Of a stretch of DNA of 64,000 bases, positions 1 through 64,000 are shown one piece after another; within the stretch, counting starts at the first letter, position 1, and every line of letters begins with the position of its first letter. The DNA is from Bdellovibrionales bacterium. Lineage in GTDB: Bacteria; Bdellovibrionota; Bdellovibrionia; Bdellovibrionales; UBA1609. The translations under genes were made by a program, and so were the position numbers. Where the stretch lies: the NCBI GenBank assembly GCA_050250515.1, contig JBFWON010000002.1, forward strand, positions 8,815-72,814, given 5' to 3'. The notes under the pieces were generated by a model. The model ran no database searches. It saw only the letters and a program-made list of their open reading frames with translations, and was not told where the DNA came from.

Positions 1-462
1 CGGCCGATTCAAGACGGAGGCTTTTAAGTGCGAATTATTGGCCCGGCTGTTGATTGAGACCGTGTAGGTGGTATCCCCACGGGGCAAGTTGAAGCTAAAA
101 GTCCCAGTCGAGGTGGTCTCTGCGCATTGCACGACGGCGCCTGAGGAATCCGTCACACGGACTTCGGCATAGCGAATCGCATGCTCCGTCGCCGGGTGGG
201 TCCCGCCCGTGGAAGAGGATCCCAGACCACCGTTGCCAGAACCTGTGGTGCCCCAGGAGTTGCGTCTTCGGTACTTGGCCGTGCCGGAAACGGCGGCCAC
301 GCTGCCCGAGTAAGTCGTCGAGGTCGAGCAATAGGAAGTTTCGGCCGGGCCGGGGTAGCTCGGGCTGATTCGATCGCTAGATGCACCACTTGAGGATTCC
401 TTGGTCGCGCAACCCACCAGGATGAAAGACGCAAGGATGCTCAAAACATAGACGTGAGTCAT
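1..462 (-). CDS. lipoprotein, N-terminal 154 codons (3' end lies beyond the window start)
   Basis: This frame is absent from the supplied ORF track because it has no stop inside the window. ATG at 462-460, then MTHVYVLSILASFILVGCATKESSSG (lipobox LVGC). I hand-translated it stop-free down to nt 1. It ends ...VRVTDSSGAVVQCAETTSTGTFSFNLPRGDTTYTVSIN, which resembles a carboxypeptidase-regulatory/Ig-like beta-sandwich repeat. Confidence 0.6.
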   Translation of the reverse strand, partial: MTHVYVLSILASFILVGCATKESSSGASSDRISPSYPGPAETSYCSTSTTYSGSVAAVSGTAKYRRRNSWGTTGSGNGGLGSSSTGGTHPATEHAIRYAEVRVTDSSGAVVQCAETTSTGTFSFNLPRGDTTYTVSINSRANNSHLKASVLNRP

Positions 463-577
463 ACTGGTCTATTCGGCAGTTTTCGACGAAAGTTTGAGGA
501 CCAAAGTACGTCCAAAAGTTTGACGGCAACGGTTTCGAGCTGGCCATTTTTCGTGCGGCGGTGCGACTCGTTTCAAA

Positions 578-895
578 ATGAGAACCGTCAATAAATTTAA
601 GGCCTTGAATCCTGACTCGGCTAAAGTCATATTGGGGATTATGGAGAAAGGCTTCAACTCGGATGTGTCAGTTTTGGGTACAGTCTATCATGTGCAGACC
701 GAGGACTGGGGTATAAACAACCCTTATTTAGTCAGTCGGGTTTTTCGAAATGGAGCCGTGGTAAAAAGCATCAAGACCTCCTACACGGAGGTGTTGCCAG
801 AAAGTCCGGCCGTCGGCAGTACCGCCATTCGACTTGCGATGAAGATCCAGCATCAACAAATTCTAGACCTCCTGGTTTCTGGCAAACTCTTGTAA
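578..895 (+). CDS. hypothetical small protein
   Basis: 105-aa ORF directly upstream of ftsE. A possible internal start is MEKGF. No recognisable motif. Confidence 0.35.
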   Translation: MRTVNKFKALNPDSAKVILGIMEKGFNSDVSVLGTVYHVQTEDWGINNPYLVSRVFRNGAVVKSIKTSYTEVLPESPAVGSTAIRLAMKIQHQQILDLLVSGKLL

Positions 896-916
896 GCGTC
901 GTTAAACTAAAGGGGC

Positions 917-1570
917 ATGATTTCATTTTCCCATGCCTACAAAGTTTTCCCCAATGGCTATCAGGGTCTTCGCGACGTGAACTTCGCGATCGAAAAGGGC
1001 GAATTCGTTTTCCTAACAGGCCCATCTGGGGCAGGTAAAACCACCTTGTTCCGCTTGATCTCCGCTTACGATCGGGCGTCCTCGGGCCAGGTGGTTGTTG
1101 CCGGTCAAGATTTGGGTTTTATCGCCCCCGGCCAAGTGCCGTATTTTCGACGGCGCATCGGGGTCATCTATCAGGATTTTCGTCTTCTTGCGGATCGCAC
1201 CGTGCTTGAAAATGTAGCCATGCCTCTCATTGTTCGAGGCGATCGGGGCTTGGCTATTGAGCGCCGCACACGGGAAGTCATCGACCAGGTTGGTCTTTCT
1301 CTTCGACTCAATTCGGTGCCCGAAGAACTCTCGGGTGGTGAGCAACAAAGAGTCGCGGTGGCCAGGGCTTTGGTTCATCACCCGAGTGTCTTGATTGCGG
1401 ACGAGCCGACGGGAAATCTTGATGCCGACATGAGCAGCGAAATCTTTAGTCTGCTCGAGACCGTGAATGCACAAGGGACGACCGTATTCGTTGCCACCCA
1501 CGACACCGACATGATTCGTCGAAAATCCTATCGGGTGATGAAGATTCACGAGGGTCGGGTCGAAGTATGA
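917..1570 (+). CDS. ftsE: cell-division ABC transporter ATP-binding protein FtsE
   Basis: Walker A GPSGAGKTT, ABC signature LSGGEQQRVAVARAL and Walker B VLIADEPTGNLD. ATGA overlap with the downstream permease. Confidence 0.9.
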   Translation: MISFSHAYKVFPNGYQGLRDVNFAIEKGEFVFLTGPSGAGKTTLFRLISAYDRASSGQVVVAGQDLGFIAPGQVPYFRRRIGVIYQDFRLLADRTVLENVAMPLIVRGDRGLAIERRTREVIDQVGLSLRLNSVPEELSGGEQQRVAVARALVHHPSVLIADEPTGNLDADMSSEIFSLLETVNAQGTTVFVATHDTDMIRRKSYRVMKIHEGRVEV

Positions 1571-2487
1571 GCTCAATTTGGATGCAACATTTGACTCGTG
1601 CCTGGAGCCGCCATTGGACCCTCCAGTTGGCTTCGGTGACTGTGATGACGTTAGTTTTGGTCATCCTCAATTTTTTATTCTTTGGTTTCTCGGCGTTCAA
1701 TTCGGCCGTCTCCGAATGGGGTCATGGTCTGGAGATGATCGTTTACCTTAAGGACGAGGCTTCAACTGAAAATGTCGTGAATCTGCAGGGCCGCTTGCAG
1801 AAGAGCTCCGATTTTTCGTCGGTCGAATTTGTTTCAAAACCGACCGCCACGCAGAAGTTTTTGTCGACGCTCGGACCGGCCTCGATGGAATTGCTCAAGG
1901 ATCCTCAATGGAATTCTCCCTTACCTGCTAGTTTCGAGCTGCGCATCGACGAGTCCACGCCACCGGAGGCTCGCCTTAAGAAAATGCAGACTTGGTCGGC
2001 AGAACTGAAAGGCTTGGATTGGGTTGAAGATGTTTTCTACGGGCAGGGATGGGTCGAAAATTTCACTCAGTTTGTGGTCAGCGCCCGGGGAGTTGTGGTC
2101 GGGCTTTGGATCTTAAGTCTATCCGTCGGCCTATTGATCATCAGTAATTGTATTCGTCTTTCGTTCCTCCAAAGGAAAGAAGAAATCGAAGTCTTGGAAC
2201 TCGTTGGAGCAACAACGAGCTTCATTCGGATGCCATTTTTGATTGAAGGCCTGTTCTTAGGCTTCCTTTCGTCGGTCTTTTCGCTCTTACTTTCCTTTGG
2301 CTTCCATTCCCTCTTATTGAATGCTTTTGAGGGTTCGGCAACTTTATGGTTATCGGGTCCGCTCCCGCCCGCCCTTCCGGCCTGGGGCATCGTTCTCAAT
2401 ATTCTAACGGCCATCGTTTTCGGCTTGGTGGGAGCTTGGACCTGTGTGCGCGGCATGAACAACGGTTGGGCCGCGGTGAGCTCATGA
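1567..2487 (+). CDS. ftsX: cell-division ABC transporter permease FtsX
   Basis: 306 aa with an N-terminal TM, a periplasmic loop and three C-terminal TMs. Start overlaps the ftsE stop (ATGA at 1567-1570). Confidence 0.85.
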   Translation: MSSIWMQHLTRAWSRHWTLQLASVTVMTLVLVILNFLFFGFSAFNSAVSEWGHGLEMIVYLKDEASTENVVNLQGRLQKSSDFSSVEFVSKPTATQKFLSTLGPASMELLKDPQWNSPLPASFELRIDESTPPEARLKKMQTWSAELKGLDWVEDVFYGQGWVENFTQFVVSARGVVVGLWILSLSVGLLIISNCIRLSFLQRKEEIEVLELVGATTSFIRMPFLIEGLFLGFLSSVFSLLLSFGFHSLLLNAFEGSATLWLSGPLPPALPAWGIVLNILTAIVFGLVGAWTCVRGMNNGWAAVSS

Positions 2488-3578
2488 TCGCGGTTTTGTT
2501 CGGACTCCTTTCCCACTTGGGCTGGTCACAGGAGTCTTTGGTCGAAACCATTGAAGAAACCCGATCCAGCATTTCCACAACCGAGAAAAAACAGCGCGAA
2601 GCCATGTCACACCTTTTTACGATCAATCAGCGAATCAAGGAAATTTCTAAAAGACGGGCGAGCGTAAACCGAAAAGTCTCGGCCAAGGAAGCCGAGGTCA
2701 AATCTTTAGCGCAGGATCTACATCAGCTCGAAGGCAAAAGCCACGAGCGACGGGAGGCCTTGAGTCATCGAATACGCCAGATTTACCAGGCCGGTCGTAG
2801 ACCGTCGATGCAGTGGCTATTTGAAAGTCAGACCGCGGCCGAGTTGGACCGCCGGACACGTTTCCTTAAAAGAATGGCCGACAGCGATCACCGCTACATT
2901 CAGCAATTTATTGTGCACCTTGAGCAAAAAAAAAGGAAGAAAGCCAATTTGACCGACTCCGTTCGACAGTTGATTGGTTTGCAAAAACAAGTACTCACGC
3001 AAGAGAAGGCTCTGTCGAAGGAACTCGGCGCAAAGGCTAAACTACTCGCCGTGCTTAAAAGAGCCAAGGCAGAGCAAATGTCGCAACTAAAAAACTTAAG
3101 GAACAAAGTTGGGACGGCGGAGGTTGAGTATTCCTTTTTTGAACGCAAAGGATGGCTACGTCCACCCATCGAAGCCGCGACGGCCCGCACTTATGGGCCC
3201 CTGGTCGACCCCAAATTCCGCTTCAAGCTGATGCAAAAAGGCAATTTCTACGCGACTCGCGAGCGTCTCGATGTGCGCGCCGTGTTTGATGGAGAGGTGG
3301 TATTGGCCGCCAATATTCCTGGCTTTGGCCGGACGGTGATACTCGATCATGGCGATAGCTATTATTCGATCTACGCATTTACTGCAAAGATACTTGTACA
3401 AGAGGGTCAAGTGGTCGAGGAAGGGGCAGCCATTGCCCAGTCGGGCGAATCTTCACCGCTCTTTGGACCAGGCATTTACTTTGAAATACGACACTTCACA
3501 GATGCCATTGACCCCCGTCCGTGGATCAAGGAATCTGTAATTAAGACGGCGCAATCGACCCGCGAGGAGGCAAGATGA
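2484..3578 (+). CDS. EnvC-like coiled-coil M23 (LytM-domain) peptidase
   Basis: I chose the ATG at 2484 (MIAVLFGLL signal) because it forms an ATGA overlap with the ftsX stop. Long coiled-coil N-terminal half. The C-terminus has the M23 motifs VILDHGDSYYSIY and IYFEIRH. Confidence 0.8.
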   Translation: MIAVLFGLLSHLGWSQESLVETIEETRSSISTTEKKQREAMSHLFTINQRIKEISKRRASVNRKVSAKEAEVKSLAQDLHQLEGKSHERREALSHRIRQIYQAGRRPSMQWLFESQTAAELDRRTRFLKRMADSDHRYIQQFIVHLEQKKRKKANLTDSVRQLIGLQKQVLTQEKALSKELGAKAKLLAVLKRAKAEQMSQLKNLRNKVGTAEVEYSFFERKGWLRPPIEAATARTYGPLVDPKFRFKLMQKGNFYATRERLDVRAVFDGEVVLAANIPGFGRTVILDHGDSYYSIYAFTAKILVQEGQVVEEGAAIAQSGESSPLFGPGIYFEIRHFTDAIDPRPWIKESVIKTAQSTREEAR

Positions 3579-4975
3579 GTCCGCTTTTCAAACGTTGGAC
3601 CTTGGTCGTAATACCGGCGATCTGCGTGACCGTCGGATATGTGACCTCGCCGAGTCTTCGGGCAGAAGCTGAAGAGCGCTATCAAGATCTTCAACTTTTC
3701 GCGCGGGTATTAAATCTTGTGCAACAGTACTACGTCGAAGAGGTGGATACAAAAAAGCTGATCTACGGCGGGATCAAGGGCATGCTTCGAGAACTGGATC
3801 CCCATACGAATTTCTTACCACCGGAGATCTACAGAGAATTTGAATCCGAGACGAGTGGAGAATTTGGCGGTATTGGAATTGAGATCACCGTTCAAAATGG
3901 AATTTTGACCGTCATTTCGCCAATCGAAGACACACCCGCATGGAAAGCCGGAATTCAGGCGGGGGATAAGATTGTGGAAATCGATGGTGAGTCGACCAAG
4001 GGCTTCAGCCTGGTCGAGGCGGCTCAAAAAATGAAGGGTAAAAAGGGAGCCAAGATCAAACTTGGAATTTTCCGTGATGGATTTGAACAACCCAAAGTGT
4101 TCACCATCGAACGTGGCACGGTCAAAATTCACTCGGTCAAGTACACCGACCTGCAAGACGGATATGCCTACGTTCGGGTGACGAGTTTTATTGAAAATTC
4201 GAGCAATGATCTGGCGAAGACTTTGAAGACGCATGAGAAGAAGTATAAGGGGATCAAGGGACTCATTTTGGATCTGCGCCGAAATCCCGGTGGTCTACTG
4301 GATCAGGCGATTCAGATCAGCAATCTCTTTTTGAATGAAGGTGTGATTGTCAGCACCATCGGTCGTAATCAAAAAGAAAAGGAAGTTGTTTACGCTAAAA
4401 AAACGGGAACTTTGGATAAGTTTCCAACCATTGTTTTGGTTGATGAGTATTCGGCCAGTGCTTCTGAAATTTTAGCAGGGGCATTGCAAGACAATAAGCG
4501 GGCCCTGGTTATGGGACATCGATCGTTTGGCAAAGGCTCCGTTCAATCTGTTGTTAAGCTCGGTGATGGCTCGGGTCTGAAGTTGACCGTGGGCCGATAC
4601 TACACTCCCAGCGGCAAGAGCATTCAAGCCTATGGCATTGTGCCCGACATTGAGCTTGAGGACTTTTCGCCGGAGGTTCTTGAACAGGCGCGCGTTAAGC
4701 GCGATGTCCGGCGTGAAGGCGATATGAGGGGTCATTTGCAAGGCGATGCGGAGGACGACAACCAGGGTCCGGCGGCGGCCTCTAAGGGCAAAGCCGATGC
4801 GGCGGCAAAGGCTGCGGCAAAGAAAAAGCTGACGGCAAAAAAAGTAGAGTACTGGTGGACTGAGCCCGACGCGAAACCGGATCACCCGCTGTCGGCCAAA
4901 GACAAATTACTCAAAGATGATTTTCAGGTGCAGCAGGCTTACAATTACCTGCGCGCCCTCGTGATGGCCAAGTAA
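3575..4975 (+). CDS. ctpA: carboxy-terminal processing (S41) protease with PDZ domain
   Basis: Motifs GEFGGIGIE, PDZ-like AGIQAGDKIVEIDG, LVDEYSASASEILAGAL and GHRSFGKGSVQ. ATGA overlap with the upstream gene. Lys/Ala-rich insert near the C-terminus. Confidence 0.9.
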   Translation: MSPLFKRWTLVVIPAICVTVGYVTSPSLRAEAEERYQDLQLFARVLNLVQQYYVEEVDTKKLIYGGIKGMLRELDPHTNFLPPEIYREFESETSGEFGGIGIEITVQNGILTVISPIEDTPAWKAGIQAGDKIVEIDGESTKGFSLVEAAQKMKGKKGAKIKLGIFRDGFEQPKVFTIERGTVKIHSVKYTDLQDGYAYVRVTSFIENSSNDLAKTLKTHEKKYKGIKGLILDLRRNPGGLLDQAIQISNLFLNEGVIVSTIGRNQKEKEVVYAKKTGTLDKFPTIVLVDEYSASASEILAGALQDNKRALVMGHRSFGKGSVQSVVKLGDGSGLKLTVGRYYTPSGKSIQAYGIVPDIELEDFSPEVLEQARVKRDVRREGDMRGHLQGDAEDDNQGPAAASKGKADAAAKAAAKKKLTAKKVEYWWTEPDAKPDHPLSAKDKLLKDDFQVQQAYNYLRALVMAK

Positions 4976-4976
4976 T

Positions 4977-5729
4977 TCATTTTCGCGAGTTGGCCGCTTT
5001 CACTCGCTTGGCCAAGGTTAACATTAAAGCTTTGGACCAAGCGGGGCGTTTAAACAAAAGCGAATCAAATAGCCCTATCGGAACTTCGATCAACTCGCAG
5101 TCGCTCAAAGCGCGAACATGGGCGCTTCTTCGTTCGCCATTAATGTAGGCCATTTCTCCGACGAACTCGCCCACCTCAACCGGACCCAGAATCGTCTCTT
5201 GCCCCGATTGCTTTTTGAACGCTTCAAGCTGACCCTTCTTAACAAAATAAACATTTTCGGCCTTATCCCCCTCGGACATCAAAATCTCACCGGGCGCCAT
5301 AAAGCGAAGGTAAAAATCAGCGGGCTCCTGGTGTGAGGAGTAGTTCAAAGCCCTCACCAAGACATGATTGAATTCCTGCTCGTCTTCCTCCGCTTCGAAA
5401 TATTGAATTTTTCCGGTGACGACCTCATCTAAGAATTGTTCTTCTTCGGGTATGGTGCCGACCACGATCACGGCGGTGCCTTCGGCACCTCGTAAATCCA
5501 AAGTATTTTTCACCAGACGAAATGGTGGTGTGCGGGGCAGTTCGATATCAGTCACGAGAACATGCGGCGGCGCATTTTGTAATTTGCTGGCTGCATCCAA
5601 TCCATCGTTTGAGGTGAAAATAGTAGGTTTCGAAATATGCCGACTGATCATTTTGCTGATCCAGTCCACGCGCTGGGGCGAAGCCGAAGCGATTAAGAAA
5701 ATCCTTTTGTTCTCCGCGGCGGCTTTCAT
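4977..5729 (-). CDS. receiver-like domain fused to a cyclic-nucleotide-binding domain
   Basis: The N-terminus is CheY-like (LVTDIELP) but has IASAS where the acidic pair normally sits. The C-terminus is cNMP-binding: GEFVGEMAYINGERRSAHVRA. Start taken at the internal ATG at 5729. Confidence 0.7.
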   Translation of the reverse strand: MKAAAENKRIFLIASASPQRVDWISKMISRHISKPTIFTSNDGLDAASKLQNAPPHVLVTDIELPRTPPFRLVKNTLDLRGAEGTAVIVVGTIPEEEQFLDEVVTGKIQYFEAEEDEQEFNHVLVRALNYSSHQEPADFYLRFMAPGEILMSEGDKAENVYFVKKGQLEAFKKQSGQETILGPVEVGEFVGEMAYINGERRSAHVRALSDCELIEVPIGLFDSLLFKRPAWSKALMLTLAKRVKAANSRK

Positions 5730-5798
5730 ATAATCTAGAATCAAGCAAAAAAACTGACAGGTCACTCTTAAAGTTTACGAATACTCGGGTTGCTCACT

Positions 5799-6545
5799 CT
5801 AAAAGTTCCAAAGTCCACCGATCGTCGCGTAGTGAAGCCAGGCGAAGCTGTAGACTTTTTTATTGTCAGCCCCGCCCTCAACCATTCGGTAACCGGCGAA
5901 GACTTCGCCATTTTCGAGAATTCGGGTTTGAATGAACAAGCCCAAATCAATCGCGCGGCCTTGGGTGGAGGCCAAGCCATCTAAGTCACCCCGTAACTTC
6001 CATAAGTCACTCAGTCGGTATTCGGACTCAAGATGTAATAACGGCACAAATCCAACATCGGTTTTCTTCGCCGACACCGAACCTTGTGTCAGCTTCACTT
6101 CCGCGTCTCGAACTTTTCCAGTGAACCCGAGTGCCCAGGTCCAGTCCCCCCGTTTAGCAAAGTGATAAGCATAAGTCAGTCGATAGGAATTGAACTTATA
6201 AAACGCTTTGACCTGTTCGTTGGCTGAAAACGTTTGTCCTTGGAAACGCACGGAGTTTGGCAATTGGCCCTCGACATCCAACGACAACGGCGCATATAGC
6301 CCGCGAATTTCATGGTGCTCCCCCCACCTGACACCCGCATAGAGGCGATAAGCCAGAAAAGGACCCTGGTTCAGTTTCGAAATTGAAAATTTGTCACCGC
6401 CGTCTGTCGGAATCTTCTGCTCGTTTCGCGTTTGCCAGGCGGGTCCACCTTCGAGAGAAATGTAAGTTTCCGCCCGAGACGATAAACTGCTTGAGCACAT
6501 CAGGATAACGATTAGCAACTTCCAGGATTGGTAAGGCCGGCTCAT
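5799..6545 (-). CDS. outer-membrane beta-barrel protein
   Basis: Signal peptide (LLIVILMCSSSLSSRAET), alternating aromatic beta-strand pattern and a C-terminal ...GGLWNF. ATGA overlap with the channel gene upstream. Confidence 0.5.
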   Translation of the reverse strand: MSRPYQSWKLLIVILMCSSSLSSRAETYISLEGGPAWQTRNEQKIPTDGGDKFSISKLNQGPFLAYRLYAGVRWGEHHEIRGLYAPLSLDVEGQLPNSVRFQGQTFSANEQVKAFYKFNSYRLTYAYHFAKRGDWTWALGFTGKVRDAEVKLTQGSVSAKKTDVGFVPLLHLESEYRLSDLWKLRGDLDGLASTQGRAIDLGLFIQTRILENGEVFAGYRMVEGGADNKKVYSFAWLHYATIGGLWNF

Positions 6546-7375
6546 TGTGATTTTTCCGCCAGGTTAGTCTCTAGAGTTTGTAGGTCTTCGCGTATTCGGG
6601 TGATTACGTCTCTTAATTCCTCATTCGGGGGCTGTTTCTTTTCTGGAATTGAGAGCTCCTGCATGGTTGAGACGATAATTCCAATGAAGAGGTTCAAAAT
6701 GGTGAAGGTGGCAATAATGATAAAGGGAACAAAGAACATCCATGCAAACGGGAACTTTTCCATCACGGGGCGCACGATTCCCATCGACCAACTCTCCAAT
6801 GTCATGATCTGAAACAACGTGTAGAGACTTTTGCCGATGGAACCAAACCAATCGGGGAACTCTTGGCCGAACAGCTTTGTACCAAGAACGGCCGCTGTGT
6901 AGAAAAAGATCGCCATGATGGCGGCCACGCCAGACAGTCCGGGGATGGAATGCAAAAAGGCCTGCACCACTTTCCTAAGGGCGGGCAATACGGTCATCAA
7001 GCGAAGGACTCGAAGCACTCGAAGTGTCCGCAACACGGCCCAAGGGCCAGACCCCGGAATCAAGGCCACAAGGATGACCGAAAGATCAAAGACGTTCCAA
7101 GGGCTTTTAAAGAATCCGAGCCGATGGGCAAAGCCCTTAGCCAGCAGCTCCAACACGAAGATAGAAAGACAGATGCGATCCAAGGCGATAAGTATGGACC
7201 CCCATTCGGACATGATGCTAGCGGAGGTCTCAAGGCCCAGGACGGCCGAATTGAACAAAATGGTTAGGACAACAAAAGTTTGAATCCGTTGAGAATCAAC
7301 CCAAGCACCAACGGTGTGTCTCAGATCCTGCATACTGCGCGATTGAGTCGAATTCAGCGATCCGGCCTGTTCCAT
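6542..7375 (-). CDS. bacterial voltage-gated sodium channel (BacNaV/NaChBac family)
   Basis: S4 arginine ladder LRTLRVLRVLRLM and pore/selectivity filter LFQIMTLESWSMGIV. Six-TM architecture, 277 aa. Confidence 0.85.
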   Translation of the reverse strand: MEQAGSLNSTQSRSMQDLRHTVGAWVDSQRIQTFVVLTILFNSAVLGLETSASIMSEWGSILIALDRICLSIFVLELLAKGFAHRLGFFKSPWNVFDLSVILVALIPGSGPWAVLRTLRVLRVLRLMTVLPALRKVVQAFLHSIPGLSGVAAIMAIFFYTAAVLGTKLFGQEFPDWFGSIGKSLYTLFQIMTLESWSMGIVRPVMEKFPFAWMFFVPFIIIATFTILNLFIGIIVSTMQELSIPEKKQPPNEELRDVITRIREDLQTLETNLAEKSQ

Positions 7376-7381
7376 TGATAA

Positions 7382-7406
7382 ATACCCCTTAGATATTAAG
7401 GGGTAT
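7382..7406 (-). terminator. hairpin downstream of tig
   Basis: Perfect 10-bp stem ATACCCCTTA/TAAGGGGTAT with a 5-nt loop. It lies between the tig stop and the channel gene start. Confidence 0.45.
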
Positions 7407-7473
7407 CATCTTAGATAACCTCAATTTGTACAAATTGAATTAAATGAGTCTTACCATCGCATTTTACGAAGGA

Positions 7474-8757
7474 TTACTCTTCTTTAATATCGGCCTTTTC
7501 CAAGAGATAATTCACCACTTTTTCTTCGGTGACTTGGAAGCTTAGGCGCGAACGGCGCTCGGGGCGGCCATAGAACTCTTGCAAGCGCGCCAACTCGATG
7601 CCGGATTGCTTGGCGTATTCTTCGAGCTTCTCGTCGATTTCTGACGGTTTGGCTCGCAAATTTAATTTCTCAGCCAAAGTGTCGAGCAGAAATGTGGATT
7701 TCACCATGAAGGTGGCCGAATCGGCGAAGTCCTGTGACCATTTTTGACGATACTCTTCGAACTGGCTTTCATTCATGCCCTGTTGCTGCATGCGACCTTT
7801 AAAGTCTTCTTCCAGTGCGGACTTTTGCTGATCCACCAACGATTGAGGTGCTTCGACTGGATTCGCTTCCACCAGAGCGCGCATGACGCGATTGCGCAGC
7901 TCCTCTTTGATTCTCTGTTCTTCAGAAGCCTCGATGTCTTTTCGAATTTGATCTTTCAGGTCTTGTAGACTTTTAAATTCGCCGGCCTTCTTAGCCAATT
8001 CATCGTTCAGCTCGGGCAGAGCCTTTTTCTTAATACCCGTTAGTTTCACTTCGAAGCGCACCGGGGCCCCACTCAAAGAAGCTTCGTGATATCCGTCGGG
8101 GAAGCGCAAATTCAACGTTCGCGATTCGCTGATCTTCATACCGATCAAACCGTCCTCAAAGCCTTCAATGAACTGAGAACTTCCGATTTCAAGATGGTGG
8201 TCCGTCGCGCTGCCGTTGGGTAGGGGCTGTCCATCGACAAAGCCTTCAAAATTCACTACGGCCACATCACCGGTCGTGACGGAGCGATCTTCAAATACCG
8301 TGACAAAGTCGGCCTGATTTTGCCGAATGTTTTCTAATACGGTGTCGATACGCTCGTCCGGGATGACCAGTTTTTCTTTGGTAATTGACAGGCCTTCGTA
8401 CTTTTTCAATTGGATTTCCGGGCGGACCTCAATCTCAGCAGTAAAGGAGAATTCCTTGCCTTCTTCGATGGGAGAAAAAGAAATCTTGGGGTATCCCACG
8501 GGATCGAGCTGGTGCTCTTCCAGCGCAAGAGGATAAGCCTCATTGACCAGTTCATTGACGACATCACTCTTCACTTGCTCGCCGTAGGCGGAACGAAGGG
8601 CGGTGATGGGAGCCTTACCTTGTCTAAATCCCTTTATGTTGGCCTTTTTTTGGATAGCCTTATAGACTCTATCAAACGCTTGTTGGACTTTTTCAGTGGG
8701 TAGATCAACATTGAGTTTGCGGGACAAACCCTCCATCTTACTGACGGTCGACTTCAT
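7474..8757 (-). CDS. tig: trigger factor
   Basis: N-terminal ribosome-binding motif GFRQGKAP. PPIase-like middle region. 427 aa. Confidence 0.9.
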   Translation of the reverse strand: MKSTVSKMEGLSRKLNVDLPTEKVQQAFDRVYKAIQKKANIKGFRQGKAPITALRSAYGEQVKSDVVNELVNEAYPLALEEHQLDPVGYPKISFSPIEEGKEFSFTAEIEVRPEIQLKKYEGLSITKEKLVIPDERIDTVLENIRQNQADFVTVFEDRSVTTGDVAVVNFEGFVDGQPLPNGSATDHHLEIGSSQFIEGFEDGLIGMKISESRTLNLRFPDGYHEASLSGAPVRFEVKLTGIKKKALPELNDELAKKAGEFKSLQDLKDQIRKDIEASEEQRIKEELRNRVMRALVEANPVEAPQSLVDQQKSALEEDFKGRMQQQGMNESQFEEYRQKWSQDFADSATFMVKSTFLLDTLAEKLNLRAKPSEIDEKLEEYAKQSGIELARLQEFYGRPERRSRLSFQVTEEKVVNYLLEKADIKEE

Positions 8758-8829
8758 GACTGGTTCTCCTTGGTGGTCTGGGGTTTACCGTCTATGCCGC
8801 AGTTTGCCAACCCCCTTTAGTCGAGTTTT

Positions 8830-9696
8830 GTGCGCCGCACTGGTGGTGTCGTGATTCATTTCGTAACCGGTAAAGGCGGCGTTGGTAAATCCACAGTGGC
8901 AGCCAGTTTGGCCTGGCATCTCTCCAGCTTGGGTCGAAAAACCCTCTTGGTGGAGCTCGGTGAACGAAGTCATTACCGTCACGTCTTTCACTTTGATGTA
9001 GGTCACGAGCCCACGGCGATAAATTCTTCACTGTCGGTTGTGCGCTGGGAGGGCGAGGCGTGTTTGCGCGAGTACCTCCAGCATTTCATTAAAGTCGAGC
9101 AGGTCGTGCGGCTGTTTTTTGACAACCGAATCATGCGCGCACTGGTGCAGGCCGCCCCGGCGCTACGTGAGCTCGCACTGCTCGGCAAGATCACCAGTGG
9201 CTACCGAAATGTCGGTCCCTCGCTTCCATTCGACGATATTGTGGTCGACGCCTATTCGACCGGCCATTTTCGGGCGCTGTGGCGCGCCCCAATCGGGATG
9301 GCCGAAGCGATCAGCTTTGGGCCCATGGGCCATCATTCACGTGGAATCGTTGAGGTCATGCGAGACCGCAAACAGTCGACCTACCATGTGGTGGTGTTGC
9401 CTGAAGAAATGCCAGTCACGGAGGGGCTCGAACTCGCCCGGCAAATTCAGCAGGAGCTCGAACAAGAACCGAAGATGGTTTTGAACCGATGGTTTCGTTC
9501 GCCCTTATCTAAGGAACAATTAATCCCCTATGCCTCCCATGAATTCGGTGCCTATCTACTTCGCATATTGAATCGGCAAGAGCGGGCCGATCAAGACCTG
9601 ACGACACGGGGACCAGACCCGCAAAAGCTTTCATGGGTTTTCAAAGAGGGTTTGGCCGACAAGATTCGCGTGCTCGCGGCGGAGTGGCCCAAATGA
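8830..9696 (+). CDS. ArsA/GET3-family P-loop ATPase-like protein
   Basis: Deviant Walker A TGKGGVGKST. 288 aa. ATGA overlap with the next ArsA-like gene. Confidence 0.7.
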   Translation: MRRTGGVVIHFVTGKGGVGKSTVAASLAWHLSSLGRKTLLVELGERSHYRHVFHFDVGHEPTAINSSLSVVRWEGEACLREYLQHFIKVEQVVRLFFDNRIMRALVQAAPALRELALLGKITSGYRNVGPSLPFDDIVVDAYSTGHFRALWRAPIGMAEAISFGPMGHHSRGIVEVMRDRKQSTYHVVVLPEEMPVTEGLELARQIQQELEQEPKMVLNRWFRSPLSKEQLIPYASHEFGAYLLRILNRQERADQDLTTRGPDPQKLSWVFKEGLADKIRVLAAEWPK

Positions 9697-10769
9697 TGAA
9701 TCTGATTTCGAATCATAAGGTTCTCATTTGCGCCGGCACGGGTGGTGTGGGCAAAACCAGTTTATCGGCTGCACTCGGGGTTCTGGCGGCCCGCAACGGT
9801 AAGAGAACTTTGGTACTGACGATTGATCCCGCCCAGAGGCTCGCGCAATCCTTAGGTGTGGAGAGCCGCCCCGGTCAGGTGACGGAGGTCCCGGGACAGA
9901 CAGGATTATCGGCTGTGATGATCGATGCGCGCAGCGAATTTGACGCCTTTGTTCTTGGCGCCATTGACAAGGGCTTGGCCAAGAATCTTTTCGAGAACAA
10001 ACTTTACCAGCAATTGGTCTCCAATCTGAGCGGCAGCCAAGAGTTCACCTCTTTAGCGCGGCTTCTCAACAGTGTTCAGTCGGGCCAGTATGACTTGGTT
10101 ATTCTGGATACGCCGCCCACACAAAACGCCGTGGATTTCTTGCGAGCACCGGATCGGCTCTTTCATCTCTTTCAGGACAGCGTCATCGGTTGGTTTGCCA
10201 GTCCGGAAGAAGATGAAAACTGGCTTAAAAAAACTTTTCATCGAGGCACCAAAGTGGTGACGAATGCCCTGGAGAATGTCACCGGGAGTAAGTTCATCCA
10301 CGAGCTAAAAGATTTCTTTAGTCACGTGTCCCATCTCAAGGGCAGAATCTCGGTCATCAGTCAGCAGGTTCGTGAGCTCCTGCATAGTCCCGCGGCGGGG
10401 TTTGTTTTGGTGACGGGTTTTGATGAGACCAAACTCAAGGAAGCCCTCGAATTTCAGAAAGATTTGCAGATGGAGGGTCTCAATTTGCGCGCCATCGTGG
10501 TGAATCGGTGGTTTCCGAGCTGGACGCAAGGGGAGCATCTTTGGCCTGAGTCATGGCAAAACCAACCTGATTTTAGCAAGCTTAAGGAGATGCACGATCT
10601 CTTCGCTAATTATTTCAGCCATCGTCAGGAGGTCTTTGAGCGCCTCAAAAGCCAGATGAAATCAGATATTCCGATTGTGCGACTGCCGGAGTTTGACAAT
10701 GCTGTCCAAGGCCTTGAAGATTTGGGCGAAATGGCCACAGTGGTGGAGGAAAAATGGCGGCAAGGTTAA
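9693..10769 (+). CDS. ArsA/GET3-family P-loop ATPase-like protein
   Basis: Start taken at the ATG at 9693 (MMNLISN). Motifs GTGGVGKTS, LTIDPAQRL and ILDTPPT. Confidence 0.75.
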   Translation: MMNLISNHKVLICAGTGGVGKTSLSAALGVLAARNGKRTLVLTIDPAQRLAQSLGVESRPGQVTEVPGQTGLSAVMIDARSEFDAFVLGAIDKGLAKNLFENKLYQQLVSNLSGSQEFTSLARLLNSVQSGQYDLVILDTPPTQNAVDFLRAPDRLFHLFQDSVIGWFASPEEDENWLKKTFHRGTKVVTNALENVTGSKFIHELKDFFSHVSHLKGRISVISQQVRELLHSPAAGFVLVTGFDETKLKEALEFQKDLQMEGLNLRAIVVNRWFPSWTQGEHLWPESWQNQPDFSKLKEMHDLFANYFSHRQEVFERLKSQMKSDIPIVRLPEFDNAVQGLEDLGEMATVVEEKWRQG

Positions 10770-11791
10770 TTCTTTTCTTGGTGGCGATGGTTCTTTCGGC
10801 CTGTTCATCCTCGCAAAAGCAGAAAGACGATCTGCTCAAAGATCTCAATCGTGAAAACCCCATGTTTGAGCGGGGCCTAAAATATTTAGAAAAAGAAAAA
10901 TACGCCGAGGCGGCTCACGAATTCGATACCTTGCTGCTCCAGAAGCCGGGGACGGAATTGGATCTCGTCACACTCTATAATTCCGGCGCCGCCCACGAAG
11001 GTTTAGGCAATTGCACCAAAGCGGCCGAGCGCTACCGCGAAGTGATTCGCAGCTCGGCCGGTGGATTTAAACTTTTGGAAGCCCAAACACTTTTGCGTCT
11101 CAGCATGGCGTACGAATGTCTGGGGCAGGACGCAAAAGTCATTGCGGCTTTGTTGGATGCCCGCAAGCGAGGTAAAGAATTACCCTACGAAACCAGGCAG
11201 GCCGAAATTCCCGCTCGCCTCGCGGCCGCCTATGCCCGCCTAGGCAATCGAAAAAAGGCTTTGGAGTACTTCAATCAAGCCAGCGAGTCGCTTAAGAAGT
11301 TGGTTACGGCCAACAAGGGCAAGGCACAAAAAGAACTTCTGGGGCGAACCTTGTTTTTGATGGGACAGTTGAATCCGGGTCAGCGAAGAGCCGAGGTTGC
11401 GGCTGACTCCTACATGCTGGGACTTTCAATGCAACAGGCATACTTGCTACAGGCGGCTGAACTCAATCATCCCAATTGGTCCACTAAGGCGATTGCTGAT
11501 TTGCGACTGGGCTATGCCAACATTTGGAAGCTCACGACTCAGTCTGAAAAAGAAGAACGCAATCTTTACGTGAGGGGGCTGCAGGCCATTAATGAGCTTC
11601 GTCGGATAAAGCTACCCAACGAGCCCTCAGCCGTGCAGGCGATTTTTGCCGAATTGGATGAGCATGAAAATCGTATCCAACAGGCCCTTGCCAAGATTGC
11701 GACGGTTACGCCACTCACGCCCGATGCGGCTAAGCGAGAAGGCCTTAAGCGCGAAGGGCGGGTGGTCGATCCGCCGAAAGCCAAACAATGA
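10754..11791 (+). CDS. TPR-repeat lipoprotein
   Basis: Lipobox LSACSSS and TPR-like helical repeats. Overlaps the upstream gene by 16 nt. Confidence 0.6.
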   Translation: MAARLILFLVAMVLSACSSSQKQKDDLLKDLNRENPMFERGLKYLEKEKYAEAAHEFDTLLLQKPGTELDLVTLYNSGAAHEGLGNCTKAAERYREVIRSSAGGFKLLEAQTLLRLSMAYECLGQDAKVIAALLDARKRGKELPYETRQAEIPARLAAAYARLGNRKKALEYFNQASESLKKLVTANKGKAQKELLGRTLFLMGQLNPGQRRAEVAADSYMLGLSMQQAYLLQAAELNHPNWSTKAIADLRLGYANIWKLTTQSEKEERNLYVRGLQAINELRRIKLPNEPSAVQAIFAELDEHENRIQQALAKIATVTPLTPDAAKREGLKREGRVVDPPKAKQ

Positions 11792-12531
11792 TTCAAGATT
11801 TTACGACGGGATTTATATTTTTTTGGCAGGGCTGGAATTTTGTTCTCAGCGACAAGCGCCTGAGAGTGATCGCCATAGTTCCCAGTATTTTGGCTGTTCT
11901 TATTGGAGGTGCCGGTCTTTGGATCTTGTTCACCCATTTGGGTGCATGGATCGCCGGGCTGGTGGCCTGGTTGCTGGGTGGAGCGACCGGTTTTTGGGCC
12001 ACGGTACTATACTATCCTTTGTGGCTCGCGGCGGGCCTGCTGGTCTTAGTGCTCAATGTCTTTTTGAGTTATGTGCTTTTTGGTGTGATTTCCATTCCGT
12101 TTCATTCGTACTTGGCGGAAAGCTCTCTTGGTATCATTGGAGTCAAGCCTCAGGCGGATCCTGACTTCAGGACTTGGCTCAAGTCTTCGGCTCGGATGCT
12201 TCGGGTTTCTTTGGTCAAGGCGTCTCTTTTTTTAATCGTGGGCGTGTTCTTGTTTATGCTGTCTTTTGTTCCGGTGCTCGGTGTTTTGGCGGCCTTTGGG
12301 ACTCTCCTCCTTTTGGCTTTTGATATGATGGATTATACGCTTGAAGCTCTGCGCCTGGGCTTTCGGGCCCGCGTGGCCTTTATGTTTCGTCATAAAATGA
12401 TTTGGTTCGGAATGGCCGCGGCCCTGGCGTTGACTCTGTTTGTTCCGGGTCTTACTTTGCTGGTAACTCCGGGCGCAGTGGCCGGGGGAACCTTGCTGTA
12501 TCGAAAAACATTGGGAAGGCCTACCGAATGA
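11788..12531 (+). CDS. EI24/CysZ-family integral membrane protein
   Basis: 247 aa, multi-TM, with a pattern typical of the EI24/CysZ family. ATGA overlaps on both sides. Confidence 0.5.
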   Translation: MIQDFTTGFIFFWQGWNFVLSDKRLRVIAIVPSILAVLIGGAGLWILFTHLGAWIAGLVAWLLGGATGFWATVLYYPLWLAAGLLVLVLNVFLSYVLFGVISIPFHSYLAESSLGIIGVKPQADPDFRTWLKSSARMLRVSLVKASLFLIVGVFLFMLSFVPVLGVLAAFGTLLLLAFDMMDYTLEALRLGFRARVAFMFRHKMIWFGMAAALALTLFVPGLTLLVTPGAVAGGTLLYRKTLGRPTE

Positions 12532-13790
12532 ATCGAGAGATGCTTCATCAAGCCTTGGTCGCTAAAAACGAACCGCTTTGTGAGTGGTTTCGAGAGCAAC
12601 TTCGCGACTTGAGTTTTCCGATTTACACCAGTTTTGATGTGCGAGATGCCGGTTTTAAAATAGGTCCGGTGGACGCCAATATTTTCCCGGCCGGCTTTAA
12701 TAATATTTGCCCAACCGATAAAGAATCCGCTCCAGATGTGGCGCGCGAGTTCTTGGACGATCACTACTCGGCGACTACGAAGCGGATCGTGTTGTTGACC
12801 GAGGAGCACACGCAAAACCCTTATTATTGGGACAATGTGCATGCCATTCAGACCATTTTGGAGAGCGCGGGGCGCGAGGTTCGTCTGGCGATCCCACGGG
12901 ATTTGCCGGAGCCATTGAATCTTCGGTCGGCCTCCGGTCATCAGATGACTGTGCATTCGGCCAAACGTGCGGGAAATTCGGTGGACATCGAGGGTTTCAC
13001 TCCCGACCTCGTCATTTGCAACAATGATTTCGCCGTTGAATATGAAGAGTGGGCTCGTGGTCTTGAAATTCCGATGAACCCGCCCCGAGAGCTGGGTTGG
13101 TATCGAAGGCGCAAAGATCGATTCTTTCGTATTTACAATGAACTCGTGGCTCAAGTGTGCCAAATGATTTCGGTGGATCCATGGGTTTTACAAGTGGCCA
13201 CCTCGGTATTTTCTAATTTTGATGTGGACGACGAGAACAGTCGGGATCAGCTGGCTGAGAAAGCCGCCCAACTATTGACCTCCGTTCAGGAAAAATATCG
13301 AGAACACGACATCACACGGCCTCCGTTCATTTTTGTGAAGAACAACGCCGGCACCTATGGTTTAGGCGTCGTCTTGGTCAAAGACGCTGAGGAGATTCGT
13401 TCTTGGAACTACAAAGCCCGCAAGAAAATGAAAGCGGCCAAAGGCGGACGGGAAGTCACAGAAGTTATCGTTCAAGAAGGCATTCCCACGACGACACAGG
13501 GGGAATCCGGTCAAGTCGCCGAGCCCGTGATTTACATGATTGGCTGCCAGCTGGCCGGAGGATTCTTGCGAACCCATCAGGAAAAATCCGATGACGATAG
13601 TCTGAATTCTCCGGGCGCCGTGTACCAAAAGCTTTGTGTGTCGGATTTGGCCATCAAGCTCTCGGGATGCCCGATGGAAAACACCTATGGTTGGATAGCT
13701 AAACTTTCATTCTTAGCGGTGGCTAAAGAGGCGCGCGAGCTTGATGTTCCGTTTCGAAACTTTCGGCCTAACGCCGGGCCGTGCGCCTAG
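12528..13790 (+). CDS. gshA: glutamate--cysteine ligase (ferrooxidans-type GshA family)
   Basis: Start taken at the ATG at 12528 (MNREMLHQ), which forms an ATGA overlap. The N-terminal PIYTSFDVRDAGFKIGPVDANIFPAGFNNI matches my memory of this GshA family. Confidence 0.6.
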   Translation: MNREMLHQALVAKNEPLCEWFREQLRDLSFPIYTSFDVRDAGFKIGPVDANIFPAGFNNICPTDKESAPDVAREFLDDHYSATTKRIVLLTEEHTQNPYYWDNVHAIQTILESAGREVRLAIPRDLPEPLNLRSASGHQMTVHSAKRAGNSVDIEGFTPDLVICNNDFAVEYEEWARGLEIPMNPPRELGWYRRRKDRFFRIYNELVAQVCQMISVDPWVLQVATSVFSNFDVDDENSRDQLAEKAAQLLTSVQEKYREHDITRPPFIFVKNNAGTYGLGVVLVKDAEEIRSWNYKARKKMKAAKGGREVTEVIVQEGIPTTTQGESGQVAEPVIYMIGCQLAGGFLRTHQEKSDDDSLNSPGAVYQKLCVSDLAIKLSGCPMENTYGWIAKLSFLAVAKEARELDVPFRNFRPNAGPCA

Positions 13791-14295
13791 CATCGGTTGA
13801 AGCCATTGACCTTCTATCACTGGTCCGTTTGCCGTTGGTCCGTTTAGCAACGGACCGGCGTTTGGTTGTGGTCTTCTTGGCCTTGGCGACATTTGAATTT
13901 CCCATCAACTGAGTCCAAGTCTGTTTGTGGACGATCAATTGGCAGGCTTCTCCGCAAGAGGTGAGCCACTGGGAACAAGCTCCGCGATGGAACTTCTTAT
14001 TGCAGTGCTGTTCGACATTCGTACGCAACATAAGGGCACGCTCGGTCTTGAGAATCGCTTCACTCAATGCTTGTTCCGAATTTTCAGATGTCGATCTAAG
14101 GATCTTAAGCTTGCCGCGCTTGGCGGCTTCTTCTTTTGCGATCTGCTCAAGAGTCCTCTCAGAGACCAATTCCTTCGCGCCGACTTTCATGCGAATCCGA
14201 TCAATCGTTCCTCGTCGGTCTTTGGTCGGGAAGGTGAATACGAAGACGAGAACCAAGATACCAGTGAACCAAAGAAGTAATTTTTGTTGCGACAT
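13768..14295 (-). CDS. hypothetical membrane-anchored protein with a basic C-terminus
   Basis: N-terminal TM (LLLWFTGILVLVFVFTF) and a Lys/Arg-rich tail. Confidence 0.4.
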   Translation of the reverse strand: MSQQKLLLWFTGILVLVFVFTFPTKDRRGTIDRIRMKVGAKELVSERTLEQIAKEEAAKRGKLKILRSTSENSEQALSEAILKTERALMLRTNVEQHCNKKFHRGACSQWLTSCGEACQLIVHKQTWTQLMGNSNVAKAKKTTTKRRSVAKRTNGKRTSDRRSMASTDARRTARR

Positions 14296-14485
14296 TCCTG
14301 CTCGACATTCCAGGGTGTGGATTTAGGCGTGGTCGAAATGACGTGCAGCGGTTAGCGCTTTCTCCCCAAATCAAGCGCTCCATCAAGTCTAACACAACTA
14401 AAGTCCTGAACAATCCTGGTTCTCAATTTGAGACGCCCCGATTTTTGACTGTTGAATCTTCAGTCAACATTCCCGATAAACAGCT

Positions 14486-15166
14486 ATGCCACGTTGGATC
14501 CTTTTCCCCATGTACGGTGCCTGTGTTCTGACTGCCTATCTTTTGGCCATTCGGTCCTGGGACGGTGAAGTTTTTGTTTATCTCGGATCGGTGCGTTCGC
14601 CCTCCGCCGTTCGCTCGCCGTCCGAATATGGTGTGGTTCATGGAAGGAATTTGGGACAAAGTATAGAGGAGCAGTTGCTCAGCGAAGCCCGCTTGGATCA
14701 AGAGGAAGGCCATTTAGGAATTCAACTGGGCAATCCCATTTTGCGCTATGACGGGCGAAAATCTTTTGCCTGCTCGGCAGGAAATCATCCGGGCCTTTTT
14801 GATCGCGTCGAAATCGAATTTTCCGGCTTAGGGGTTCTAGATAGTGGAGAGGTTCCACGATTGATTGTGAACGCCAATTGCGCAAGCCTCAGTGAACCCG
14901 AGCTTCTCGAAACCATTTGGTTGCCGATCGAAGACATTCAGCGTGATCGTAAGGAATCGACGATTCGTGACAAGGAAGAACGAGTGCGTTTAACGGTTCG
15001 TTTGGAACACCTGCCTGAGGAGTGGCCGCCAGAGTGGGTTATGACCCGTGTTCGTTTTTACCAGCAGGACAATCCGGCCGAAGCCGTGACTCTCGATTCG
15101 ACCCGCCTGCGAAATTCAGGTCGGGCGTTGCTGCGATTTTCTGAGCTATCGAAAACTTTCCGCTAA
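14486..15166 (+). CDS. hypothetical protein
   Basis: 226-aa ORF with an N-terminal hydrophobic segment. No recognisable motif. Confidence 0.4.
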   Translation: MPRWILFPMYGACVLTAYLLAIRSWDGEVFVYLGSVRSPSAVRSPSEYGVVHGRNLGQSIEEQLLSEARLDQEEGHLGIQLGNPILRYDGRKSFACSAGNHPGLFDRVEIEFSGLGVLDSGEVPRLIVNANCASLSEPELLETIWLPIEDIQRDRKESTIRDKEERVRLTVRLEHLPEEWPPEWVMTRVRFYQQDNPAEAVTLDSTRLRNSGRALLRFSELSKTFR

Positions 15167-16648
15167 AGCGACAAAGGTTCGCACCATAATCCCAGAGGCT
15201 CCCTTTTTCGGATGATAGGGGAAGCGATTCGCAATATTCCAGGCTGTCCCGGCCACATCAAAGTGGGCCCAGGGAACTCCCTCTGCGACAAACTGCTCTA
15301 AGAATGCGGCGGCTGTGGAACTTCCGGCATTTCGTCCGCCAGAGATATTGCAAAGGTCGGCGTGCGCCCCTTTCATATCTTCGACGTGAAAATCCGTCAG
15401 GGGCATGGACCACACGAGTTCGCCGGTATGGTCACTGGCCTTTTGAATTTTATCCATAAGCTTTTTATCTCGAGTGAACACGCCGGTATGGGTGTTGCCC
15501 AGCGCAATTAGGATCGCGCCGGTTAAGGTGGCCGCATCGAACATGGCTTGTGGCTTCAACTCACTTCCGTAAACTAGGGCGTCACTTAGGATCAGTCGAC
15601 CTTCGGCATCGGTGTTGTAGACTTCGACCGACTTCCCATTTCTGGCGAAAAAGATATCGCCGGGCTTTAACGCATGAGGGCCAGGCATGTTTTCTGTGGA
15701 GGGAACCAGTCCGATGACATTGACCTTGGCTTTCAGTTTCGCCAGCGCCAACATCGTACCAATCACCGCCGCGCCGCCGCACATGTCATATTTCATCTCT
15801 TCCATGGAAGCCGACGGCTTAATGCTGATTCCACCTGAATCGAAAGTGAGTCCTTTACCGACAAACACCACGGGGCGCTTACCTTTGCCGCCGCCATTCC
15901 ATTCCATCACAATAAATCGAGGCTCTTCTGAGCTGCCTCGCGCCACGGCCAGAAGGCCGCCCATTTTTTCTTTTTTGATTCGCTCAGGACCCCAGGCCGT
16001 GACCTTAAGTCCAGTTCCCTTCGCGGCCTTCTCGGTATGCTCGGCCAACAGGGCGGGCGTCATGTGATTGCCTGGCTGATCGCCCAACCACCGCGTGAAG
16101 TTTTGACATTCACTTAGAATTTCCGCACGTTTCAGCGCGGCTTGCTGATCTTTGTTTGGACCGTTCGTGCAAAGAAGTTCGAGTTCTTTGACCTCCGTCG
16201 GGGCCATTTCCTTTTTGGTCGCCTTTTCTTTTGGCGTCATTTTGTGTTCACGAAATTCATAAAGCGACAGTCGAAATCCCTCGACCAAAGGCTGAAGGGA
16301 TTTGCCGATCAGATCGACAAAGATGGCGGCGGAACCCGCCTTGGCGGCCTTCAAAGCGCCGAGAATAACGGTTGAGGCCCCACGTTCAGTTTCGCCATCG
16401 GCCAAAAGTCCAGTGCCTAGACCTACTAGAAGCACATTCTTAAATCCTTCCAGGTCGGCGCGCCGGAAGTAAGCGGTTTCCCGACGATCCCCTTGAAAGT
16501 GCGCCTCAGCGGCGGCGGCCTCGACCCAGGTCTTGATCGACGCAGGGAGTTTTCCAAAATTGGGCTTACCGGATTTGTTATCTTTAAGGGCCAACAGGAC
16601 CAAAGTCTGATGGGCCGACTTCCAACCTTTTTTCAGTGTGATTTCCAT
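15146..16648 (-). CDS. pepA: leucyl aminopeptidase (M17)
   Basis: Motifs VGKGLTFDSGG and NTDAEGRL. Start taken at the internal ATG at 16648 (MEITLKK). Confidence 0.9.
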   Translation of the reverse strand: MEITLKKGWKSAHQTLVLLALKDNKSGKPNFGKLPASIKTWVEAAAAEAHFQGDRRETAYFRRADLEGFKNVLLVGLGTGLLADGETERGASTVILGALKAAKAGSAAIFVDLIGKSLQPLVEGFRLSLYEFREHKMTPKEKATKKEMAPTEVKELELLCTNGPNKDQQAALKRAEILSECQNFTRWLGDQPGNHMTPALLAEHTEKAAKGTGLKVTAWGPERIKKEKMGGLLAVARGSSEEPRFIVMEWNGGGKGKRPVVFVGKGLTFDSGGISIKPSASMEEMKYDMCGGAAVIGTMLALAKLKAKVNVIGLVPSTENMPGPHALKPGDIFFARNGKSVEVYNTDAEGRLILSDALVYGSELKPQAMFDAATLTGAILIALGNTHTGVFTRDKKLMDKIQKASDHTGELVWSMPLTDFHVEDMKGAHADLCNISGGRNAGSSTAAAFLEQFVAEGVPWAHFDVAGTAWNIANRFPYHPKKGASGIMVRTFVALAESFR

Positions 16649-16855
16649 AATGTTCCTTGCTGCTTTTTGAGCCGGATTACGCACAGCAATGTTTGCGCGG
16701 ACCTAGACTCGACGTGGGACTGGTTCTAGCACAGCGTATTAGCTGAAGAAAGGGAATTCCAAGCACTCTAGTTTCCTCAGGATTTTCCCGAGAAGTACTT
16801 GTCAGCACTAAGAAAAAGCTCATATTGAGGTGTTAACTCTGAGCCGGGGGAACAA

Positions 16856-17473
16856 GTGAACATGAATCTAGTCCCGATCGTCGTCGAGCAAACAGCCAGG
16901 GGCGAACGTAGTTACGATATCTACTCGCGCCTATTGAAGGAACGGATCATCCTACTTGGGACTCCTGTGACGGATGATGTGGCCAACATCGTTATCGCCC
17001 AGATGTTCTTCTTGGAGATGGAAAATCCCGATCGAGATATTCATCTTTACATAAACTCACCGGGCGGTAGTGTTTCGGCCGGCCTGGCGATATATGACAT
17101 TATGCAATTCGTTAAGTGCGATGTAAGCACCTACTGCATCGGAATGGCGGCGAGCATGGGATCCTTGCTTTTGACCGCGGGAGCGAAAGGCAAGCGCTTC
17201 ATCCTCCCTCACTCCAAAACGATGATTCACCAGCCGCACATTCATGGCGGTGGAATTTCGGGTCAGGTGAGTGACATTGAAATTCACGCGAAAGAGATGG
17301 TCGCGACTAAGAAGAAGTTGACCGAGATCTATGTCAAACACACCGGGCGCGATTTTGACTTTCTCGTCCAATCGATGGACCGGGATCGTTACATGAGCGC
17401 GGAGGAATCCAAAGAATTCGGACTGGTTGACCAAGTGGTCGAGCGCCGCAAAGCCACGAAGGAAGAGAAATGA
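16856..17473 (+). CDS. clpP: ATP-dependent Clp protease proteolytic subunit
   Basis: Motifs ERIILLG and GMAASMGS (Ser nucleophile) plus IHQP. Overlaps the clpX start. Confidence 0.95.
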
Positions 17474-18780
17474 CGACGAAGGAAAAAAACGGCTACGGAA
17501 CCCTCTGCTGCAGTTTCTGCGGTAAGAGTCAGAAGGAAGTCAAAAAACTGATCGCGGGGCCGGGCGTTTACATTTGTGATGAGTGTATTGAGCTCTGCAA
17601 TGACATTATTGCCGAGGAGCGCGAGCGGGAAGAGAGCAACAAGGTCCAGCTCTCGGTGCCCAAGCCGATCGACATCAAAGCCTTCTTGGATGATTACGTC
17701 ATAGGCCAGGAAAAGGCGAAGAAGACCCTCTCCGTCGCGGTTCACAATCACTATAAGCGTATTAACTTTATGAAAACGGGTCGCAAGCAAAAGGATGAAG
17801 TCGAGATTTCGAAGAGTAATATTCTGCTGATCGGGCCGACCGGATCAGGGAAAACTCTGCTTGCTCAGACCATTGCTAAAATTCTCAATGTTCCCTTTGC
17901 CATGGCCGACGCAACAGCTTTGACTGAAGCGGGATATGTGGGCGAGGACGTGGAGAATGTGGTTCTCAATCTATTGCAGGCCGCTGATTACGACATCGAA
18001 AAGTGCCAAAAGGGTGTGATTTATATAGACGAAATCGACAAAATTTCGCGCAAGAGCGAAAACCCCTCGATCACGCGCGATGTGAGTGGCGAAGGTGTGC
18101 AGCAGGCCTTGCTCAAAATCTTAGAGGGCACGATTGCCAATTTGCCTCCCAAAGGGGGACGGAAGCACCCGCAGCAGGAGTTTATTCAGGTCGACACGAC
18201 GAACATCCTGTTTATCGTGGGTGGTGCGTTTGTCGGGCTCGACAAGGTGATCGAAAACCGTGTTTCTAGCCGATCGATGGGAATCGCGGCTGATATCAAG
18301 ACTAAAAACGAAAAGCTGCACGTGAAAGAGAACATTTTGCAGATGATTGAGCCCGACGACCTTGTGCGTTTTGGCTTGATCCCTGAGTTTATTGGTCGAC
18401 TGCCTTCTATCGCTGTACTCGATCCTCTTGATGAGGCCGCTTTGATCGAGATTTTGGTCAAGCCAAAGAACGCTTTGACTAAACAGTATCATAAGCTTTT
18501 CTCATACGAGGGTGTGGATTTGCGTTTTGAAGACAATGCTTTGAAGGCCATCGCGCAAGAAGCCATCAAACGTAACACGGGCGCACGCGGCCTTCGTGGT
18601 GTGATCGAAAGCGCTATGCTGGACATCATGTTTGAAATTCCTTCCAAGACAAATGTGAAGGAGTGCGTGATCACTGAGGAAGTTATTGTTAAGCATGCGA
18701 AACCTCAACTGACCTACGGACAGAAAGATCCGAAGGCGGCCTCAACTAGCCCAACCGGAGATTCGGCCGAGTCGGCATAA
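17470..18780 (+). CDS. clpX: ATP-dependent Clp protease ATP-binding subunit ClpX
   Basis: Zinc finger CSFCGK...CDECI, Walker A GPTGSGKT and the IGF-like loop region. Confidence 0.95.
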
Positions 18781-18815
18781 TCGCGGCGGAGCGTCGGTTT
18801 TTACGTAAAAAGTGC

Positions 18816-18879
18816 CTTTGACGGAACCACCGTTTGGCCCCAAAATGGATTTATGAGCGCGTAAACTGCGCGTTCATAA
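18816..18879 (+). promoter_or_regulatory. candidate heat-shock-type promoter plus an inverted repeat upstream of lon
   Basis: CTTTGAC (18816-18822), a 15-nt spacer, then CCCCAAAAT (18838-18846), which resembles the sigma-32 consensus. It is followed by the inverted repeat TTATGAGCGCG-N7-CGCGTTCATAA (18851-18879), which abuts the AAGGAG RBS. Confidence 0.3.
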
Positions 18880-18889
18880 GGAGCCAAGC

Positions 18890-21340
18890 ATGAGCACGAC
18901 GGCACAAAGCGGTGGTCAAAAGCTACCCTTACTTCCTCTAAGAGATCTCATCATTTTTCCACATATGATGATGCCTTTGTTTGTCGGCCGCGAAAAGAGC
19001 ATCAACGCTCTGGAAGAGGCTATGAGCAAACAGACGGACATCGTGCTCGCGGCCCAAAGGGATGCGAAAACCAACAATCCAGAGCCCCGCGATATTTACA
19101 ACGTGGGTACGGTGGGTACGATCATCCAACTTCTGCGTTTGCCCGACGGTACTGTGAAGGTTTTGGTTGAGGGGAAGCGGCGAGTTCGCATCAAGGAATT
19201 CACGCAGACGGACGGCTTCTTCATGGTTGATTGTGAAGATATCCAAGAGGTGACAGCGAACGAGACTGAGGCCAAGGCTTTGGTTCGCTCGGTCAAATCG
19301 ACTTTTGAAACCTACGTAAAGCTCAATAAGCGAATCCCACCCGAAATTCTGATGCGGGTTTCGACCATCGATGACATCGGCGAATTGGCCGACATTATCG
19401 TGGCCCAGCTAAATCTGAAATTGGAAGACAAACAAAAAATCCTCGAGATCTTTGACCCGGGCCAACGCTTGGAAGAGCTGTTGAATCTTATGACCAGCGA
19501 AATTGAGATCCTCGAAGTGGAAAAGAAGATTCGCAATCGCGTGAAGAAGCAAATGGAGAAGTCGCAGAAAGAGTACTATTTGAATGAGCAGATGCAGGCC
19601 ATTCAAAAGGAACTCGGCGAAAAAGATGACTACCAGGCCGAACTGCAAGAGCTCGAGGAGCGTGCTTCTAAAAAGAAGTGGACGAAAGAAGCCGCTGATC
19701 GTGTTCGTAAGGAAATTAAGAAGCTTCGAATGATGTCGCCGATGAGCGCTGAAGCCACGGTTGTGCGCAACTATGTGGATTGGATGCTCGATCTGCCATG
19801 GCAAGATTACGCGGAAGAGAAACATGATATCGAAGGTGCCGAGAAGATTCTCGATGAAGATCACTGGGGTCTAGAAAAAGTAAAAGAGAGAATCCTTGAG
19901 CATTTGGCCGTGCAAGTGCTGACCGATAAGCTACGAGGACCCATCCTTTGTTTAGTGGGACCTCCCGGCGTTGGTAAGACCTCTCTCGCCCGCTCGGTGG
20001 CTCGGGCCTTGAATCGTCCCTTTACTCGAATCTCTTTGGGGGGAGTGCGAGATGAAGCTGAGATTCGCGGTCATCGAAAAACCTATGTGGGCGCGATGCC
20101 CGGTAAGATCATTCAATCATTGCGTAAGGTCGACAAAGGCAATCCGCTGATCCTGTTGGATGAAGTTGACAAGATGAGCATGGATTTTCGCGGTGACCCC
20201 TCGGCTGCACTGCTTGAGGTTTTGGATCCCGAGCAAAACAATACTTTTCAAGATCATTATCTAGAAGTCGACTACGACCTTTCGCCCATTTTGTTCTTCA
20301 CGACGGCGAACTCTTTACATCCGGTCCCACGTCCGTTGTTGGATCGGATGGAGATTATTCAGCTCGAAGGTTACACCGAGAGCGAGAAGTTCAACATTGC
20401 GAAGAAGTATCTGGTGCCTAAGCAGATTGAAATGCATGGATTGCAAGACCGAAAGGTCACGTTCAACGAGCCCGCGGTGAAGGAGATCATTCGGTCTTAC
20501 ACCCGCGAAGCCGGGGTGCGAAATCTCGAACGTCAGGTGGCCACTTGCTGTCGAAAGCTGGCAAAGGACATTGTGCGCGAAGAGATGAAGTTGAATCATA
20601 GTAAGAAGGGTGCCGCTAAATTGACGGGCGCTCACACCATCACTCCGAAAAAAGTGTTGGAGTACTTGGGGCCCAACAAATTTAAATTTGGTAAAATCGA
20701 AGGACAAAACGAAATCGGTTTGACCAATGGACTTGCGTGGACCGAGGTCGGCGGCGATTTGCTGGTGGTTGAGGTTTCAGTGGTTCCGGGTAAAGGCAAA
20801 TTCACGGTCACGGGCCAGTTGGGCGATGTGATGAAAGAGTCTTGTTCGGCGGCCATGAGCTACGTGCGCTCGCGCGGTCCCCTCTTTGGCATCGACAAAG
20901 AGTATTTTGCCAATACGGATGTTCACATTCACGTCCCAGAAGGCGCGATCCCGAAAGATGGACCGTCGGCGGGAATTGCCATTACCACCAGTATTGTTTC
21001 GGCGCTGATAAAGGTGCCGGTGAAGCGAACGGTGGCGATGACGGGCGAGGTCACCCTGCGCGGTCGCGTGCTGGCCATCGGCGGCTTAAAAGAAAAAGTC
21101 ATGGCGGCCCATCGTGGTGGCATCCGGACAGTGGTATGTCCTAAGGAAAATGAAAAAGATCTGAAAGACATCCCTAAGGAAGTCATCAAGGATCTAAAAG
21201 TCATCATGGTGGATCACGTGGACCAAGTTTTGGTGAATGCTTTGGATGTAAAGAACGCCAAGGAAGTCTTCAAAACCCGTGGGGAGCGAGGCTCCGGCCT
21301 CAAAGCCCAGTACACCGGCCACACCCAGCAAACCCATTAA
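18890..21340 (+). CDS. lon: ATP-dependent Lon protease
   Basis: LON N-domain, Walker [10 protein letters not shown] and catalytic-serine motif DGPSAGIA. Confidence 0.95.
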
Positions 21341-21342
21341 AA

Positions 21343-21410
21343 GGTTCGGACTACTTTTTGGGCCGTCGGCGCGTCTAACGCGTCGACGCGCGGAAAAGTA
21401 GTCGGTCCGA
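21343..21410. repeat. REP-like palindromic element, copy A (imperfect); probable lon terminator
   Basis: GGTTCGGACTACTTTTTGGGCCGTCGGCGCG-TCTAA-CGCGTCGACGCGCGGAAAAGTAGTCGGTCCGAA. The left arm differs from copy B at 22564 at only one position. The right arm is degenerate. Confidence 0.8.
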
Positions 21411-21499
21411 AAAGCGAACAGCTGCTTAGATAATATCGAATGTTCAGTGTCTCCTCACGATGGTATGTGGGAACCAATACTATTACCTCTAGGAGCACC

Positions 21500-21871
21500 A
21501 TGATTCCTTACTCGGTTTACAAGATCGTACATCTCGTCGGAATATTAATGGTCTTCACGGCTCTGGGTGGACTGATCGCCAATGCCATCGGACAGCAGGC
21601 GAAAACGCACGCATGGCGCAAGCCCATTGCGATCACTCATGGGGTGGGTTTGCTGCTCGCGCTCGTCGGCGGATTTGGACTGCTCGCCCGATTGGGAGTG
21701 GCTCACAATGGATTGCCAGGATGGATTTACGCCAAGCTTGGTATTTGGCTAGTATTTGGAGCCTTACTCGGCGTTGTCGCGCGCAAACCCGAGATGGCCA
21801 AAGGCATTTGGGTGGTCATCGTCTTACTAGGTGGATTGGCGGCCTACTTGGCGGGAAGTAAGCCGTTTTAG
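21500..21871 (+). CDS. small integral membrane protein (about 4 TM)
   Basis: ATG at 21500 is preceded by AGGAG. Hydrophobic helices throughout. Confidence 0.5.
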   Translation: MIPYSVYKIVHLVGILMVFTALGGLIANAIGQQAKTHAWRKPIAITHGVGLLLALVGGFGLLARLGVAHNGLPGWIYAKLGIWLVFGALLGVVARKPEMAKGIWVVIVLLGGLAAYLAGSKPF

Positions 21872-21881
21872 ATCCGACAGA

Positions 21882-22505
21882 TTATCGAGCGACAGGAGCT
21901 TCGCTTTGATGCGGGAGTGCCATATAGAATCCCTGGCTCGAAGGGGCTGTGACCGCGGCTGTAGGGCTTGCCTTTGGTGGCGTGAAGTTCCCGCATTTCG
22001 AGCAGGGTCGGCCATTTCCATTGCCGGGATCTTGATGGGTTCTTCCAATTTTCGTCGTTATAATTCCTCGAATGCCACCCACTCCGAAGCAAAGATCGCC
22101 TCGATAGGAACTTGAAGTCAGGTAGACGCTTACGTTCGTGCCCAAAGGGTTGACGCGAATTCCAGCCCCGACGGAACGTCGAGCGAAGTGTCGGGAGCCA
22201 ATTTCCACTTGTCCAAGGCCGGTCAAAAGTTCATCAAAGGCGAATCCCACTCCCACAGCCGATAGTTTGACCTTGGATTCACAAAGGCCCAAGTTGGGTC
22301 CGGCGCCTAAGGTGATATACTCGAACCGGGTCAGATACTTGTTTCCGACGGCGTCCCAGCAGCGGGAGAGTCCTTTGCCACCGCCGCCTTCTAACCCAAT
22401 AGCTCCGGAGGTTCCGTGAAAAACGAGCTCGCACCGGGTGAGTAGGGCGTGTGCATTCATAGACATTGTGACCAGAATCGGCAGTGCTACCGCACTTAAA
22501 ATCAT
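21882..22505 (-). CDS. secreted Gly-rich hypothetical protein
   Basis: Internal ATG at 22505 gives the signal peptide MILSAVALPILVTMSMNAHA. No family recognised. Confidence 0.4.
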   Translation of the reverse strand: MILSAVALPILVTMSMNAHALLTRCELVFHGTSGAIGLEGGGGKGLSRCWDAVGNKYLTRFEYITLGAGPNLGLCESKVKLSAVGVGFAFDELLTGLGQVEIGSRHFARRSVGAGIRVNPLGTNVSVYLTSSSYRGDLCFGVGGIRGIITTKIGRTHQDPGNGNGRPCSKCGNFTPPKASPTAAVTAPSSQGFYMALPHQSEAPVAR

Positions 22506-22563
22506 TTTCAACGCTAAACTCCCAGAATGAGGTGGATTAGAGCACTTTCTGCGCCACAATCTG

Positions 22564-22630
22564 GGTTCGGACTACTTTTTGGGCCGTCGGTGCGTCTAAC
22601 GCACCGACGGCCCAAAAAGTAGTCCGAACC
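22564..22630. repeat. REP-like palindromic element, copy B (perfect 31-bp stem, 5-nt loop)
   Basis: GGTTCGGACTACTTTTTGGGCCGTCGGTGCG-TCTAA-CGCACCGACGGCCCAAAAAGTAGTCCGAACC. It abuts the stop codon of the GNAT gene. Confidence 0.9.
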
Positions 22631-23220
22631 TAGAGAGAGCGGCCCATAAACAGAAGTGAGTGGCCTTGCCACTCGCGGGTCAAGTTGTAGGTGAATCCGT
22701 TTTTTAAATAGAATCCCACGTTGCGCTGGTTGGGGGAGGTAATAAGGTGCACACCCGAAACTCCCAACGGGCGAAGTCTTTCCACCAATTCATCGATCAG
22801 CGTTGTGCCAATTCCCTTCCCGCGACTGCGGGGGTGAAGGTTGACGTGAAGATGGGCCGGGTAGGCGGCGAATTGATCGGCGAAAAGTTCGTAACTTTTG
22901 ATTCGTTCGCGGTAAAAGGAGCGAGCCTGGTCGCTGCTCGGGCAGGCCATGAGATAGCCCAAAAATTCGCCCCCTTCGTTGCGGGCGACCAATATGAGAT
23001 CGCGATGATTGGCAAAATAGTGGTCTGTCCACTTGGCGTAGAAAGCCGCCCGTTCCTCTTCGCTCCGATCCACCCAGCGCGAATCCGCGGACAAGAAGAA
23101 GACTTCCCGTATTTGGGATTGTGTCGTTTCCGAGCCATCTTCTGCAAAAGTAACGATATTCATTATGATCAGTATGCCCAGCGCTCTGCGACATTTCAAT
23201 TTCAGAACGGAACCGACCAT
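22630..23220 (-). CDS. GNAT-family N-acetyltransferase
   Basis: Acetyl-CoA motif HPRSRGKGIGTTLIDELV. The true start may be the internal MNIVTF at 23163. Confidence 0.75.
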   Translation of the reverse strand: MVGSVLKLKCRRALGILIIMNIVTFAEDGSETTQSQIREVFFLSADSRWVDRSEEERAAFYAKWTDHYFANHRDLILVARNEGGEFLGYLMACPSSDQARSFYRERIKSYELFADQFAAYPAHLHVNLHPRSRGKGIGTTLIDELVERLRPLGVSGVHLITSPNQRNVGFYLKNGFTYNLTREWQGHSLLFMGRSL

Positions 23221-23282
23221 GTAATTACCACAACGCGGGCCTTCCTTGTGGATTCCCTTGTGGACGCGTTTCGGCTTGGAAT

Positions 23283-24428
23283 ATGACTTTATTACAGGGG
23301 GGACTCTTGGAAAACAAGGCCATCGAGGCCAAGCGATCCGCCGATGAGTTCTTTGAGTTAGGGAAACTAAAGGGAGAGTTGGGGGATTTTCAGACCTCCA
23401 TCCAAAGACTCGAACAGGCGGCTAAAATTTATGCAGACTTGAAGGAGCATCGCCCCTTCATCAAGTGTTTGACACTTTGCCTACGTATGTTCGCTGAACG
23501 CGAGGACATGCAGGGGATTGAATCGATCAAAGATCGTCTGTATGAATATGTCTCGCGAGAAAAAATCGATCTCAATTCTACGACCTATTACACCCTGGCG
23601 CTGGTGAACTCTTACCGTGGTGAATATAGCCAGGCTCTTGAACATCTCGAGCAGGCTTTGGCGCTGGCCCTGAAAGAAGATTCGAAAGAGGATATGTGCT
23701 ACGCCATTCATGGTTTGGCCGCCGTTTATTGGTCATTGGGTCGAACAGAAGATGCTCTTAAGGAGATCTACAACCTTCGTGTTTTCTTTCAAGTACTCAA
23801 ATTGCCAGATCTCGAAGTCTCCTCGCAAATTTTGAATGGTTATATTTTGGTCAGCATGCGCCGGTATGAAGATGCGATCGATGTCTTTTGGAAGGCCTTT
23901 GAGGCCCTGAAGAACCAAAAAAATCTTTATACTTATGTCAGCTTATTGTTGGCGATGGGTTACGCCTATGTCGAATCCGGACAAGGCGATATTGCGAAGA
24001 CCTATGTTCGGTTGGCTCAGCAGATGGCCGATCCTAATAACTTTGTCTTTTTGTCGCGCAAGATTCAGGAAGTCAGTCGAAAAATTTCGGGTAAGCCAGA
24101 AAGTCTCTTCGACCTTGTGCTGAGTGCGGGCTCGAATTCCGTTATCGAGCGCAAAAAGGGAAGAATCGATTTCAAAAATCAGTTTATTCTTTTGGATATG
24201 TTAAAACTTTTCTTACGAAATCCTGGCGAGGTTTATTCTAAGGAAGCCTTGGTTCGCTCTGTTTGGAAGCAAGACTACGATCCGGCTGTTCATGACAATA
24301 AGATTTACGTGACCATCAAGCGACTGCGACAGCTAATCGAACCCGATTTTGACAAGCCAAAATATATTTACCGGGCCAAAAATGGCTATTACCTGAATCG
24401 AAACATCAAAGTTTCGATTGAGCAGTGA
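23283..24428 (+). CDS. TPR-repeat protein with a C-terminal OmpR/PhoB-type winged-helix DNA-binding domain
   Basis: TPR-like N-terminal 250 aa. C-terminal YSKEALVRSVWKQDYDPAVHDNKIYVTIKRLRQLIEP. Confidence 0.7.
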   Translation: MTLLQGGLLENKAIEAKRSADEFFELGKLKGELGDFQTSIQRLEQAAKIYADLKEHRPFIKCLTLCLRMFAEREDMQGIESIKDRLYEYVSREKIDLNSTTYYTLALVNSYRGEYSQALEHLEQALALALKEDSKEDMCYAIHGLAAVYWSLGRTEDALKEIYNLRVFFQVLKLPDLEVSSQILNGYILVSMRRYEDAIDVFWKAFEALKNQKNLYTYVSLLLAMGYAYVESGQGDIAKTYVRLAQQMADPNNFVFLSRKIQEVSRKISGKPESLFDLVLSAGSNSVIERKKGRIDFKNQFILLDMLKLFLRNPGEVYSKEALVRSVWKQDYDPAVHDNKIYVTIKRLRQLIEPDFDKPKYIYRAKNGYYLNRNIKVSIEQ

Positions 24429-24447
24429 TTTGGGGAATGAGGGATTT

Positions 24448-24942
24448 ATGGGATTAGGAAAAACGTTATTACTTTCGATCTTGCTGACGGCAAGCAGCGC
24501 CTTCGCAGGAATACACCAAACCAGTGATGGCATGCCGGCCCCCTGGCCGTTTCCGTGGGCTAAGGAATGTCCAATCAATTGGAAGTCGCTTGAGGGAAGT
24601 TATATTCTGGCCGAGTCCCATAATTTTATTGAAATCGAAATTCAGGTGAAGAAGACCTTCCACGGTCTACGCTTAGTGAGAATGTCGAGATATGACGATG
24701 CTGGCCGCTTGCTGTCCTATGGATCGACATATGTGGGAAGTCACAATTCGGCGTTGAGAGTCGAGCTTCATCCGATGATCACTTCGGAAAATAGAATTCG
24801 TGCCACCCTGAAGTTCCACTTTTCTAGCGACTTGGGTCCATTCTGCTACGAATGGAATCTGGTGCCGATTTTGACTATGGAATCCTTTGGCTCCACGGTT
24901 GAAAAGAATGATTACCGCCTACTGCGACTTCAATCGCAGTAG
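24448..24942 (+). CDS. secreted hypothetical protein
   Basis: ATG at 24448 gives the signal peptide MGLGKTLLLSILLTASSAFAG. Confidence 0.4.
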   Translation: MGLGKTLLLSILLTASSAFAGIHQTSDGMPAPWPFPWAKECPINWKSLEGSYILAESHNFIEIEIQVKKTFHGLRLVRMSRYDDAGRLLSYGSTYVGSHNSALRVELHPMITSENRIRATLKFHFSSDLGPFCYEWNLVPILTMESFGSTVEKNDYRLLRLQSQ

Positions 24943-25039
24943 AGGAGAACGATAAAAGGCAGTTATTTCAATATTTTACCATCTGCTTGTCGACCTGAAT
25001 AAGGAGTGGTAGGTTGGCTCCTCGTTATTTTAAGGCGAT

Positions 25040-25081
25040 AGGGAATTAGCTCAGTTGGTAGAGCGCCACCCTTACAAGGTG
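25040..25081 (+). pseudogene. 5' fragment (positions 1-42) of a split tRNA-Val(UAC); island left junction
   Basis: AGGGAAT-TA-GCTC-AGTTGGTA-GAGC-G-CCACC-CTTACAA-GGTG, after which tRNA similarity stops. Confidence 0.8.
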
Positions 25082-25216
25082 TCGCGGAAATGAATTTAGA
25101 AAAGTTCGACGACGCCAAGTTGTTGAAGTGAATTAGGAAATGAAAACAGTGATTTTTGAAAATGGTAAAAACATTTTAAGAAAAGGTAAAAAGGTAGGAA
25201 TACGTTTTATCGCAAT

Positions 25217-25292
25217 AGGGGGTTAGCTCAGTTGGTAGAGCGCCACCCTTACAAGGTGGATGTCGCAGGTTCGAGCCCTGTACCCCCTACCA
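25217..25292 (+). tRNA. tRNA-Val (anticodon UAC), intact and island-borne
   Basis: 76-nt cloverleaf folded by hand: acceptor AGGGGGT/ACCCCCT, D stem GCTC/GAGC, anticodon stem CCACC/GGTGG with loop CTTACAA, T stem GCAGG/CCTGT with loop TTCGAGC, and an encoded ACCA end. Confidence 0.9.
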
Positions 25293-25335
25293 AATTATTG
25301 AAATCACTGAGAGAATCGAAATTGAAAAAATCAAA

Positions 25336-25582
25336 AATGGTAAAAACAGTTGGTAAGATGGGTAAAGTCTTAGGATTGACGAAAAATAACGATCAGTACG
25401 AAGACGTGCCTGACGAATTGAAGTGGGCAATTCCACTCCATGAACACCTGACAAGCTCTGAAACACAAAAATGGTTTGATGAACGCAAAGCTCAGTCTGA
25501 GCAGCGTGTGCAGTTTGAGATGACTACTCGGCAGCGAGAGGCATCGAAAAAACGTCTAAAAATTCTGGCGCGTACTTTCTAA
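25336..25582 (+). CDS. possible small protein (81 aa), doubtful
   Basis: This is the internal-ATG portion of track ORF 25232..25582. The first third of that ORF is the tRNA. Its 3' end overlaps the integrase 3' end, and its 5' end coincides with the GGTAA repeats. Confidence 0.2.
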
Positions 25583-26819
25583 TATAACCCTGAGTCGTTC
25601 TGTAATCCTCATGGAGGCAGCACCTCTGCAAGAATGTGGGATTGCCTTTGTACATCTTTGCCAAATGAATCGCGCCGATTGTCGCGTAGGAATGTCGCCA
25701 ATCCAACGGTGTCAGATATTTGAATCCACACTCTTTTGCGATTCGCTTCCAGGTCTTGGCAATCTGTCCTGGCAGGTTCGGATACAAACGGTCTTTGGGG
25801 TTCAAGTGCGCCTTTAGATAGCGTGCCACTTCAGTAATGATTTCCACCGAAGGTTGTACCATAGGCACCATTATTGGCTTACCTGTTGAGGTCTTAGTTG
25901 CATCCTTCTGAGTGATAAAACCTTTTCGACCACGGCTTTGACCGCTGATTATGTTATCCCTAACGAGAAAATATGGTGTCTGTGCATCAGGAAAAAGATT
26001 TTCGGCTTTCATGCCAGCGAAGTTTCCACGGCGTAGACCAGTGATGACGCCAAAATACAGCCCGTAGGCTATGAGTTTCATCTTCGGGTTTTCTTTGTAG
26101 ATCCTGTCGATTTTTATTTTTTGATCTTCGATTTGTGCGAGCGTATAGACTTCTTCCGAACGTGAATTTTCGCTGTAATCGCGCTTTTGCTGCTCAAGCG
26201 TCAACGTCACCCAAATTTTGAACTGGTCATCTTTTGCAATGTAGTCGTACTTTTCGCAGAAAAACATAAACTGATTTATCGTGCGACAGAGAACATTGTA
26301 ACTATTGTGAGAATACTTTTCGCCGTTCCTTTTCTTCGCGGTTTTAACGTGTAACTCAGCCTTGTTTCTGAACTGTTTGAACTGCTTTGGATGGGTACAG
26401 CCCAATGAAAGGAACCACGGAAGCCAAAAGTTTCTCATGCAGTTGTGGTAGACAACGGGAATAGCAGTATCGTCTTTGAACGCTTTGAATTCTTCAAGGA
26501 CTGGTCCAAAATCAAAGTCTTTGGATTTAAGTTCAATTTTTTCCATCGCACGATAAGATGCCAGCGCGAATTGCGAACTCAGTTCTTGTTCAAGTCGATG
26601 TTTTAGTTTTTTGAATTCTGAATTTTGTTCGGCCTGCTCCTTGTGGAGTTTTTTTTCTTTGAGCAGATTATTGATTGCTTTCAAAGTTGGATGAACTTTG
26701 GCAGATATGGGAAGAGGATTGTCTTTACCCTTGGAGATAAAGGCGCGGAAGGCGTCACAGGTTTTGCCTGTTCTCCATGTAAAATACAGTCCTTCAAATG
26801 GTGAGCTACCCTTTGCCAT
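25524..26819 (-). CDS. tyrosine integrase (phage-integrase family)
   Basis: Box I GLRRGNFAGM, box II DWRHSYAT and catalytic Tyr region TTQGYIRKY. It sits adjacent to the tRNA. Confidence 0.9.
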   Translation of the reverse strand: MAKGSSPFEGLYFTWRTGKTCDAFRAFISKGKDNPLPISAKVHPTLKAINNLLKEKKLHKEQAEQNSEFKKLKHRLEQELSSQFALASYRAMEKIELKSKDFDFGPVLEEFKAFKDDTAIPVVYHNCMRNFWLPWFLSLGCTHPKQFKQFRNKAELHVKTAKKRNGEKYSHNSYNVLCRTINQFMFFCEKYDYIAKDDQFKIWVTLTLEQQKRDYSENSRSEEVYTLAQIEDQKIKIDRIYKENPKMKLIAYGLYFGVITGLRRGNFAGMKAENLFPDAQTPYFLVRDNIISGQSRGRKGFITQKDATKTSTGKPIMVPMVQPSVEIITEVARYLKAHLNPKDRLYPNLPGQIAKTWKRIAKECGFKYLTPLDWRHSYATIGAIHLAKMYKGNPTFLQRCCLHEDYRTTQGYIRKYAPEFLDVFSMPLAAE

Positions 26820-26836
26820 AGTTGTTCACCACAAGT

Positions 26837-27394
26837 TTAGTGGCTCAAACCCCTTCTTTTCATTTTTCGTCTTGCGGCTCTATTTGGCTGTAAATGAGCG
26901 GAGATGAATCCCATGCTTTGAATAACTTCCGTAAAATCAACTCTTGAATAGTCTGGCTTATTGAGAGGTTCGCCCGTTTCCAGATCATAAGTTATAAACT
27001 TACGGAATTGAGCATTGTGCTTGGCAAGAGACTCTTTGGCGACTGTAAGTGCCAACTGAGTTGCAGAAATTAAGGTTTCAATGTGAGGGCCGTCAGTATT
27101 GGCAGAGCCAAGTTGCAAGGTGCGCAGAGTTTCTAAATGTTCATGTGCTCGTCTGACCCGTGCGCTGCTTCGTGTGCCGCCAACCGATGAAAGATCACGA
27201 CGACATTCAATTGAAAGGAAATCAGTTTCCTCGATTAGCCTTTGCCATTCGTGGGCAGACAAATTTTCTCTATTTCTAAAGTGGTGAAAGGGGTAAGGCC
27301 CTGGCACTGAAGGCAGGGCGATTTCGCCAGCGTCCAATTTCTCTAACAACTCTCCGACCGTTAATTTCAAGACCTTAGTCTTTTCGTTTGCCAT
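26837..27394 (-). CDS. hypothetical protein in the repressor position
   Basis: 185 aa, divergent from the 27530 gene across an AT-rich repeat-containing region. No HTH recognised by eye. Confidence 0.45.
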   Translation of the reverse strand: MANEKTKVLKLTVGELLEKLDAGEIALPSVPGPYPFHHFRNRENLSAHEWQRLIEETDFLSIECRRDLSSVGGTRSSARVRRAHEHLETLRTLQLGSANTDGPHIETLISATQLALTVAKESLAKHNAQFRKFITYDLETGEPLNKPDYSRVDFTEVIQSMGFISAHLQPNRAARRKMKRRGLSH

Positions 27395-27529
27395 TTTTGA
27401 TCCTCATTTATTTACGCTTCGCAGCATTTACATATATTAACTTGTATTTACTATGCTAATATAGCACTACTGCGCGTTATTTACAATAATAAACTTGCAT
27501 TAACTATATATTATGGTTAAGGTACGGAT
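27395..27529. promoter_or_regulatory. AT-rich divergent promoter/operator region
   Basis: Four ATTTAC motifs. Two copies of AACTTG(T/C)ATT(T/A)ACTAT at 27439-27454 and 27492-27507. Confidence 0.45.
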
Positions 27530-27997
27530 ATGGCTGATGAAACCAAAAAAAGGGCAGGCAGAAAACAGGGCTACCCAATCACTAAGCAGCAGTTTGATGA
27601 CCTAATGGCCGCTCTTGGCGGCACCCATGAGGAAGTCGCTCGTTTGTGTGGCAAAACCCTTGGACCGCAGGCAGTTTCGTGGTGGAGGCAATCAGAGCGG
27701 ATTCCTTTTGCCCATCTAAACCGCTTGGCCTCAGAGTTGGTTCGCCAACTGCAAAGTCGTGAGCCGACCGAGATTGATAAAAGAGCACTTCAATACTTGA
27801 AGACAGCTAAAGCCCTGATGGATGCGACTGGTACTGCCGTAAGCGATCCACGGTCAGCAATTCAATTCCAACCCGAAATACAGCGCCATTCTTTAGGCGT
27901 CTCCCTAGAAGGCTTCAAATTGGAGGAGCTTGTGCAGGAGATTGAAAAACGTGGCTGGGATGTGAACTTGTCACTCCGAAAAATCGAAGGTCGCTAG
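27530..27997 (+). CDS. Cro/YdaS-like HTH protein (putative)
   Basis: The N-terminal MAALGGTHEEVARLCGKTLGPQAVSWWRQSERIP resembles the Cro/YdaS-type HTH. Confidence 0.45.
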   Translation: MADETKKRAGRKQGYPITKQQFDDLMAALGGTHEEVARLCGKTLGPQAVSWWRQSERIPFAHLNRLASELVRQLQSREPTEIDKRALQYLKTAKALMDATGTAVSDPRSAIQFQPEIQRHSLGVSLEGFKLEELVQEIEKRGWDVNLSLRKIEGR

Positions 27998-28182
27998 ACT
28001 TCAACTCTGACTGTTGGAAGCTCCCAGAAACGACAAAAATCAAAATTATTTTTTCACTCAATTTTGACAAGCAAAATTAAATAGTTACAAGCGAGCAAGT
28101 TTCGGGCGAAGCGCAAATAGCGTGTGATCTCTACGATATAAGTAAGGCGTGCAAGACAACCTTTACTTGTAAGGAGATAAAC

Positions 28183-28473
28183 ATGGCAGCACGCAATTTA
28201 ATTTCAAAGGCGGAAAAAGAAGCCGCAATTTTAGCTTTTATCCAGGCCAATGGGCTTGAGGTTGGCCTGACACAGGTTTGGCTAGATGACCTATATCCAC
28301 TATTTCTAAAGTGGCTGGAGATCAATAAATACGATTTTGCGCCAACCAAACGCAGGTTCGCGCAAACGCTGAATACGCGATTTAGAAGCGCCCACGCTTC
28401 AATTACGGAGGACGGAAAGCACACGTCAAAAAAAGTCTATTACCTGAGTAAACCAGTCGGGAATGGGGGGTAA
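28183..28473 (+). CDS. hypothetical protein
   Basis: 96-aa ORF preceded by AAGGAG. Confidence 0.45.
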   Translation: MAARNLISKAEKEAAILAFIQANGLEVGLTQVWLDDLYPLFLKWLEINKYDFAPTKRRFAQTLNTRFRSAHASITEDGKHTSKKVYYLSKPVGNGG

Positions 28474-29020
28474 TATGCTGTGGTTCAAACACTTTGCAAA
28501 TAACTCCACTCAAAACCAATCGTTTATGGGCCTTAGCAGTGAGCTTGGCGCTGAAGGCTACGGGCGTCTCATGCTTCTTATAGAGTGTCTTGTGGGCGGC
28601 GCTGATGGCATCGACAATCCACCTTCGGCAAAACTCAAAGTGAACGTCTGGGCAACGATCCTGAAATGTAAACCAAAGAAAGTGCGAACATTTCTGGAAT
28701 GTTGTCAGAACCACGGAATAATCAATTTCGTTGATCTTGAAAATGAAATCGAAGTCACTTTGCTCAACCATCGAAAACTATTAACTAAGTCAGCGTTGCC
28801 AAGTGGGAAACGGACGACCAGCGGTCAACCCGTGGGCGACCAAGAAGAGAACAGAAAAGAACAAAATTCCTCTTTCTCATCAAGCCAAAGAAACGATCAG
28901 TCCACTGGTCAAAATAATTCAGAATTAAACCAATCAACCTTTGGCTCCACCGATCAGTCGATGTCGCCAATCAACTATCAAGAATCCAAAGACATCAAAG
29001 AATTCATGTCTGGTTATTAG
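28463..29020 (+). CDS. DUF4373-like replication-associated protein
   Basis: The N-terminal LWFKHFANNSTQNQSFMGLSSELGAEGYGRLMLLIECL matches the WFKH...GxEGYG pattern of DUF4373. It lies immediately upstream of the helicase. Confidence 0.5.
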   Translation: MGGNMLWFKHFANNSTQNQSFMGLSSELGAEGYGRLMLLIECLVGGADGIDNPPSAKLKVNVWATILKCKPKKVRTFLECCQNHGIINFVDLENEIEVTLLNHRKLLTKSALPSGKRTTSGQPVGDQEENRKEQNSSFSSSQRNDQSTGQNNSELNQSTFGSTDQSMSPINYQESKDIKEFMSGY

Positions 29021-29029
29021 GAGCATTTT

Positions 29030-30412
29030 ATGTCCGACGGTTTACATGGTCATCTTCACAAACTTCTATACGGGTATAAGCAGAAGGGCCTCACTGTCGA
29101 CAAAGTTTTTACGGTTATGGATGCCACAGGAACGCACCTTTCAGGCGATCAAATAGAATGGGTAAAAGAGTTTTATCCAACAATCGAAGTAAAGAGTTGT
29201 CAGCCGCAACAGTCAGAAAAAATGAGTGAAGCGGATATAAATAAGTTTAAGGATAGCATAGCTGAAGCGGCCCAATATGAAAATCGAAAACAGGCAGTTC
29301 AAAAGATGGAACTCGATGTTCGTGAAAGCAAAGTTCAAGTTGATATTGTGAAGTACAAACAACAGCAAGAGGACATTCTGAAGTCGGACGCAGAAAGAAA
29401 GGCGGCTCAGTCCCTCAATGTTGACCAGCTTAAAGACGCCTACTTTTCTGATGCGATGACAGATCATCAAAAATATCTTGAATCTGCTAAGTATCGTTTA
29501 AGGTGTATGCTGCCGTGTTTTGACAATACGGTTCCGCTTTTTGCAAAGAACCTACTTTTGCTTGGAGCAAAGACGGGCGAAGGTAAGTCATCCACTGCCG
29601 CTCAAATTATTTACTCCGTGCTCAATCAAAATAATCCAGCCACAGGCAGACCATGTCGGGCTTTGGTGCTCACCAATGAGGAAACAATGGGTGAGGTTTA
29701 TACGAGAGTAGCCTTTCAATATAAAAAGTGGCCTTACACTCGCCTTGACGCAATATCAGAGGGTCAGCGCAAAGAAGTTTTACGTTTTCAAAACGAAATG
29801 CGAGATTCTAAACGACTTGTTGTCATCGACAATTCCTTTCCTGATATTCGACAGCCAACAACAAGCCTAGAAGGGCTGGAGCACTTTCTTGAGAGTTTGG
29901 TCAGAAACAAAAATGACTTTGATCTGATTGTTATTGATTACTTTCAAAAGATTTCTTCCTCAACGGCCCACAGAGGCGCGAGTCCTACAGATGTATTTAC
30001 CCGTGTTTGTGACATGCTTGATGACTATAGAAAAAGATTGAACTGCCCAATCGTAATTTTCGCACAATTGTATCCAAGCAATTCTGATAAGACGAATTTT
30101 GAAGACCGAATCAAAGGCCGCAAGAAAATCTTAGAGACGGCGACTTTCGCGGCTGAAATCGAACCCGATAGGGATAATTACAAAACTTACTTTCGCATCC
30201 ATAAGAACCGTCTTGTTCAAGGAACTGTAGGCACGACGGTCACTGTTGGCTTTGATCGTGAAACTGGAATGTACGTCACTTGTGATATTCCATTTCAGCA
30301 AAAAGCAAGTCAGTGGAAGCAAGACAGAAAGATAAAAGTTGCTCAAGAAGTTGTGGACAGAATTGACGATAACCTATCGGCAGCGCAGTCACCTGTTCGC
30401 AAACAATCTTAG
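29030..30412 (+). CDS. DnaB/RepA-like P-loop replicative helicase
   Basis: Walker A GAKTGEGKSS and Walker B-like LIVIDYFQKI. A coiled-coil N-terminal extension of about 170 aa. Confidence 0.7.
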   Translation: MSDGLHGHLHKLLYGYKQKGLTVDKVFTVMDATGTHLSGDQIEWVKEFYPTIEVKSCQPQQSEKMSEADINKFKDSIAEAAQYENRKQAVQKMELDVRESKVQVDIVKYKQQQEDILKSDAERKAAQSLNVDQLKDAYFSDAMTDHQKYLESAKYRLRCMLPCFDNTVPLFAKNLLLLGAKTGEGKSSTAAQIIYSVLNQNNPATGRPCRALVLTNEETMGEVYTRVAFQYKKWPYTRLDAISEGQRKEVLRFQNEMRDSKRLVVIDNSFPDIRQPTTSLEGLEHFLESLVRNKNDFDLIVIDYFQKISSSTAHRGASPTDVFTRVCDMLDDYRKRLNCPIVIFAQLYPSNSDKTNFEDRIKGRKKILETATFAAEIEPDRDNYKTYFRIHKNRLVQGTVGTTVTVGFDRETGMYVTCDIPFQQKASQWKQDRKIKVAQEVVDRIDDNLSAAQSPVRKQS

Positions 30413-30447
30413 AGTAAGAAGATGCACTCCCACTAAAGGCGGAAAAA

Positions 30448-30912
30448 ATGAAAGCTCTATATCATCAAGGTCAACAATACCCTACACAAGACACTGAAGC
30501 AGGTCTGAACTATATTGAAATCGAAGTCTCTGGGCCGACAGGTCAATGGGTAAAAACAAAAGCCCTAATCGACACGGGTGCAAATGTTACTTCGGTCACA
30601 GCGGCACTTGTAGAACAGCTAGGAGTCGATGACGTATTGCCGTACTTAGGCGATCAACTTTTGGAAACGGCGAATGGCGACGTTGCGGAACCGACAACGA
30701 AAGTGAACATTCGCATCCTTGGTACAGATGGAAATTACACGCTTCTCCAAGACTGGCCCGTGACAATAATCCGCAAAATGAATGAACCGATTCTAGGTCT
30801 TGATATTCTGCAATTTTATTCAGCCCAATTGAAGCACGGCCAGATAGTCAGCATGGTTTTTGATGAAACTGGCCCAAGTGCAATTCAAAAGCGAAAGCAG
30901 ATCCAAGGCTAA
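30448..30912 (+). CDS. retropepsin-like (clan AA) aspartic protease
   Basis: Active-site motif ALIDTGANVTSV and flap/dimer motif ILGLDIL. 154 aa. Confidence 0.7.
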   Translation: MKALYHQGQQYPTQDTEAGLNYIEIEVSGPTGQWVKTKALIDTGANVTSVTAALVEQLGVDDVLPYLGDQLLETANGDVAEPTTKVNIRILGTDGNYTLLQDWPVTIIRKMNEPILGLDILQFYSAQLKHGQIVSMVFDETGPSAIQKRKQIQG

Positions 30913-30972
30913 ATACTCCCCAGCCTTTATTCCAGCCTAATACAGGTATTGTCTCGCTAGACCTTTACGATT

Positions 30973-32028
30973 TTGGTCGTAAATCCGAATAGTAGCGCGG
31001 TGAAACGAAGCAGAACAAAACAATCAAATAACGGCACCGATGAAAGCCTGATAAAGGTTCAACATCGACTTAAAGCCGTCAAGAATCCTGAAGCTGCCAA
31101 GATTGATGACTACAGCAATCGACTTGATGACCTTTATTTGGATTTTTTGGCGCACGAAACAAAAGGCGTTGCCAGTCAAATCGAAAGAAATGTCGCCAGG
31201 TTTATGAGGCCGCTTTTTGAGCAAGCGGCGAATAAACTCAATATAGTGATTGGTAATACAAAGGAAACTTTTCGCCTTTATTCTGAGATTTACTTGTTTA
31301 TTTCCACTTTCATTAAAACTCACGGACATAAAAGCAAAAAAGCTCCGCCGCTGGATGAAATCAAAAACCAAGTTAAAGAGTTTCTGTTTTGGAGAGATTT
31401 GGAGCCAAAGCTAATCCACTATTGGTCCTTAGAGTTCGCAGACAAACCGTTTGTCATACCAGATGATCGACAAGAATTTTATCAACGCTATGGACTCAAT
31501 CGCCAAAATTATTCGATTAAAGATCGACTAAGAGAGGTTGAATACAGCGCCAAAGGTTTGTTAGGCGTAGATGCAACTTGTACTGTTGGCAAACGAATCA
31601 TTTTCTCTGTTGAACATCCCGATGTATTTCACGCGGATTTGGCAATCATTCCTATCATTTCTGAAATGAAGGAAAAAGGCATTGATGTGGAGCTAGTGCG
31701 CGGTGCTTATAAATACGAAGGCGGCAAATACAAGGGGAACGTCATCGAAGAGATTTCTCTGCTATGCCATTTTAGCACTGACGAACAGAAGATTTTGATT
31801 TTAGACTGGCTTGAACCATTTGGTCAGGAAAGTTATCTCTATCTTGCCGAGGATGGCCTTACAACTTCGATTAAAATTTCAAATGGTGAGCGCACTGAAT
31901 ATGGTTATTGGACAAAGGTTCAATCCATTTCCAAAGAATCTCTGCAAGAGGGACAAGGGTTTTCGATTCTGAATGGCGAATGTTTCCAAGCGATTCAAAA
32001 GTCTGCTTCAAGCCTTAAAGCGGCCTAA
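30973..32028 (+). CDS. hypothetical protein
   Basis: 351-aa ORF with no motif recognised. Confidence 0.45.
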   Translation: MVVNPNSSAVKRSRTKQSNNGTDESLIKVQHRLKAVKNPEAAKIDDYSNRLDDLYLDFLAHETKGVASQIERNVARFMRPLFEQAANKLNIVIGNTKETFRLYSEIYLFISTFIKTHGHKSKKAPPLDEIKNQVKEFLFWRDLEPKLIHYWSLEFADKPFVIPDDRQEFYQRYGLNRQNYSIKDRLREVEYSAKGLLGVDATCTVGKRIIFSVEHPDVFHADLAIIPIISEMKEKGIDVELVRGAYKYEGGKYKGNVIEEISLLCHFSTDEQKILILDWLEPFGQESYLYLAEDGLTTSIKISNGERTEYGYWTKVQSISKESLQEGQGFSILNGECFQAIQKSASSLKAA

Positions 32029-32035
32029 ATCAAAA

Positions 32036-32059
32036 TCCGTGAGCCAGTTGGCCCACGGA
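32036..32059. terminator. hairpin between convergent genes
   Basis: TCCGTG-A-GCC-AGTT-GGC-C-CACGGA, lying between the stops at 32028 and 32077. Confidence 0.4.
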
Positions 32060-32076
32060 CCTACATAGTCTTGCTT

Positions 32077-32718
32077 TTAGTAAAGTACGTCTTGCAACAT
32101 CACACTGAACTGGCCTCCAGGTATTTGACAATTTTCCCAGCTATCATCCATCTTTTGGCACTTCATTGTTTGAGCGGTGTAACATGAGCCGCCTTGAAGC
32201 CAAGCTACTTTGAAACTTGTGTACTCCCCTGAATTGTTCGGAGTCGTGACAATGTGATAGGTATTCCCTGAAGTTGTGTTCAAAAAATTCGGCAGATACC
32301 AAACAAAAGTTCGATCACTACAGCACATTGATCCGAAGGTATCGGTTTTGTCAAAGTAGTTGGACGCATTGGCGGTCGCCAACAGAATTCCGGGATCTCC
32401 GCCAGCGTCGTCATAGATAGAAACTGTCTGGCCGCTTGGATAATAAATACCCGTGATGACCGCGCCAATTTTTGATTGGTTGACCGTAATTGGTTGAGCA
32501 AATCTTTTGTACTGAACGCCAAACGAATGGTTGGCTCCCTGATAACTCATGGCACAGCCATACATGAAGTTATAGGTACGCCAGTCCGTGGACATGGGCG
32601 GAGTGCTGTCGCCAGGATCTTCACCAATACTTGGTGAGCTTCCCGATCCTCCGCTACACGAAAGAAGCGTGAGCGACAAAAGAACGCCTGAAAATACCTT
32701 GATTTTTGAATGTATCAT
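32077..32718 (-). CDS. lipoprotein, unknown function
   Basis: Signal peptide plus lipobox LLSLTLLSCSGG. Confidence 0.55.
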   Translation of the reverse strand: MIHSKIKVFSGVLLSLTLLSCSGGSGSSPSIGEDPGDSTPPMSTDWRTYNFMYGCAMSYQGANHSFGVQYKRFAQPITVNQSKIGAVITGIYYPSGQTVSIYDDAGGDPGILLATANASNYFDKTDTFGSMCCSDRTFVWYLPNFLNTTSGNTYHIVTTPNNSGEYTSFKVAWLQGGSCYTAQTMKCQKMDDSWENCQIPGGQFSVMLQDVLY

Positions 32719-32835
32719 TTCGATACCCCTTTCTTGCGGTGTGCGACATGCACACCGTCTGGAAAGAAATATCGGCTTGAAAGACCTAGACCTTATTGAG
32801 ACGGCTTCAGGTCCAATAGAACGCGCTTATAATTT

Positions 32836-34134
32836 TTAATCGCTTTGCAATTCACTTACGGGTGTTCCGTAACGGCAGAACAAGCCCATATCCAAAGTTA
32901 GAGAGAACGCTGTGCTACCGTCAGTTTGCGGTGCCTCTTTTAGCGAAGTTGATTTTTTCAAAACCTGCTCCCAAATATACCCACGATTATCTATAGCTTT
33001 GTGCGCTTGAAATTTTCCCGAATGGTATTCAGGCCCATAGTGCTGTTGTGAGCCTGGATCAGAAACACTCATCTCTTTTTCAAGTGCTTCGCGTGACAGT
33101 GTGAAAGTGTAGTGTTCTATCAAAAAATTCAAGTCTTCCGCGAAAGCGATTTGCATGGGATAAAGCACCCCTTGGTCTTTTATCTTCCACCCAAATTCTG
33201 AAACCATAACGGGAACGTGCTTGTAAAATGTGTCCAACGGATCAGTTCTCAATACAGGTAACGTGTCACTTGATTCTGCAACGGCTGAAACATTGAGCGA
33301 CTGTGGAATTGGATTGCCGTTGTATCTGTCCCAACCCATCTCCCAGAATGACGACGCCTTGGGAATAAGTAGTGCTGATCTATTTGCGGAAACGACGGCG
33401 AGGAATAGCATATCAATATGGAAATCGGGTGAATAAATGTTTTCGATCCAGCGGCGTTCGCGGAACAGTGGGAGATACGGAAGGGAGCGATAGAAGTCTT
33501 CAATTTCTTTTTTATTCTGACTTAGCGAGAATGGGATATTGTATTGTTGGCCGCGCAGTTTGTATTGGTTCTCGCTGTCTTTTCCCACCGACATATATTC
33601 GGCGTAGTCGGGATTGTATTCGTGATCCTCAAAAACTTGAACGCCTTTATCCATCTTTGAAAATCGAGTGATCGGTTTGCTGGCGGCGGTAAAAAAGAAT
33701 CGTGTTTTGAGATAGATTCTTGCGTGAAACAAAAAGTCTTTCTTGGCTTCCGTGACCTTGTCGAGAGGGGTTCCCTTGGGAGCCTTTTGCGGCGGCAAGA
33801 CTTTGATTTGAAATTCACCGTTGAGCTTTGGTTGATTGCCATTGCAAATTAGGTTTTGAACGTCTCGATAAGTTTTTTTAGTATCGCCACTTGCCTTGCT
33901 GATTCTGGCCACTGCCGCTCTAACAGATTCGGAAAACACCGCAAAGCCTCGAAGTCTTGCGGCGTCTTCAATTAGACCTTCGGGCTTTTGTTCAGTCGCT
34001 TTTGTTGTCGTAGGATCAATGCGTTCAGGGCCAACGGGTTGAGTCGCACATGAAATGCAAAGAAAGACCGAAGCCAAGGCTGGCACGATTCGATATAGGT
34101 TAAAGTTTTTCAAGGTACACATCCACAGTTTCAA
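32836..34134 (-). CDS. lipoprotein, unknown function (432 aa)
   Basis: Lipobox VFLCISCATQ. Overlaps the end of the upstream gene. Confidence 0.55.
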   Translation of the reverse strand: MKLWMCTLKNFNLYRIVPALASVFLCISCATQPVGPERIDPTTTKATEQKPEGLIEDAARLRGFAVFSESVRAAVARISKASGDTKKTYRDVQNLICNGNQPKLNGEFQIKVLPPQKAPKGTPLDKVTEAKKDFLFHARIYLKTRFFFTAASKPITRFSKMDKGVQVFEDHEYNPDYAEYMSVGKDSENQYKLRGQQYNIPFSLSQNKKEIEDFYRSLPYLPLFRERRWIENIYSPDFHIDMLFLAVVSANRSALLIPKASSFWEMGWDRYNGNPIPQSLNVSAVAESSDTLPVLRTDPLDTFYKHVPVMVSEFGWKIKDQGVLYPMQIAFAEDLNFLIEHYTFTLSREALEKEMSVSDPGSQQHYGPEYHSGKFQAHKAIDNRGYIWEQVLKKSTSLKEAPQTDGSTAFSLTLDMGLFCRYGTPVSELQSD

Positions 34135-34900
34135 TCGGATCGAAATTTACGGGCTTCCGCTCCTGTTTTAAGTTCAAATGCTTTGGCTTATACCCTTTCA
34201 AACGGATCACGACTTCGCGGTCCTCTGGAAAAATAAGCAGCATCTTTGGATTCTCGTCGCATTTGACGACTCTTGGTCGGCCTATCACTAGAATGTCATC
34301 GCACGGCGACGGCACAGTCGATATTAGCAAATGTCGATTTTCGCTTTGAACAAGTGACGCTTTTTTTGAACTGCCTTCGCCAACGGGCAGAGTGCCTGTC
34401 GCATCTTTATTTGAGATTAAATCTGAAGACTCTGCGTCCTTGTGGTCGCGGTCGGTGCTTTCAGATTTTGAAATGACTTTAGCTTTGGCCAGGTCAAAGC
34501 GGCAGGAAACAAAGCATTGCCATGAGCCGTCGTTTTCTTCACAAGATTGACGGATCGGCTGACACTCAAGACCACTTACCTGCATTTCGCTTTTTGTTTC
34601 TGAGTGCCACGCGGCCTGTTTGTTGTCTTCGATGGATAGGGATTTAGATTTGAACGTATAGCCGCTGACATATTCTGTACCGATGCCGCGACACTGATCT
34701 AGGGCCGCTTTGTTTGCCAATACTTTGTCAGGACCATTTCCTGAACATGAAAGGGTGAGTATATTGCCGTCTTTTTTAGGGCCTTGCTCACTAAACCACG
34801 CAGGAGCCTTGGCTGTAGCGGTCGTGCTGACCGCCACAGAAAAGACCACTAAAAATAATTTGAGAAAAGACGACATTGTCATTGTAACCGTCCACTTCAC
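34100..34900 (-). CDS. secreted Cys-containing protein, unknown function
   Basis: Signal peptide FLKLFLVVFSVAVSTTATAKA. GTGA start/stop overlap with the upstream gene. Confidence 0.5.
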   Translation of the reverse strand: MKWTVTMTMSSFLKLFLVVFSVAVSTTATAKAPAWFSEQGPKKDGNILTLSCSGNGPDKVLANKAALDQCRGIGTEYVSGYTFKSKSLSIEDNKQAAWHSETKSEMQVSGLECQPIRQSCEENDGSWQCFVSCRFDLAKAKVISKSESTDRDHKDAESSDLISNKDATGTLPVGEGSSKKASLVQSENRHLLISTVPSPCDDILVIGRPRVVKCDENPKMLLIFPEDREVVIRLKGYKPKHLNLKQERKPVNFDPIETVDVYLEKL

Positions 34901-35568
34901 TCATTTTCTGTTGCTGTGGATGGCTGACGTTGTTCGCCCGTTGCTGCCTCTGCATTGCCAACGAATTTATCCCAGTGTTGTGCTACTTTCTTAGCGAAGT
35001 CGGCACTGACTCCTTGTTTACCTTGAGCTTTGCGAACGGCATCAAGGACCGCAGTTTTGAATTGCGGCTCATCCATTTCAGAAAGAACGAAGACACGATA
35101 TTGAACCGTCACCTGTCCACCTTCTTGAACCACGGCGACTTTTTCCCAATATCGTTTAGATGTTTTCAGCGCACTTGTCGTCAACTGGCTGGCAGTTGCG
35201 CCGATATAGCGAGACTGTGTGGAATCAAGAGCCGTTCCCTCCTGCGCATCCTGAAATACATAGTCGAGACGCTGAGAGATTGAGTGCGAGATTCCTGCCT
35301 TTGAGTTTGATTCGGCTATGCGATATGCAGCGGCTAAATTATCTGACGCTGGAATGGTCGTTTGTCCAAGCGATAGAACTTTTGCACCCTCCACTCGGAA
35401 CGGCTCTGATTCTTTGAGCCAGTCAGGGCGCGACTTTATGTCATCAATTCGTGAAATGATTCGCTCCTCGCCAATGTTGTTGGCAACGGCTTTTTCCATT
35501 TCTGTTTTTGGTGTCGATGAGCAAGCCGCTACTAACAGCGGCAATGCAAGCATGGTTATCTTCTTCAT
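34897..35568 (-). CDS. lipoprotein, unknown function (223 aa)
   Basis: Lipobox LPLLVAACSST. I could not assign a family by eye. Confidence 0.55.
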   Translation of the reverse strand: MKKITMLALPLLVAACSSTPKTEMEKAVANNIGEERIISRIDDIKSRPDWLKESEPFRVEGAKVLSLGQTTIPASDNLAAAYRIAESNSKAGISHSISQRLDYVFQDAQEGTALDSTQSRYIGATASQLTTSALKTSKRYWEKVAVVQEGGQVTVQYRVFVLSEMDEPQFKTAVLDAVRKAQGKQGVSADFAKKVAQHWDKFVGNAEAATGEQRQPSTATENE

Positions 35569-35587
35569 ATTCCCTCCATTGGCGATT

Positions 35588-36559
35588 TTATTCGCCGCAT
35601 TTGACGTACACTTTATCCATTCGTTTTATTGCGTAAACATCTTGAAACGTGAAATCACATGCAGGAGGATTCGTAGCTTTCTCCACACTGAAGTTTAGGG
35701 CGATGCAACGACACATACTGCTTTCTGCGCTAGGATTTCGTTGGGCGCTCACAGTCGTTGCACTGTACTCAAGCGCCGCCTTGCATGTGGCAATGAAGTT
35801 GGCTTGCGCTTTGTCTTCTGGACAACCAGACGGTTGTTTGTCATTGGAGCCAGATAACCAACCCTTTACCTTGTCCATCATGCCAGGGCTTTTTGCGTTG
35901 TCGTTATTGGCAGTTTTTTGAGGAGCCGCTTGCTGTTGTGGTACAAGGTTTGTCACGTCGGGAAGTTGGGGAAGCGTTGACGCCACGGGTTTGTCTTGCT
36001 TGCCAAAGAAAACCCCTTCAATCATGTTCCTGGCACCTTTGACATCTTGTACGCTTGGGTTTGCCTGCGCGTACTGAGTCATCAGTGAATCCGCTTTGGT
36101 TTTTTCCGATGCCGAATAATTTTTGATGCAATAGGCGCTCATCTCCATTGGAGTTTCGGAGGTCATTTGATTGATAAGACAGTCAACTGCGACGCTTTTG
36201 TCTTTCTTGTCGTATTGATACTTTGTATCGAGATAGCCTTCCTTTTCGGATTTCATGCAGTGGGCGACCATTTCATAGTTGACGGTGTCTCGCTTGGTCC
36301 ACTTCTTAAAACAATTCGGACCTGACATATTCTCAAACCAGTTCTTGCCCTTGAATTCGTTTTGAATGGCTTTTATTTCGGCAATGCCTGCCGTTTGTCG
36401 CTTCAGACAATGGGTGTACATCTGTTCGTCTAGCGAACCCGACTTAGTCCACTCGTCTTTGCAAAGCTGTTTGATTTGGTCCGTGCCTTGGGCATGGGCC
36501 AATGAGAGAAAAAGAAAAGAAAAAATCATCACTGTAAATGACTTAGTTTTGCTTCTCAC
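35588..36559 (-). CDS. secreted Cys-rich repeat protein
   Basis: Signal peptide FSFLFLSLAHAQG. Three Cys-bracketed repeats of about 25 aa. GTGA overlap with the HTH gene. Confidence 0.5.
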   Translation of the reverse strand: MRSKTKSFTVMIFSFLFLSLAHAQGTDQIKQLCKDEWTKSGSLDEQMYTHCLKRQTAGIAEIKAIQNEFKGKNWFENMSGPNCFKKWTKRDTVNYEMVAHCMKSEKEGYLDTKYQYDKKDKSVAVDCLINQMTSETPMEMSAYCIKNYSASEKTKADSLMTQYAQANPSVQDVKGARNMIEGVFFGKQDKPVASTLPQLPDVTNLVPQQQAAPQKTANNDNAKSPGMMDKVKGWLSGSNDKQPSGCPEDKAQANFIATCKAALEYSATTVSAQRNPSAESSMCRCIALNFSVEKATNPPACDFTFQDVYAIKRMDKVYVKCGE

Positions 36560-36867
36560 TTGTGGCCTCCCGTCTTCACTTTCTTTATGGTGATTTCGTA
36601 AAGGCCCGTGTGGATTTCTGTCTTTTCAAGTATATCGCCAAGGATTCCTCGCGGATCTTCCTCCCCGAAAAGCAGAGAATGTGTTGAGCAATTAAAGAAC
36701 TGCGCAAGGCGTTTCAATACATCGAGGTCGCGTGGAATTCTGCCGTGTGGACCAAGCCACTCTTGAACGGTTTTCGGAGGGCAATTGATGGCCTTTGCCA
36801 GTTGAGAAACTGACAAATTGCGTTCGCTCATCAATTGCTTTAAGACTTCACCAAAAGTTTTAGTCAT
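36556..36867 (-). CDS. XRE-family HTH transcriptional regulator
   Basis: HTH region LSVSQLAKAINCPPKTVQEWL. I moved the start to ATG 36867 because the track start at 37026 lies inside the operator/promoter repeat. Confidence 0.65.
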   Translation of the reverse strand: MTKTFGEVLKQLMSERNLSVSQLAKAINCPPKTVQEWLGPHGRIPRDLDVLKRLAQFFNCSTHSLLFGEEDPRGILGDILEKTEIHTGLYEITIKKVKTGGHK

Positions 36868-36979
36868 ACTATCTATAAATCGGCTGAAAAATCGCCGCCT
36901 TTGAACCCTTTCTCGCTTCTCATCCACAATGGATGACAGTTCATCGCGCTTGGCTGAAATATCAGCCAGGCTTAGACAT

Positions 36980-37008
36980 ATAATATAACGCTTTGCATAA
37001 TTAGGCAA
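36980..37008 (-). promoter_or_regulatory. leftward sigma-70-like promoter for the XRE/lipoprotein operon
   Basis: On the minus strand: TTGCCT (37008-37003), a 17-nt spacer, then TATTAT (36985-36980). The -35 overlaps the left inverted repeat. Confidence 0.45.
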
Positions 37009-37035
37009 TCGAATTTTGATATTCAAAATTAGTGT
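37006..37035. repeat. left copy of a 30-bp inverted repeat (operator-like)
   Basis: CAATCGAATTTTGATATTCAAAATTAGTGT. Its reverse complement matches 37362-37391 with one mismatch. The core is the palindrome AATTTTGA-N3-TCAAAATT. Confidence 0.85.
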
Positions 37036-37043
37036 CTCAATTT

Positions 37044-37072
37044 TTGACTAACGAATTCCGATAAGCTAATAT
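37044..37072 (+). promoter_or_regulatory. strong sigma-70-like promoter for the 87-aa ORF
   Basis: TTGACT (37044-37049), a 17-nt spacer, then TAATAT (37067-37072). Confidence 0.5.
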
Positions 37073-37083
37073 AAGGCAAAAGG

Positions 37084-37347
37084 ATGTATGGAATGAAAAA
37101 GACAAAAAGCGAAGCTGATCCCAGAAAGTACGCTAACTTTCAATTTGCTTTTAGAGTGAAGGACAAAGAGGTTTTGGAGTCACTTCAGATTGAATTAGAA
37201 GATCTCTATAGCAAGTTCAATAAAGGCCGCGATCCTAAAAATCCAAAAGGCGTGAGGGCTGTTAAGATGAACGACATTGCCTTAAAAGCTCTTAGAATAG
37301 GTCTTCAGGAAGTAAAGAAAATGAGGGCTTGGGAATTCGACGAATAA
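37084..37347 (+). CDS. hypothetical small protein (87 aa)
   Basis: ORF enclosed by the inverted repeats. Lys/Glu-rich with no motif. Confidence 0.45.
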   Translation: MYGMKKTKSEADPRKYANFQFAFRVKDKEVLESLQIELEDLYSKFNKGRDPKNPKGVRAVKMNDIALKALRIGLQEVKKMRAWEFDE

Positions 37348-37361
37348 CGATTTATTTTGAT

Positions 37362-37391
37362 ACACTAATTTTGAATATCAAAATTTGATTG
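37362..37391. repeat. right copy of the 30-bp inverted repeat
   Basis: ACACTAATTTTGAATATCAAAATTTGATTG. Confidence 0.85.
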
Positions 37392-37417
37392 ACTAAATAT
37401 ATGCTCTGCGTTATCCT
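37389..37417 (+). promoter_or_regulatory. rightward sigma-70-like promoter
   Basis: TTGACT (37389-37394), a 17-nt spacer, then TATCCT (37412-37417). The -35 overlaps the right inverted repeat in the mirror-image layout of the leftward promoter. Confidence 0.4.
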
Positions 37418-37457
37418 GTACTCAGATGCTCAAGATTGATTGAGCTAGGAGGACAAG

Positions 37458-37760
37458 ATGAAAGATGCACAGTTAGCCAAAGAACTTATCGAGGTTATTG
37501 AACAGCGTAAACGTCTTGATAAGCGTGAGTCAGACCTCAAAGACCTTTTCAAAATCAAAATGACCAATCAAGGAATCAATACCCTGACCTTGGGTAATGT
37601 CCTTGTTTCATTAGTGCAAAAGAGCCGCACGGCTCTGGACAAGAAAGCACTCGTTACCGCATACGGTGAAGAGGTGGTCAGTCAATTCGAGAAAGTTACC
37701 GAGTATATTCAGGTTGATGTAAAAGACGAGTCAGTCACCGATAGCAAGAAAGCTGCTTAA
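37458..37760 (+). CDS. hypothetical protein (100 aa)
   Basis: ORF preceded by AGGAGG. Confidence 0.45.
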   Translation: MKDAQLAKELIEVIEQRKRLDKRESDLKDLFKIKMTNQGINTLTLGNVLVSLVQKSRTALDKKALVTAYGEEVVSQFEKVTEYIQVDVKDESVTDSKKAA

Positions 37761-37771
37761 TTGGTGATGCG

Positions 37772-38071
37772 ATGAAAAATACTTCGATTGCTCAAAAGAA
37801 TGACCTTTTAAGAAAATCCTTCTCTGGCTGTCGGGTTATGCTGACGGCTGGAGTTGCCGATAGTGAAAAGCAAACTCAAATCTTAGATGCGGTTAAGTCA
37901 TTCCACCAATTTACCGAAGACAATGATCCATATGGTGAGCATGACTTTGCTTTCTTAGAGGTCAACGGTGAGAAGTTCTTTTTCAAGTTCGACTATTACG
38001 ACAGCAATTATGAATTCTTCCAAGAAGACGGCAACAGAGTTCTCACGATTGGTCGGGCCGACGAGTATTGA
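37772..38071 (+). CDS. DUF3768-family protein
   Basis: FTEDNDPYGEHDFAFLEVNGEKFFFKFDYYD matches the NDPxGEHDFG...KIDYYD signature of DUF3768. Confidence 0.6.
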   Translation: MKNTSIAQKNDLLRKSFSGCRVMLTAGVADSEKQTQILDAVKSFHQFTEDNDPYGEHDFAFLEVNGEKFFFKFDYYDSNYEFFQEDGNRVLTIGRADEY

Positions 38072-38313
38072 GGGACAACTTTTGGAAAAATTATTTTTAA
38101 TTTTACCTATTCATTTTTATGGGAAAAAAGTGGCGCAGAAAAATTCTGACGGGAACCCTGCGCCTGAATATGAAAGAGCTAGGTCGAAAGGAAATGTCCA
38201 AAACCCCGATAGCCCGATTTTGCTAGGACCTGTTATTTTGGTTTTGGCAGAGGCTAGAGGGTAAACCAAAATTTCGCAGAATACCCAAGAAAGCGAAGTT
38301 TTAGAGGTTCAGG

Positions 38314-39069
38314 ATGAGAACGAAGGATCAAAACAAGGTCGTAAACATTGAGAATTTCGTTGCCAAAAGTGGTAAAGCGAAATCGCCAATACAGCTTTTA
38401 ATCAAAGCAATAGCGCGAAGTGTGAATCAGCATAAGATCCAATACGACCAACTCCGCTACGTCTTCAAGGCCGTGCGCCAACACTGTGAGCTTGAAGCTC
38501 CGAACCGTGGGCAAAAACTGTATGAGCTTCCCACAGAGGACGAGATGAGCCGCTTCTTTGGCGTTATCGAAAACCCTGTGCATCGGCTTATCTTTGAATT
38601 CTTGGATGGGAGCGGCTTGCGAGTCGCGGAGCTTTGTAATCTCGAAGTGAGTCGGATCGACTTTAAGAATAACACAGTCTTTGTCAAAGAAGGAAAGGGC
38701 CGCAAGGATCGAATGACCATTGTTGGGAATCGCTTGTTAGAAAAGATCCGCCTCTATTTGGACGGTCGGAAAAACCGCTATCTGTTTGAAAGCAATCGTC
38801 ACACTCGCTTTACCACAAGGCGAATTGAACAACTCTGCAAGCGGTATAAGGACCTTGCAGGTATTGAGCGCGACATAACCCCTCACACTTTTAGACACCG
38901 TTGGAACACGCGGCTTGCTGAAGGCGGCGTGAGCCGTGAGGGACGAGAAATACTGGCAGGTCACTCAAAAGGATCGGCGACGCAGGACATTTACACGCAC
39001 TTGGGCGTTGGCGGAATGAAGGATGAGGTCATAGCCATTCTTGATAAAAAAGATCAAGTTTCACGATGA
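38314..39069 (+). CDS. XerC/D-like tyrosine recombinase (251 aa)
   Basis: Motifs GLRVAELCNL, HTFRHRW, LAGHS and QDIYTHL, which together give the R, HxxR, H and Y catalytic set. Confidence 0.85.
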   Translation: MRTKDQNKVVNIENFVAKSGKAKSPIQLLIKAIARSVNQHKIQYDQLRYVFKAVRQHCELEAPNRGQKLYELPTEDEMSRFFGVIENPVHRLIFEFLDGSGLRVAELCNLEVSRIDFKNNTVFVKEGKGRKDRMTIVGNRLLEKIRLYLDGRKNRYLFESNRHTRFTTRRIEQLCKRYKDLAGIERDITPHTFRHRWNTRLAEGGVSREGREILAGHSKGSATQDIYTHLGVGGMKDEVIAILDKKDQVSR

Positions 39070-39339
39070 CGGCAGTCGGTATCTGAACGGATCTTGTTTC
39101 GTTCCTTGGCCAATCTTAATCACTGAGCCTGTTTCAAGCAAATACCGCAAAACTGCGATGAATCGCTTTCGACGGATGCGTGTCAGCTTTTGAAGTTGGT
39201 CACGGGTTGGACTTCCTGGCCTGGCTAGTTCCAAAATCGCCATTACGATGTGGAAATGGCTGTCATATCGCTTTTTTCCACGCGGCAAAGTCAATAAACG
39301 CTGACTGGCTTCGGGCAAATTCAGATTTGTTTCTTTCAT
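39061..39339 (-). CDS. possible winged-helix DNA-binding protein
   Basis: 92 aa, with ...FIAVLRYLLETGSVIKIGQG.... Converges on the recombinase with a 9-nt overlap. Confidence 0.35.
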   Translation of the reverse strand: MKETNLNLPEASQRLLTLPRGKKRYDSHFHIVMAILELARPGSPTRDQLQKLTRIRRKRFIAVLRYLLETGSVIKIGQGTKQDPFRYRLPSS

Positions 39340-39533
39340 GGTTTACCTCACTCATAAGACAAAGATTGTGGCCGTTCCCCTCACTTCAAAGGACCAAACG
39401 GGATTTTGCCCATAGGCCGTGTATGAGGCGTCCAAACCACGTTTTTTGCCCGTTCCGCTCAGAGTGAGTCCCTTTCGTTCCATTGTTTCAAGGTCATGGC
39501 CCTGAATCTTTAGGGGGAGCAGGAGACTAAACT

Positions 39534-39947
39534 ATGGACCAAAATGGAAACGACGTACTGAGTGAGATTTTTAGAAGGCGAGCCGCTGGGGAGATTACCC
39601 ACGGAGAAGCACTGCACGAATTAGCAGAATTGCGGCGAGCGCAGGACCGCGCCGAGGTCGAAGCAAGACGCTTAGGTCAACCAATCCATCATATTAGGCA
39701 ACAAGCTGTTGAGGAGCCAAAGCCAGCACCCCAAGCTCAATCGGTTGAACGAGTGCCATCATTCACTGAGGATGAGATTTTTTTGACCAGTGCAGAGGCG
39801 GCAAAGCTGCTTGGGTATGGCAGCGAGAAAAGTTTCAGGAATGCAGTAGCGGCAGGCAAAATCCCTCATTACAAGTTGATGGGGAACCAAAACCGATTCA
39901 AGAAAACTGAGATGCTGGCACTTCTCGTTCGAGTTGAACCTAAATAG
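39534..39947 (+). CDS. excisionase/AlpA-like HTH protein
   Basis: The C-terminal FLTSAEAAKLLGYGSEKSFRNAVAAGKIPHYKL resembles the excisionase-family HTH. Confidence 0.55.
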   Translation: MDQNGNDVLSEIFRRRAAGEITHGEALHELAELRRAQDRAEVEARRLGQPIHHIRQQAVEEPKPAPQAQSVERVPSFTEDEIFLTSAEAAKLLGYGSEKSFRNAVAAGKIPHYKLMGNQNRFKKTEMLALLVRVEPK

Positions 39948-39992
39948 TTCAGTCAAATCACTTTGACTTGTAGCGCCTATCGAAGTGAACCT

Positions 39993-40223
39993 TTATTTGA
40001 AAAGGTCTTTGGGTTCAATCTTGAGGACATGGCAAATTCTAGAAATCGTTCGTAAAGTTAGATTTTGTTTACCAGACTCAAATCGTTGCCAAACACGCGG
40101 CTCAAAGCCTTCCACCTGTTCTTGCGTCAGCCCACGCGCTTTTCGCGCTGTCTGAATGTTCAAAGCAACTTGCCTTGATAGTTTTTCGAGCCGTTTTTCT
40201 TCGGCGGTTGATCTTTTTCCCAC
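39993..40223 (-). CDS. XRE-family HTH regulator (76 aa)
   Basis: HTH region ARKARGLTQEQVEG...QRFESGKQNLTLRTISRICHVL. Confidence 0.75.
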   Translation of the reverse strand: MGKRSTAEEKRLEKLSRQVALNIQTARKARGLTQEQVEGFEPRVWQRFESGKQNLTLRTISRICHVLKIEPKDLFK

Positions 40224-40238
40224 CGTTTAAGTGTATTT

Positions 40239-40303
40239 ACGACCATTTATACAGCCCACGACCGTATAAGGTCGTATTTTCCGTGACGACCTTGAAAGGT
40301 CGG
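40239..40303. promoter_or_regulatory. operator cluster between the divergent XRE genes
   Basis: ACGACC-N6-GGTCGT at 40258-40275 and ACGACC-N6-GGTCG at 40286-40302. An extra ACGACC half-site lies at 40239-40244. Confidence 0.55.
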
Positions 40304-40375
40304 GATAAAATGCCGTGATATATTTGCGGAAACGCCTTGCGTTGTTGTTTGGCGTTCCTAAACAGAGGTCGATCA

Positions 40376-40735
40376 ATGGCGGGAAGAGTGCTCCCAAAAG
40401 AACTTGCGGTAAAGCTAGGCGTCTATATCCGCCAAGGCAGAACTGCGCGAAGACTATCTTTAGAGGCGGCGGCAGATCGTGCAGGAGTTTCTATCGAGAA
40501 AATCGTCGCCATCGAATCAGGCGACGGAGCAATCACTGATGTTGAGGTGCAAATCTGTGCAGCTAGGTATGGTGACGTAAGAGCTATTGAAATTGATATG
40601 CTCATTCGTAAATGGGCCTACGCTGAAATGCACCGCGAAGAGATGACCAAACGACGAAAGCATCTGTCTATTGTTGGGCACGATCCGAAGCCGTGGGAGC
40701 GAGGAGCCTTTGCTTCAAGTGCTAATTGTCGATGA
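40376..40735 (+). CDS. XRE-family HTH regulator
   Basis: ATG at 40376 follows AGAGG. HTH region RTARRLSLEAAADRAGVSIEKIVAIESG. Confidence 0.65.
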   Translation: MAGRVLPKELAVKLGVYIRQGRTARRLSLEAAADRAGVSIEKIVAIESGDGAITDVEVQICAARYGDVRAIEIDMLIRKWAYAEMHREEMTKRRKHLSIVGHDPKPWERGAFASSANCR

Positions 40736-41075
40736 CAACGCTGATTATTGTTGCCTGCTATCCAAAACACTAGAGCAGCGTATCCATGCTCATACTACTT
40801 CGGTTTTGTCTGGAAAACTCGCCATTGAAGCCCTAAGAGTCGGCAAATTCGATGTAATGATCTGCGATTTTGAAATGCCAGGGATGAACGGCTTCGATGT
40901 ATTTCAGGCGATGATTGCCGAGGACTTGTTTTGCCCATTCTTGCTGTACACAAATGCCGACCTCAGTCGGCTACCCAGATTTGAAGGCCCTGGTTTTCTC
41001 GGCATCGTCAAGAAAATGGAGGCTGAAAAGCTATTCAAGCATTTGGACCTTTTGATACTGAAAGGCAGCGACTAG
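40710..41075 (+). CDS. stand-alone response-regulator receiver (CheY-like)
   Basis: Motifs VLIVDDN and DVMICDFEMPGMNG. The start is uncertain: TTG at 40710 or GTG at 40719, after GAGGAG. No output domain. Confidence 0.7.
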   Translation: MLQVLIVDDNADYCCLLSKTLEQRIHAHTTSVLSGKLAIEALRVGKFDVMICDFEMPGMNGFDVFQAMIAEDLFCPFLLYTNADLSRLPRFEGPGFLGIVKKMEAEKLFKHLDLLILKGSD

Positions 41076-41147
41076 AGCGTCAAAGTTGGAGGTCGCTACC
41101 ATTTTCTACCAAGTGCAGGTTAGAATTTCAGAACGAAAGCAGGGAAA

Positions 41148-41459
41148 ATGATTTTTCAATGGTTCAACAAAAGTTTGGATAAGGAAAAGGAACAAACAAA
41201 AGAGCGACTTGTCGCCGTTCTGGACAAAGAAATCAATAGCATCAAGAGTTCGATCCAAAACACACCATCAGACCGAATCGGCCAAAAGGATGAGTTGCAT
41301 AAACTGATGGCGAGTTTGATAGTGCGAAAAGCCTTAGCTGAATTTGAATCCGAAGAAATAATCAAAAAAAGAATGGATATGCGAGTCTCGTTTTTTGCGC
41401 TTGTGATGAGCAGTCTATCCCTGTTGTTTTCCATTGCCACATTCATAGCTCGGCGTTGA
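41148..41459 (+). CDS. hypothetical C-terminally membrane-anchored protein
   Basis: 103 aa with a C-terminal TM (FFALVMSSLSLLFSIATFIA). Confidence 0.4.
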   Translation: MIFQWFNKSLDKEKEQTKERLVAVLDKEINSIKSSIQNTPSDRIGQKDELHKLMASLIVRKALAEFESEEIIKKRMDMRVSFFALVMSSLSLLFSIATFIARR

Positions 41460-41466
41460 GGGAAGC

Positions 41467-42138
41467 GTGGAATTTTGGGAGGGACTGAAAATGAACCCGT
41501 TTGATGCAGAACTGTTCAACATCTTTAAGAGCCACAATCCCAATGTAAAACCAGAAGACGTAACAAAGTGGAGTGCAAGTCATTCACAGTGGGCTTCTAG
41601 AAACTATCTTCGGTCTGCGCAGTGGATTGATTCGACACTAAGGCACCTCGATAAGCAATTGGGCGACGTTGACGTTGAGAAGTTCATTATAAATGTTTAT
41701 GGCATCGCCCTTGACCTGCCTGACTTTGTGGAAAAGAAGACCAAATTTTTTGGGATGCTTGGTTTTTCCAGCCATTCAGAAGTCAGAAAATATGTTGTCA
41801 GGCAACTTCGTGATCGAGGGATGCAGATTCACATTTTACAATTGCTCCAACTCGATGAGGTTCTTTCGGAGTTTATCGAGAAGACCTTCTCTGTGGAGGA
41901 GCTTTTCGCAACGGCCTTTTACCGCAATAGCTATTGTCACCCGTCGCTATCGGCTTACACGGTCAAACTGTCCTCAAAAAAGAAAGGTGTTAAGTTCGAT
42001 CCAGCGAAGTACGAAGCGTTTTTGCAATTACAACCGTATGACGAACTGGATTTGTGCAAGACCATATATGAAAAACTAAATCAAAATCGTAATGCCCTGA
42101 ACAGAATCAAGGATCTGCTCATGGCTTTAAGGGGGTAA
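41467..42138 (+). CDS. hypothetical protein (223 aa)
   Basis: ORF with no motif. An alternative ATG lies at 41491. Confidence 0.45.
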   Translation: MEFWEGLKMNPFDAELFNIFKSHNPNVKPEDVTKWSASHSQWASRNYLRSAQWIDSTLRHLDKQLGDVDVEKFIINVYGIALDLPDFVEKKTKFFGMLGFSSHSEVRKYVVRQLRDRGMQIHILQLLQLDEVLSEFIEKTFSVEELFATAFYRNSYCHPSLSAYTVKLSSKKKGVKFDPAKYEAFLQLQPYDELDLCKTIYEKLNQNRNALNRIKDLLMALRG

Positions 42139-42142
42139 GCCT

Positions 42143-42544
42143 ATGGACTTGATAGAATCTCTTTTTCAAAAGTCTGGCAAAACGGAGAGTGATTTAATCA
42201 AGACCGCCGACGAAATCATGTCGCTATCCCAAGAAAATCCGACCTTCAAGAGAGGCAAGCGCCTCATGGATATGATGAATTTTCTTGAGCAGGCGGTGAT
42301 CGGGCCAGAGCATATCAATGACGAGAACCACTCTGATGCTCGACAGTTGATTCAGGACGAAAGAAAGATCCTTTCAGACCAAATGATGCACTGGACACTT
42401 TCGTCAAATTTTACCAAGGAAGAATTGGTCGCCTGGCTTAAACGGTACTATGCCATTGACTATTACGCTCGGCATTTTCGACTTGGAGATGAGTTCTTTG
42501 CGGCCATAACAGGGCAGGCAAAGAAGCGGTCCACCCAACACTAG
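42143..42544 (+). CDS. hypothetical protein (133 aa)
   Basis: ORF beginning 4 nt after the previous stop. Confidence 0.45.
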   Translation: MDLIESLFQKSGKTESDLIKTADEIMSLSQENPTFKRGKRLMDMMNFLEQAVIGPEHINDENHSDARQLIQDERKILSDQMMHWTLSSNFTKEELVAWLKRYYAIDYYARHFRLGDEFFAAITGQAKKRSTQH

Positions 42545-42725
42545 GCAATCAAAAGATCCAGGGCCGCTCAATCCAAAAGCGGTCGTTCCATAGACATATG
42601 ATATAGGCAGTAGAGAAGCCAAAATCGGCCTTCCTGCGCCGCCTTTTACCTTCTCCCTTCAAAACCTAACACGCCATGACGCGCAATGACCGCGTTCCTC
42701 AATCCCATTTATAAAAGAGTCTAAC

Positions 42726-42786
42726 TTGGTAGAGCGCCACCCTTACAAGGTGGATGTCGTCGGTTCGAGCCCGGCATTCCCTACCA
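42726..42786 (+). pseudogene. 3' fragment (positions 16-76) of the split tRNA-Val(UAC); island right junction
   Basis: TTGGTA-GAGC-G-CCACC-CTTACAA-GGTGG-ATGTC-GTCGG-TTCGAGC-CCGGC-ATTCCCT-A-CCA. The acceptor 3' strand pairs with AGGGAAT at 25040. Confidence 0.85.
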
Positions 42787-42875
42787 ATCGTCAGGCTGTT
42801 CAAACCGGCTCTTTTTCGCTGTTCAGGTGTGGGCCCCTCAAGCTATGACTTGCGGAAACTTTACGAGGGGTGATT

Positions 42876-43229
42876 ATGAGGAAAGTGGTTTGGATCCTGG
42901 TTCTTCTAGGCGTGTCTCAGCGGTCATGGGGCCACCAGCAGGTCCGGTGTTTTGTAGTAGAAAAATGCCTTGAGAGAATTTTAAGCTGCACACCCGATAG
43001 TCTTCAGGACGGCGGATGGAATGCGTGGACTACTTATCGCATCGGTAAAAAGGTCACCTGTGTGACGGATGCAGGGCTGCAGACCTTTTGGACCTATGGT
43101 GAACAAGGTACCTTGTACGCAACCGGTTCCATCACATTTTATACAATGCCCTCGAGAAAGGCTGCGATTGCAAAGTGTGAGTCAGATTACGCGCAAGCGA
43201 GCCGGGGTTATCACGCATGCGTGCCGTAG
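42876..43229 (+). CDS. small secreted Cys-containing protein
   Basis: Signal peptide MRKVVWILVLLGVSQRSWG. Confidence 0.45.
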   Translation: MRKVVWILVLLGVSQRSWGHQQVRCFVVEKCLERILSCTPDSLQDGGWNAWTTYRIGKKVTCVTDAGLQTFWTYGEQGTLYATGSITFYTMPSRKAAIAKCESDYAQASRGYHACVP

Positions 43230-43323
43230 AATTTAGACACCCGAGCAAGAGTCTCAACTTGAGACGCTCTTTCGTATCATCGATGTAACGCGACGGCGAC
43301 TGCCTTTGTAGTAGAGTGAAGAG

Positions 43324-43716
43324 ATGCTGATAAAAATGATGCTTTATTTCATTCTTCCGGTAAACGCCACAACTCTATGTCCGGATAAAAAAACGCCAGA
43401 TGTAGTGCCCCGCTTAAAGTTTCTGCGGCCCACTGAGGTTCGGATATCCACTCAGCCGGGTGCTAGTTTCATTGAGCAGGCAGACAAGGACGACATTCAT
43501 CGCTCGTCTAAGGACTTCTGTATCACGGCATTCACGGCCGCCGACGGCCGGCGGTGGATAGCGTATCGCCGCGATGCTGGAGCGCAAGTGAGCCGATACG
43601 TGCCCGCCGAGCACGTCGAAGTCATGCTAGGAAGAAAAAAGGTGGAGTTAGATTTCTCATCGGGCGAGTCGTCGGTGCCGCGCAGTCCCCCGGCGAGCGT
43701 GCAAGGAACCAAATAG
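43324..43716 (+). CDS. hypothetical protein
   Basis: 130-aa ORF. Several overlapping ORFs in a locally GC-rich stretch make the frame choice uncertain. Confidence 0.3.
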   Translation: MLIKMMLYFILPVNATTLCPDKKTPDVVPRLKFLRPTEVRISTQPGASFIEQADKDDIHRSSKDFCITAFTAADGRRWIAYRRDAGAQVSRYVPAEHVEVMLGRKKVELDFSSGESSVPRSPPASVQGTK

Positions 43717-43837
43717 ATTCCTCCCGATCCATGCGCACTGATCAACCCGTCCCAAATTGAGTCATCGAACTTCAAATTTATAATCCCTCGAAGAAGCGCA
43801 CTTTCTGCACAATGTGTTGGTAGGCATGGGAGGGGTT

Positions 43838-44260
43838 ATGAGAAAGCTTCGTCAAGGTCAATTGGTCGGGCTCATGGCGGTACTCATTTTGCTCGTCGGA
43901 TTTCAAAACTGCGCTCGCCGCTCCGCCAGCGATGGTCAGATGGATCAGAACCAAGTTCAAGGCGTAGATAACGATAGCTTTGTCCTCTATTGCCATGGAT
44001 GGACGGGTCCAACTCTTGTCCAATTGCATCTACTTTTTGCCAATGGTCTTTATGAGCTGAGGGTGTCCTTTGCTGACTTTCCAGGTCTTCCCACTGATTT
44101 TACGGTGGTTAGGGACTCAACCGATTTCACCAGTATCACTGGGGCTTCTGCCACGAGTATTTCATTGCAGGCGGTCTCGTTTAGTGATGATCGCAAGGTG
44201 GCCCAAGTCAGTGCTCTTCTCAACGGAGTAGCCCAGTCCATCAGTCTAAACTGCAATTAG
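43838..44260 (+). CDS. lipoprotein, unknown function
   Basis: ATG at 43838 follows GGGAGGGG. Lipobox LLVGFQNCA. Confidence 0.5.
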   Translation: MRKLRQGQLVGLMAVLILLVGFQNCARRSASDGQMDQNQVQGVDNDSFVLYCHGWTGPTLVQLHLLFANGLYELRVSFADFPGLPTDFTVVRDSTDFTSITGASATSISLQAVSFSDDRKVAQVSALLNGVAQSISLNCN

Positions 44261-44282
44261 AGGCTCCAGACGAAACAAATGA

Positions 44283-45263
44283 CTACTGGCAATAGGACGC
44301 GATCGGGTGAAGGCTAGCGGAGGCGACGTAAACAAAATCGCCAGGCTGACCAAATTCATCTCGCAAACCCGCGACCAATCGGGCGGAGCTTACCGAAAAT
44401 CCGTGAATTCCCGCGGCTCCGGCTGAGTTGAAAAAGATAGTCACAACATAACCCGAGCCATAAGGTACGGCACTCGTGCTAACCGAGTTGTATCCGATCA
44501 CCCACGGAACGATCATGAGGCCCGTGTCGAAATCGAGAAGAGTCGTAACCTGGTAGTTGGAAGTAGGCCCTTGAAGGTTGATGGTGGCGGCATTCGTATT
44601 TCCCCGCGAAACAAGAAAAGATACGGCGTAGTCCGTTGACCCCGAAAGTGACTGGGTCTGGTAGAGTCCACGCCAAAATTCCAGCGGAGAGTTAAGGCGT
44701 CGAATTTGATATCGCGACAGAGCCTGTAAGGAGCCAAATAGAGAAGGGACAATGCCTTCATGAGATTGCCAAAAAGGGGCCGTGAAAACGTTTGGGCTTG
44801 CCATTTGGTTCGCGGGCTCAAGACCAGAGAGTATCATTCCGGTTGGGCAGGTTTTCGGCACGACATCGAACTCGCCTGGGTCTTTCTGAACGTTAAAGCT
44901 TTGGGTTTGAAAAACGATCGAAGCTCCGTCGGCCGACACTTGAATCTGGTCCGGGGGGATGGTGGCGGGCTCTATGTCCGTGCAGTTTTCACGCACGAGG
45001 ACAGCCGATCGATCCTCAGCCGAATACTGAATCGATCGATTGGGAAAAGGTCGACCAAGCCTTCCTATTTCTTTGCACGGCTCATTCGCCTTGCTGAAGG
45101 CATAAGACTCTGTCTTACCAGTGTAAAAATCTCCATTGTTCTGCGTGCGCCCGGGACCTTGGGTTTTAAACTTGTTTGTGCAAGCTTGGAATTCGGCTGT
45201 GATGAGTGACAGGAACAAAATCGCTAAGGCGATATTGCGGCCGCGTTTTAAAGTTGGTTTCAT
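44283..45263 (-). CDS. lipoprotein/secreted protein, unknown function
   Basis: The ATG at 45263 gives MKPTLKRGRNIALAILFLSLITAEFQACTN. Confidence 0.5.
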   Translation of the reverse strand: MKPTLKRGRNIALAILFLSLITAEFQACTNKFKTQGPGRTQNNGDFYTGKTESYAFSKANEPCKEIGRLGRPFPNRSIQYSAEDRSAVLVRENCTDIEPATIPPDQIQVSADGASIVFQTQSFNVQKDPGEFDVVPKTCPTGMILSGLEPANQMASPNVFTAPFWQSHEGIVPSLFGSLQALSRYQIRRLNSPLEFWRGLYQTQSLSGSTDYAVSFLVSRGNTNAATINLQGPTSNYQVTTLLDFDTGLMIVPWVIGYNSVSTSAVPYGSGYVVTIFFNSAGAAGIHGFSVSSARLVAGLRDEFGQPGDFVYVASASLHPIASYCQ

Positions 45264-45378
45264 ACTATGTACACCCACACCATTCGTCCCTTGGTGACCC
45301 ACACTCTATTCTACCGGTTGGAAATCCAGGACAAACTAAAAAATTTGAAGCGAAGCTGAGCGACTCAAATTGGGTCAT

Positions 45379-46860
45379 CTAGGCCACCCACTTGTAGGTG
45401 ATGTGCCGACCGCTCCCGCACTTATCCAAAGCGCCTTCTTTTATGGCGAGGCCGAGGATTCGATTTACTGTAGCCTTTGAGACTCCCAAAACTTCGGCCG
45501 CTCGACTGGACGTGAAACCGAGGTCTCCAACAGCACTGCGTAATCGAGTCAGGTTGCCATTCACCAATAGATTGGACTCGGCCTGTTTTTCCGAGACGAG
45601 TGGAACATGGATTCCTAAATCTTCTTCGACAGACGCCGACAGGTTCAAGTTCTCCATTTTGATCGAGAGTGAAAGGCGATTTTCCTTCGCCCAGCCTCGA
45701 AGTCTGTACAAGACCATATTGATTCGGTCGAGAGAGACCTCCGGATTAAAATACTGGTTCGGGTAAAGCTCTGCAAAAAAATGTCCTACGGAAATCGGGC
45801 GGTAGAAATCCATAAATAGTAGAGACAGTGCCCGATGAAGAATTTGTCCGGGCTTAAGAAGGGGGGACCTCTGGTTCAGCAGACCAGAAGATAAATCGAG
45901 GACGGTACCGTCAGGTTGTCCCATGGTAAACCCTTCTGGTGGTCGCGCCCAGGTCTTAAAATGTCGATTCAGCTTCATGCGAAAGGGTTGAAAGGGTGAG
46001 CCCACGTAGACGCGATCGAAGAGATCTTGGCGGCGCGATAATTCGGCGATCATGCGATCGCAATCGCGAATTGTCTCCCAGTGCGACATTTCAACCGCCC
46101 TATGGCGTATGGCTACGATCTCTCGCAAGTCGGATGGGTGGTTCGATTGCATCGACTGAACGTAGGACCACCACTTCATAAGCAAGAGTTCGTTTACGTT
46201 AGTAATTTCACCAATGCTCTCTCGGGCCGGGCGTAAAACCTGAATGGCTTTCGACCAATCTGCACGTGCAATGTGGATTTGTGCTTCGAGTTCGATCAGG
46301 TGCTTTTGTATAAGGGCCCATGACTGCTTCTTAGCCGATTCGGAAAGTTCGGCGAGGAGCAATTGGGCGGAATCTATTTGCTGAGCGTTGATCAAGCAGG
46401 CCAAAAGGTTGACCATCGCCACCGCCCGTTCGTATTCAGGATCGGAACTGAGAGTGAGATAATTTTGAATTAGTGGAATGGCACCCACGTAGTCCCACTT
46501 CGTCTGGCGTATATAGGCGAGGTAAAGCTGCGCCTGTGCGCTTTCCTTCGGAAGTGATTCGAGCACAACGGTCGCTTCGCGAGTGGAACCCAGTCGCGCA
46601 AGAGCCAAGGCTAGAGCCAGCCTTTCTTGTTCGGAAGCTTCTGCCCGAAGTTCATTTTCGGTTCGCACAACAGGATTTAAGATGGCTGCGGCCTTGTGGG
46701 CTAAATTGGAGCGCACCATGAGTAAGCCCACACGGGCGACAACGGCTCTGGGTACCGAGCCCTTCGGTATTTGCAATAGCTGAGTTCTAGCCGATGCGAG
46801 GTGCCCCATTTTTATTTGCTGATCTAGAAGCTCTAGCTTCTCATCCCATTCTTCACTCAT
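45379..46860 (-). CDS. TPR-repeat regulator with a winged-helix-like middle domain and a C-terminal HTH
   Basis: TPR-like N-terminal 300 aa, followed by an ...INMVLYRLRGWAKENRL wHTH-like region. The C-terminus has AAEVLGVSKATVNRILGLA. Confidence 0.6.
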   Translation of the reverse strand: MSEEWDEKLELLDQQIKMGHLASARTQLLQIPKGSVPRAVVARVGLLMVRSNLAHKAAAILNPVVRTENELRAEASEQERLALALALARLGSTREATVVLESLPKESAQAQLYLAYIRQTKWDYVGAIPLIQNYLTLSSDPEYERAVAMVNLLACLINAQQIDSAQLLLAELSESAKKQSWALIQKHLIELEAQIHIARADWSKAIQVLRPARESIGEITNVNELLLMKWWSYVQSMQSNHPSDLREIVAIRHRAVEMSHWETIRDCDRMIAELSRRQDLFDRVYVGSPFQPFRMKLNRHFKTWARPPEGFTMGQPDGTVLDLSSGLLNQRSPLLKPGQILHRALSLLFMDFYRPISVGHFFAELYPNQYFNPEVSLDRINMVLYRLRGWAKENRLSLSIKMENLNLSASVEEDLGIHVPLVSEKQAESNLLVNGNLTRLRSAVGDLGFTSSRAAEVLGVSKATVNRILGLAIKEGALDKCGSGRHITYKWVA

Positions 46861-47100
46861 AGTCCACCCTACCGTCCCAGTTTATCCTATCCCCCGGGGA
46901 CCCCGACTAAAGAAAATGATTCGCAGTCTCTGTTGAGGTGATATCCGATACTTAGGCGATTCTTCCTGTCTCACTTCGAGCCCCGGCTGATGGCTGAGCC
47001 TCGTTTTGGGATGGGGGCACTATCTCGGTTTCTATCGGCTCAAACATTTGAGTAGGCGGCCGAAAACGGATGTTCTAAGCTCTTTTTGTGTGGGGGACAA

Positions 47101-48765
47101 ATGAAGAGTTCAAATCGAAAGCAAAAGTCGATTTTAATGGCAGTTTTGTTGATGACTCTACTTCTCCCCTTTCAAAATTGCGGACCGCTGAAAGCGAAAG
47201 TCGAGATTTCTTCGAAGAAGGCCGAGCCCACGACGACTGAAGGCTCTTCAACGGCGCCATCTTCAGATGCGGTTCCAAATCCTGATCTTGTTCCTGATCC
47301 TGTTCCTGTTCCTGTTCCTACACCTACACCTACACCTATACCTTCACCGGTGCCTGCCCCTGCGCCTACACCAGCTCCTGGGCCGGCACCGGTGCCTTCC
47401 TCTTCGGGATTCAATACGCTTCCCGAAATTTCGGGGGTTAATGTGGAAGTGAGGTGGAATACGGCGGTCATCAACTTCTCTGCCGTGAGTGGAGCGAAGG
47501 ATTATCGAATCTATATTCTTCCTGCCGACGGTCAAGTGACGATGGACGCCAACGGCGTAACGACAATTCCGAATGCAATTTATCGCTGTGGTGGGCTCAA
47601 TGGGAACTCGCCCGTCCGGAATCTTCAATGGCCGGGATTGAGTGGTGCGACTCAATTGGTGATCGAGGCTCTCGATGGACTTTGTCCCGACAACGGAATG
47701 TTGTCAGCTAATCCTCTGAAGAGTGATCCCGAAAAATTCAGATGGAAGACTCTCGATCAATTGCAAAGTGAATCTTCAACGGGTGAAGTCTTTGTTAACG
47801 GGCAGGCGCTTAACGGGTTGAAGCCTAAAGCACTGGCTCGATCGTTTGTGAACGCCTCTCCTAAAAGCCCGGGCACCTGGGATTGGCTCATGGATTTTGC
47901 ACCGGGCTCGCCCAAGCATATCTTTAATAGTATGAAGTGTGCCATAACTATTGGAACTGAGTGTTTTCAAACATTCTTGCTTCAATCGGATCTTTTGCAA
48001 ATAGAGTTCAACACGATTGAGTCCGACTATCATTCGGTAGGAGCGGTTTTAGGCGAACTACGAGCGAACTTTGTGGATTGGGCTTGGGACACCAATGGTA
48101 AGTTTCGGATCAATCCCAAGAGCTCAACGACCATGAGCGCGGACAAGTTCCTGCACGTCACCATGGCGACTCAGATTGTGACCACCGCTCGGCGCTATCC
48201 GCAAATAATTATCTCAGATCAAGCCTTCCCGGTCTCTGATTACATGGTAAAGGGTAATTCCGTTGTTATTCAGACTCGCGGAAATGATCCTTATCCCGTC
48301 GAAATACAAATTTGTGACCATCGGAGATGGGATGTGAACGATCAGTGCCCCGGCTTCAGTCTGGGCGCGCATTGGCAGCCCGGATTCAACGGCTATTTGG
48401 AAGATACAATCCCGGGTGCACCCCAAGTTAGAGATCTGATGGGTTGGGATCGAAAAGTTCAGTTCGACGTCTACGCTTCGACCAAGAAGGTCTATGTTCT
48501 GCTCGAGGGTAAACCCTATGGGTGTGTGAACTTGCCCTCGTCTGGAGTGCCATCAGGACAATCCTATGTCACCTTTGCGAATACCCTATACCATAGCGGA
48601 GCCGACGACTCTGTGCCGAAGGGTCCCTATGGAAACAAGCAGATGCATTACCAAACCGTGGCGTCATTTAACAATTTAGCTTATGCGAGTGGAAGTTCGG
48701 CTCCAGCATGGGATGAATCTGTTATTCCTTGCAAGGCTGTGAACAGCCTATCCGACAATCCGTAG
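47101..48765 (+). CDS. lipoprotein with a Pro-rich linker, unknown function
   Basis: ATG at 47101 follows GGGGGA. Lipobox LLLPFQNCG. The linker is PNPDLVPDPVPVPVPTPTPTPIPSPVPAPAPTPAPGPAPVP. Confidence 0.6.
   Translation: MKSSNRKQKSILMAVLLMTLLLPFQNCGPLKAKVEISSKKAEPTTTEGSSTAPSSDAVPNPDLVPDPVPVPVPTPTPTPIPSPVPAPAPTPAPGPAPVPSSSGFNTLPEISGVNVEVRWNTAVINFSAVSGAKDYRIYILPADGQVTMDANGVTTIPNAIYRCGGLNGNSPVRNLQWPGLSGATQLVIEALDGLCPDNGMLSANPLKSDPEKFRWKTLDQLQSESSTGEVFVNGQALNGLKPKALARSFVNASPKSPGTWDWLMDFAPGSPKHIFNSMKCAITIGTECFQTFLLQSDLLQIEFNTIESDYHSVGAVLGELRANFVDWAWDTNGKFRINPKSSTTMSADKFLHVTMATQIVTTARRYPQIIISDQAFPVSDYMVKGNSVVIQTRGNDPYPVEIQICDHRRWDVNDQCPGFSLGAHWQPGFNGYLEDTIPGAPQVRDLMGWDRKVQFDVYASTKKVYVLLEGKPYGCVNLPSSGVPSGQSYVTFANTLYHSGADDSVPKGPYGNKQMHYQTVASFNNLAYASGSSAPAWDESVIPCKAVNSLSDNP
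47281..47396 (+). repeat. in-frame hexamer microsatellites encoding PV/PT repeats
   Basis: (CCTGTT)x3 at 47299-47316 and (CCTACA)x3 at 47317-47334, embedded in a longer CCN-rich tract. Confidence 0.8.
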
Positions 48766-50157
48766 TTAGGACTCCGGAGGTTTGAGAAGATCTAGGGTGG
48801 GGCCTGGGCCCGTTAAGGTTTCTAGAAAGTGAACGAGGTCGGCCTGCTCGGACTCGGTGAGTTCGAGCGGTTTGATTTCCGACCGACCAGGGTATCCGTG
48901 TTGGTCGCCTCCTCTTGAGAAAAAGATCATCACGTCTTCGAGTTTTGTCATTTGACCCGTGTGAAAGAAGGACGGGCGAAGTCTTACACATCTTAGCGTC
49001 GGTGTGCGAAAGGCCCCCTTTAAAGCCTTGTCCACCTTGCGTGGGTAGACCTTGCGTTTGCCGTCGCTGAAAGGTCCATGGCTAGAGAGTGGGGTGGCGA
49101 TGCCCTGCCGAAAGCCAAGGTAAGCCCCTTGGTCGTCTTTGTCGATAAAGAGACGACTGGGCCCCACTCCGGCGGGTCTAAGTCCGATATTGTGAAATTG
49201 GAAATCCGTCAGAAAGGGCCCTGAGTGGCAGGTGATGCACCTGGCTTTTCCGATAAACAAGCGAAGTCCATTTTGTTCGCTCGAATTCATGGCGGACTTG
49301 TCACCGCGAACCCATTTATCAAATCGCCCCGGCCCGCACTTGAGCTTGCGTAAGTAGGCTTCAATCGCCTTGCCCATATTGGCTACGACTCCGGTGATGG
49401 CGTGCTGATCCGCCTTTGTCATCTTGTCAAATTCGGCCTTGTCTCCGGGACCACCTCTTTGTGGCCCAATACAGGGCAAATAGGTTTTGCCTTGGGTAAA
49501 GCGGCAGCCGATTTCATTTGCTCCGAGTTTTGGAAATCGCTTCGTATCCTGTAGGTTGGGCAGGGGGCCAAAAATGGCCTCGTATTCGGGCTTATGAAAT
49601 TCGAAAATCTGGTGTGCGACAAAGAGCCTGGCGCTGTTGAACTCAACTGGCGACTCAATCACATCAAAAATCTGACCAAACAAAGTGTCATGTCGACCAT
49701 CCCACATCCATAAGGGGGCTTGGGCCACGTCCAAAAGCATCGGCGTTCGCCGAGTCCCCCAACCCGCAGCCAGTGAGATCTGCCGACCGACGGAGCGAAA
49801 ATCTTGAAAATGATTCTCGCTTTGATGGCAACCCGCGCAGGCGACTTTTCCCGTCTCACCTTTTCGGCCCAAGGCTTTCTCGGAGCCATCATTGTCTCCG
49901 TCATTCAGGCGCCCGGAAAAACGAGGATCAAAAAAAATTTTTTGTCCAAATTGAGCGGCGTCTTCCCGATCCGCAAACCGGTTGCTCGGATTCGACGGTG
50001 GATCGGGTAATCTCTCTGGAGATAGAGAGAGTATGATCTTCATTTCGCTCGCGGACCACGGCTGCAAATTGTCAGCTTCGGCCAAAGTCGCGGCCAGCCC
50101 TAGACTAAGTGACAGACAAGAGTAGAGGATGTGTGGGCTCGCCATAGTCCTAATCAT
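48766..50157 (-). CDS. di-heme cytochrome c peroxidase (CCP/MauG family)
   Basis: Two CxxCH motifs, CAGCHQ and CITCHSG, and FHNIGL. Start taken at ATG 50157 (MIRTMASPHILYSCLSLSLGLA signal). Confidence 0.8.
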   Translation of the reverse strand: MIRTMASPHILYSCLSLSLGLAATLAEADNLQPWSASEMKIILSLSPERLPDPPSNPSNRFADREDAAQFGQKIFFDPRFSGRLNDGDNDGSEKALGRKGETGKVACAGCHQSENHFQDFRSVGRQISLAAGWGTRRTPMLLDVAQAPLWMWDGRHDTLFGQIFDVIESPVEFNSARLFVAHQIFEFHKPEYEAIFGPLPNLQDTKRFPKLGANEIGCRFTQGKTYLPCIGPQRGGPGDKAEFDKMTKADQHAITGVVANMGKAIEAYLRKLKCGPGRFDKWVRGDKSAMNSSEQNGLRLFIGKARCITCHSGPFLTDFQFHNIGLRPAGVGPSRLFIDKDDQGAYLGFRQGIATPLSSHGPFSDGKRKVYPRKVDKALKGAFRTPTLRCVRLRPSFFHTGQMTKLEDVMIFFSRGGDQHGYPGRSEIKPLELTESEQADLVHFLETLTGPGPTLDLLKPPES

Positions 50158-50241
50158 CGGAATTTTCCTCCGGCGACTGGAGCGCCCGCCCGTGCGCGAA
50201 CGCCCTAACGCGCTAATTCTTCTGTATTTGGCCTTCAAATT

Positions 50242-51606
50242 TTGCCCCCCCTCCAGTATACCTGGATAGGTCTGTTACAGGAGTGTAGGTCCATTAAAAA
50301 GTCGGTCAGTGGGTTTGTTGAATGGCAACCCAAAGTAAAAAAGATTGAAGAGACTTGGCTCGGTCGAATCGCGGCCGTGTTCGCTCAGAATGGATTCTTG
50401 CCCATCGAAACAGCGGCTGTTGAGTATTTGGCGACCCTCCAGACGAAGGGTGAGATCGATAAGGAAATCTACACGCTCGGCAAACTGGGTTCCGAGGTGA
50501 GCAAAGACTTGGCCTTGCACTTTGACCTAACGATCCCCCTAGCTCGCTATGTGACAGAGCATTTCGGTCGGTTGGCCTTTCCCTTCAAGCGCTATCAAAT
50601 TCAAAAAGTTTGGCGAGGGGAGCGTCCCCAATTCGGAAGATACCGAGAGTTTTACCAGGCGGACCTCGACGTCATCGATTCAGAGAGTTTGGCGGGTTTC
50701 TACGATGCCCAGGTGCTTACGGTCGGTGTGGAGGCTATGCTCAAACTCAATATTGCGCCATTTCATGTGGGGGTCAGTAACCGCAAAATCTATGAAGGCT
50801 ATTTGCTTGGGCTTGGAATCTCTCAACCCGCGTTGGTTTTGCGGTCAATCGACAAGTTAGCCAAGATCTCGTATGAGGGTGTCCTTAAAGTCTTAGTCGA
50901 CACCTTAGGTATGAATTCTAAACTGGCCGAAAAGGCGACGGCACTGGCTTGCGTAAAGTTGAGTGGTCAAACACCTTCTGATGCGGTGTCTGCGCTGGGA
51001 GTGAAACACGATCTCTTGGCCTTGGGGCTTAAGGAATTAGAAGGGCTTCTGGCGAATGTGAAAATGCTGAGCTCGCCGCAGGTGGTGGAGATCATTCAGG
51101 CAGATTTGTCATTTGTTCGAGGATTTGACTACTACACAGGAAGTATTTTTGAAGGGCAATTTTCCGATGGATCGGGTTATGGCAGCATTTGTTCGGGTGG
51201 CCGCTATGAAAATTTGGCCGAGGGATTTGGCTCGCGCAAGTTGCCGGGTGTGGGATTTTCAATAGGTGTCACCCGTATTTTGGCGAAAGAGTCTGTCGAG
51301 CCAGAAAAAATGCCTGACTATCCCAAATCGCTTTTTGATTTTTGTTTGGTGTTAGATGGTGACATGGGAGATCCGCGCCGGCTCATTGAATCTGGCAATC
51401 AGCTTAAAAGCGCTGGGTTCTCAGTCAACATGGTTTCAGTGGCAAAGCTTAAGAAAGGTTTGCAGTTGGCCGCGAGGACAGAAGCCCAGGTGGCCTTGTT
51501 CCTATTTGATGGCAAGATCGTCCTTAAACATTTGGGCAGTGGCCAGCAAATCGAAGTCGAAAACGGATCGATATTGGCCCCGGCCGAAAAATTGATTCGT
51601 ACCTAA
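50242..51606 (+). CDS. hisS: histidine--tRNA ligase
   Basis: Class II motif 2 WRGERPQFGRYREFYQADLDV and motif 3 region GGRYENL...GVGFSIG. Only a TTG start is available, so the exact start is uncertain. Confidence 0.8.
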   Translation: MPPLQYTWIGLLQECRSIKKSVSGFVEWQPKVKKIEETWLGRIAAVFAQNGFLPIETAAVEYLATLQTKGEIDKEIYTLGKLGSEVSKDLALHFDLTIPLARYVTEHFGRLAFPFKRYQIQKVWRGERPQFGRYREFYQADLDVIDSESLAGFYDAQVLTVGVEAMLKLNIAPFHVGVSNRKIYEGYLLGLGISQPALVLRSIDKLAKISYEGVLKVLVDTLGMNSKLAEKATALACVKLSGQTPSDAVSALGVKHDLLALGLKELEGLLANVKMLSSPQVVEIIQADLSFVRGFDYYTGSIFEGQFSDGSGYGSICSGGRYENLAEGFGSRKLPGVGFSIGVTRILAKESVEPEKMPDYPKSLFDFCLVLDGDMGDPRRLIESGNQLKSAGFSVNMVSVAKLKKGLQLAARTEAQVALFLFDGKIVLKHLGSGQQIEVENGSILAPAEKLIRT

Positions 51607-51609
51607 ATA

Positions 51610-54387
51610 ATGAAGGTTCTAAGGCGCGATCGATTTATCTTTCCCGCACTCTTTGTCAGCCTATTTTTGTTAACCGAAGTGATTCAGACTGTGAAGTTGA
51701 TCAGCGGCCAAGTGGTCGCTGAGGATGCCTTGAGACTCAGTCTTCTCGCCTGGCCACAGTTTGTTTCTTTTGGCTTGCGAGTGTGCCTTTTGTTCGCCTT
51801 GCTGTTCGTTGTTTTGTGGATGATCGAAGAGATCTTTCTTCTATTCCACAGAGCATGGTTTTACTTGGGACTGCTTCTCTATGTGTTTCTGTTTAACTTG
51901 GTTCGCAACCCTTCTATTTTTGACGAATTCGAATCTTTCAGGGCGACTCTTCTAACTGTGCAGCCCTGGCTTGGGGAAGGGATGGTTCATTTGGCCGCCG
52001 TCTCTTGCTTAGGAGCCGCGTGGGTCAGTCTTCTTAGGAGTCATCCAAGGAAGCTTAGAGTTTTGTGGGCCTCGATCCTTACGATGCTACTGGTTTCGTT
52101 TTACTGGCTGGGTCAAAGACTTGGGCCGCTGCCCCAGAGGACGGCCGCTTTACCACCGATCTCGTCGGAGGGGAAGAACGTCATAATATTGTCCGTAGAC
52201 TCGCTGTTGCCGCACGAAGACCTTAGCCTTCTGGCCTCCGGGCCCGATGATCCCGTCGCGCGATTTTGGCGGCAATCCATTTCATTTGATCGCGTGATCA
52301 CTCCGTTGCCACGGACGCACGCCTCGTTGGTGTCTCTGTTTACTGCGCGGACGCCCTCACAACATGGGGTGCGGTACAATTTGTCTTCGCAAAGCCTGGA
52401 CACGGACAAATTGTTGGAGGATTCACCACTCTCCCGCTTAAAGAACGCCGGTTTCGAAGTCAGTTATCTAAACGATGAAAATGATTACACGTCATTTGCA
52501 AAGGGTCAGGTGATCGACCATGTGGGTGGTGGGGCTCAGGGTCTGAAGGCTCTCTTCTTTCCAAGCGTTTTCAGAAGTCGGCTCATTGCCGGACTCTTCA
52601 ATAATCCCGTGGGTTACTTTTTCTTGCCTGAGATGAGAGCCAATGCCGCGTTCGCCACTTTTTATCGGCCTGAATTTTTTCGCACTGAAATTTTGAATCG
52701 GTTGAGTTATCTGCAGAATGAAAAGCGACCTTTCTTTCTCTTTGCTCATTCTAATTTTTTGCATTGGCCTGGACACTTGACCTATCCCGACTATCCCCGC
52801 CAGGGTTTTGCAAAGGGCGGTAGCCCCTATTCCTACGATACCAGCGTTTTGTGGGGCCAGACAGAAACCTATCCCGCCGAGCGTATGTCTTTCGATCGAG
52901 AAATCTATCGGCGGGGCGTGGCCGCGATGACCAGAGATCATCTGAGGCCCCTCCTTCAGGCATTATATGACTCTGGTGAAATGGAGCGTTCGATCGTCGT
53001 TCTCATGTCGGATCATGGTGAAAATTTTTGGTCCGCCGACCGGCTACCGAAAGCTCGCTATCCCGAGCATGGGTCTACACTCCTATTGGGAGACCCTTCC
53101 GAACAGATGTTTCTGCGGATTCATTTTCCTAAGGAGGAGGCACGGCACATCTCCTCGACGGTGGGGATCATTGATGTTCTGCCTACCATATTGGAGAGTC
53201 TTGGCTTGAAGGATTTCAAGTATGAGGGTGAGAGCTTTCTTCCTCTGGTGCGGGGGGGCACCCGTGGGCGGCGCGACTATTTTGTCGAGACAGGATATTG
53301 GCCGTGGAGTCTTTTTGAGGGGCAATTCACGGCTTATTCTGCCGGCACCCTATTTTCCAACTTGATTACCGGACCACGAGAACAGCCCTACCTGAGTGAT
53401 TCCGTCACGGCCCCCGTGATGATTCAAAAGCAGTTCGCTCTTTACCGCGAGTCTTTTAAGTTAGTCATGTATCCCAGTCGAGAGGGCTACAGACTTTTTC
53501 TCTGCGATTTGGAAAATGATGAGTCCTGCAAGTTCGATGTCGCCCGTTTACATCCGAAAACCTTGAGTGAAATGGCCACTCAAATTGTCGATCAGTTGGC
53601 CAGTGAGCAGGTTCGGGGATGGATTCCTCCTCTGCGTGTGGTTCAACGGCGTGGATCGGTCGAAATTATTTCTGAGCCCACGAGGAGGGGGCCCATCACG
53701 GATTGGGCGAGATTGTTAAGTGCGAGTGAGGCGATTCACCGGCATCATGAGTTTCAAGTTGGCCTAGCGATTTTGACCGACTTGACCCAGGCGATGGATC
53801 GCTCGGTGGCCCTGAAAGCGAACGATGAATTGAAGTCCATCTGCCGATCCCGGGTGTTGGCCGATTCTTTATCCCAAAAGTTTTGCCCCCAGCCGGGAAC
53901 AGGCGACGTGGAGGTCAGGCCTCTGCGTACAGTTTCAACCCAAGCGCTCATCCAGGAATGGTTAAAGTTCGTGGTAAACGGGCAATGGACGAAGGCTCAG
54001 GCTAATGCGCTGGCAGAACCGGTGTTGGGCATGGCCTGGAGGTTACGCCTGCCTGGGGAGTTGGACCAACTCTGGACCGATTTTGCTTCGGAACTCCGTT
54101 CGATCGATTCGCCCCAAGAATTACTGGTGAAGTCGAATCTTCTGGTAGAGGAAGATCTGCCCCTAGAAGCCTTTTATGAAATTCTAAAGCAGATAGGCAG
54201 GGCCACCGATCCGGAGTCTCAACTGCCATTGCCGGAGGAAATCCATCAGATTGTGAAGGCCTCCGCCTCTCGGCATTGGGCGCGCCCGAGCGTGCGGGAT
54301 ATTGAAATCGGAATAGCCAGGGCACGAGTGAAAGGGCACTTGCGTCGCCCCCTCAACGAAGTGAAAACAAGGCCAACCAAAAATTGA
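51610..54387 (+). CDS. membrane-anchored alkaline-phosphatase-superfamily (LtaS/EptA/sulfatase-like) enzyme with a long C-terminal extension
   Basis: About 5 N-terminal TMs. Motifs NVIILSVDSL, LPRTHASLVSLFTARTPSQHGV and VVLMSDHGENF. The last ~300 aa are unassigned. Confidence 0.65.
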   Translation: MKVLRRDRFIFPALFVSLFLLTEVIQTVKLISGQVVAEDALRLSLLAWPQFVSFGLRVCLLFALLFVVLWMIEEIFLLFHRAWFYLGLLLYVFLFNLVRNPSIFDEFESFRATLLTVQPWLGEGMVHLAAVSCLGAAWVSLLRSHPRKLRVLWASILTMLLVSFYWLGQRLGPLPQRTAALPPISSEGKNVIILSVDSLLPHEDLSLLASGPDDPVARFWRQSISFDRVITPLPRTHASLVSLFTARTPSQHGVRYNLSSQSLDTDKLLEDSPLSRLKNAGFEVSYLNDENDYTSFAKGQVIDHVGGGAQGLKALFFPSVFRSRLIAGLFNNPVGYFFLPEMRANAAFATFYRPEFFRTEILNRLSYLQNEKRPFFLFAHSNFLHWPGHLTYPDYPRQGFAKGGSPYSYDTSVLWGQTETYPAERMSFDREIYRRGVAAMTRDHLRPLLQALYDSGEMERSIVVLMSDHGENFWSADRLPKARYPEHGSTLLLGDPSEQMFLRIHFPKEEARHISSTVGIIDVLPTILESLGLKDFKYEGESFLPLVRGGTRGRRDYFVETGYWPWSLFEGQFTAYSAGTLFSNLITGPREQPYLSDSVTAPVMIQKQFALYRESFKLVMYPSREGYRLFLCDLENDESCKFDVARLHPKTLSEMATQIVDQLASEQVRGWIPPLRVVQRRGSVEIISEPTRRGPITDWARLLSASEAIHRHHEFQVGLAILTDLTQAMDRSVALKANDELKSICRSRVLADSLSQKFCPQPGTGDVEVRPLRTVSTQALIQEWLKFVVNGQWTKAQANALAEPVLGMAWRLRLPGELDQLWTDFASELRSIDSPQELLVKSNLLVEEDLPLEAFYEILKQIGRATDPESQLPLPEEIHQIVKASASRHWARPSVRDIEIGIARARVKGHLRRPLNEVKTRPTKN

Positions 54388-55720
54388 AGTTGTCCGTCAG
54401 TCGACCCGTGGCCCAGCGCGTGTCGAACGTGGAAAGAACCACATAAAAGCCGATCACTAAGATCCGGGCCCGCCATTTCCCCCCGAAAGATTGGGGTCGT
54501 TTGCGACCACCGAGTGATCGCCATTGGGAGATAGCGATTCCCGCAGATAAAACTAAAACATAAATTGAGTACGAACGCATGAGGCGCAAGGCCTCACCGA
54601 GGCTTTGTTCCTGAAGCCGAGCGTGAAACAAAAAATGGACAAAAAAGTTTCCAAAGCCTGCGGCCGCGAATGTAGCGGCGACAACTCGCCAGCGAGTGGG
54701 CCACCGAGACAATCGATCGAAGGTCGGATAAAAATAGAAGTCGGCCAGGAGTTCCTTAAAATAATAATAATAACGATTCCAAAATTGAGCGATGGTCAGC
54801 GATTCGAAGGGCCGGTACATATTGCGCGGAAGGCGGTAACCCGCAAGTCGCAAAAACCCCACGAGCAGGTGACCGGGGACCGCAATTTCCAAAGTAGAAA
54901 AAACAAAACCAAACCCAACGTGAGCCCAATTTTGCAAGACTGAACAGGGTTGGTTGGTGGACGCTGCCGCGAGACAGTATTGTTGCGTGGGCATATGAAG
55001 TCCTAGCGGGCCGACGCCTTCGACAAAGAGCTTCGTGATCTCTCCGCCAAAGTAGAGGAGGGCGGCCCAAATCAGAAGTTTCACTCCTTTGAGTCGGGAC
55101 GTCATCCTCTCTTCCGGATCAAGACACCAAACCTTTTCTAAATAATTCCAATTCTTTCCTTTAGGGACGGGCGAGGGGTTGAACATTTGCCCGGCAAAAC
55201 TGAGAGCCAGAAGTTGTTCACGCATTCCGCGTGGTGCGGCCATCAAAGCGTAGGTGAAATAGCAAAAGAGGTGTGTCCACAGAGTAACGGCCAGCCATAA
55301 AATCCGTGACCAGTTTCCGTGGAAGCGGAGACTTTCTGCAGCGACCAGACCACAGAGAAAAAAAATGGTGTGAAGGGCGACGGGGTGCCGTCGAAACGCA
55401 CTCCAATGGCCGCGCAGCTCGACGAGAAACCAAAACCACCAGAGCAGTGCGCAGAGAGCCAGGGCCGGATACACTCCTCCGCGTTCGCCGCCACAAAAGC
55501 TGAGTGCGAGGGCAAGAAAAAAAGTACCGCCCAAAATCTCTTGTCTGAATTGGGGCCAACGGTTCACGGCGAGTAGAGCGATGGCGGCCATCCAGGGCCG
55601 TGGTAGACCCACAGCCCAAAGAACGAGACCCGCCCAATACGCCATGACGATTTGGCCAGCCGTTCGATGGGCCCACAATCTGCAAAGGGGCCAATGTTCA
55701 ATGGGTGGGATCAGTCTCAA
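54353..55720 (-). CDS. MBOAT-like membrane O-acyltransferase
   Basis: Polytopic, 455 aa. AQFWNRYYYYFKELLADFYFYP resembles the MBOAT FWRRWHxSLxxWLRDYxY block. A His-containing GNFFVHFLFH lies later in the protein. Confidence 0.5.
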   Translation of the reverse strand: MRLIPPIEHWPLCRLWAHRTAGQIVMAYWAGLVLWAVGLPRPWMAAIALLAVNRWPQFRQEILGGTFFLALALSFCGGERGGVYPALALCALLWWFWFLVELRGHWSAFRRHPVALHTIFFLCGLVAAESLRFHGNWSRILWLAVTLWTHLFCYFTYALMAAPRGMREQLLALSFAGQMFNPSPVPKGKNWNYLEKVWCLDPEERMTSRLKGVKLLIWAALLYFGGEITKLFVEGVGPLGLHMPTQQYCLAAASTNQPCSVLQNWAHVGFGFVFSTLEIAVPGHLLVGFLRLAGYRLPRNMYRPFESLTIAQFWNRYYYYFKELLADFYFYPTFDRLSRWPTRWRVVAATFAAAGFGNFFVHFLFHARLQEQSLGEALRLMRSYSIYVLVLSAGIAISQWRSLGGRKRPQSFGGKWRARILVIGFYVVLSTFDTRWATGRLTDNFNFWLALFSLR

Positions 55721-55726
55721 AAGACG

Positions 55727-56455
55727 CTAGCCCTGGTCGTTGAGCGACCAATCGTATTCAAGAAAGGTGATTTTAGGTTCTGATAAGCTTTGGCCCGAGT
55801 GTTTCTCAATGACCTTCAAAATCCCACCGCCCCAGCTTTCAAAATCCGATTTGTACCAGTCGAAAATTTTGGAGATTTTGATCTTCTTCTTGTCGCTCAA
55901 GTTATTGCGGGACTCATCAGCCAACCACAGCTTCATTTGCTCATCCAGCTGGGCATCTAACTTGGAACCGACGAAAGCTTCATGGCGAAGGGGCGGGCAG
56001 GATTTAGAAGCACAGTTGACAGCCGCGTGAATTCGATAGTCCTTGTATTTGGGGCGAAGCCATTCATGCTCAATCGGATCTAGAGATTGGATCTTTCCAT
56101 CGAGGAGTTTAAAGAACTTGATGGACCAAGGTTTCTTAAACCAACTCCCAATTTTTTTAATGGAAGCCACCGGGTAATGATCCAGGATCAGCTTCACGGT
56201 GAAGGCGTTGTAAGAATTAATCAAGAAGGCTTTTTTCTGATTGTCGGACCATTTGTTGTATTGGGCGTAGGACACGGATTCAAGAGTCGATAGGATCGGA
56301 GCCAAATCCCCCGAGCTTTTCAGTTTTTTGTAGGCCACTAAGCCTTCAGCATTTTGATACTCCCCTAGGAGGGCGCTCCAGGCTTTGTATTCGTGATCGA
56401 ATGATTGAGGCGCGGCATGGACGGACAAAGCCAAAAGGCCCGCAAAAAACCACAT
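55727..56455 (-). CDS. DUF547-family protein
   Basis: Motifs FLINSYNAFTVKLILDHYP and IHAAVNCASKSCPPL. Has a signal peptide. Confidence 0.7.
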   Translation of the reverse strand: MWFFAGLLALSVHAAPQSFDHEYKAWSALLGEYQNAEGLVAYKKLKSSGDLAPILSTLESVSYAQYNKWSDNQKKAFLINSYNAFTVKLILDHYPVASIKKIGSWFKKPWSIKFFKLLDGKIQSLDPIEHEWLRPKYKDYRIHAAVNCASKSCPPLRHEAFVGSKLDAQLDEQMKLWLADESRNNLSDKKKIKISKIFDWYKSDFESWGGGILKVIEKHSGQSLSEPKITFLEYDWSLNDQG

Positions 56456-56464
56456 GATGTTCTC

Positions 56465-56770
56465 CTAGGATTTGTTTTTTTTACGTCGATTGTTCAGGGC
56501 CGTCTTACATTTATCAATCACCTCTTGTTGGAAGGTGACGCCATTGAACTGGCCAGTTTCAAGAATGGGGCGAACACAGTTCTTGCGAAATTCAGCACGA
56601 TCTTCTCGTTTCGGACCGGGGCGAAATCCCGCCTTCTTACAGGAGGCGTAAATTTTCCGGCAAGGATTGCGTTGTCGATTGGATCCGGGCTCTTCTTGAT
56701 TCGACAACCAGAAGGCTCCAGCGGCAATCAAGATACCAGCCACGACGATGGCCCAACGGTTTGCGTTCAT
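56465..56770 (-). CDS. small membrane-anchored Cys-containing protein
   Basis: N-terminal TM WAIVVAGILIAAGAFWL and a basic tail. Confidence 0.4.
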   Translation of the reverse strand: MNANRWAIVVAGILIAAGAFWLSNQEEPGSNRQRNPCRKIYASCKKAGFRPGPKREDRAEFRKNCVRPILETGQFNGVTFQQEVIDKCKTALNNRRKKNKS

Positions 56771-56840
56771 GTGACCCCCTTAATGCACTGCACCTAGACG
56801 GTTTTGTCCCTGCCTCATATTAGAGGGCTCGGAGGGTCAA

Positions 56841-58844
56841 ATGACAAGTTCAATTCTCGCGTTGCTACTATCGCTTAGTTTTGCCCAATCGGGCTCAAAA
56901 GACTGGAAACTGGTACAAGAGGAAGATGCCGTCCTTAAGGTGCCTGTCTGCCGTGCATTTACATCGGTGATCTCAGGATCCCCCATTGCGGCGGAATTAT
57001 CGCTCAGCTTTCCAAAAGAGATGAATCATCCACCCATGATGATTTTAAAAATACCCGCGGGATCTGGTGTCGAGAGGGCCGTCATACCTTTTTCTAGCCG
57101 AGAGAAAGAAGATCTGCTGATTTTTCAAGCGGGCGCGAGCGCCAATCAGCAAGACTTACTCTGGTATGTTCCCATGCAAATGGAAAAAATGGTGGATATC
57201 ATTATTGGCGATCGCTACTTGCCGATTCAGTTCACCAAAGATGGCAAGGCGGTCAATGGTCGGATTTCTCTGTCAGGATCTTCGGCGACGATGAACCTGG
57301 TCTCGACTTGCCTCGGCCGAGACGAAATTCTGCCGACAAAATTTTTTCGTGAACTGAACCGGCCGGCGGGTTCGGCCCCTTTGGGTGACGATCGCTCCGT
57401 CGGTCAGCTGATACAGTATGTGGATGGCGCCTATGTTCAGTATGTGGCCGCGCTCACAACCGAAGCCGATATTGCCAAGCTTCGCGATCAAATGAAGCCA
57501 CTCATTCGTCAGGAAACAGACGCCCAGCGGGCTCTGGATACGGCGGAACAAAATCTTCAGCGCGCCATAAACACGGCCAGTGCGACGGAAGCCAAGATTC
57601 AACAGGGCGAGGCTCGTTTACAGGTCATTCCCGGTGAGATTGCGCGTCTCGAAGCGGCGCGACCAGCGGCCGAGCAAGATATGCAGAGTAAATACGCGGT
57701 GTATGAACCGTTAAAGCGTCAAGCCGAAGGCTATCAGGCCCGTATTGATAGCGCCGCCCAGAGAGCTCAGGCGGTGGAGCAAGAAATCGATCGTCGCGAG
57801 AGTGCGATTTCTTCAGCCGAGAGTCGAATTCGTGAACTGCAAACTGAGAGCGCCCGTCTTAGCGATAGAATCGCCGGTATCGACAGCAGTTTGACTCCTA
57901 AGGAGCGTCGGCGCGCCGAACTGGAGTCGGAATTAGCCACTTACAATGTTGAGTATGAAAAACAAAAAATACTGAATGACGATTGGTCTTATCAGCAACT
58001 GGAGCGGGAGAAAGATCAGTTACAAAATCAATTGCGACAAACTCGCCAAGAGCTGCAGCGAGCGGAGCAACGTCTACGCCAAGCGGAAGATCGTCTCCGT
58101 CAATGTCGCAATCGGCCCAACCCCAATTGCTCGGCAGAGGAGCAGGAGTACAATCAGGCGAACAACGAAGTTTCGAATCTGCGTTCCAATCTGAGCAGCT
58201 TGCAACAGCGGATCACTTACAATGAATCGCAAATGCGGCAAAAGGAACAAGAGGCTGAGCGACGGGCTCTCGCCAAGCGTGACGATTTGGCGGCTGAGTT
58301 ACGCCGCGTGGTGGGCGAAATTGCCGGACTTCGGGCCGAGCGTGATCAGGCGACGAACCGTATCCAAACCATTCACACGGTTGCCATTCCGCAGCTGCAA
58401 AACGATATCTCGCGGGCTCAATCGGAACTCCCCAGTTTGCGTCGCGATTTAGGTATTGCCCAAAATGACGTGCGAGTGGCCCGAGAGGAACTGCGACAGT
58501 ACAAAGCCAGTGTCGGTTACGATCGTATCGAAAATGAGTACCGTGTGGCGCGAGATCGTTTTCAGCAGATCGTGGGTGGTCTGGAAGACCTCCGTGAGGA
58601 GCAGACGAACCTGAATCGAAACCTACCCACTTGGCGAACGCAGCTGGATCGTCAGCGCCAAGACGTTCAGAGGCTGACCCCCCTCCGCGATCAAGCTCGC
58701 GCTCAGCTGGTGTCCATTCAAAATCAGTTGAAACCGCTGCGGGATCAGGAAAAGGCTTTGGTCGACGGCTTAGCGGCCATTCAGCAGCAATTCGACGAAT
58801 TGCGCCGTCTATACCAGACCCTAACTGCCTTGTTATTGGGCTAG
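56841..58844 (+). CDS. secreted protein with a ~450-aa Gln/Arg/Glu-rich coiled coil
   Basis: Signal peptide ILALLLSLSFAQSG, a globular N-terminal domain of about 200 aa, then continuous heptad-like sequence. Confidence 0.6.
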   Translation: MTSSILALLLSLSFAQSGSKDWKLVQEEDAVLKVPVCRAFTSVISGSPIAAELSLSFPKEMNHPPMMILKIPAGSGVERAVIPFSSREKEDLLIFQAGASANQQDLLWYVPMQMEKMVDIIIGDRYLPIQFTKDGKAVNGRISLSGSSATMNLVSTCLGRDEILPTKFFRELNRPAGSAPLGDDRSVGQLIQYVDGAYVQYVAALTTEADIAKLRDQMKPLIRQETDAQRALDTAEQNLQRAINTASATEAKIQQGEARLQVIPGEIARLEAARPAAEQDMQSKYAVYEPLKRQAEGYQARIDSAAQRAQAVEQEIDRRESAISSAESRIRELQTESARLSDRIAGIDSSLTPKERRRAELESELATYNVEYEKQKILNDDWSYQQLEREKDQLQNQLRQTRQELQRAEQRLRQAEDRLRQCRNRPNPNCSAEEQEYNQANNEVSNLRSNLSSLQQRITYNESQMRQKEQEAERRALAKRDDLAAELRRVVGEIAGLRAERDQATNRIQTIHTVAIPQLQNDISRAQSELPSLRRDLGIAQNDVRVAREELRQYKASVGYDRIENEYRVARDRFQQIVGGLEDLREEQTNLNRNLPTWRTQLDRQRQDVQRLTPLRDQARAQLVSIQNQLKPLRDQEKALVDGLAAIQQQFDELRRLYQTLTALLLG

Positions 58845-58954
58845 TTACATACCGGGCCGGCTGAAAAATTTTCGGATCGGCCCTGATTCTCCATATCACT
58901 TGTTCCGGTCCGACCTTTTGGTAATCTCCCTCCATCTAATGATGGGGGGCTATC

Positions 58955-59587
58955 ATGTTGAAAAATTTTGCACTCGCTGGTTTGTTGCTGCTCGGAAGTT
59001 CGAGCTGGGCTGCGGTTCTTGAGCTGGAGGCCGGTAAAACGGTAAAGGAAGGCGTGACCATTTCGGCCGGTGGAATGATGACCACCGATACGACCAAACT
59101 TCCGATGACCACTGTCGGTTCGGGCGTTCGCTACAAAAAGGTCGTCTTTTCTTTACGAGTCTATGTGGCAGAGCTGCTGGTTTCCGAAGTCGCTACTTTC
59201 AAGAAAACTGAGGCCGAAGCGTTAGACTCTATTCCCTCGCAAAGTGGCGTGGCCATGCATCTCACTTTCCTGCGGGATGTTCCGGCCGACAAACTTTATG
59301 AAGCCTTTGCCTCAAGTCTTGCGGCCAACGGTTTGGACTCGAGTGATCCTGATATTGCGGCCTTCAATAATTTGGCCCAACAAGGGGGCGCCGGCGTCGA
59401 TGGCGGGACTTTGACTATCGCCATTTATAAAAACGCCTCCGGTGGAGAGACCTTGGCTTATGAAAACGGCAGCTACACCGGTGAAATTTCGGGTGCAGCC
59501 GGATTGGCCAAAAAAATCATGAGCATTTGGCTGGGCGTTCCGGCTGACAACCAATTAGCTCAGCTCAAAACTGAACTTTTGCAGTAG
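58955..59587 (+). CDS. chalcone-isomerase-like family protein (secreted)
   Basis: Signal peptide. GSGVRYKKVVFSLRVYVAELL and MHLTFLRDVPADKL match the pattern of bacterial chalcone-isomerase-like proteins. Confidence 0.5.
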   Translation: MLKNFALAGLLLLGSSSWAAVLELEAGKTVKEGVTISAGGMMTTDTTKLPMTTVGSGVRYKKVVFSLRVYVAELLVSEVATFKKTEAEALDSIPSQSGVAMHLTFLRDVPADKLYEAFASSLAANGLDSSDPDIAAFNNLAQQGGAGVDGGTLTIAIYKNASGGETLAYENGSYTGEISGAAGLAKKIMSIWLGVPADNQLAQLKTELLQ

Positions 59588-59595
59588 ACCGAACG

Positions 59596-60519
59596 ATGAA
59601 AAAAACAGTATTGGGAGCCGTGACGGCCCTCCTCCTGGTTGGCTGTGGAGCCGACAAGGCCATCAAAAATGCAAACAAGATTCCGGGGCAACTCGATAAA
59701 ACTATTGAGCGCTTAGACAAGATGGACACCCGCTTGGATCAGGTGGAGTGTGAAGTCAAAAAGGGCATCAGCTTTGAAGCCCTACTAAATGGGACCTACG
59801 CCCAAGATTTGGTTCCGGTTCCATTTGATCTTTTGCCTTTTGCGCGTCAGTTCGCGCGCTGCGCCTCTCCAGAAGAAGTGGCTGAGATCGTTGACCTCTG
59901 GGTGAAAAAACTCAATGAGGTCACACTTGATTTGCCGAACCCCACGCCTGAGGATGTGCAGGTTTTTGATAAGCGCAAAATGCATGTCTATTCGGCCTTG
60001 CAGGCTGTTGCAGGATTTACGCCTCAAGCCAAACTCGATCAGATCATCTATGATCAGATTCTTCGTTCGGGCCAGTACTATGAGGCGACGATGCAGCTTC
60101 TAATGTTAAGGGTGAAGTTCTTTCGCGACATGATGTTAGATGGGCGCTTGTTTTCCAAGCCGATCACCACGGTGGGACAGCTTAAAAAAGCCATCGAATA
60201 TATGGACGAGATCGAGTTTGTCGCCCGCCTTCCTTTTCGCGCGGAGATTGCGATCGCCATCACTGGCTTTAAAGATCCCATGCTGGATAAAGATACCAGT
60301 GAGGTTCTGGATTACACATTTGTGAAGTTGAAATGGCGAGAGCTGAAAGAAAAGGCGGCTCGCACTCTTAAGCTTGAGCAAAAAGACTGGAGTGGCTCGA
60401 AGGAAGAGGCGGAGCAAAGGTTTCGCGAACTACAGACCGAGCTGGCCGAGTCCATGAAGCTGATCCAGTCGCGTGTCGACGGATGGGCGAATCCGGCGCC
60501 GACACGCCTAAAACGCTAG
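59596..60519 (+). CDS. lipoprotein, unknown function
   Basis: Lipobox LLLVGCGAD. Confidence 0.55.
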   Translation: MKKTVLGAVTALLLVGCGADKAIKNANKIPGQLDKTIERLDKMDTRLDQVECEVKKGISFEALLNGTYAQDLVPVPFDLLPFARQFARCASPEEVAEIVDLWVKKLNEVTLDLPNPTPEDVQVFDKRKMHVYSALQAVAGFTPQAKLDQIIYDQILRSGQYYEATMQLLMLRVKFFRDMMLDGRLFSKPITTVGQLKKAIEYMDEIEFVARLPFRAEIAIAITGFKDPMLDKDTSEVLDYTFVKLKWRELKEKAARTLKLEQKDWSGSKEEAEQRFRELQTELAESMKLIQSRVDGWANPAPTRLKR

Positions 60520-60596
60520 CCAAGTAGGCTTTGCCCCGTAGTAGGGGCCAAAGCCAATGTTTGATCGAGACAAGAGAATGGGCTATTGGTGGTGGC

Positions 60597-60884
60597 ATGT
60601 GGAGCCCGAGAATTCTTGCATTCGTGATCTTGATGATTTCCCCATGCGCCTTCGGCGTGGGTAAGAAGAAATTGAATTTTATGCCCGTTCCTCAAAAGGG
60701 AGCACGATTGCCCGAGGAGCCGAAGGACCTTGAAAAGCCCGAGACCCGTGAAATTTTGGACGAAGATTCGACCCTTCCTCACCGAGTTCAGGAACTCTTG
60801 CTTGGTCCATCGAAAGATCCTGCGGCGAGTTCGCGCCATTTTGATCCACTCGAGCACGGTGCCCGAACCTCACGTTGGCAGTAA
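60597..60884 (+). CDS. possible small secreted protein
   Basis: The internal ATG gives MWSPRILAFVILMISPCAFG. Overlapped by antisense ORFs. Confidence 0.3.
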   Translation: MWSPRILAFVILMISPCAFGVGKKKLNFMPVPQKGARLPEEPKDLEKPETREILDEDSTLPHRVQELLLGPSKDPAASSRHFDPLEHGARTSRWQ

Positions 60885-60887
60885 GTT

Positions 60888-61241
60888 TTAGTCGATGGAA
60901 TTCATGATTCGGCGGGCTCCGGAAAGACGAAACCAAACTCGCTCAGACATGAGAATGGCAACGGCGAGGGCAGGAATCGCAAAGAGCCCGCAGAAGACCC
61001 AGAATAAAATTTCGATTTTTCCATTGAAGTCGTGATCCCATAAAAGGGTGGCCGTCACGAGGGCGCCAACGCCAGAGAAAATCATCAGCTGAAGAAGTAA
61101 GAAGGTGGCCAAGGCGGCCATAAGGGAGATGCGAATTCCACGAAGTGCGCGCAAATAGACGGCTAGGCTTCGGCGCTTCACCTGTCGGCAAACCGCCTGT
61201 TTTCCCCACACCATCCAAAGCAAGCGCAAGAACCACTTCAA
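60888..61241 (-). CDS. YqjE-like (phage-holin-3_6-like) two-TM membrane protein
   Basis: Two long TMs. ATGA-type overlap with the upstream DUF883 gene, which is its usual partner. Confidence 0.45.
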   Translation of the reverse strand: MKWFLRLLWMVWGKQAVCRQVKRRSLAVYLRALRGIRISLMAALATFLLLQLMIFSGVGALVTATLLWDHDFNGKIEILFWVFCGLFAIPALAVAILMSERVWFRLSGARRIMNSID

Positions 61242-61597
61242 TCGTCTCTCCTGCCCCGCGGCGAGAACAACAGTCCCAATATAAAAAATACCAGTGCAAC
61301 GACACCCATGGCGGCCCAGGGATTTTGCTGTATCTGGGCTTCGGCTTTGCTCTTACCCTCTTTCAACTCATCGCCCACCTTGGTTTTGATCTCTTCGAGT
61401 TGGGGTTTTAAATTTTTAAGGGTCTCTTCGACTTTGGCGAGCTCCTCTTGCAGGCGCTTCGGAAGTTCCTGGGCCGCCCCATTCGTCAATTTTTCTAAGT
61501 CTTCGATAGCTTTGGAGAATGTTCGTGGTTTTTCATCCATTTTGAGCTCACTCCTGGATAATTGCTTGTCGGAAGAATGTATCCATTTCTGTTGCAC
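61238..61597 (-). CDS. DUF883 (ElaB/YqjD-like) tail-anchored protein
   Basis: Helical N-terminal part. C-terminal QNPWAAMGVVALVFFILGLLFSPRGRR. Confidence 0.7.
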   Translation of the reverse strand: MQQKWIHSSDKQLSRSELKMDEKPRTFSKAIEDLEKLTNGAAQELPKRLQEELAKVEETLKNLKPQLEEIKTKVGDELKEGKSKAEAQIQQNPWAAMGVVALVFFILGLLFSPRGRRDD

Positions 61598-61626
61598 CCC
61601 TCGACCATGGGCGGTACCTCATGTGA

Positions 61627-62268
61627 ATGGAATTTGACCAGCTGGTCCAACTGCCAGAAAGTGCGCGCGATGAGGCCTGGGAGAGGCGTTTTCTAGATGC
61701 GATTCTCCAGATGCGTGTGGATGTCCTCAACAATGGCGAAACCGTTCGTGGACCGGATGGGTGGCCTTACCTAAGCGTGAAAACCGGTGGTGAAGGAGAA
61801 GAGGAATTCAGCAAGGTGGTTCGCTGGCTTGCTGGACGTGGCATTGGGTTGGTGGTCAATTCATTCAAAATGGTGCCCGACTATGTCTTCACATATGGAA
61901 TGATTTGGAATTTTGTTGAGACGGGCCGTTTTATCACTCCTTGGGAGGTACCTCTTCCTGGTGAAGTCCATCTCGCACCCGAGTCCCGACCTCTGATTGG
62001 TCCACCCACCGAAAAATATCTTCCTTCGTACGTGCGGTCGATTTTGCGCGAGCTCTTAGGGCAACAGGGATTTTCAAAACCGCTGATTCTGGTTGCGACA
62101 ACTGGCGATTTCAAGGTGCAAGATTTGCTGTTAGCCAGGGAGTCAGTCGGCTCCCTGTCGGCGACGGAGCAAAGAGATCTGGCGGAGGCTTTGTCATGGT
62201 TCCTTCCGCTGCATTACTCACTTGTATTCGTTGATAAAAAAGAATTCTCTGGCTGGATCGAACTATGA
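61627..62268 (+). CDS. hypothetical protein
   Basis: 213-aa ORF with no motif recognised. Confidence 0.45.
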   Translation: MEFDQLVQLPESARDEAWERRFLDAILQMRVDVLNNGETVRGPDGWPYLSVKTGGEGEEEFSKVVRWLAGRGIGLVVNSFKMVPDYVFTYGMIWNFVETGRFITPWEVPLPGEVHLAPESRPLIGPPTEKYLPSYVRSILRELLGQQGFSKPLILVATTGDFKVQDLLLARESVGSLSATEQRDLAEALSWFLPLHYSLVFVDKKEFSGWIEL

Positions 62269-62709
62269 CTTTGGCGTTGAATCTGCGGCGTCGTCCTTGG
62301 CCATTTCGCCAGGCTCGGGCAACAAATCCACGAGACATCCCCGCCAATACTCTGGCACTTCGGGCGAAAAGGTAATCGCAATCTCGAATTTACCTTTTCC
62401 GACATGGTCGGCCCGGGTAATGGTTCCGTCCAAATCCAAATTCATTTGAGGTAAATACATAACGACCTGGTGGCCGACCAAATGACTTAGGTTCAAATTC
62501 TCTCTATATTCTTTCGGCACAAGTGAGTTTCGGTCCACTTTAACCAAAAATCCAGATTGTGAGGCATCTACGATTATTCCCTCGCGAGATATTACAGAGT
62601 AGCTGGATAAAGAGGTCAGTTCCGCCACATGGATCGTGTCGACCACTTTTCGAGCTGCGAGCCTTCGTTCCGCCTTCATAAAACCACCTGTTTCAATCGT
62701 GTTCTGCAT
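62263..62709 (-). CDS. PilZ-domain (c-di-GMP-binding) protein
   Basis: RxxxR motif (RRLAAR) and DxSxxG motif (DASQSGF). Confidence 0.7.
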   Translation of the reverse strand: MQNTIETGGFMKAERRLAARKVVDTIHVAELTSLSSYSVISREGIIVDASQSGFLVKVDRNSLVPKEYRENLNLSHLVGHQVVMYLPQMNLDLDGTITRADHVGKGKFEIAITFSPEVPEYWRGCLVDLLPEPGEMAKDDAADSTPKS

Positions 62710-62756
62710 ATCTCATCGGTGGTCCTGGACCAAAGTTTTAGCGCAAAATCACATTC

Positions 62757-63338
62757 TCATTCCGAGACGGGTCGCCCTGTACACAACGAGACAACCCATT
62801 CTTCGTGTAAAAACGAGAGACCGCGCAAATCTGGGTGACCTACCACTTCGAATTCGTGCCCCCACCCATCGGGACAGCTTCGCCAAGCATTCACTTCTAT
62901 TTGGGTGATGATTTGGGGCTGCCTAGGACCATACAAAGACTTAAAGACGGCTTCTTTTGCGGGAAATAAGTAGATGGAAAGCGGACAGTTTGCCAGCTCT
63001 TTGACACTGGCGATTCGGTTGACAATGTTAGAAGTTAGACGGTTTTGAATTTCGATATCGAGACCAATGGGCTGGCTGCCTGGTACAGCGACCCACCCGC
63101 CAACACTGGGGCAATGGGTGATGCTGAGGGACCAACCTCGAACGACGGGCACCTTTTCCAATTGAACCAGATTCGCTAGATCGTCGGATTCCAACCCGGT
63201 GAGAGAGGAAGAAATCGAGTCGCGGACTCTTTGACGATAACCTTCAGTTCGGGAACCAAATTGGATCTCCCACTTTGACTGGTCCGTCGCGCAAAAACGA
63301 CAGATCTTTTCTTTTAAATTTGAAAGCGGGTCGGCCAA
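62757..63338 (-). CDS. 4'-phosphopantetheinyl transferase
   Basis: Motifs IGLDIE and FPAKEAVFKSL, plus SITHC. Confidence 0.65.
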   Translation of the reverse strand: MADPLSNLKEKICRFCATDQSKWEIQFGSRTEGYRQRVRDSISSSLTGLESDDLANLVQLEKVPVVRGWSLSITHCPSVGGWVAVPGSQPIGLDIEIQNRLTSNIVNRIASVKELANCPLSIYLFPAKEAVFKSLYGPRQPQIITQIEVNAWRSCPDGWGHEFEVVGHPDLRGLSFLHEEWVVSLCTGRPVSE

Positions 63339-64000
63339 TCGACTTCCTCACCACGAGTGAGGCGCATCATTCTATCTAAACTCGTGCGAGCTTTAGTCAT
63401 GAGTTGGGGTTCCATCTTCACGCTCGGGTTTAAACTCTTAAGGCTGGCCTCAATTTTCTCCAGAGTGTTGAGCTTCATGTACGGACATTCATTGCAGGCG
63501 CAGGATCCCTGGGCCGGAGCTTGAATGAGCTTAGCGTTGGGGCTGGCCTTTTGCATTTGATGGAAAATTCCAATTTCCGTGGCCACAATAAACTTGCCGT
63601 TGGGATGATCGGCAACCTCTTTAAGCAATCGGCTGGTCGAACCAATGACATCGGCGTGCTCTAACACAGGCTCGTCGCACTCGGGGTGAGCCAAAACCTT
63701 GGCCTCGGGGTGCTGCGATTTTAGTTCAAACAATCGCCGGGCTGAAAACAGAACATGAACTTCGCACGAGCCAGGCCATAGTATCATTTCGCGATCTAAT
63801 TTTCGGCTAAGGTATCGGCCGAGATTTCGATCCGGTCCAAAGAGAATGCGCCGATCGCGCGGAATCGAACCAATAATTTTCTCGGCGTTGCTCGAGGTCA
63901 CGCAAACATCCGAAATACTTTTCACTTCGGCGCTGCTGTTAACATAGGTTACGCAAATCGCGTCAGGGTGTTCATTTCGCCATGCCAGGTACTTTTGATA
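63314..64000 (-). CDS. nadA: quinolinate synthase, C-terminal part (5' end beyond the window)
   Basis: Motifs VTSSNAEKI, ILWPGSCEVH, AHPEC and CACNECPYMK. The frame stays open upstream of the track ATG (63925) to nt 64000: ...YQKYLAWRNEHPDAICVTYVNSSAEVK. Confidence 0.85.
   Translation of the reverse strand, partial: YQKYLAWRNEHPDAICVTYVNSSAEVKSISDVCVTSSNAEKIIGSIPRDRRILFGPDRNLGRYLSRKLDREMILWPGSCEVHVLFSARRLFELKSQHPEAKVLAHPECDEPVLEHADVIGSTSRLLKEVADHPNGKFIVATEIGIFHQMQKASPNAKLIQAPAQGSCACNECPYMKLNTLEKIEASLKSLNPSVKMEPQLMTKARTSLDRMMRLTRGEEVDWPTRFQI

Follow-up and report, generated by a model that had tools for sequence, protein, structure and literature searches.

The locus analysed here lies in a 64,000-nt stretch of a Bdellovibrionales genome (the window), in which lon is followed by a TPR regulator gene (23283-24428) and then by a tRNA locus that is split by an island of 17.7 kb. 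The GC content is 0.39-0.49 across 25-43 kb, against about 0.50-0.54 outside, and the following features were assigned.

25040..25081, + strand: 5' fragment of the host tRNA-Val(UAC), tRNA positions 1-42, assigned by identity to the native gene; acceptor 5' strand AGGGAAT
25055-25081, + strand: core copy C1, inside the host 5' fragment
25082..25216, + strand: spacer S, 135 nt, the first element-derived sequence, conserved across hosts with unrelated flanks
25217..25292, + strand: complete element-borne tRNA-Val(UAC), allele B (AGGGGGT/ACCCCCT), from ARAGORN and Rfam
25232-25258, + strand: core copy C2, inside the inner tRNA-Val(UAC)
25293..25357, + strand: region after the inner tRNA (TTGAAATCAC...), with repeats at 25339 and 25352
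25358..25582, + strand: small conserved ORF, 74 aa from the second ATG (upstream ATG at 25337), motif DVPDxLKWAIP
25524..26819, - strand: tyrosine integrase, 431 aa, of a small divergent clade, from PF00589 (weak), catalytic residues and fold
26837..39980, no strand assigned: island body, from domain searches
29030-30412: DnaB-like helicase
30448-30912: retropepsin-like protease
38314-39069: second, short tyrosine recombinase
39534-39947: HTH_17 protein
39981..42725, no strand assigned: right-end module with HTH_31, a receiver domain and three ORFs, followed by a putative attachment-site left arm
42726-42752, + strand: core copy C3, inside the host 3' fragment
42726..42786, + strand: 3' fragment of the host tRNA-Val(UAC), positions 16-76, ending ATTCCCT-A-CCA

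The sequence-only reading of this DNA had counted three copies of the 27-nt core TTGGTAGAGCGCCACCCTTACAAGGTG, and exactly three were found, at 25055, 25232 and 42726, all on the + strand. The core did not occur in 100 shuffles, even with up to 3 mismatches permitted. Both equivalences proposed for the pieces around the outer copies hold, i.e., 25040-25081 with tRNA positions 1-42 and 42726-42786 with positions 16-76. The 5' fragment agrees in full with the intact native gene (positions 1-42) at 18 MAG loci, and the 3' fragment showed 61/61 identity with the native gene of related MAGs. When 25040-25081 was joined to 42753-42786, the product was 76/76 identical to the native tRNA-Val(UAC) of 18 related Bdellovibrionales MAGs, and the two fragments are thus halves of one host gene, as had been proposed. 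At 14 of the 18 MAG loci, the native gene follows a homologue of the TPR regulator gene, and so occupies the same locus. The join had also been described as a perfect tRNA. It has 76 nt and was identified by ARAGORN as tRNA-Val(tac), but the stems are not all Watson-Crick, because the T stem contains one G-U pair in the join and one in the inner tRNA. The 25040-25081 fragment itself is non-functional. ARAGORN also called a 73-nt tRNA at 42714-42786, which was rejected as a pseudo-call on the 3' fragment; Rfam gave no report there.

The claim of an intact second tRNA-Val at 25217-25292 was confirmed by ARAGORN (tRNA-Val(tac)) and by the Rfam tRNA model (71.6 bits). The inner tRNA differs from the join at eight positions (5, 6, 50, 51, 63, 65, 67 and 68), and the differences are internally compensated, in agreement with the earlier description. 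Allele B is the native gene of another lineage (L017), whose tRNA is a plausible source by sequence identity. No sigma-70 consensus promoter was found for the inner tRNA. The inner gene would supply the tRNA-Val(UAC) function, as seen from 64 kb of the genome; a further gene elsewhere is possible.

At the left junction, host positions 1-42 are followed by non-tRNA sequence, and the target is not rebuilt, as had been noticed from the window. The same was found at eight further loci of the small integrase clade, with tRNA-Val or tRNA-Gly as the target; the data for this comparison are almost all MAG or metagenome contigs. The recurrent order is a 5' fragment (positions 1-40/42), a spacer of 135-155 nt, a full tRNA, the small ORF and the integrase. 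This layout was present at tRNA-Val UAC in L031, L041 and L043 (with integrases 46% identical in L041 and L043), at tRNA-Gly GCC in L033 and L045, and at tRNA-Gly CCC in L048. The 5' fragments are host-specific (AGGGAAT in the window, AGGAGCT in L004 and AGGGAGT in L030). Despite unrelated flanks, these three loci are alike in the spacer (133/135 for L004 and 135/135 for L030, relative to the window; 122/135 for L014) and in the inner tRNA (76/76), while DNA identity between their int genes is only about 80%. The inner tRNA and the spacer therefore travel with the integrase, and the idea that the island brings its own tRNA is upheld. In nine loci the fragment breaks off abruptly at position 40-42: identity is 42/42 before this point, and similarity is absent beyond it. 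The left junction is a recombination joint between a host-specific fragment and an element-specific spacer. An assembly or binning artefact at the repeated tRNA sequence is hardly credible as the origin of this layout, because the same architecture was found in many independent NCBI, JGI and ENA assemblies, with contigs up to 598 kb. Two observations would suit such an artefact: the short-read contigs L001 and L060 break inside the core, and the L033 and L035 elements, identical over 11,555 nt, differ in that L033 has a 5' fragment and L035 has none, which could reflect a chimeric join.

The spacer contains three GGTA(A/G)(A/G)A repeats (25164, 25185 and 25193), and with its 3' end it forms the upstream region of the inner tRNA; it is putatively the arm-site region for the integrase. 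The region after the inner tRNA, with its two repeats, is likewise arm-like, and doubles as leader for the small ORF. An inverted GGTAAAA copy lies at the right end of the island (42644), where the final bases ahead of the core are ...AAAAGAGTCTAAC; CTAAC precedes the right-end core in L020 as well. The arrangement AAAATGGTAAAAACA..TAAG..GGTAAA is common to the spacer and the post-tRNA region (+77 vs +75 from the core), and its similarity score was matched in 0 of 1000 shuffles. Lineage-specific motifs (GGTAAAA, TTGGTAGAGT, TTGGTAGAAA and ATGGCGAGA) are shared by the two regions at about equal distances from the core. Judged by these motifs, the spacer resembles a degenerated duplicate of one half of a classical attachment site, made up of a tRNA 3' half and an arm region. 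The same resemblance would be expected from the remnant of a tandem array, in which two successive classical elements were inserted, the left one was reduced to its attachment-site half, and the regenerated tRNA decayed in place. Tandem arrays at tRNA genes are known (PMC4383910), but this reading is disfavoured and we regard it as very improbable. Classical arrays stack 3' fragments, not 5' fragments, and the second copy would lack positions 1-15, whereas it is complete here. In-situ decay would not produce an abrupt end at 40-42 in nine loci, and the stretch said to have decayed is kept from host to host, which means that it travels with the element.

The integrase matched Pfam PF00589 with an E value of 1.2e-5 and 25.6 bits, which is under the gathering cutoff of 27.1. 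Among 26 homologues, R263, H376, H403 and Y412 are invariant and K309 is conserved, and the AlphaFold model (pLDDT 84) matches the integrases of Tn1549, XerA, XerH and lambda. With a predicted tyrosine-recombinase fold and its catalytic residues, the integrase looks intact. The model has three N-terminal beta strands, and these, with the direct repeats and the inverted copy, may correspond to the arm-binding domain and arm sites of a heterobivalent (lambda-type) system. Relatives at E<=1e-30 number only 31 representatives among 1.84 billion, and a tblastn search of 50,697 phage records with the integrase gave no match. The small ORF converges on int and overlaps its 3' end. It had no match in Pfam or PHROG, and is kept between the tRNA and int in nine loci targeting Val or Gly, where it is a candidate directionality factor or regulator; the HTH_17 protein at 39534-39947 was also noted in this respect.

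The position of int, 231 nt from the inner tRNA, and the arm-like repeats after this tRNA resemble a classical left attachment site. They would fit classical integration at the inner tRNA, with the active cores in 25217-25292 and at 42726, so that the element carries positions 16-76 and regenerates the gene. The 5' fragment, the spacer and the first 15 nt of the inner tRNA would then be a resident scar of an earlier event, or a module of 177 bp that hitch-hiked. The inner 5' half and the displaced 3' half, combined in one tRNA, would still pair, through two G-U pairs, and in L066 with L020, and in L035, a full tRNA lies beside the host flank without a 5' fragment; these loci look classical. 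Even so, we judge this explanation unlikely. It leaves unexplained that host-specific fragments are always joined at 40-42 to an element spacer that is 98-100% identical; this joint requires at least one recombination at a spacer-followed core in each host. Furthermore, it is the 5' fragment, and not the inner tRNA, with which the displaced 3' half forms perfect pairs, and in several lineages the motifs of the spacer and of the element next to it vary together.

A tandem of fragment and tRNA in genomes that lack the island had been named beforehand as evidence against the split-gene reading. Such a tandem was found in L014 and L013, which keep the fragment, spacer and tRNA while the island body is absent, and these loci also speak for integration at the inner tRNA. 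The agreement is superficial. The L014 host is distant, with 49% identity for the neighbouring protein, and in L013 a remnant of the element's arm persists; both are read as independent insertions from which the island was later lost. An intact gene without a spacer is present in the other close relatives, whose neighbouring proteins are 71-80% identical. In L014 the fragment, spacer and tRNA are joined straight to a host-like flank, which fits recombination at the inner core or homologous recombination. Use of the inner core is expected to yield a circle with the order right end-core-GATGTCGCAGG and a chromosomal scar of fragment, spacer and chimeric tRNA. Exact-pattern scans of viral and metagenome contigs detected neither a circular junction (right end, core, spacer) nor an excision scar. 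No empty site with both flanks conserved was found among the relatives, and none of them shows synteny with the right flank of the window. Because no excision products were seen, the use of the outer pair of cores is what we infer.

We propose, with a probability of roughly 0.7, that the island is an integrative element of a small Bdellovibrionales tyrosine-integrase clade which integrates by 'split and replace'. Its attachment site would keep only the D-loop-to-anticodon-arm core of tRNA-Val(UAC), positions 16-40/42, flanked on one side by the right end of the island and on the other by the 135-nt spacer with its arm-type repeats. When this site recombines with the host gene, most probably within the anticodon stem-loop, neither half would survive as a gene: positions 1-42 would abut the spacer, and positions 16-76 would end up at the opposite end of the island. 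The tRNA-Val(UAC) function would then come from the complete element-borne gene, 135 nt inside the left junction. Such a site may have originated by duplication of an attachment-site half, after which one copy took over recombination while the other continued as a gene. Serial rounds of split and replace predict stacked 5' fragments that differ in sequence, and L048 has two of them. Chimeras of a host 5' half and an element 3' half have 1-2 acceptor-stem mismatches in 4/4 non-B host types; a whole tRNA likely avoids this mismatch and needs no match to the host. The arrangement is also likely to be an advantage to the element, in that imprecise deletion of the island would remove an essential tRNA.

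Whether an entire clade of integrases in the Bdellovibrionota is committed to this mode, with a pseudo-tRNA attachment site that holds the recombination core only, destruction of the host tRNA gene and takeover by the element tRNA, is in our view evenly balanced. If it is so, the element would not depend on a compatible acceptor stem and could enter hosts whose tRNA alleles diverge, and the island, or at minimum its tRNA module, would be indispensable to the cell. Essential tRNA alleles would then be replaced horizontally, and in L013 and L014 the foreign tRNA seems to have outlasted the island.

Classical tRNA/tmRNA islands (P4-like, Islander-type; Williams 2002; Hudson et al. 2015, PMC4383910) likewise have a tyrosine integrase, a target inside the tRNA gene with the core over the anticodon arm, a 3' tRNA fragment displaced to the distal end, and an integrase that adjoins an intact tRNA. 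As in the Islander definition, a tyrosine recombinase gene lies inside the present island, which is bounded by target-derived direct repeats (the 27-nt core at 25055 and 42726) with the 61-nt fragment at its far end. The classical attachment site carries the part of the tRNA that restores the gene at the junction (PMC4383910). Here, in contrast, the outer left junction does not restore the target; how the island compares with this part of the definition depends on which core is active. What is intact is a second, full-length gene that has a 5' end of its own and lies 135 nt within the island, and the split gene has left a 5' as well as a 3' fragment. A search on Islander lines would probably take the inner tRNA and the 3' fragment for an ordinary island and overlook the split. 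Of the 3919 islands in Islander, 159 displace a 5' tRNA fragment (PMC4383910), and in these, too, a target 5' fragment lies upstream of an intact tRNA gene. In those, however, the whole island lies between the fragment and the gene, which is a host/element chimera, whereas only 135 nt intervene here, the inner gene is wholly the element allele, and there is a 3' fragment too. The split tRNA with a separate complete replacement is a new variation on tRNA-targeting islands. Integration of SXT/R391 elements at the 5' end of prfC also disrupts the target, and the element supplies replacement sequence by which function is kept. In SXT, this is a new 5' end and promoter fused to the host gene; the target is a protein gene and no whole independent gene is provided, in contrast to the whole tRNA gene here. 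The attachment region of phage HP1 contains extended tRNA-operon sequence, and Mx8 integrates at tandem tRNA genes; both regenerate the target at the junction. Neither is known to leave a dead 5' fragment that is compensated by a separate gene.

As to the class of the element, no capsid or conjugation genes were found in the island body. Type IV secretion, coupling protein and relaxase had no Pfam matches in the window island, which is thus not an integrative conjugative element by this measure. Among ten proteins scanned against PHROGs, the DnaB-like helicase was the only functional match, and the island does not qualify as a prophage or phage satellite; two DNA patterns scanned in viral contigs gave no match. 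Some relatives of the integrase adjoin TraC, TrbI and FtsK genes. The island is a mosaic, whose body also holds HTH regulators and DUF3768. The gene order from int to about 37 kb is common to the window and L030. The right-end module is 87-94% identical to the Logan contig L060, in which a pyrophosphatase gene, instead of the remaining island, adjoins it on the left.

The 27-nt core was reported by the sequence-only reading to occur three times, and exactly three copies are present in the window, at 25055, 25232 and 42726, while shuffled sequence contained zero copies even at three mismatches. The two outer copies lie in the proposed fragments of a tRNA gene: 25040-25081 corresponds to tRNA positions 1-42, and 42726-42786 to positions 16-76. 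The in-silico join of these fragments gives 76 nt that ARAGORN calls as tRNA-Val(tac), as expected, but not all of its stems are as perfect as claimed, since the T stem has one G-U pair. The copy at 25232 belongs to an intact gene at 25217-25292 (the inner tRNA), also tRNA-Val(tac) by ARAGORN, with an Rfam tRNA score of 71.6 bits. The T stem of this allele also has one G-U pair. Eight positions set the two alleles apart (5, 6, 50, 51, 63, 65, 67 and 68), and the differences are internally compensated, as described before. A 73-nt ARAGORN "tRNA" at 42714-42786 was discarded as a pseudo-call on the 3' fragment. No further decayed tRNA-Val fragments were detected in the window at up to 20% mismatch, and a promoter scan found no sigma-70 consensus upstream of either tRNA copy.

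The target was also said not to be regenerated, and this holds at the outer left junction. There, the core is followed by a 135-nt spacer (25082-25216) and not by a tRNA 3' half. The same order of 5' fragment, spacer and full tRNA was found in SG_bin7 (locus L004), JAEUWF01 (L030), GFS_7426 (L014) and JANXMF01 (L013), and a more distant instance in JBDHWW01 (L031). The 5' fragments vary by host (AGGGAAT, AGGAGCT, AGGGAGT and AGGGGGT), and the upstream sequences are unrelated between hosts. From position 43 on, the spacers of the window, L004 and L030 are identical at 133-135 of 135 positions and the inner tRNAs at 76 of 76, and the integrase genes of the three are only about 80% identical in DNA. 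A boundary this sharp and conserved between host and element marks site-specific recombination, and the core that took part at the left junction has the spacer after it, not a tRNA 3' half. A T-loop crossover was rejected for the window element, whose displaced fragment carries the host bases at positions 50-51. The inner tRNA type (allele B, acceptor AGGGGGT/ACCCCCT) occurs as the native tRNA in a different lineage, L017.

The native gene was sought with the 3' half of either allele as query in one genome per species, and 28 loci were obtained, nearly all from MAGs labelled Bdellovibrionales, Bdellovibrionaceae or Pseudobdellovibrionaceae. A tRNA identical to the in-silico join (76/76) was present in 18 of the 28, and in 14 of these 18 it comes after a homologue of the window TPR/Trans_reg_C gene (23283-24428), which itself comes after tig-clpP-clpX-lon in the window. 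The closest relatives (L003, L005, L008, L009, L012, L018, L021 and L027; neighbour protein 71-80% identical) carry the intact gene with no spacer-like sequence. Taken together, the native join in 18 loci, the shared upstream gene and the intact closest relatives show that 25040-25081 and 42726-42786 are the halves of the native gene of the window lineage.

The search for an uninterrupted site in relatives succeeded on the left side only. An empty site with both flanks conserved was not obtained among the compared relatives, because the right flank of the window is unmatched in them. No homologues of the first genes right of 42786 (42870-46860) were found among the 28 genome loci, and among the window ORFs right of 42.7 kb, the first with a match in another locus lies at about 48.8 kb, most of the matches being at 60.9-64 kb. 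In more distant relatives, the tRNA is directly followed by homologues of the window genes at 60.9-64 kb. The region 42787-61000 is non-syntenic with every related locus despite its housekeeping-type genes, among them one that is histidyl-tRNA synthetase-like (50242-51606). The segment that follows tRNA-Val is a hot spot of rearrangement or insertion. The GC content is 0.39-0.49 over 25-43 kb, versus about 0.50-0.54 outside. It is already down (0.45-0.48) in two host genes left of the junction (23000-25040), and therefore, composition alone would misplace the left boundary.

Recurrence was assessed in the genomic contexts of integrase homologues. The recurrent order is a 5' fragment to position 40-42, a 135-155-nt spacer, a full tRNA, a small ORF and the integrase. 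The small ORF between tRNA and integrase carries the motif DVPDxLKWAIP in nine loci.

Loci with the recurrent architecture and their target tRNAs
L031, L041 and L043: tRNA-Val UAC
L033 with its copies, and L045: tRNA-Gly GCC
L048: tRNA-Gly CCC

The integrases of L041 and L043 are 46% identical to that of the window. In L048 (Ga0182031_1220464, reverse-complement 446-1017), two tRNA-Gly(CCC) 5' fragments with different acceptor and anticodon stems are stacked, each followed by TTGGTAGA arm-like repeats; a small ORF, a full tRNA-Gly(CCC) and the integrase come after them. This locus looks like the product of two successive integrations, each of which cut the resident tRNA and supplied a whole one. 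Such stacked fragments are predicted by serial integration of this kind, not by classical integration.

The observation made from the sequence alone is confirmed, and its interpretation is supported and extends to the integrase clade: the island leaves the cut unrepaired and delivers a complete spare gene, repeatably. In the published paradigm, the attachment site of an island holds a tRNA fragment and integration restores the gene; among 3919 Islander islands, a 3' fragment was displaced in 3760 and a 5' fragment in 159, and island-finding software relies on the restoration rule (PMC4383910). Tycheposons follow the same target-restoring paradigm as classical tRNA islands. The window element agrees with tRNA islands in its integrase, its repeat and its displaced fragment, but the target is not restored at its outer junction, and the restoration rule is broken. 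An unrepaired tRNA split offset by a complete element-borne tRNA was not described in the full-text literature searched, an incomplete collection. If confirmed, this arrangement is a second solution to integrating into an essential gene, explains how one element uses hosts with differing tRNA acceptor stems, and provides a way for essential tRNA genes to be replaced horizontally as well as island addiction without a toxin. It would also mean that current island finders mis-describe such elements, and the clade, none of whose members is characterised, would supply new integrases and compact attachment sites.

The spacer and the sequence after the inner core have AAAATGGTAAAAACA..TAAG..GGTAAA in common; measured from the end of the core, it lies at +77 and +75, and its score was reached by 0 of 1000 shuffles. 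Other lineages have different motifs, still common to the spacer and the post-tRNA region: TTGGTAGAGT, TTGGTAGAAA with TTGAGATCAC, and ATGGCGAGA. GGTAAAA also stands in inverted orientation some 80 nt ahead of the core at the right end. The spacer may be a duplicated classical attachment-site half, consisting of a tRNA 3' half plus arm, in which the tRNA part decayed and the spacing and arm-type sites were kept. After such a duplication, one copy would serve as the recombination site and the other would still be a gene with its own 5' end. The junction of right end, core and spacer was considered as a recognisable pseudo-tRNA, but residual similarity is weak, and in the reconstructed site ARAGORN finds the inner tRNA only; that this site is a pseudo-tRNA is speculation. 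The sequence TTGAAATCAC after the tRNA was likewise tried as an element marker, and alone it is not diagnostic because the tRNA of L015, apparently a native one, is followed by it too.

Combined with the 3' half of the element, the 5' half of any non-B host type observed would form a tRNA with one or two acceptor-stem mismatches. A complete gene would free the element from this acceptor-stem constraint, which fits the presence of the same element in hosts of three acceptor types. Losing the island imprecisely would also be costly in a host that has no tRNA-Val(UAC) gene but the inner one.

Three identical cores allow two possible excision pairs. Excision by the outer pair would give back the host gene; between the inner and right-end cores, it would leave behind the fragment, the spacer and a chimeric tRNA, which still pairs through two G-U pairs. 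The active pair of cores is inferred, as is the role of the inner tRNA. In viral and metagenome contigs, the exact right end-core junction expected of a circle had zero matches, as did a spacer motif, sought in viral contigs as a sign of other copies; these scans thus yielded neither a circle nor a scar junction. Two loci carry the left end with no integrase or island body. In L014 (JAYUEB010000051, 2193-2447), the fragment, spacer and tRNA abut a host-like flank, and in L013 (JANXMF010000101, 6403-6725), a short arm remnant comes next, and then a host SEC-C-motif gene. The fragment of L013 is A-type, but its tRNA is purely B-type. From their sequences, both loci seem to have lost the island through inner-site or homologous recombination; the foreign tRNA can persist after such loss, which suggests horizontal replacement of the host tRNA allele.

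Some relatives look classical. L066, taken with L020, has a full tRNA adjoining the host flank and the 16-76 fragment elsewhere. L035 (ERZ27293400 k141_897881) and L033 (PEZS01000016) share element DNA that is free of mismatches over 11,555 nt. The 5' fragment, spacer and full tRNA-Gly are all present in L033, and L035 has no fragment or spacer, only a full tRNA-Gly beside the host flank, which differs from that of L033 at positions 27, 28, 42 and 43 and is host-type there. A simple site-specific event does not explain L035, which may be a chimera of the assembly or stem from homologous recombination via the tRNA.

Features of the island
25524-26819, minus strand: tyrosine integrase of 431 aa, adjoining the inner tRNA
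30448-30912: retropepsin-like ORF (gag-polyprotein aspartyl protease), with a conserved counterpart in the sister island L030
36556-37026: Cro/C1-type HTH gene, adjoining the 87-aa ORF
36997-37040 / 37357-37400: 44-nt inverted repeat, 91% complementary, bracketing the 87-aa ORF (37084-37347)
37533-37553 / 39996-40016: 21-nt inverted repeat, bracketing the second recombinase and the HTH_17 protein
38314-39069: second, short tyrosine recombinase of 251 aa (PF00589, 1e-31)
39534-39947: HTH_17 protein, between the arms of the 21-nt repeat
Elsewhere in the island: DnaB-like helicase, HTH regulators, receiver domain, DUF3768

The integrase matches Pfam PF00589 weakly, and Arg, Lys, His, His and Tyr are conserved among 26 homologues. 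Its predicted model (pLDDT 84) begins with three N-terminal beta strands, and its fold matches the Tn1549, XerA, XerH and lambda integrases. It belongs to a small, isolated clade, with only 31 representatives at E<=1e-30 among 1.84 billion, and the integrase sequence had no matches in PDB, plasmids or phages. Relatives with 43% identity in L068 (ERZ2854929 NODE_612) and the contig of P0033 end ICE-like gene sets with TraC, TrbI, FtsK-like and DNA methylase genes, and no tRNA was found within 10 kb in L068; members of the clade are therefore not confined to a single kind of element.

No capsid or conjugation genes were found in the window island. The retropepsin-like ORF is unusual cargo for a bacterial integrative element. 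The right ends of L030 and L004 were sought via the right-end protein (41467-42138), which has only four homologues, none on those contigs. The island is a mosaic: the segment 39981-42755 is 87-94% identical to the Logan contig L060, where a pyrophosphatase gene is the left neighbour. The homology to this unrelated contig begins at 39981, at the right arm of the 21-nt inverted repeat, and 37533-40016 may be a nested mobile or invertible segment. The inverted repeat at 36997-37400 may act as a pair of operators or as an invertible switch.
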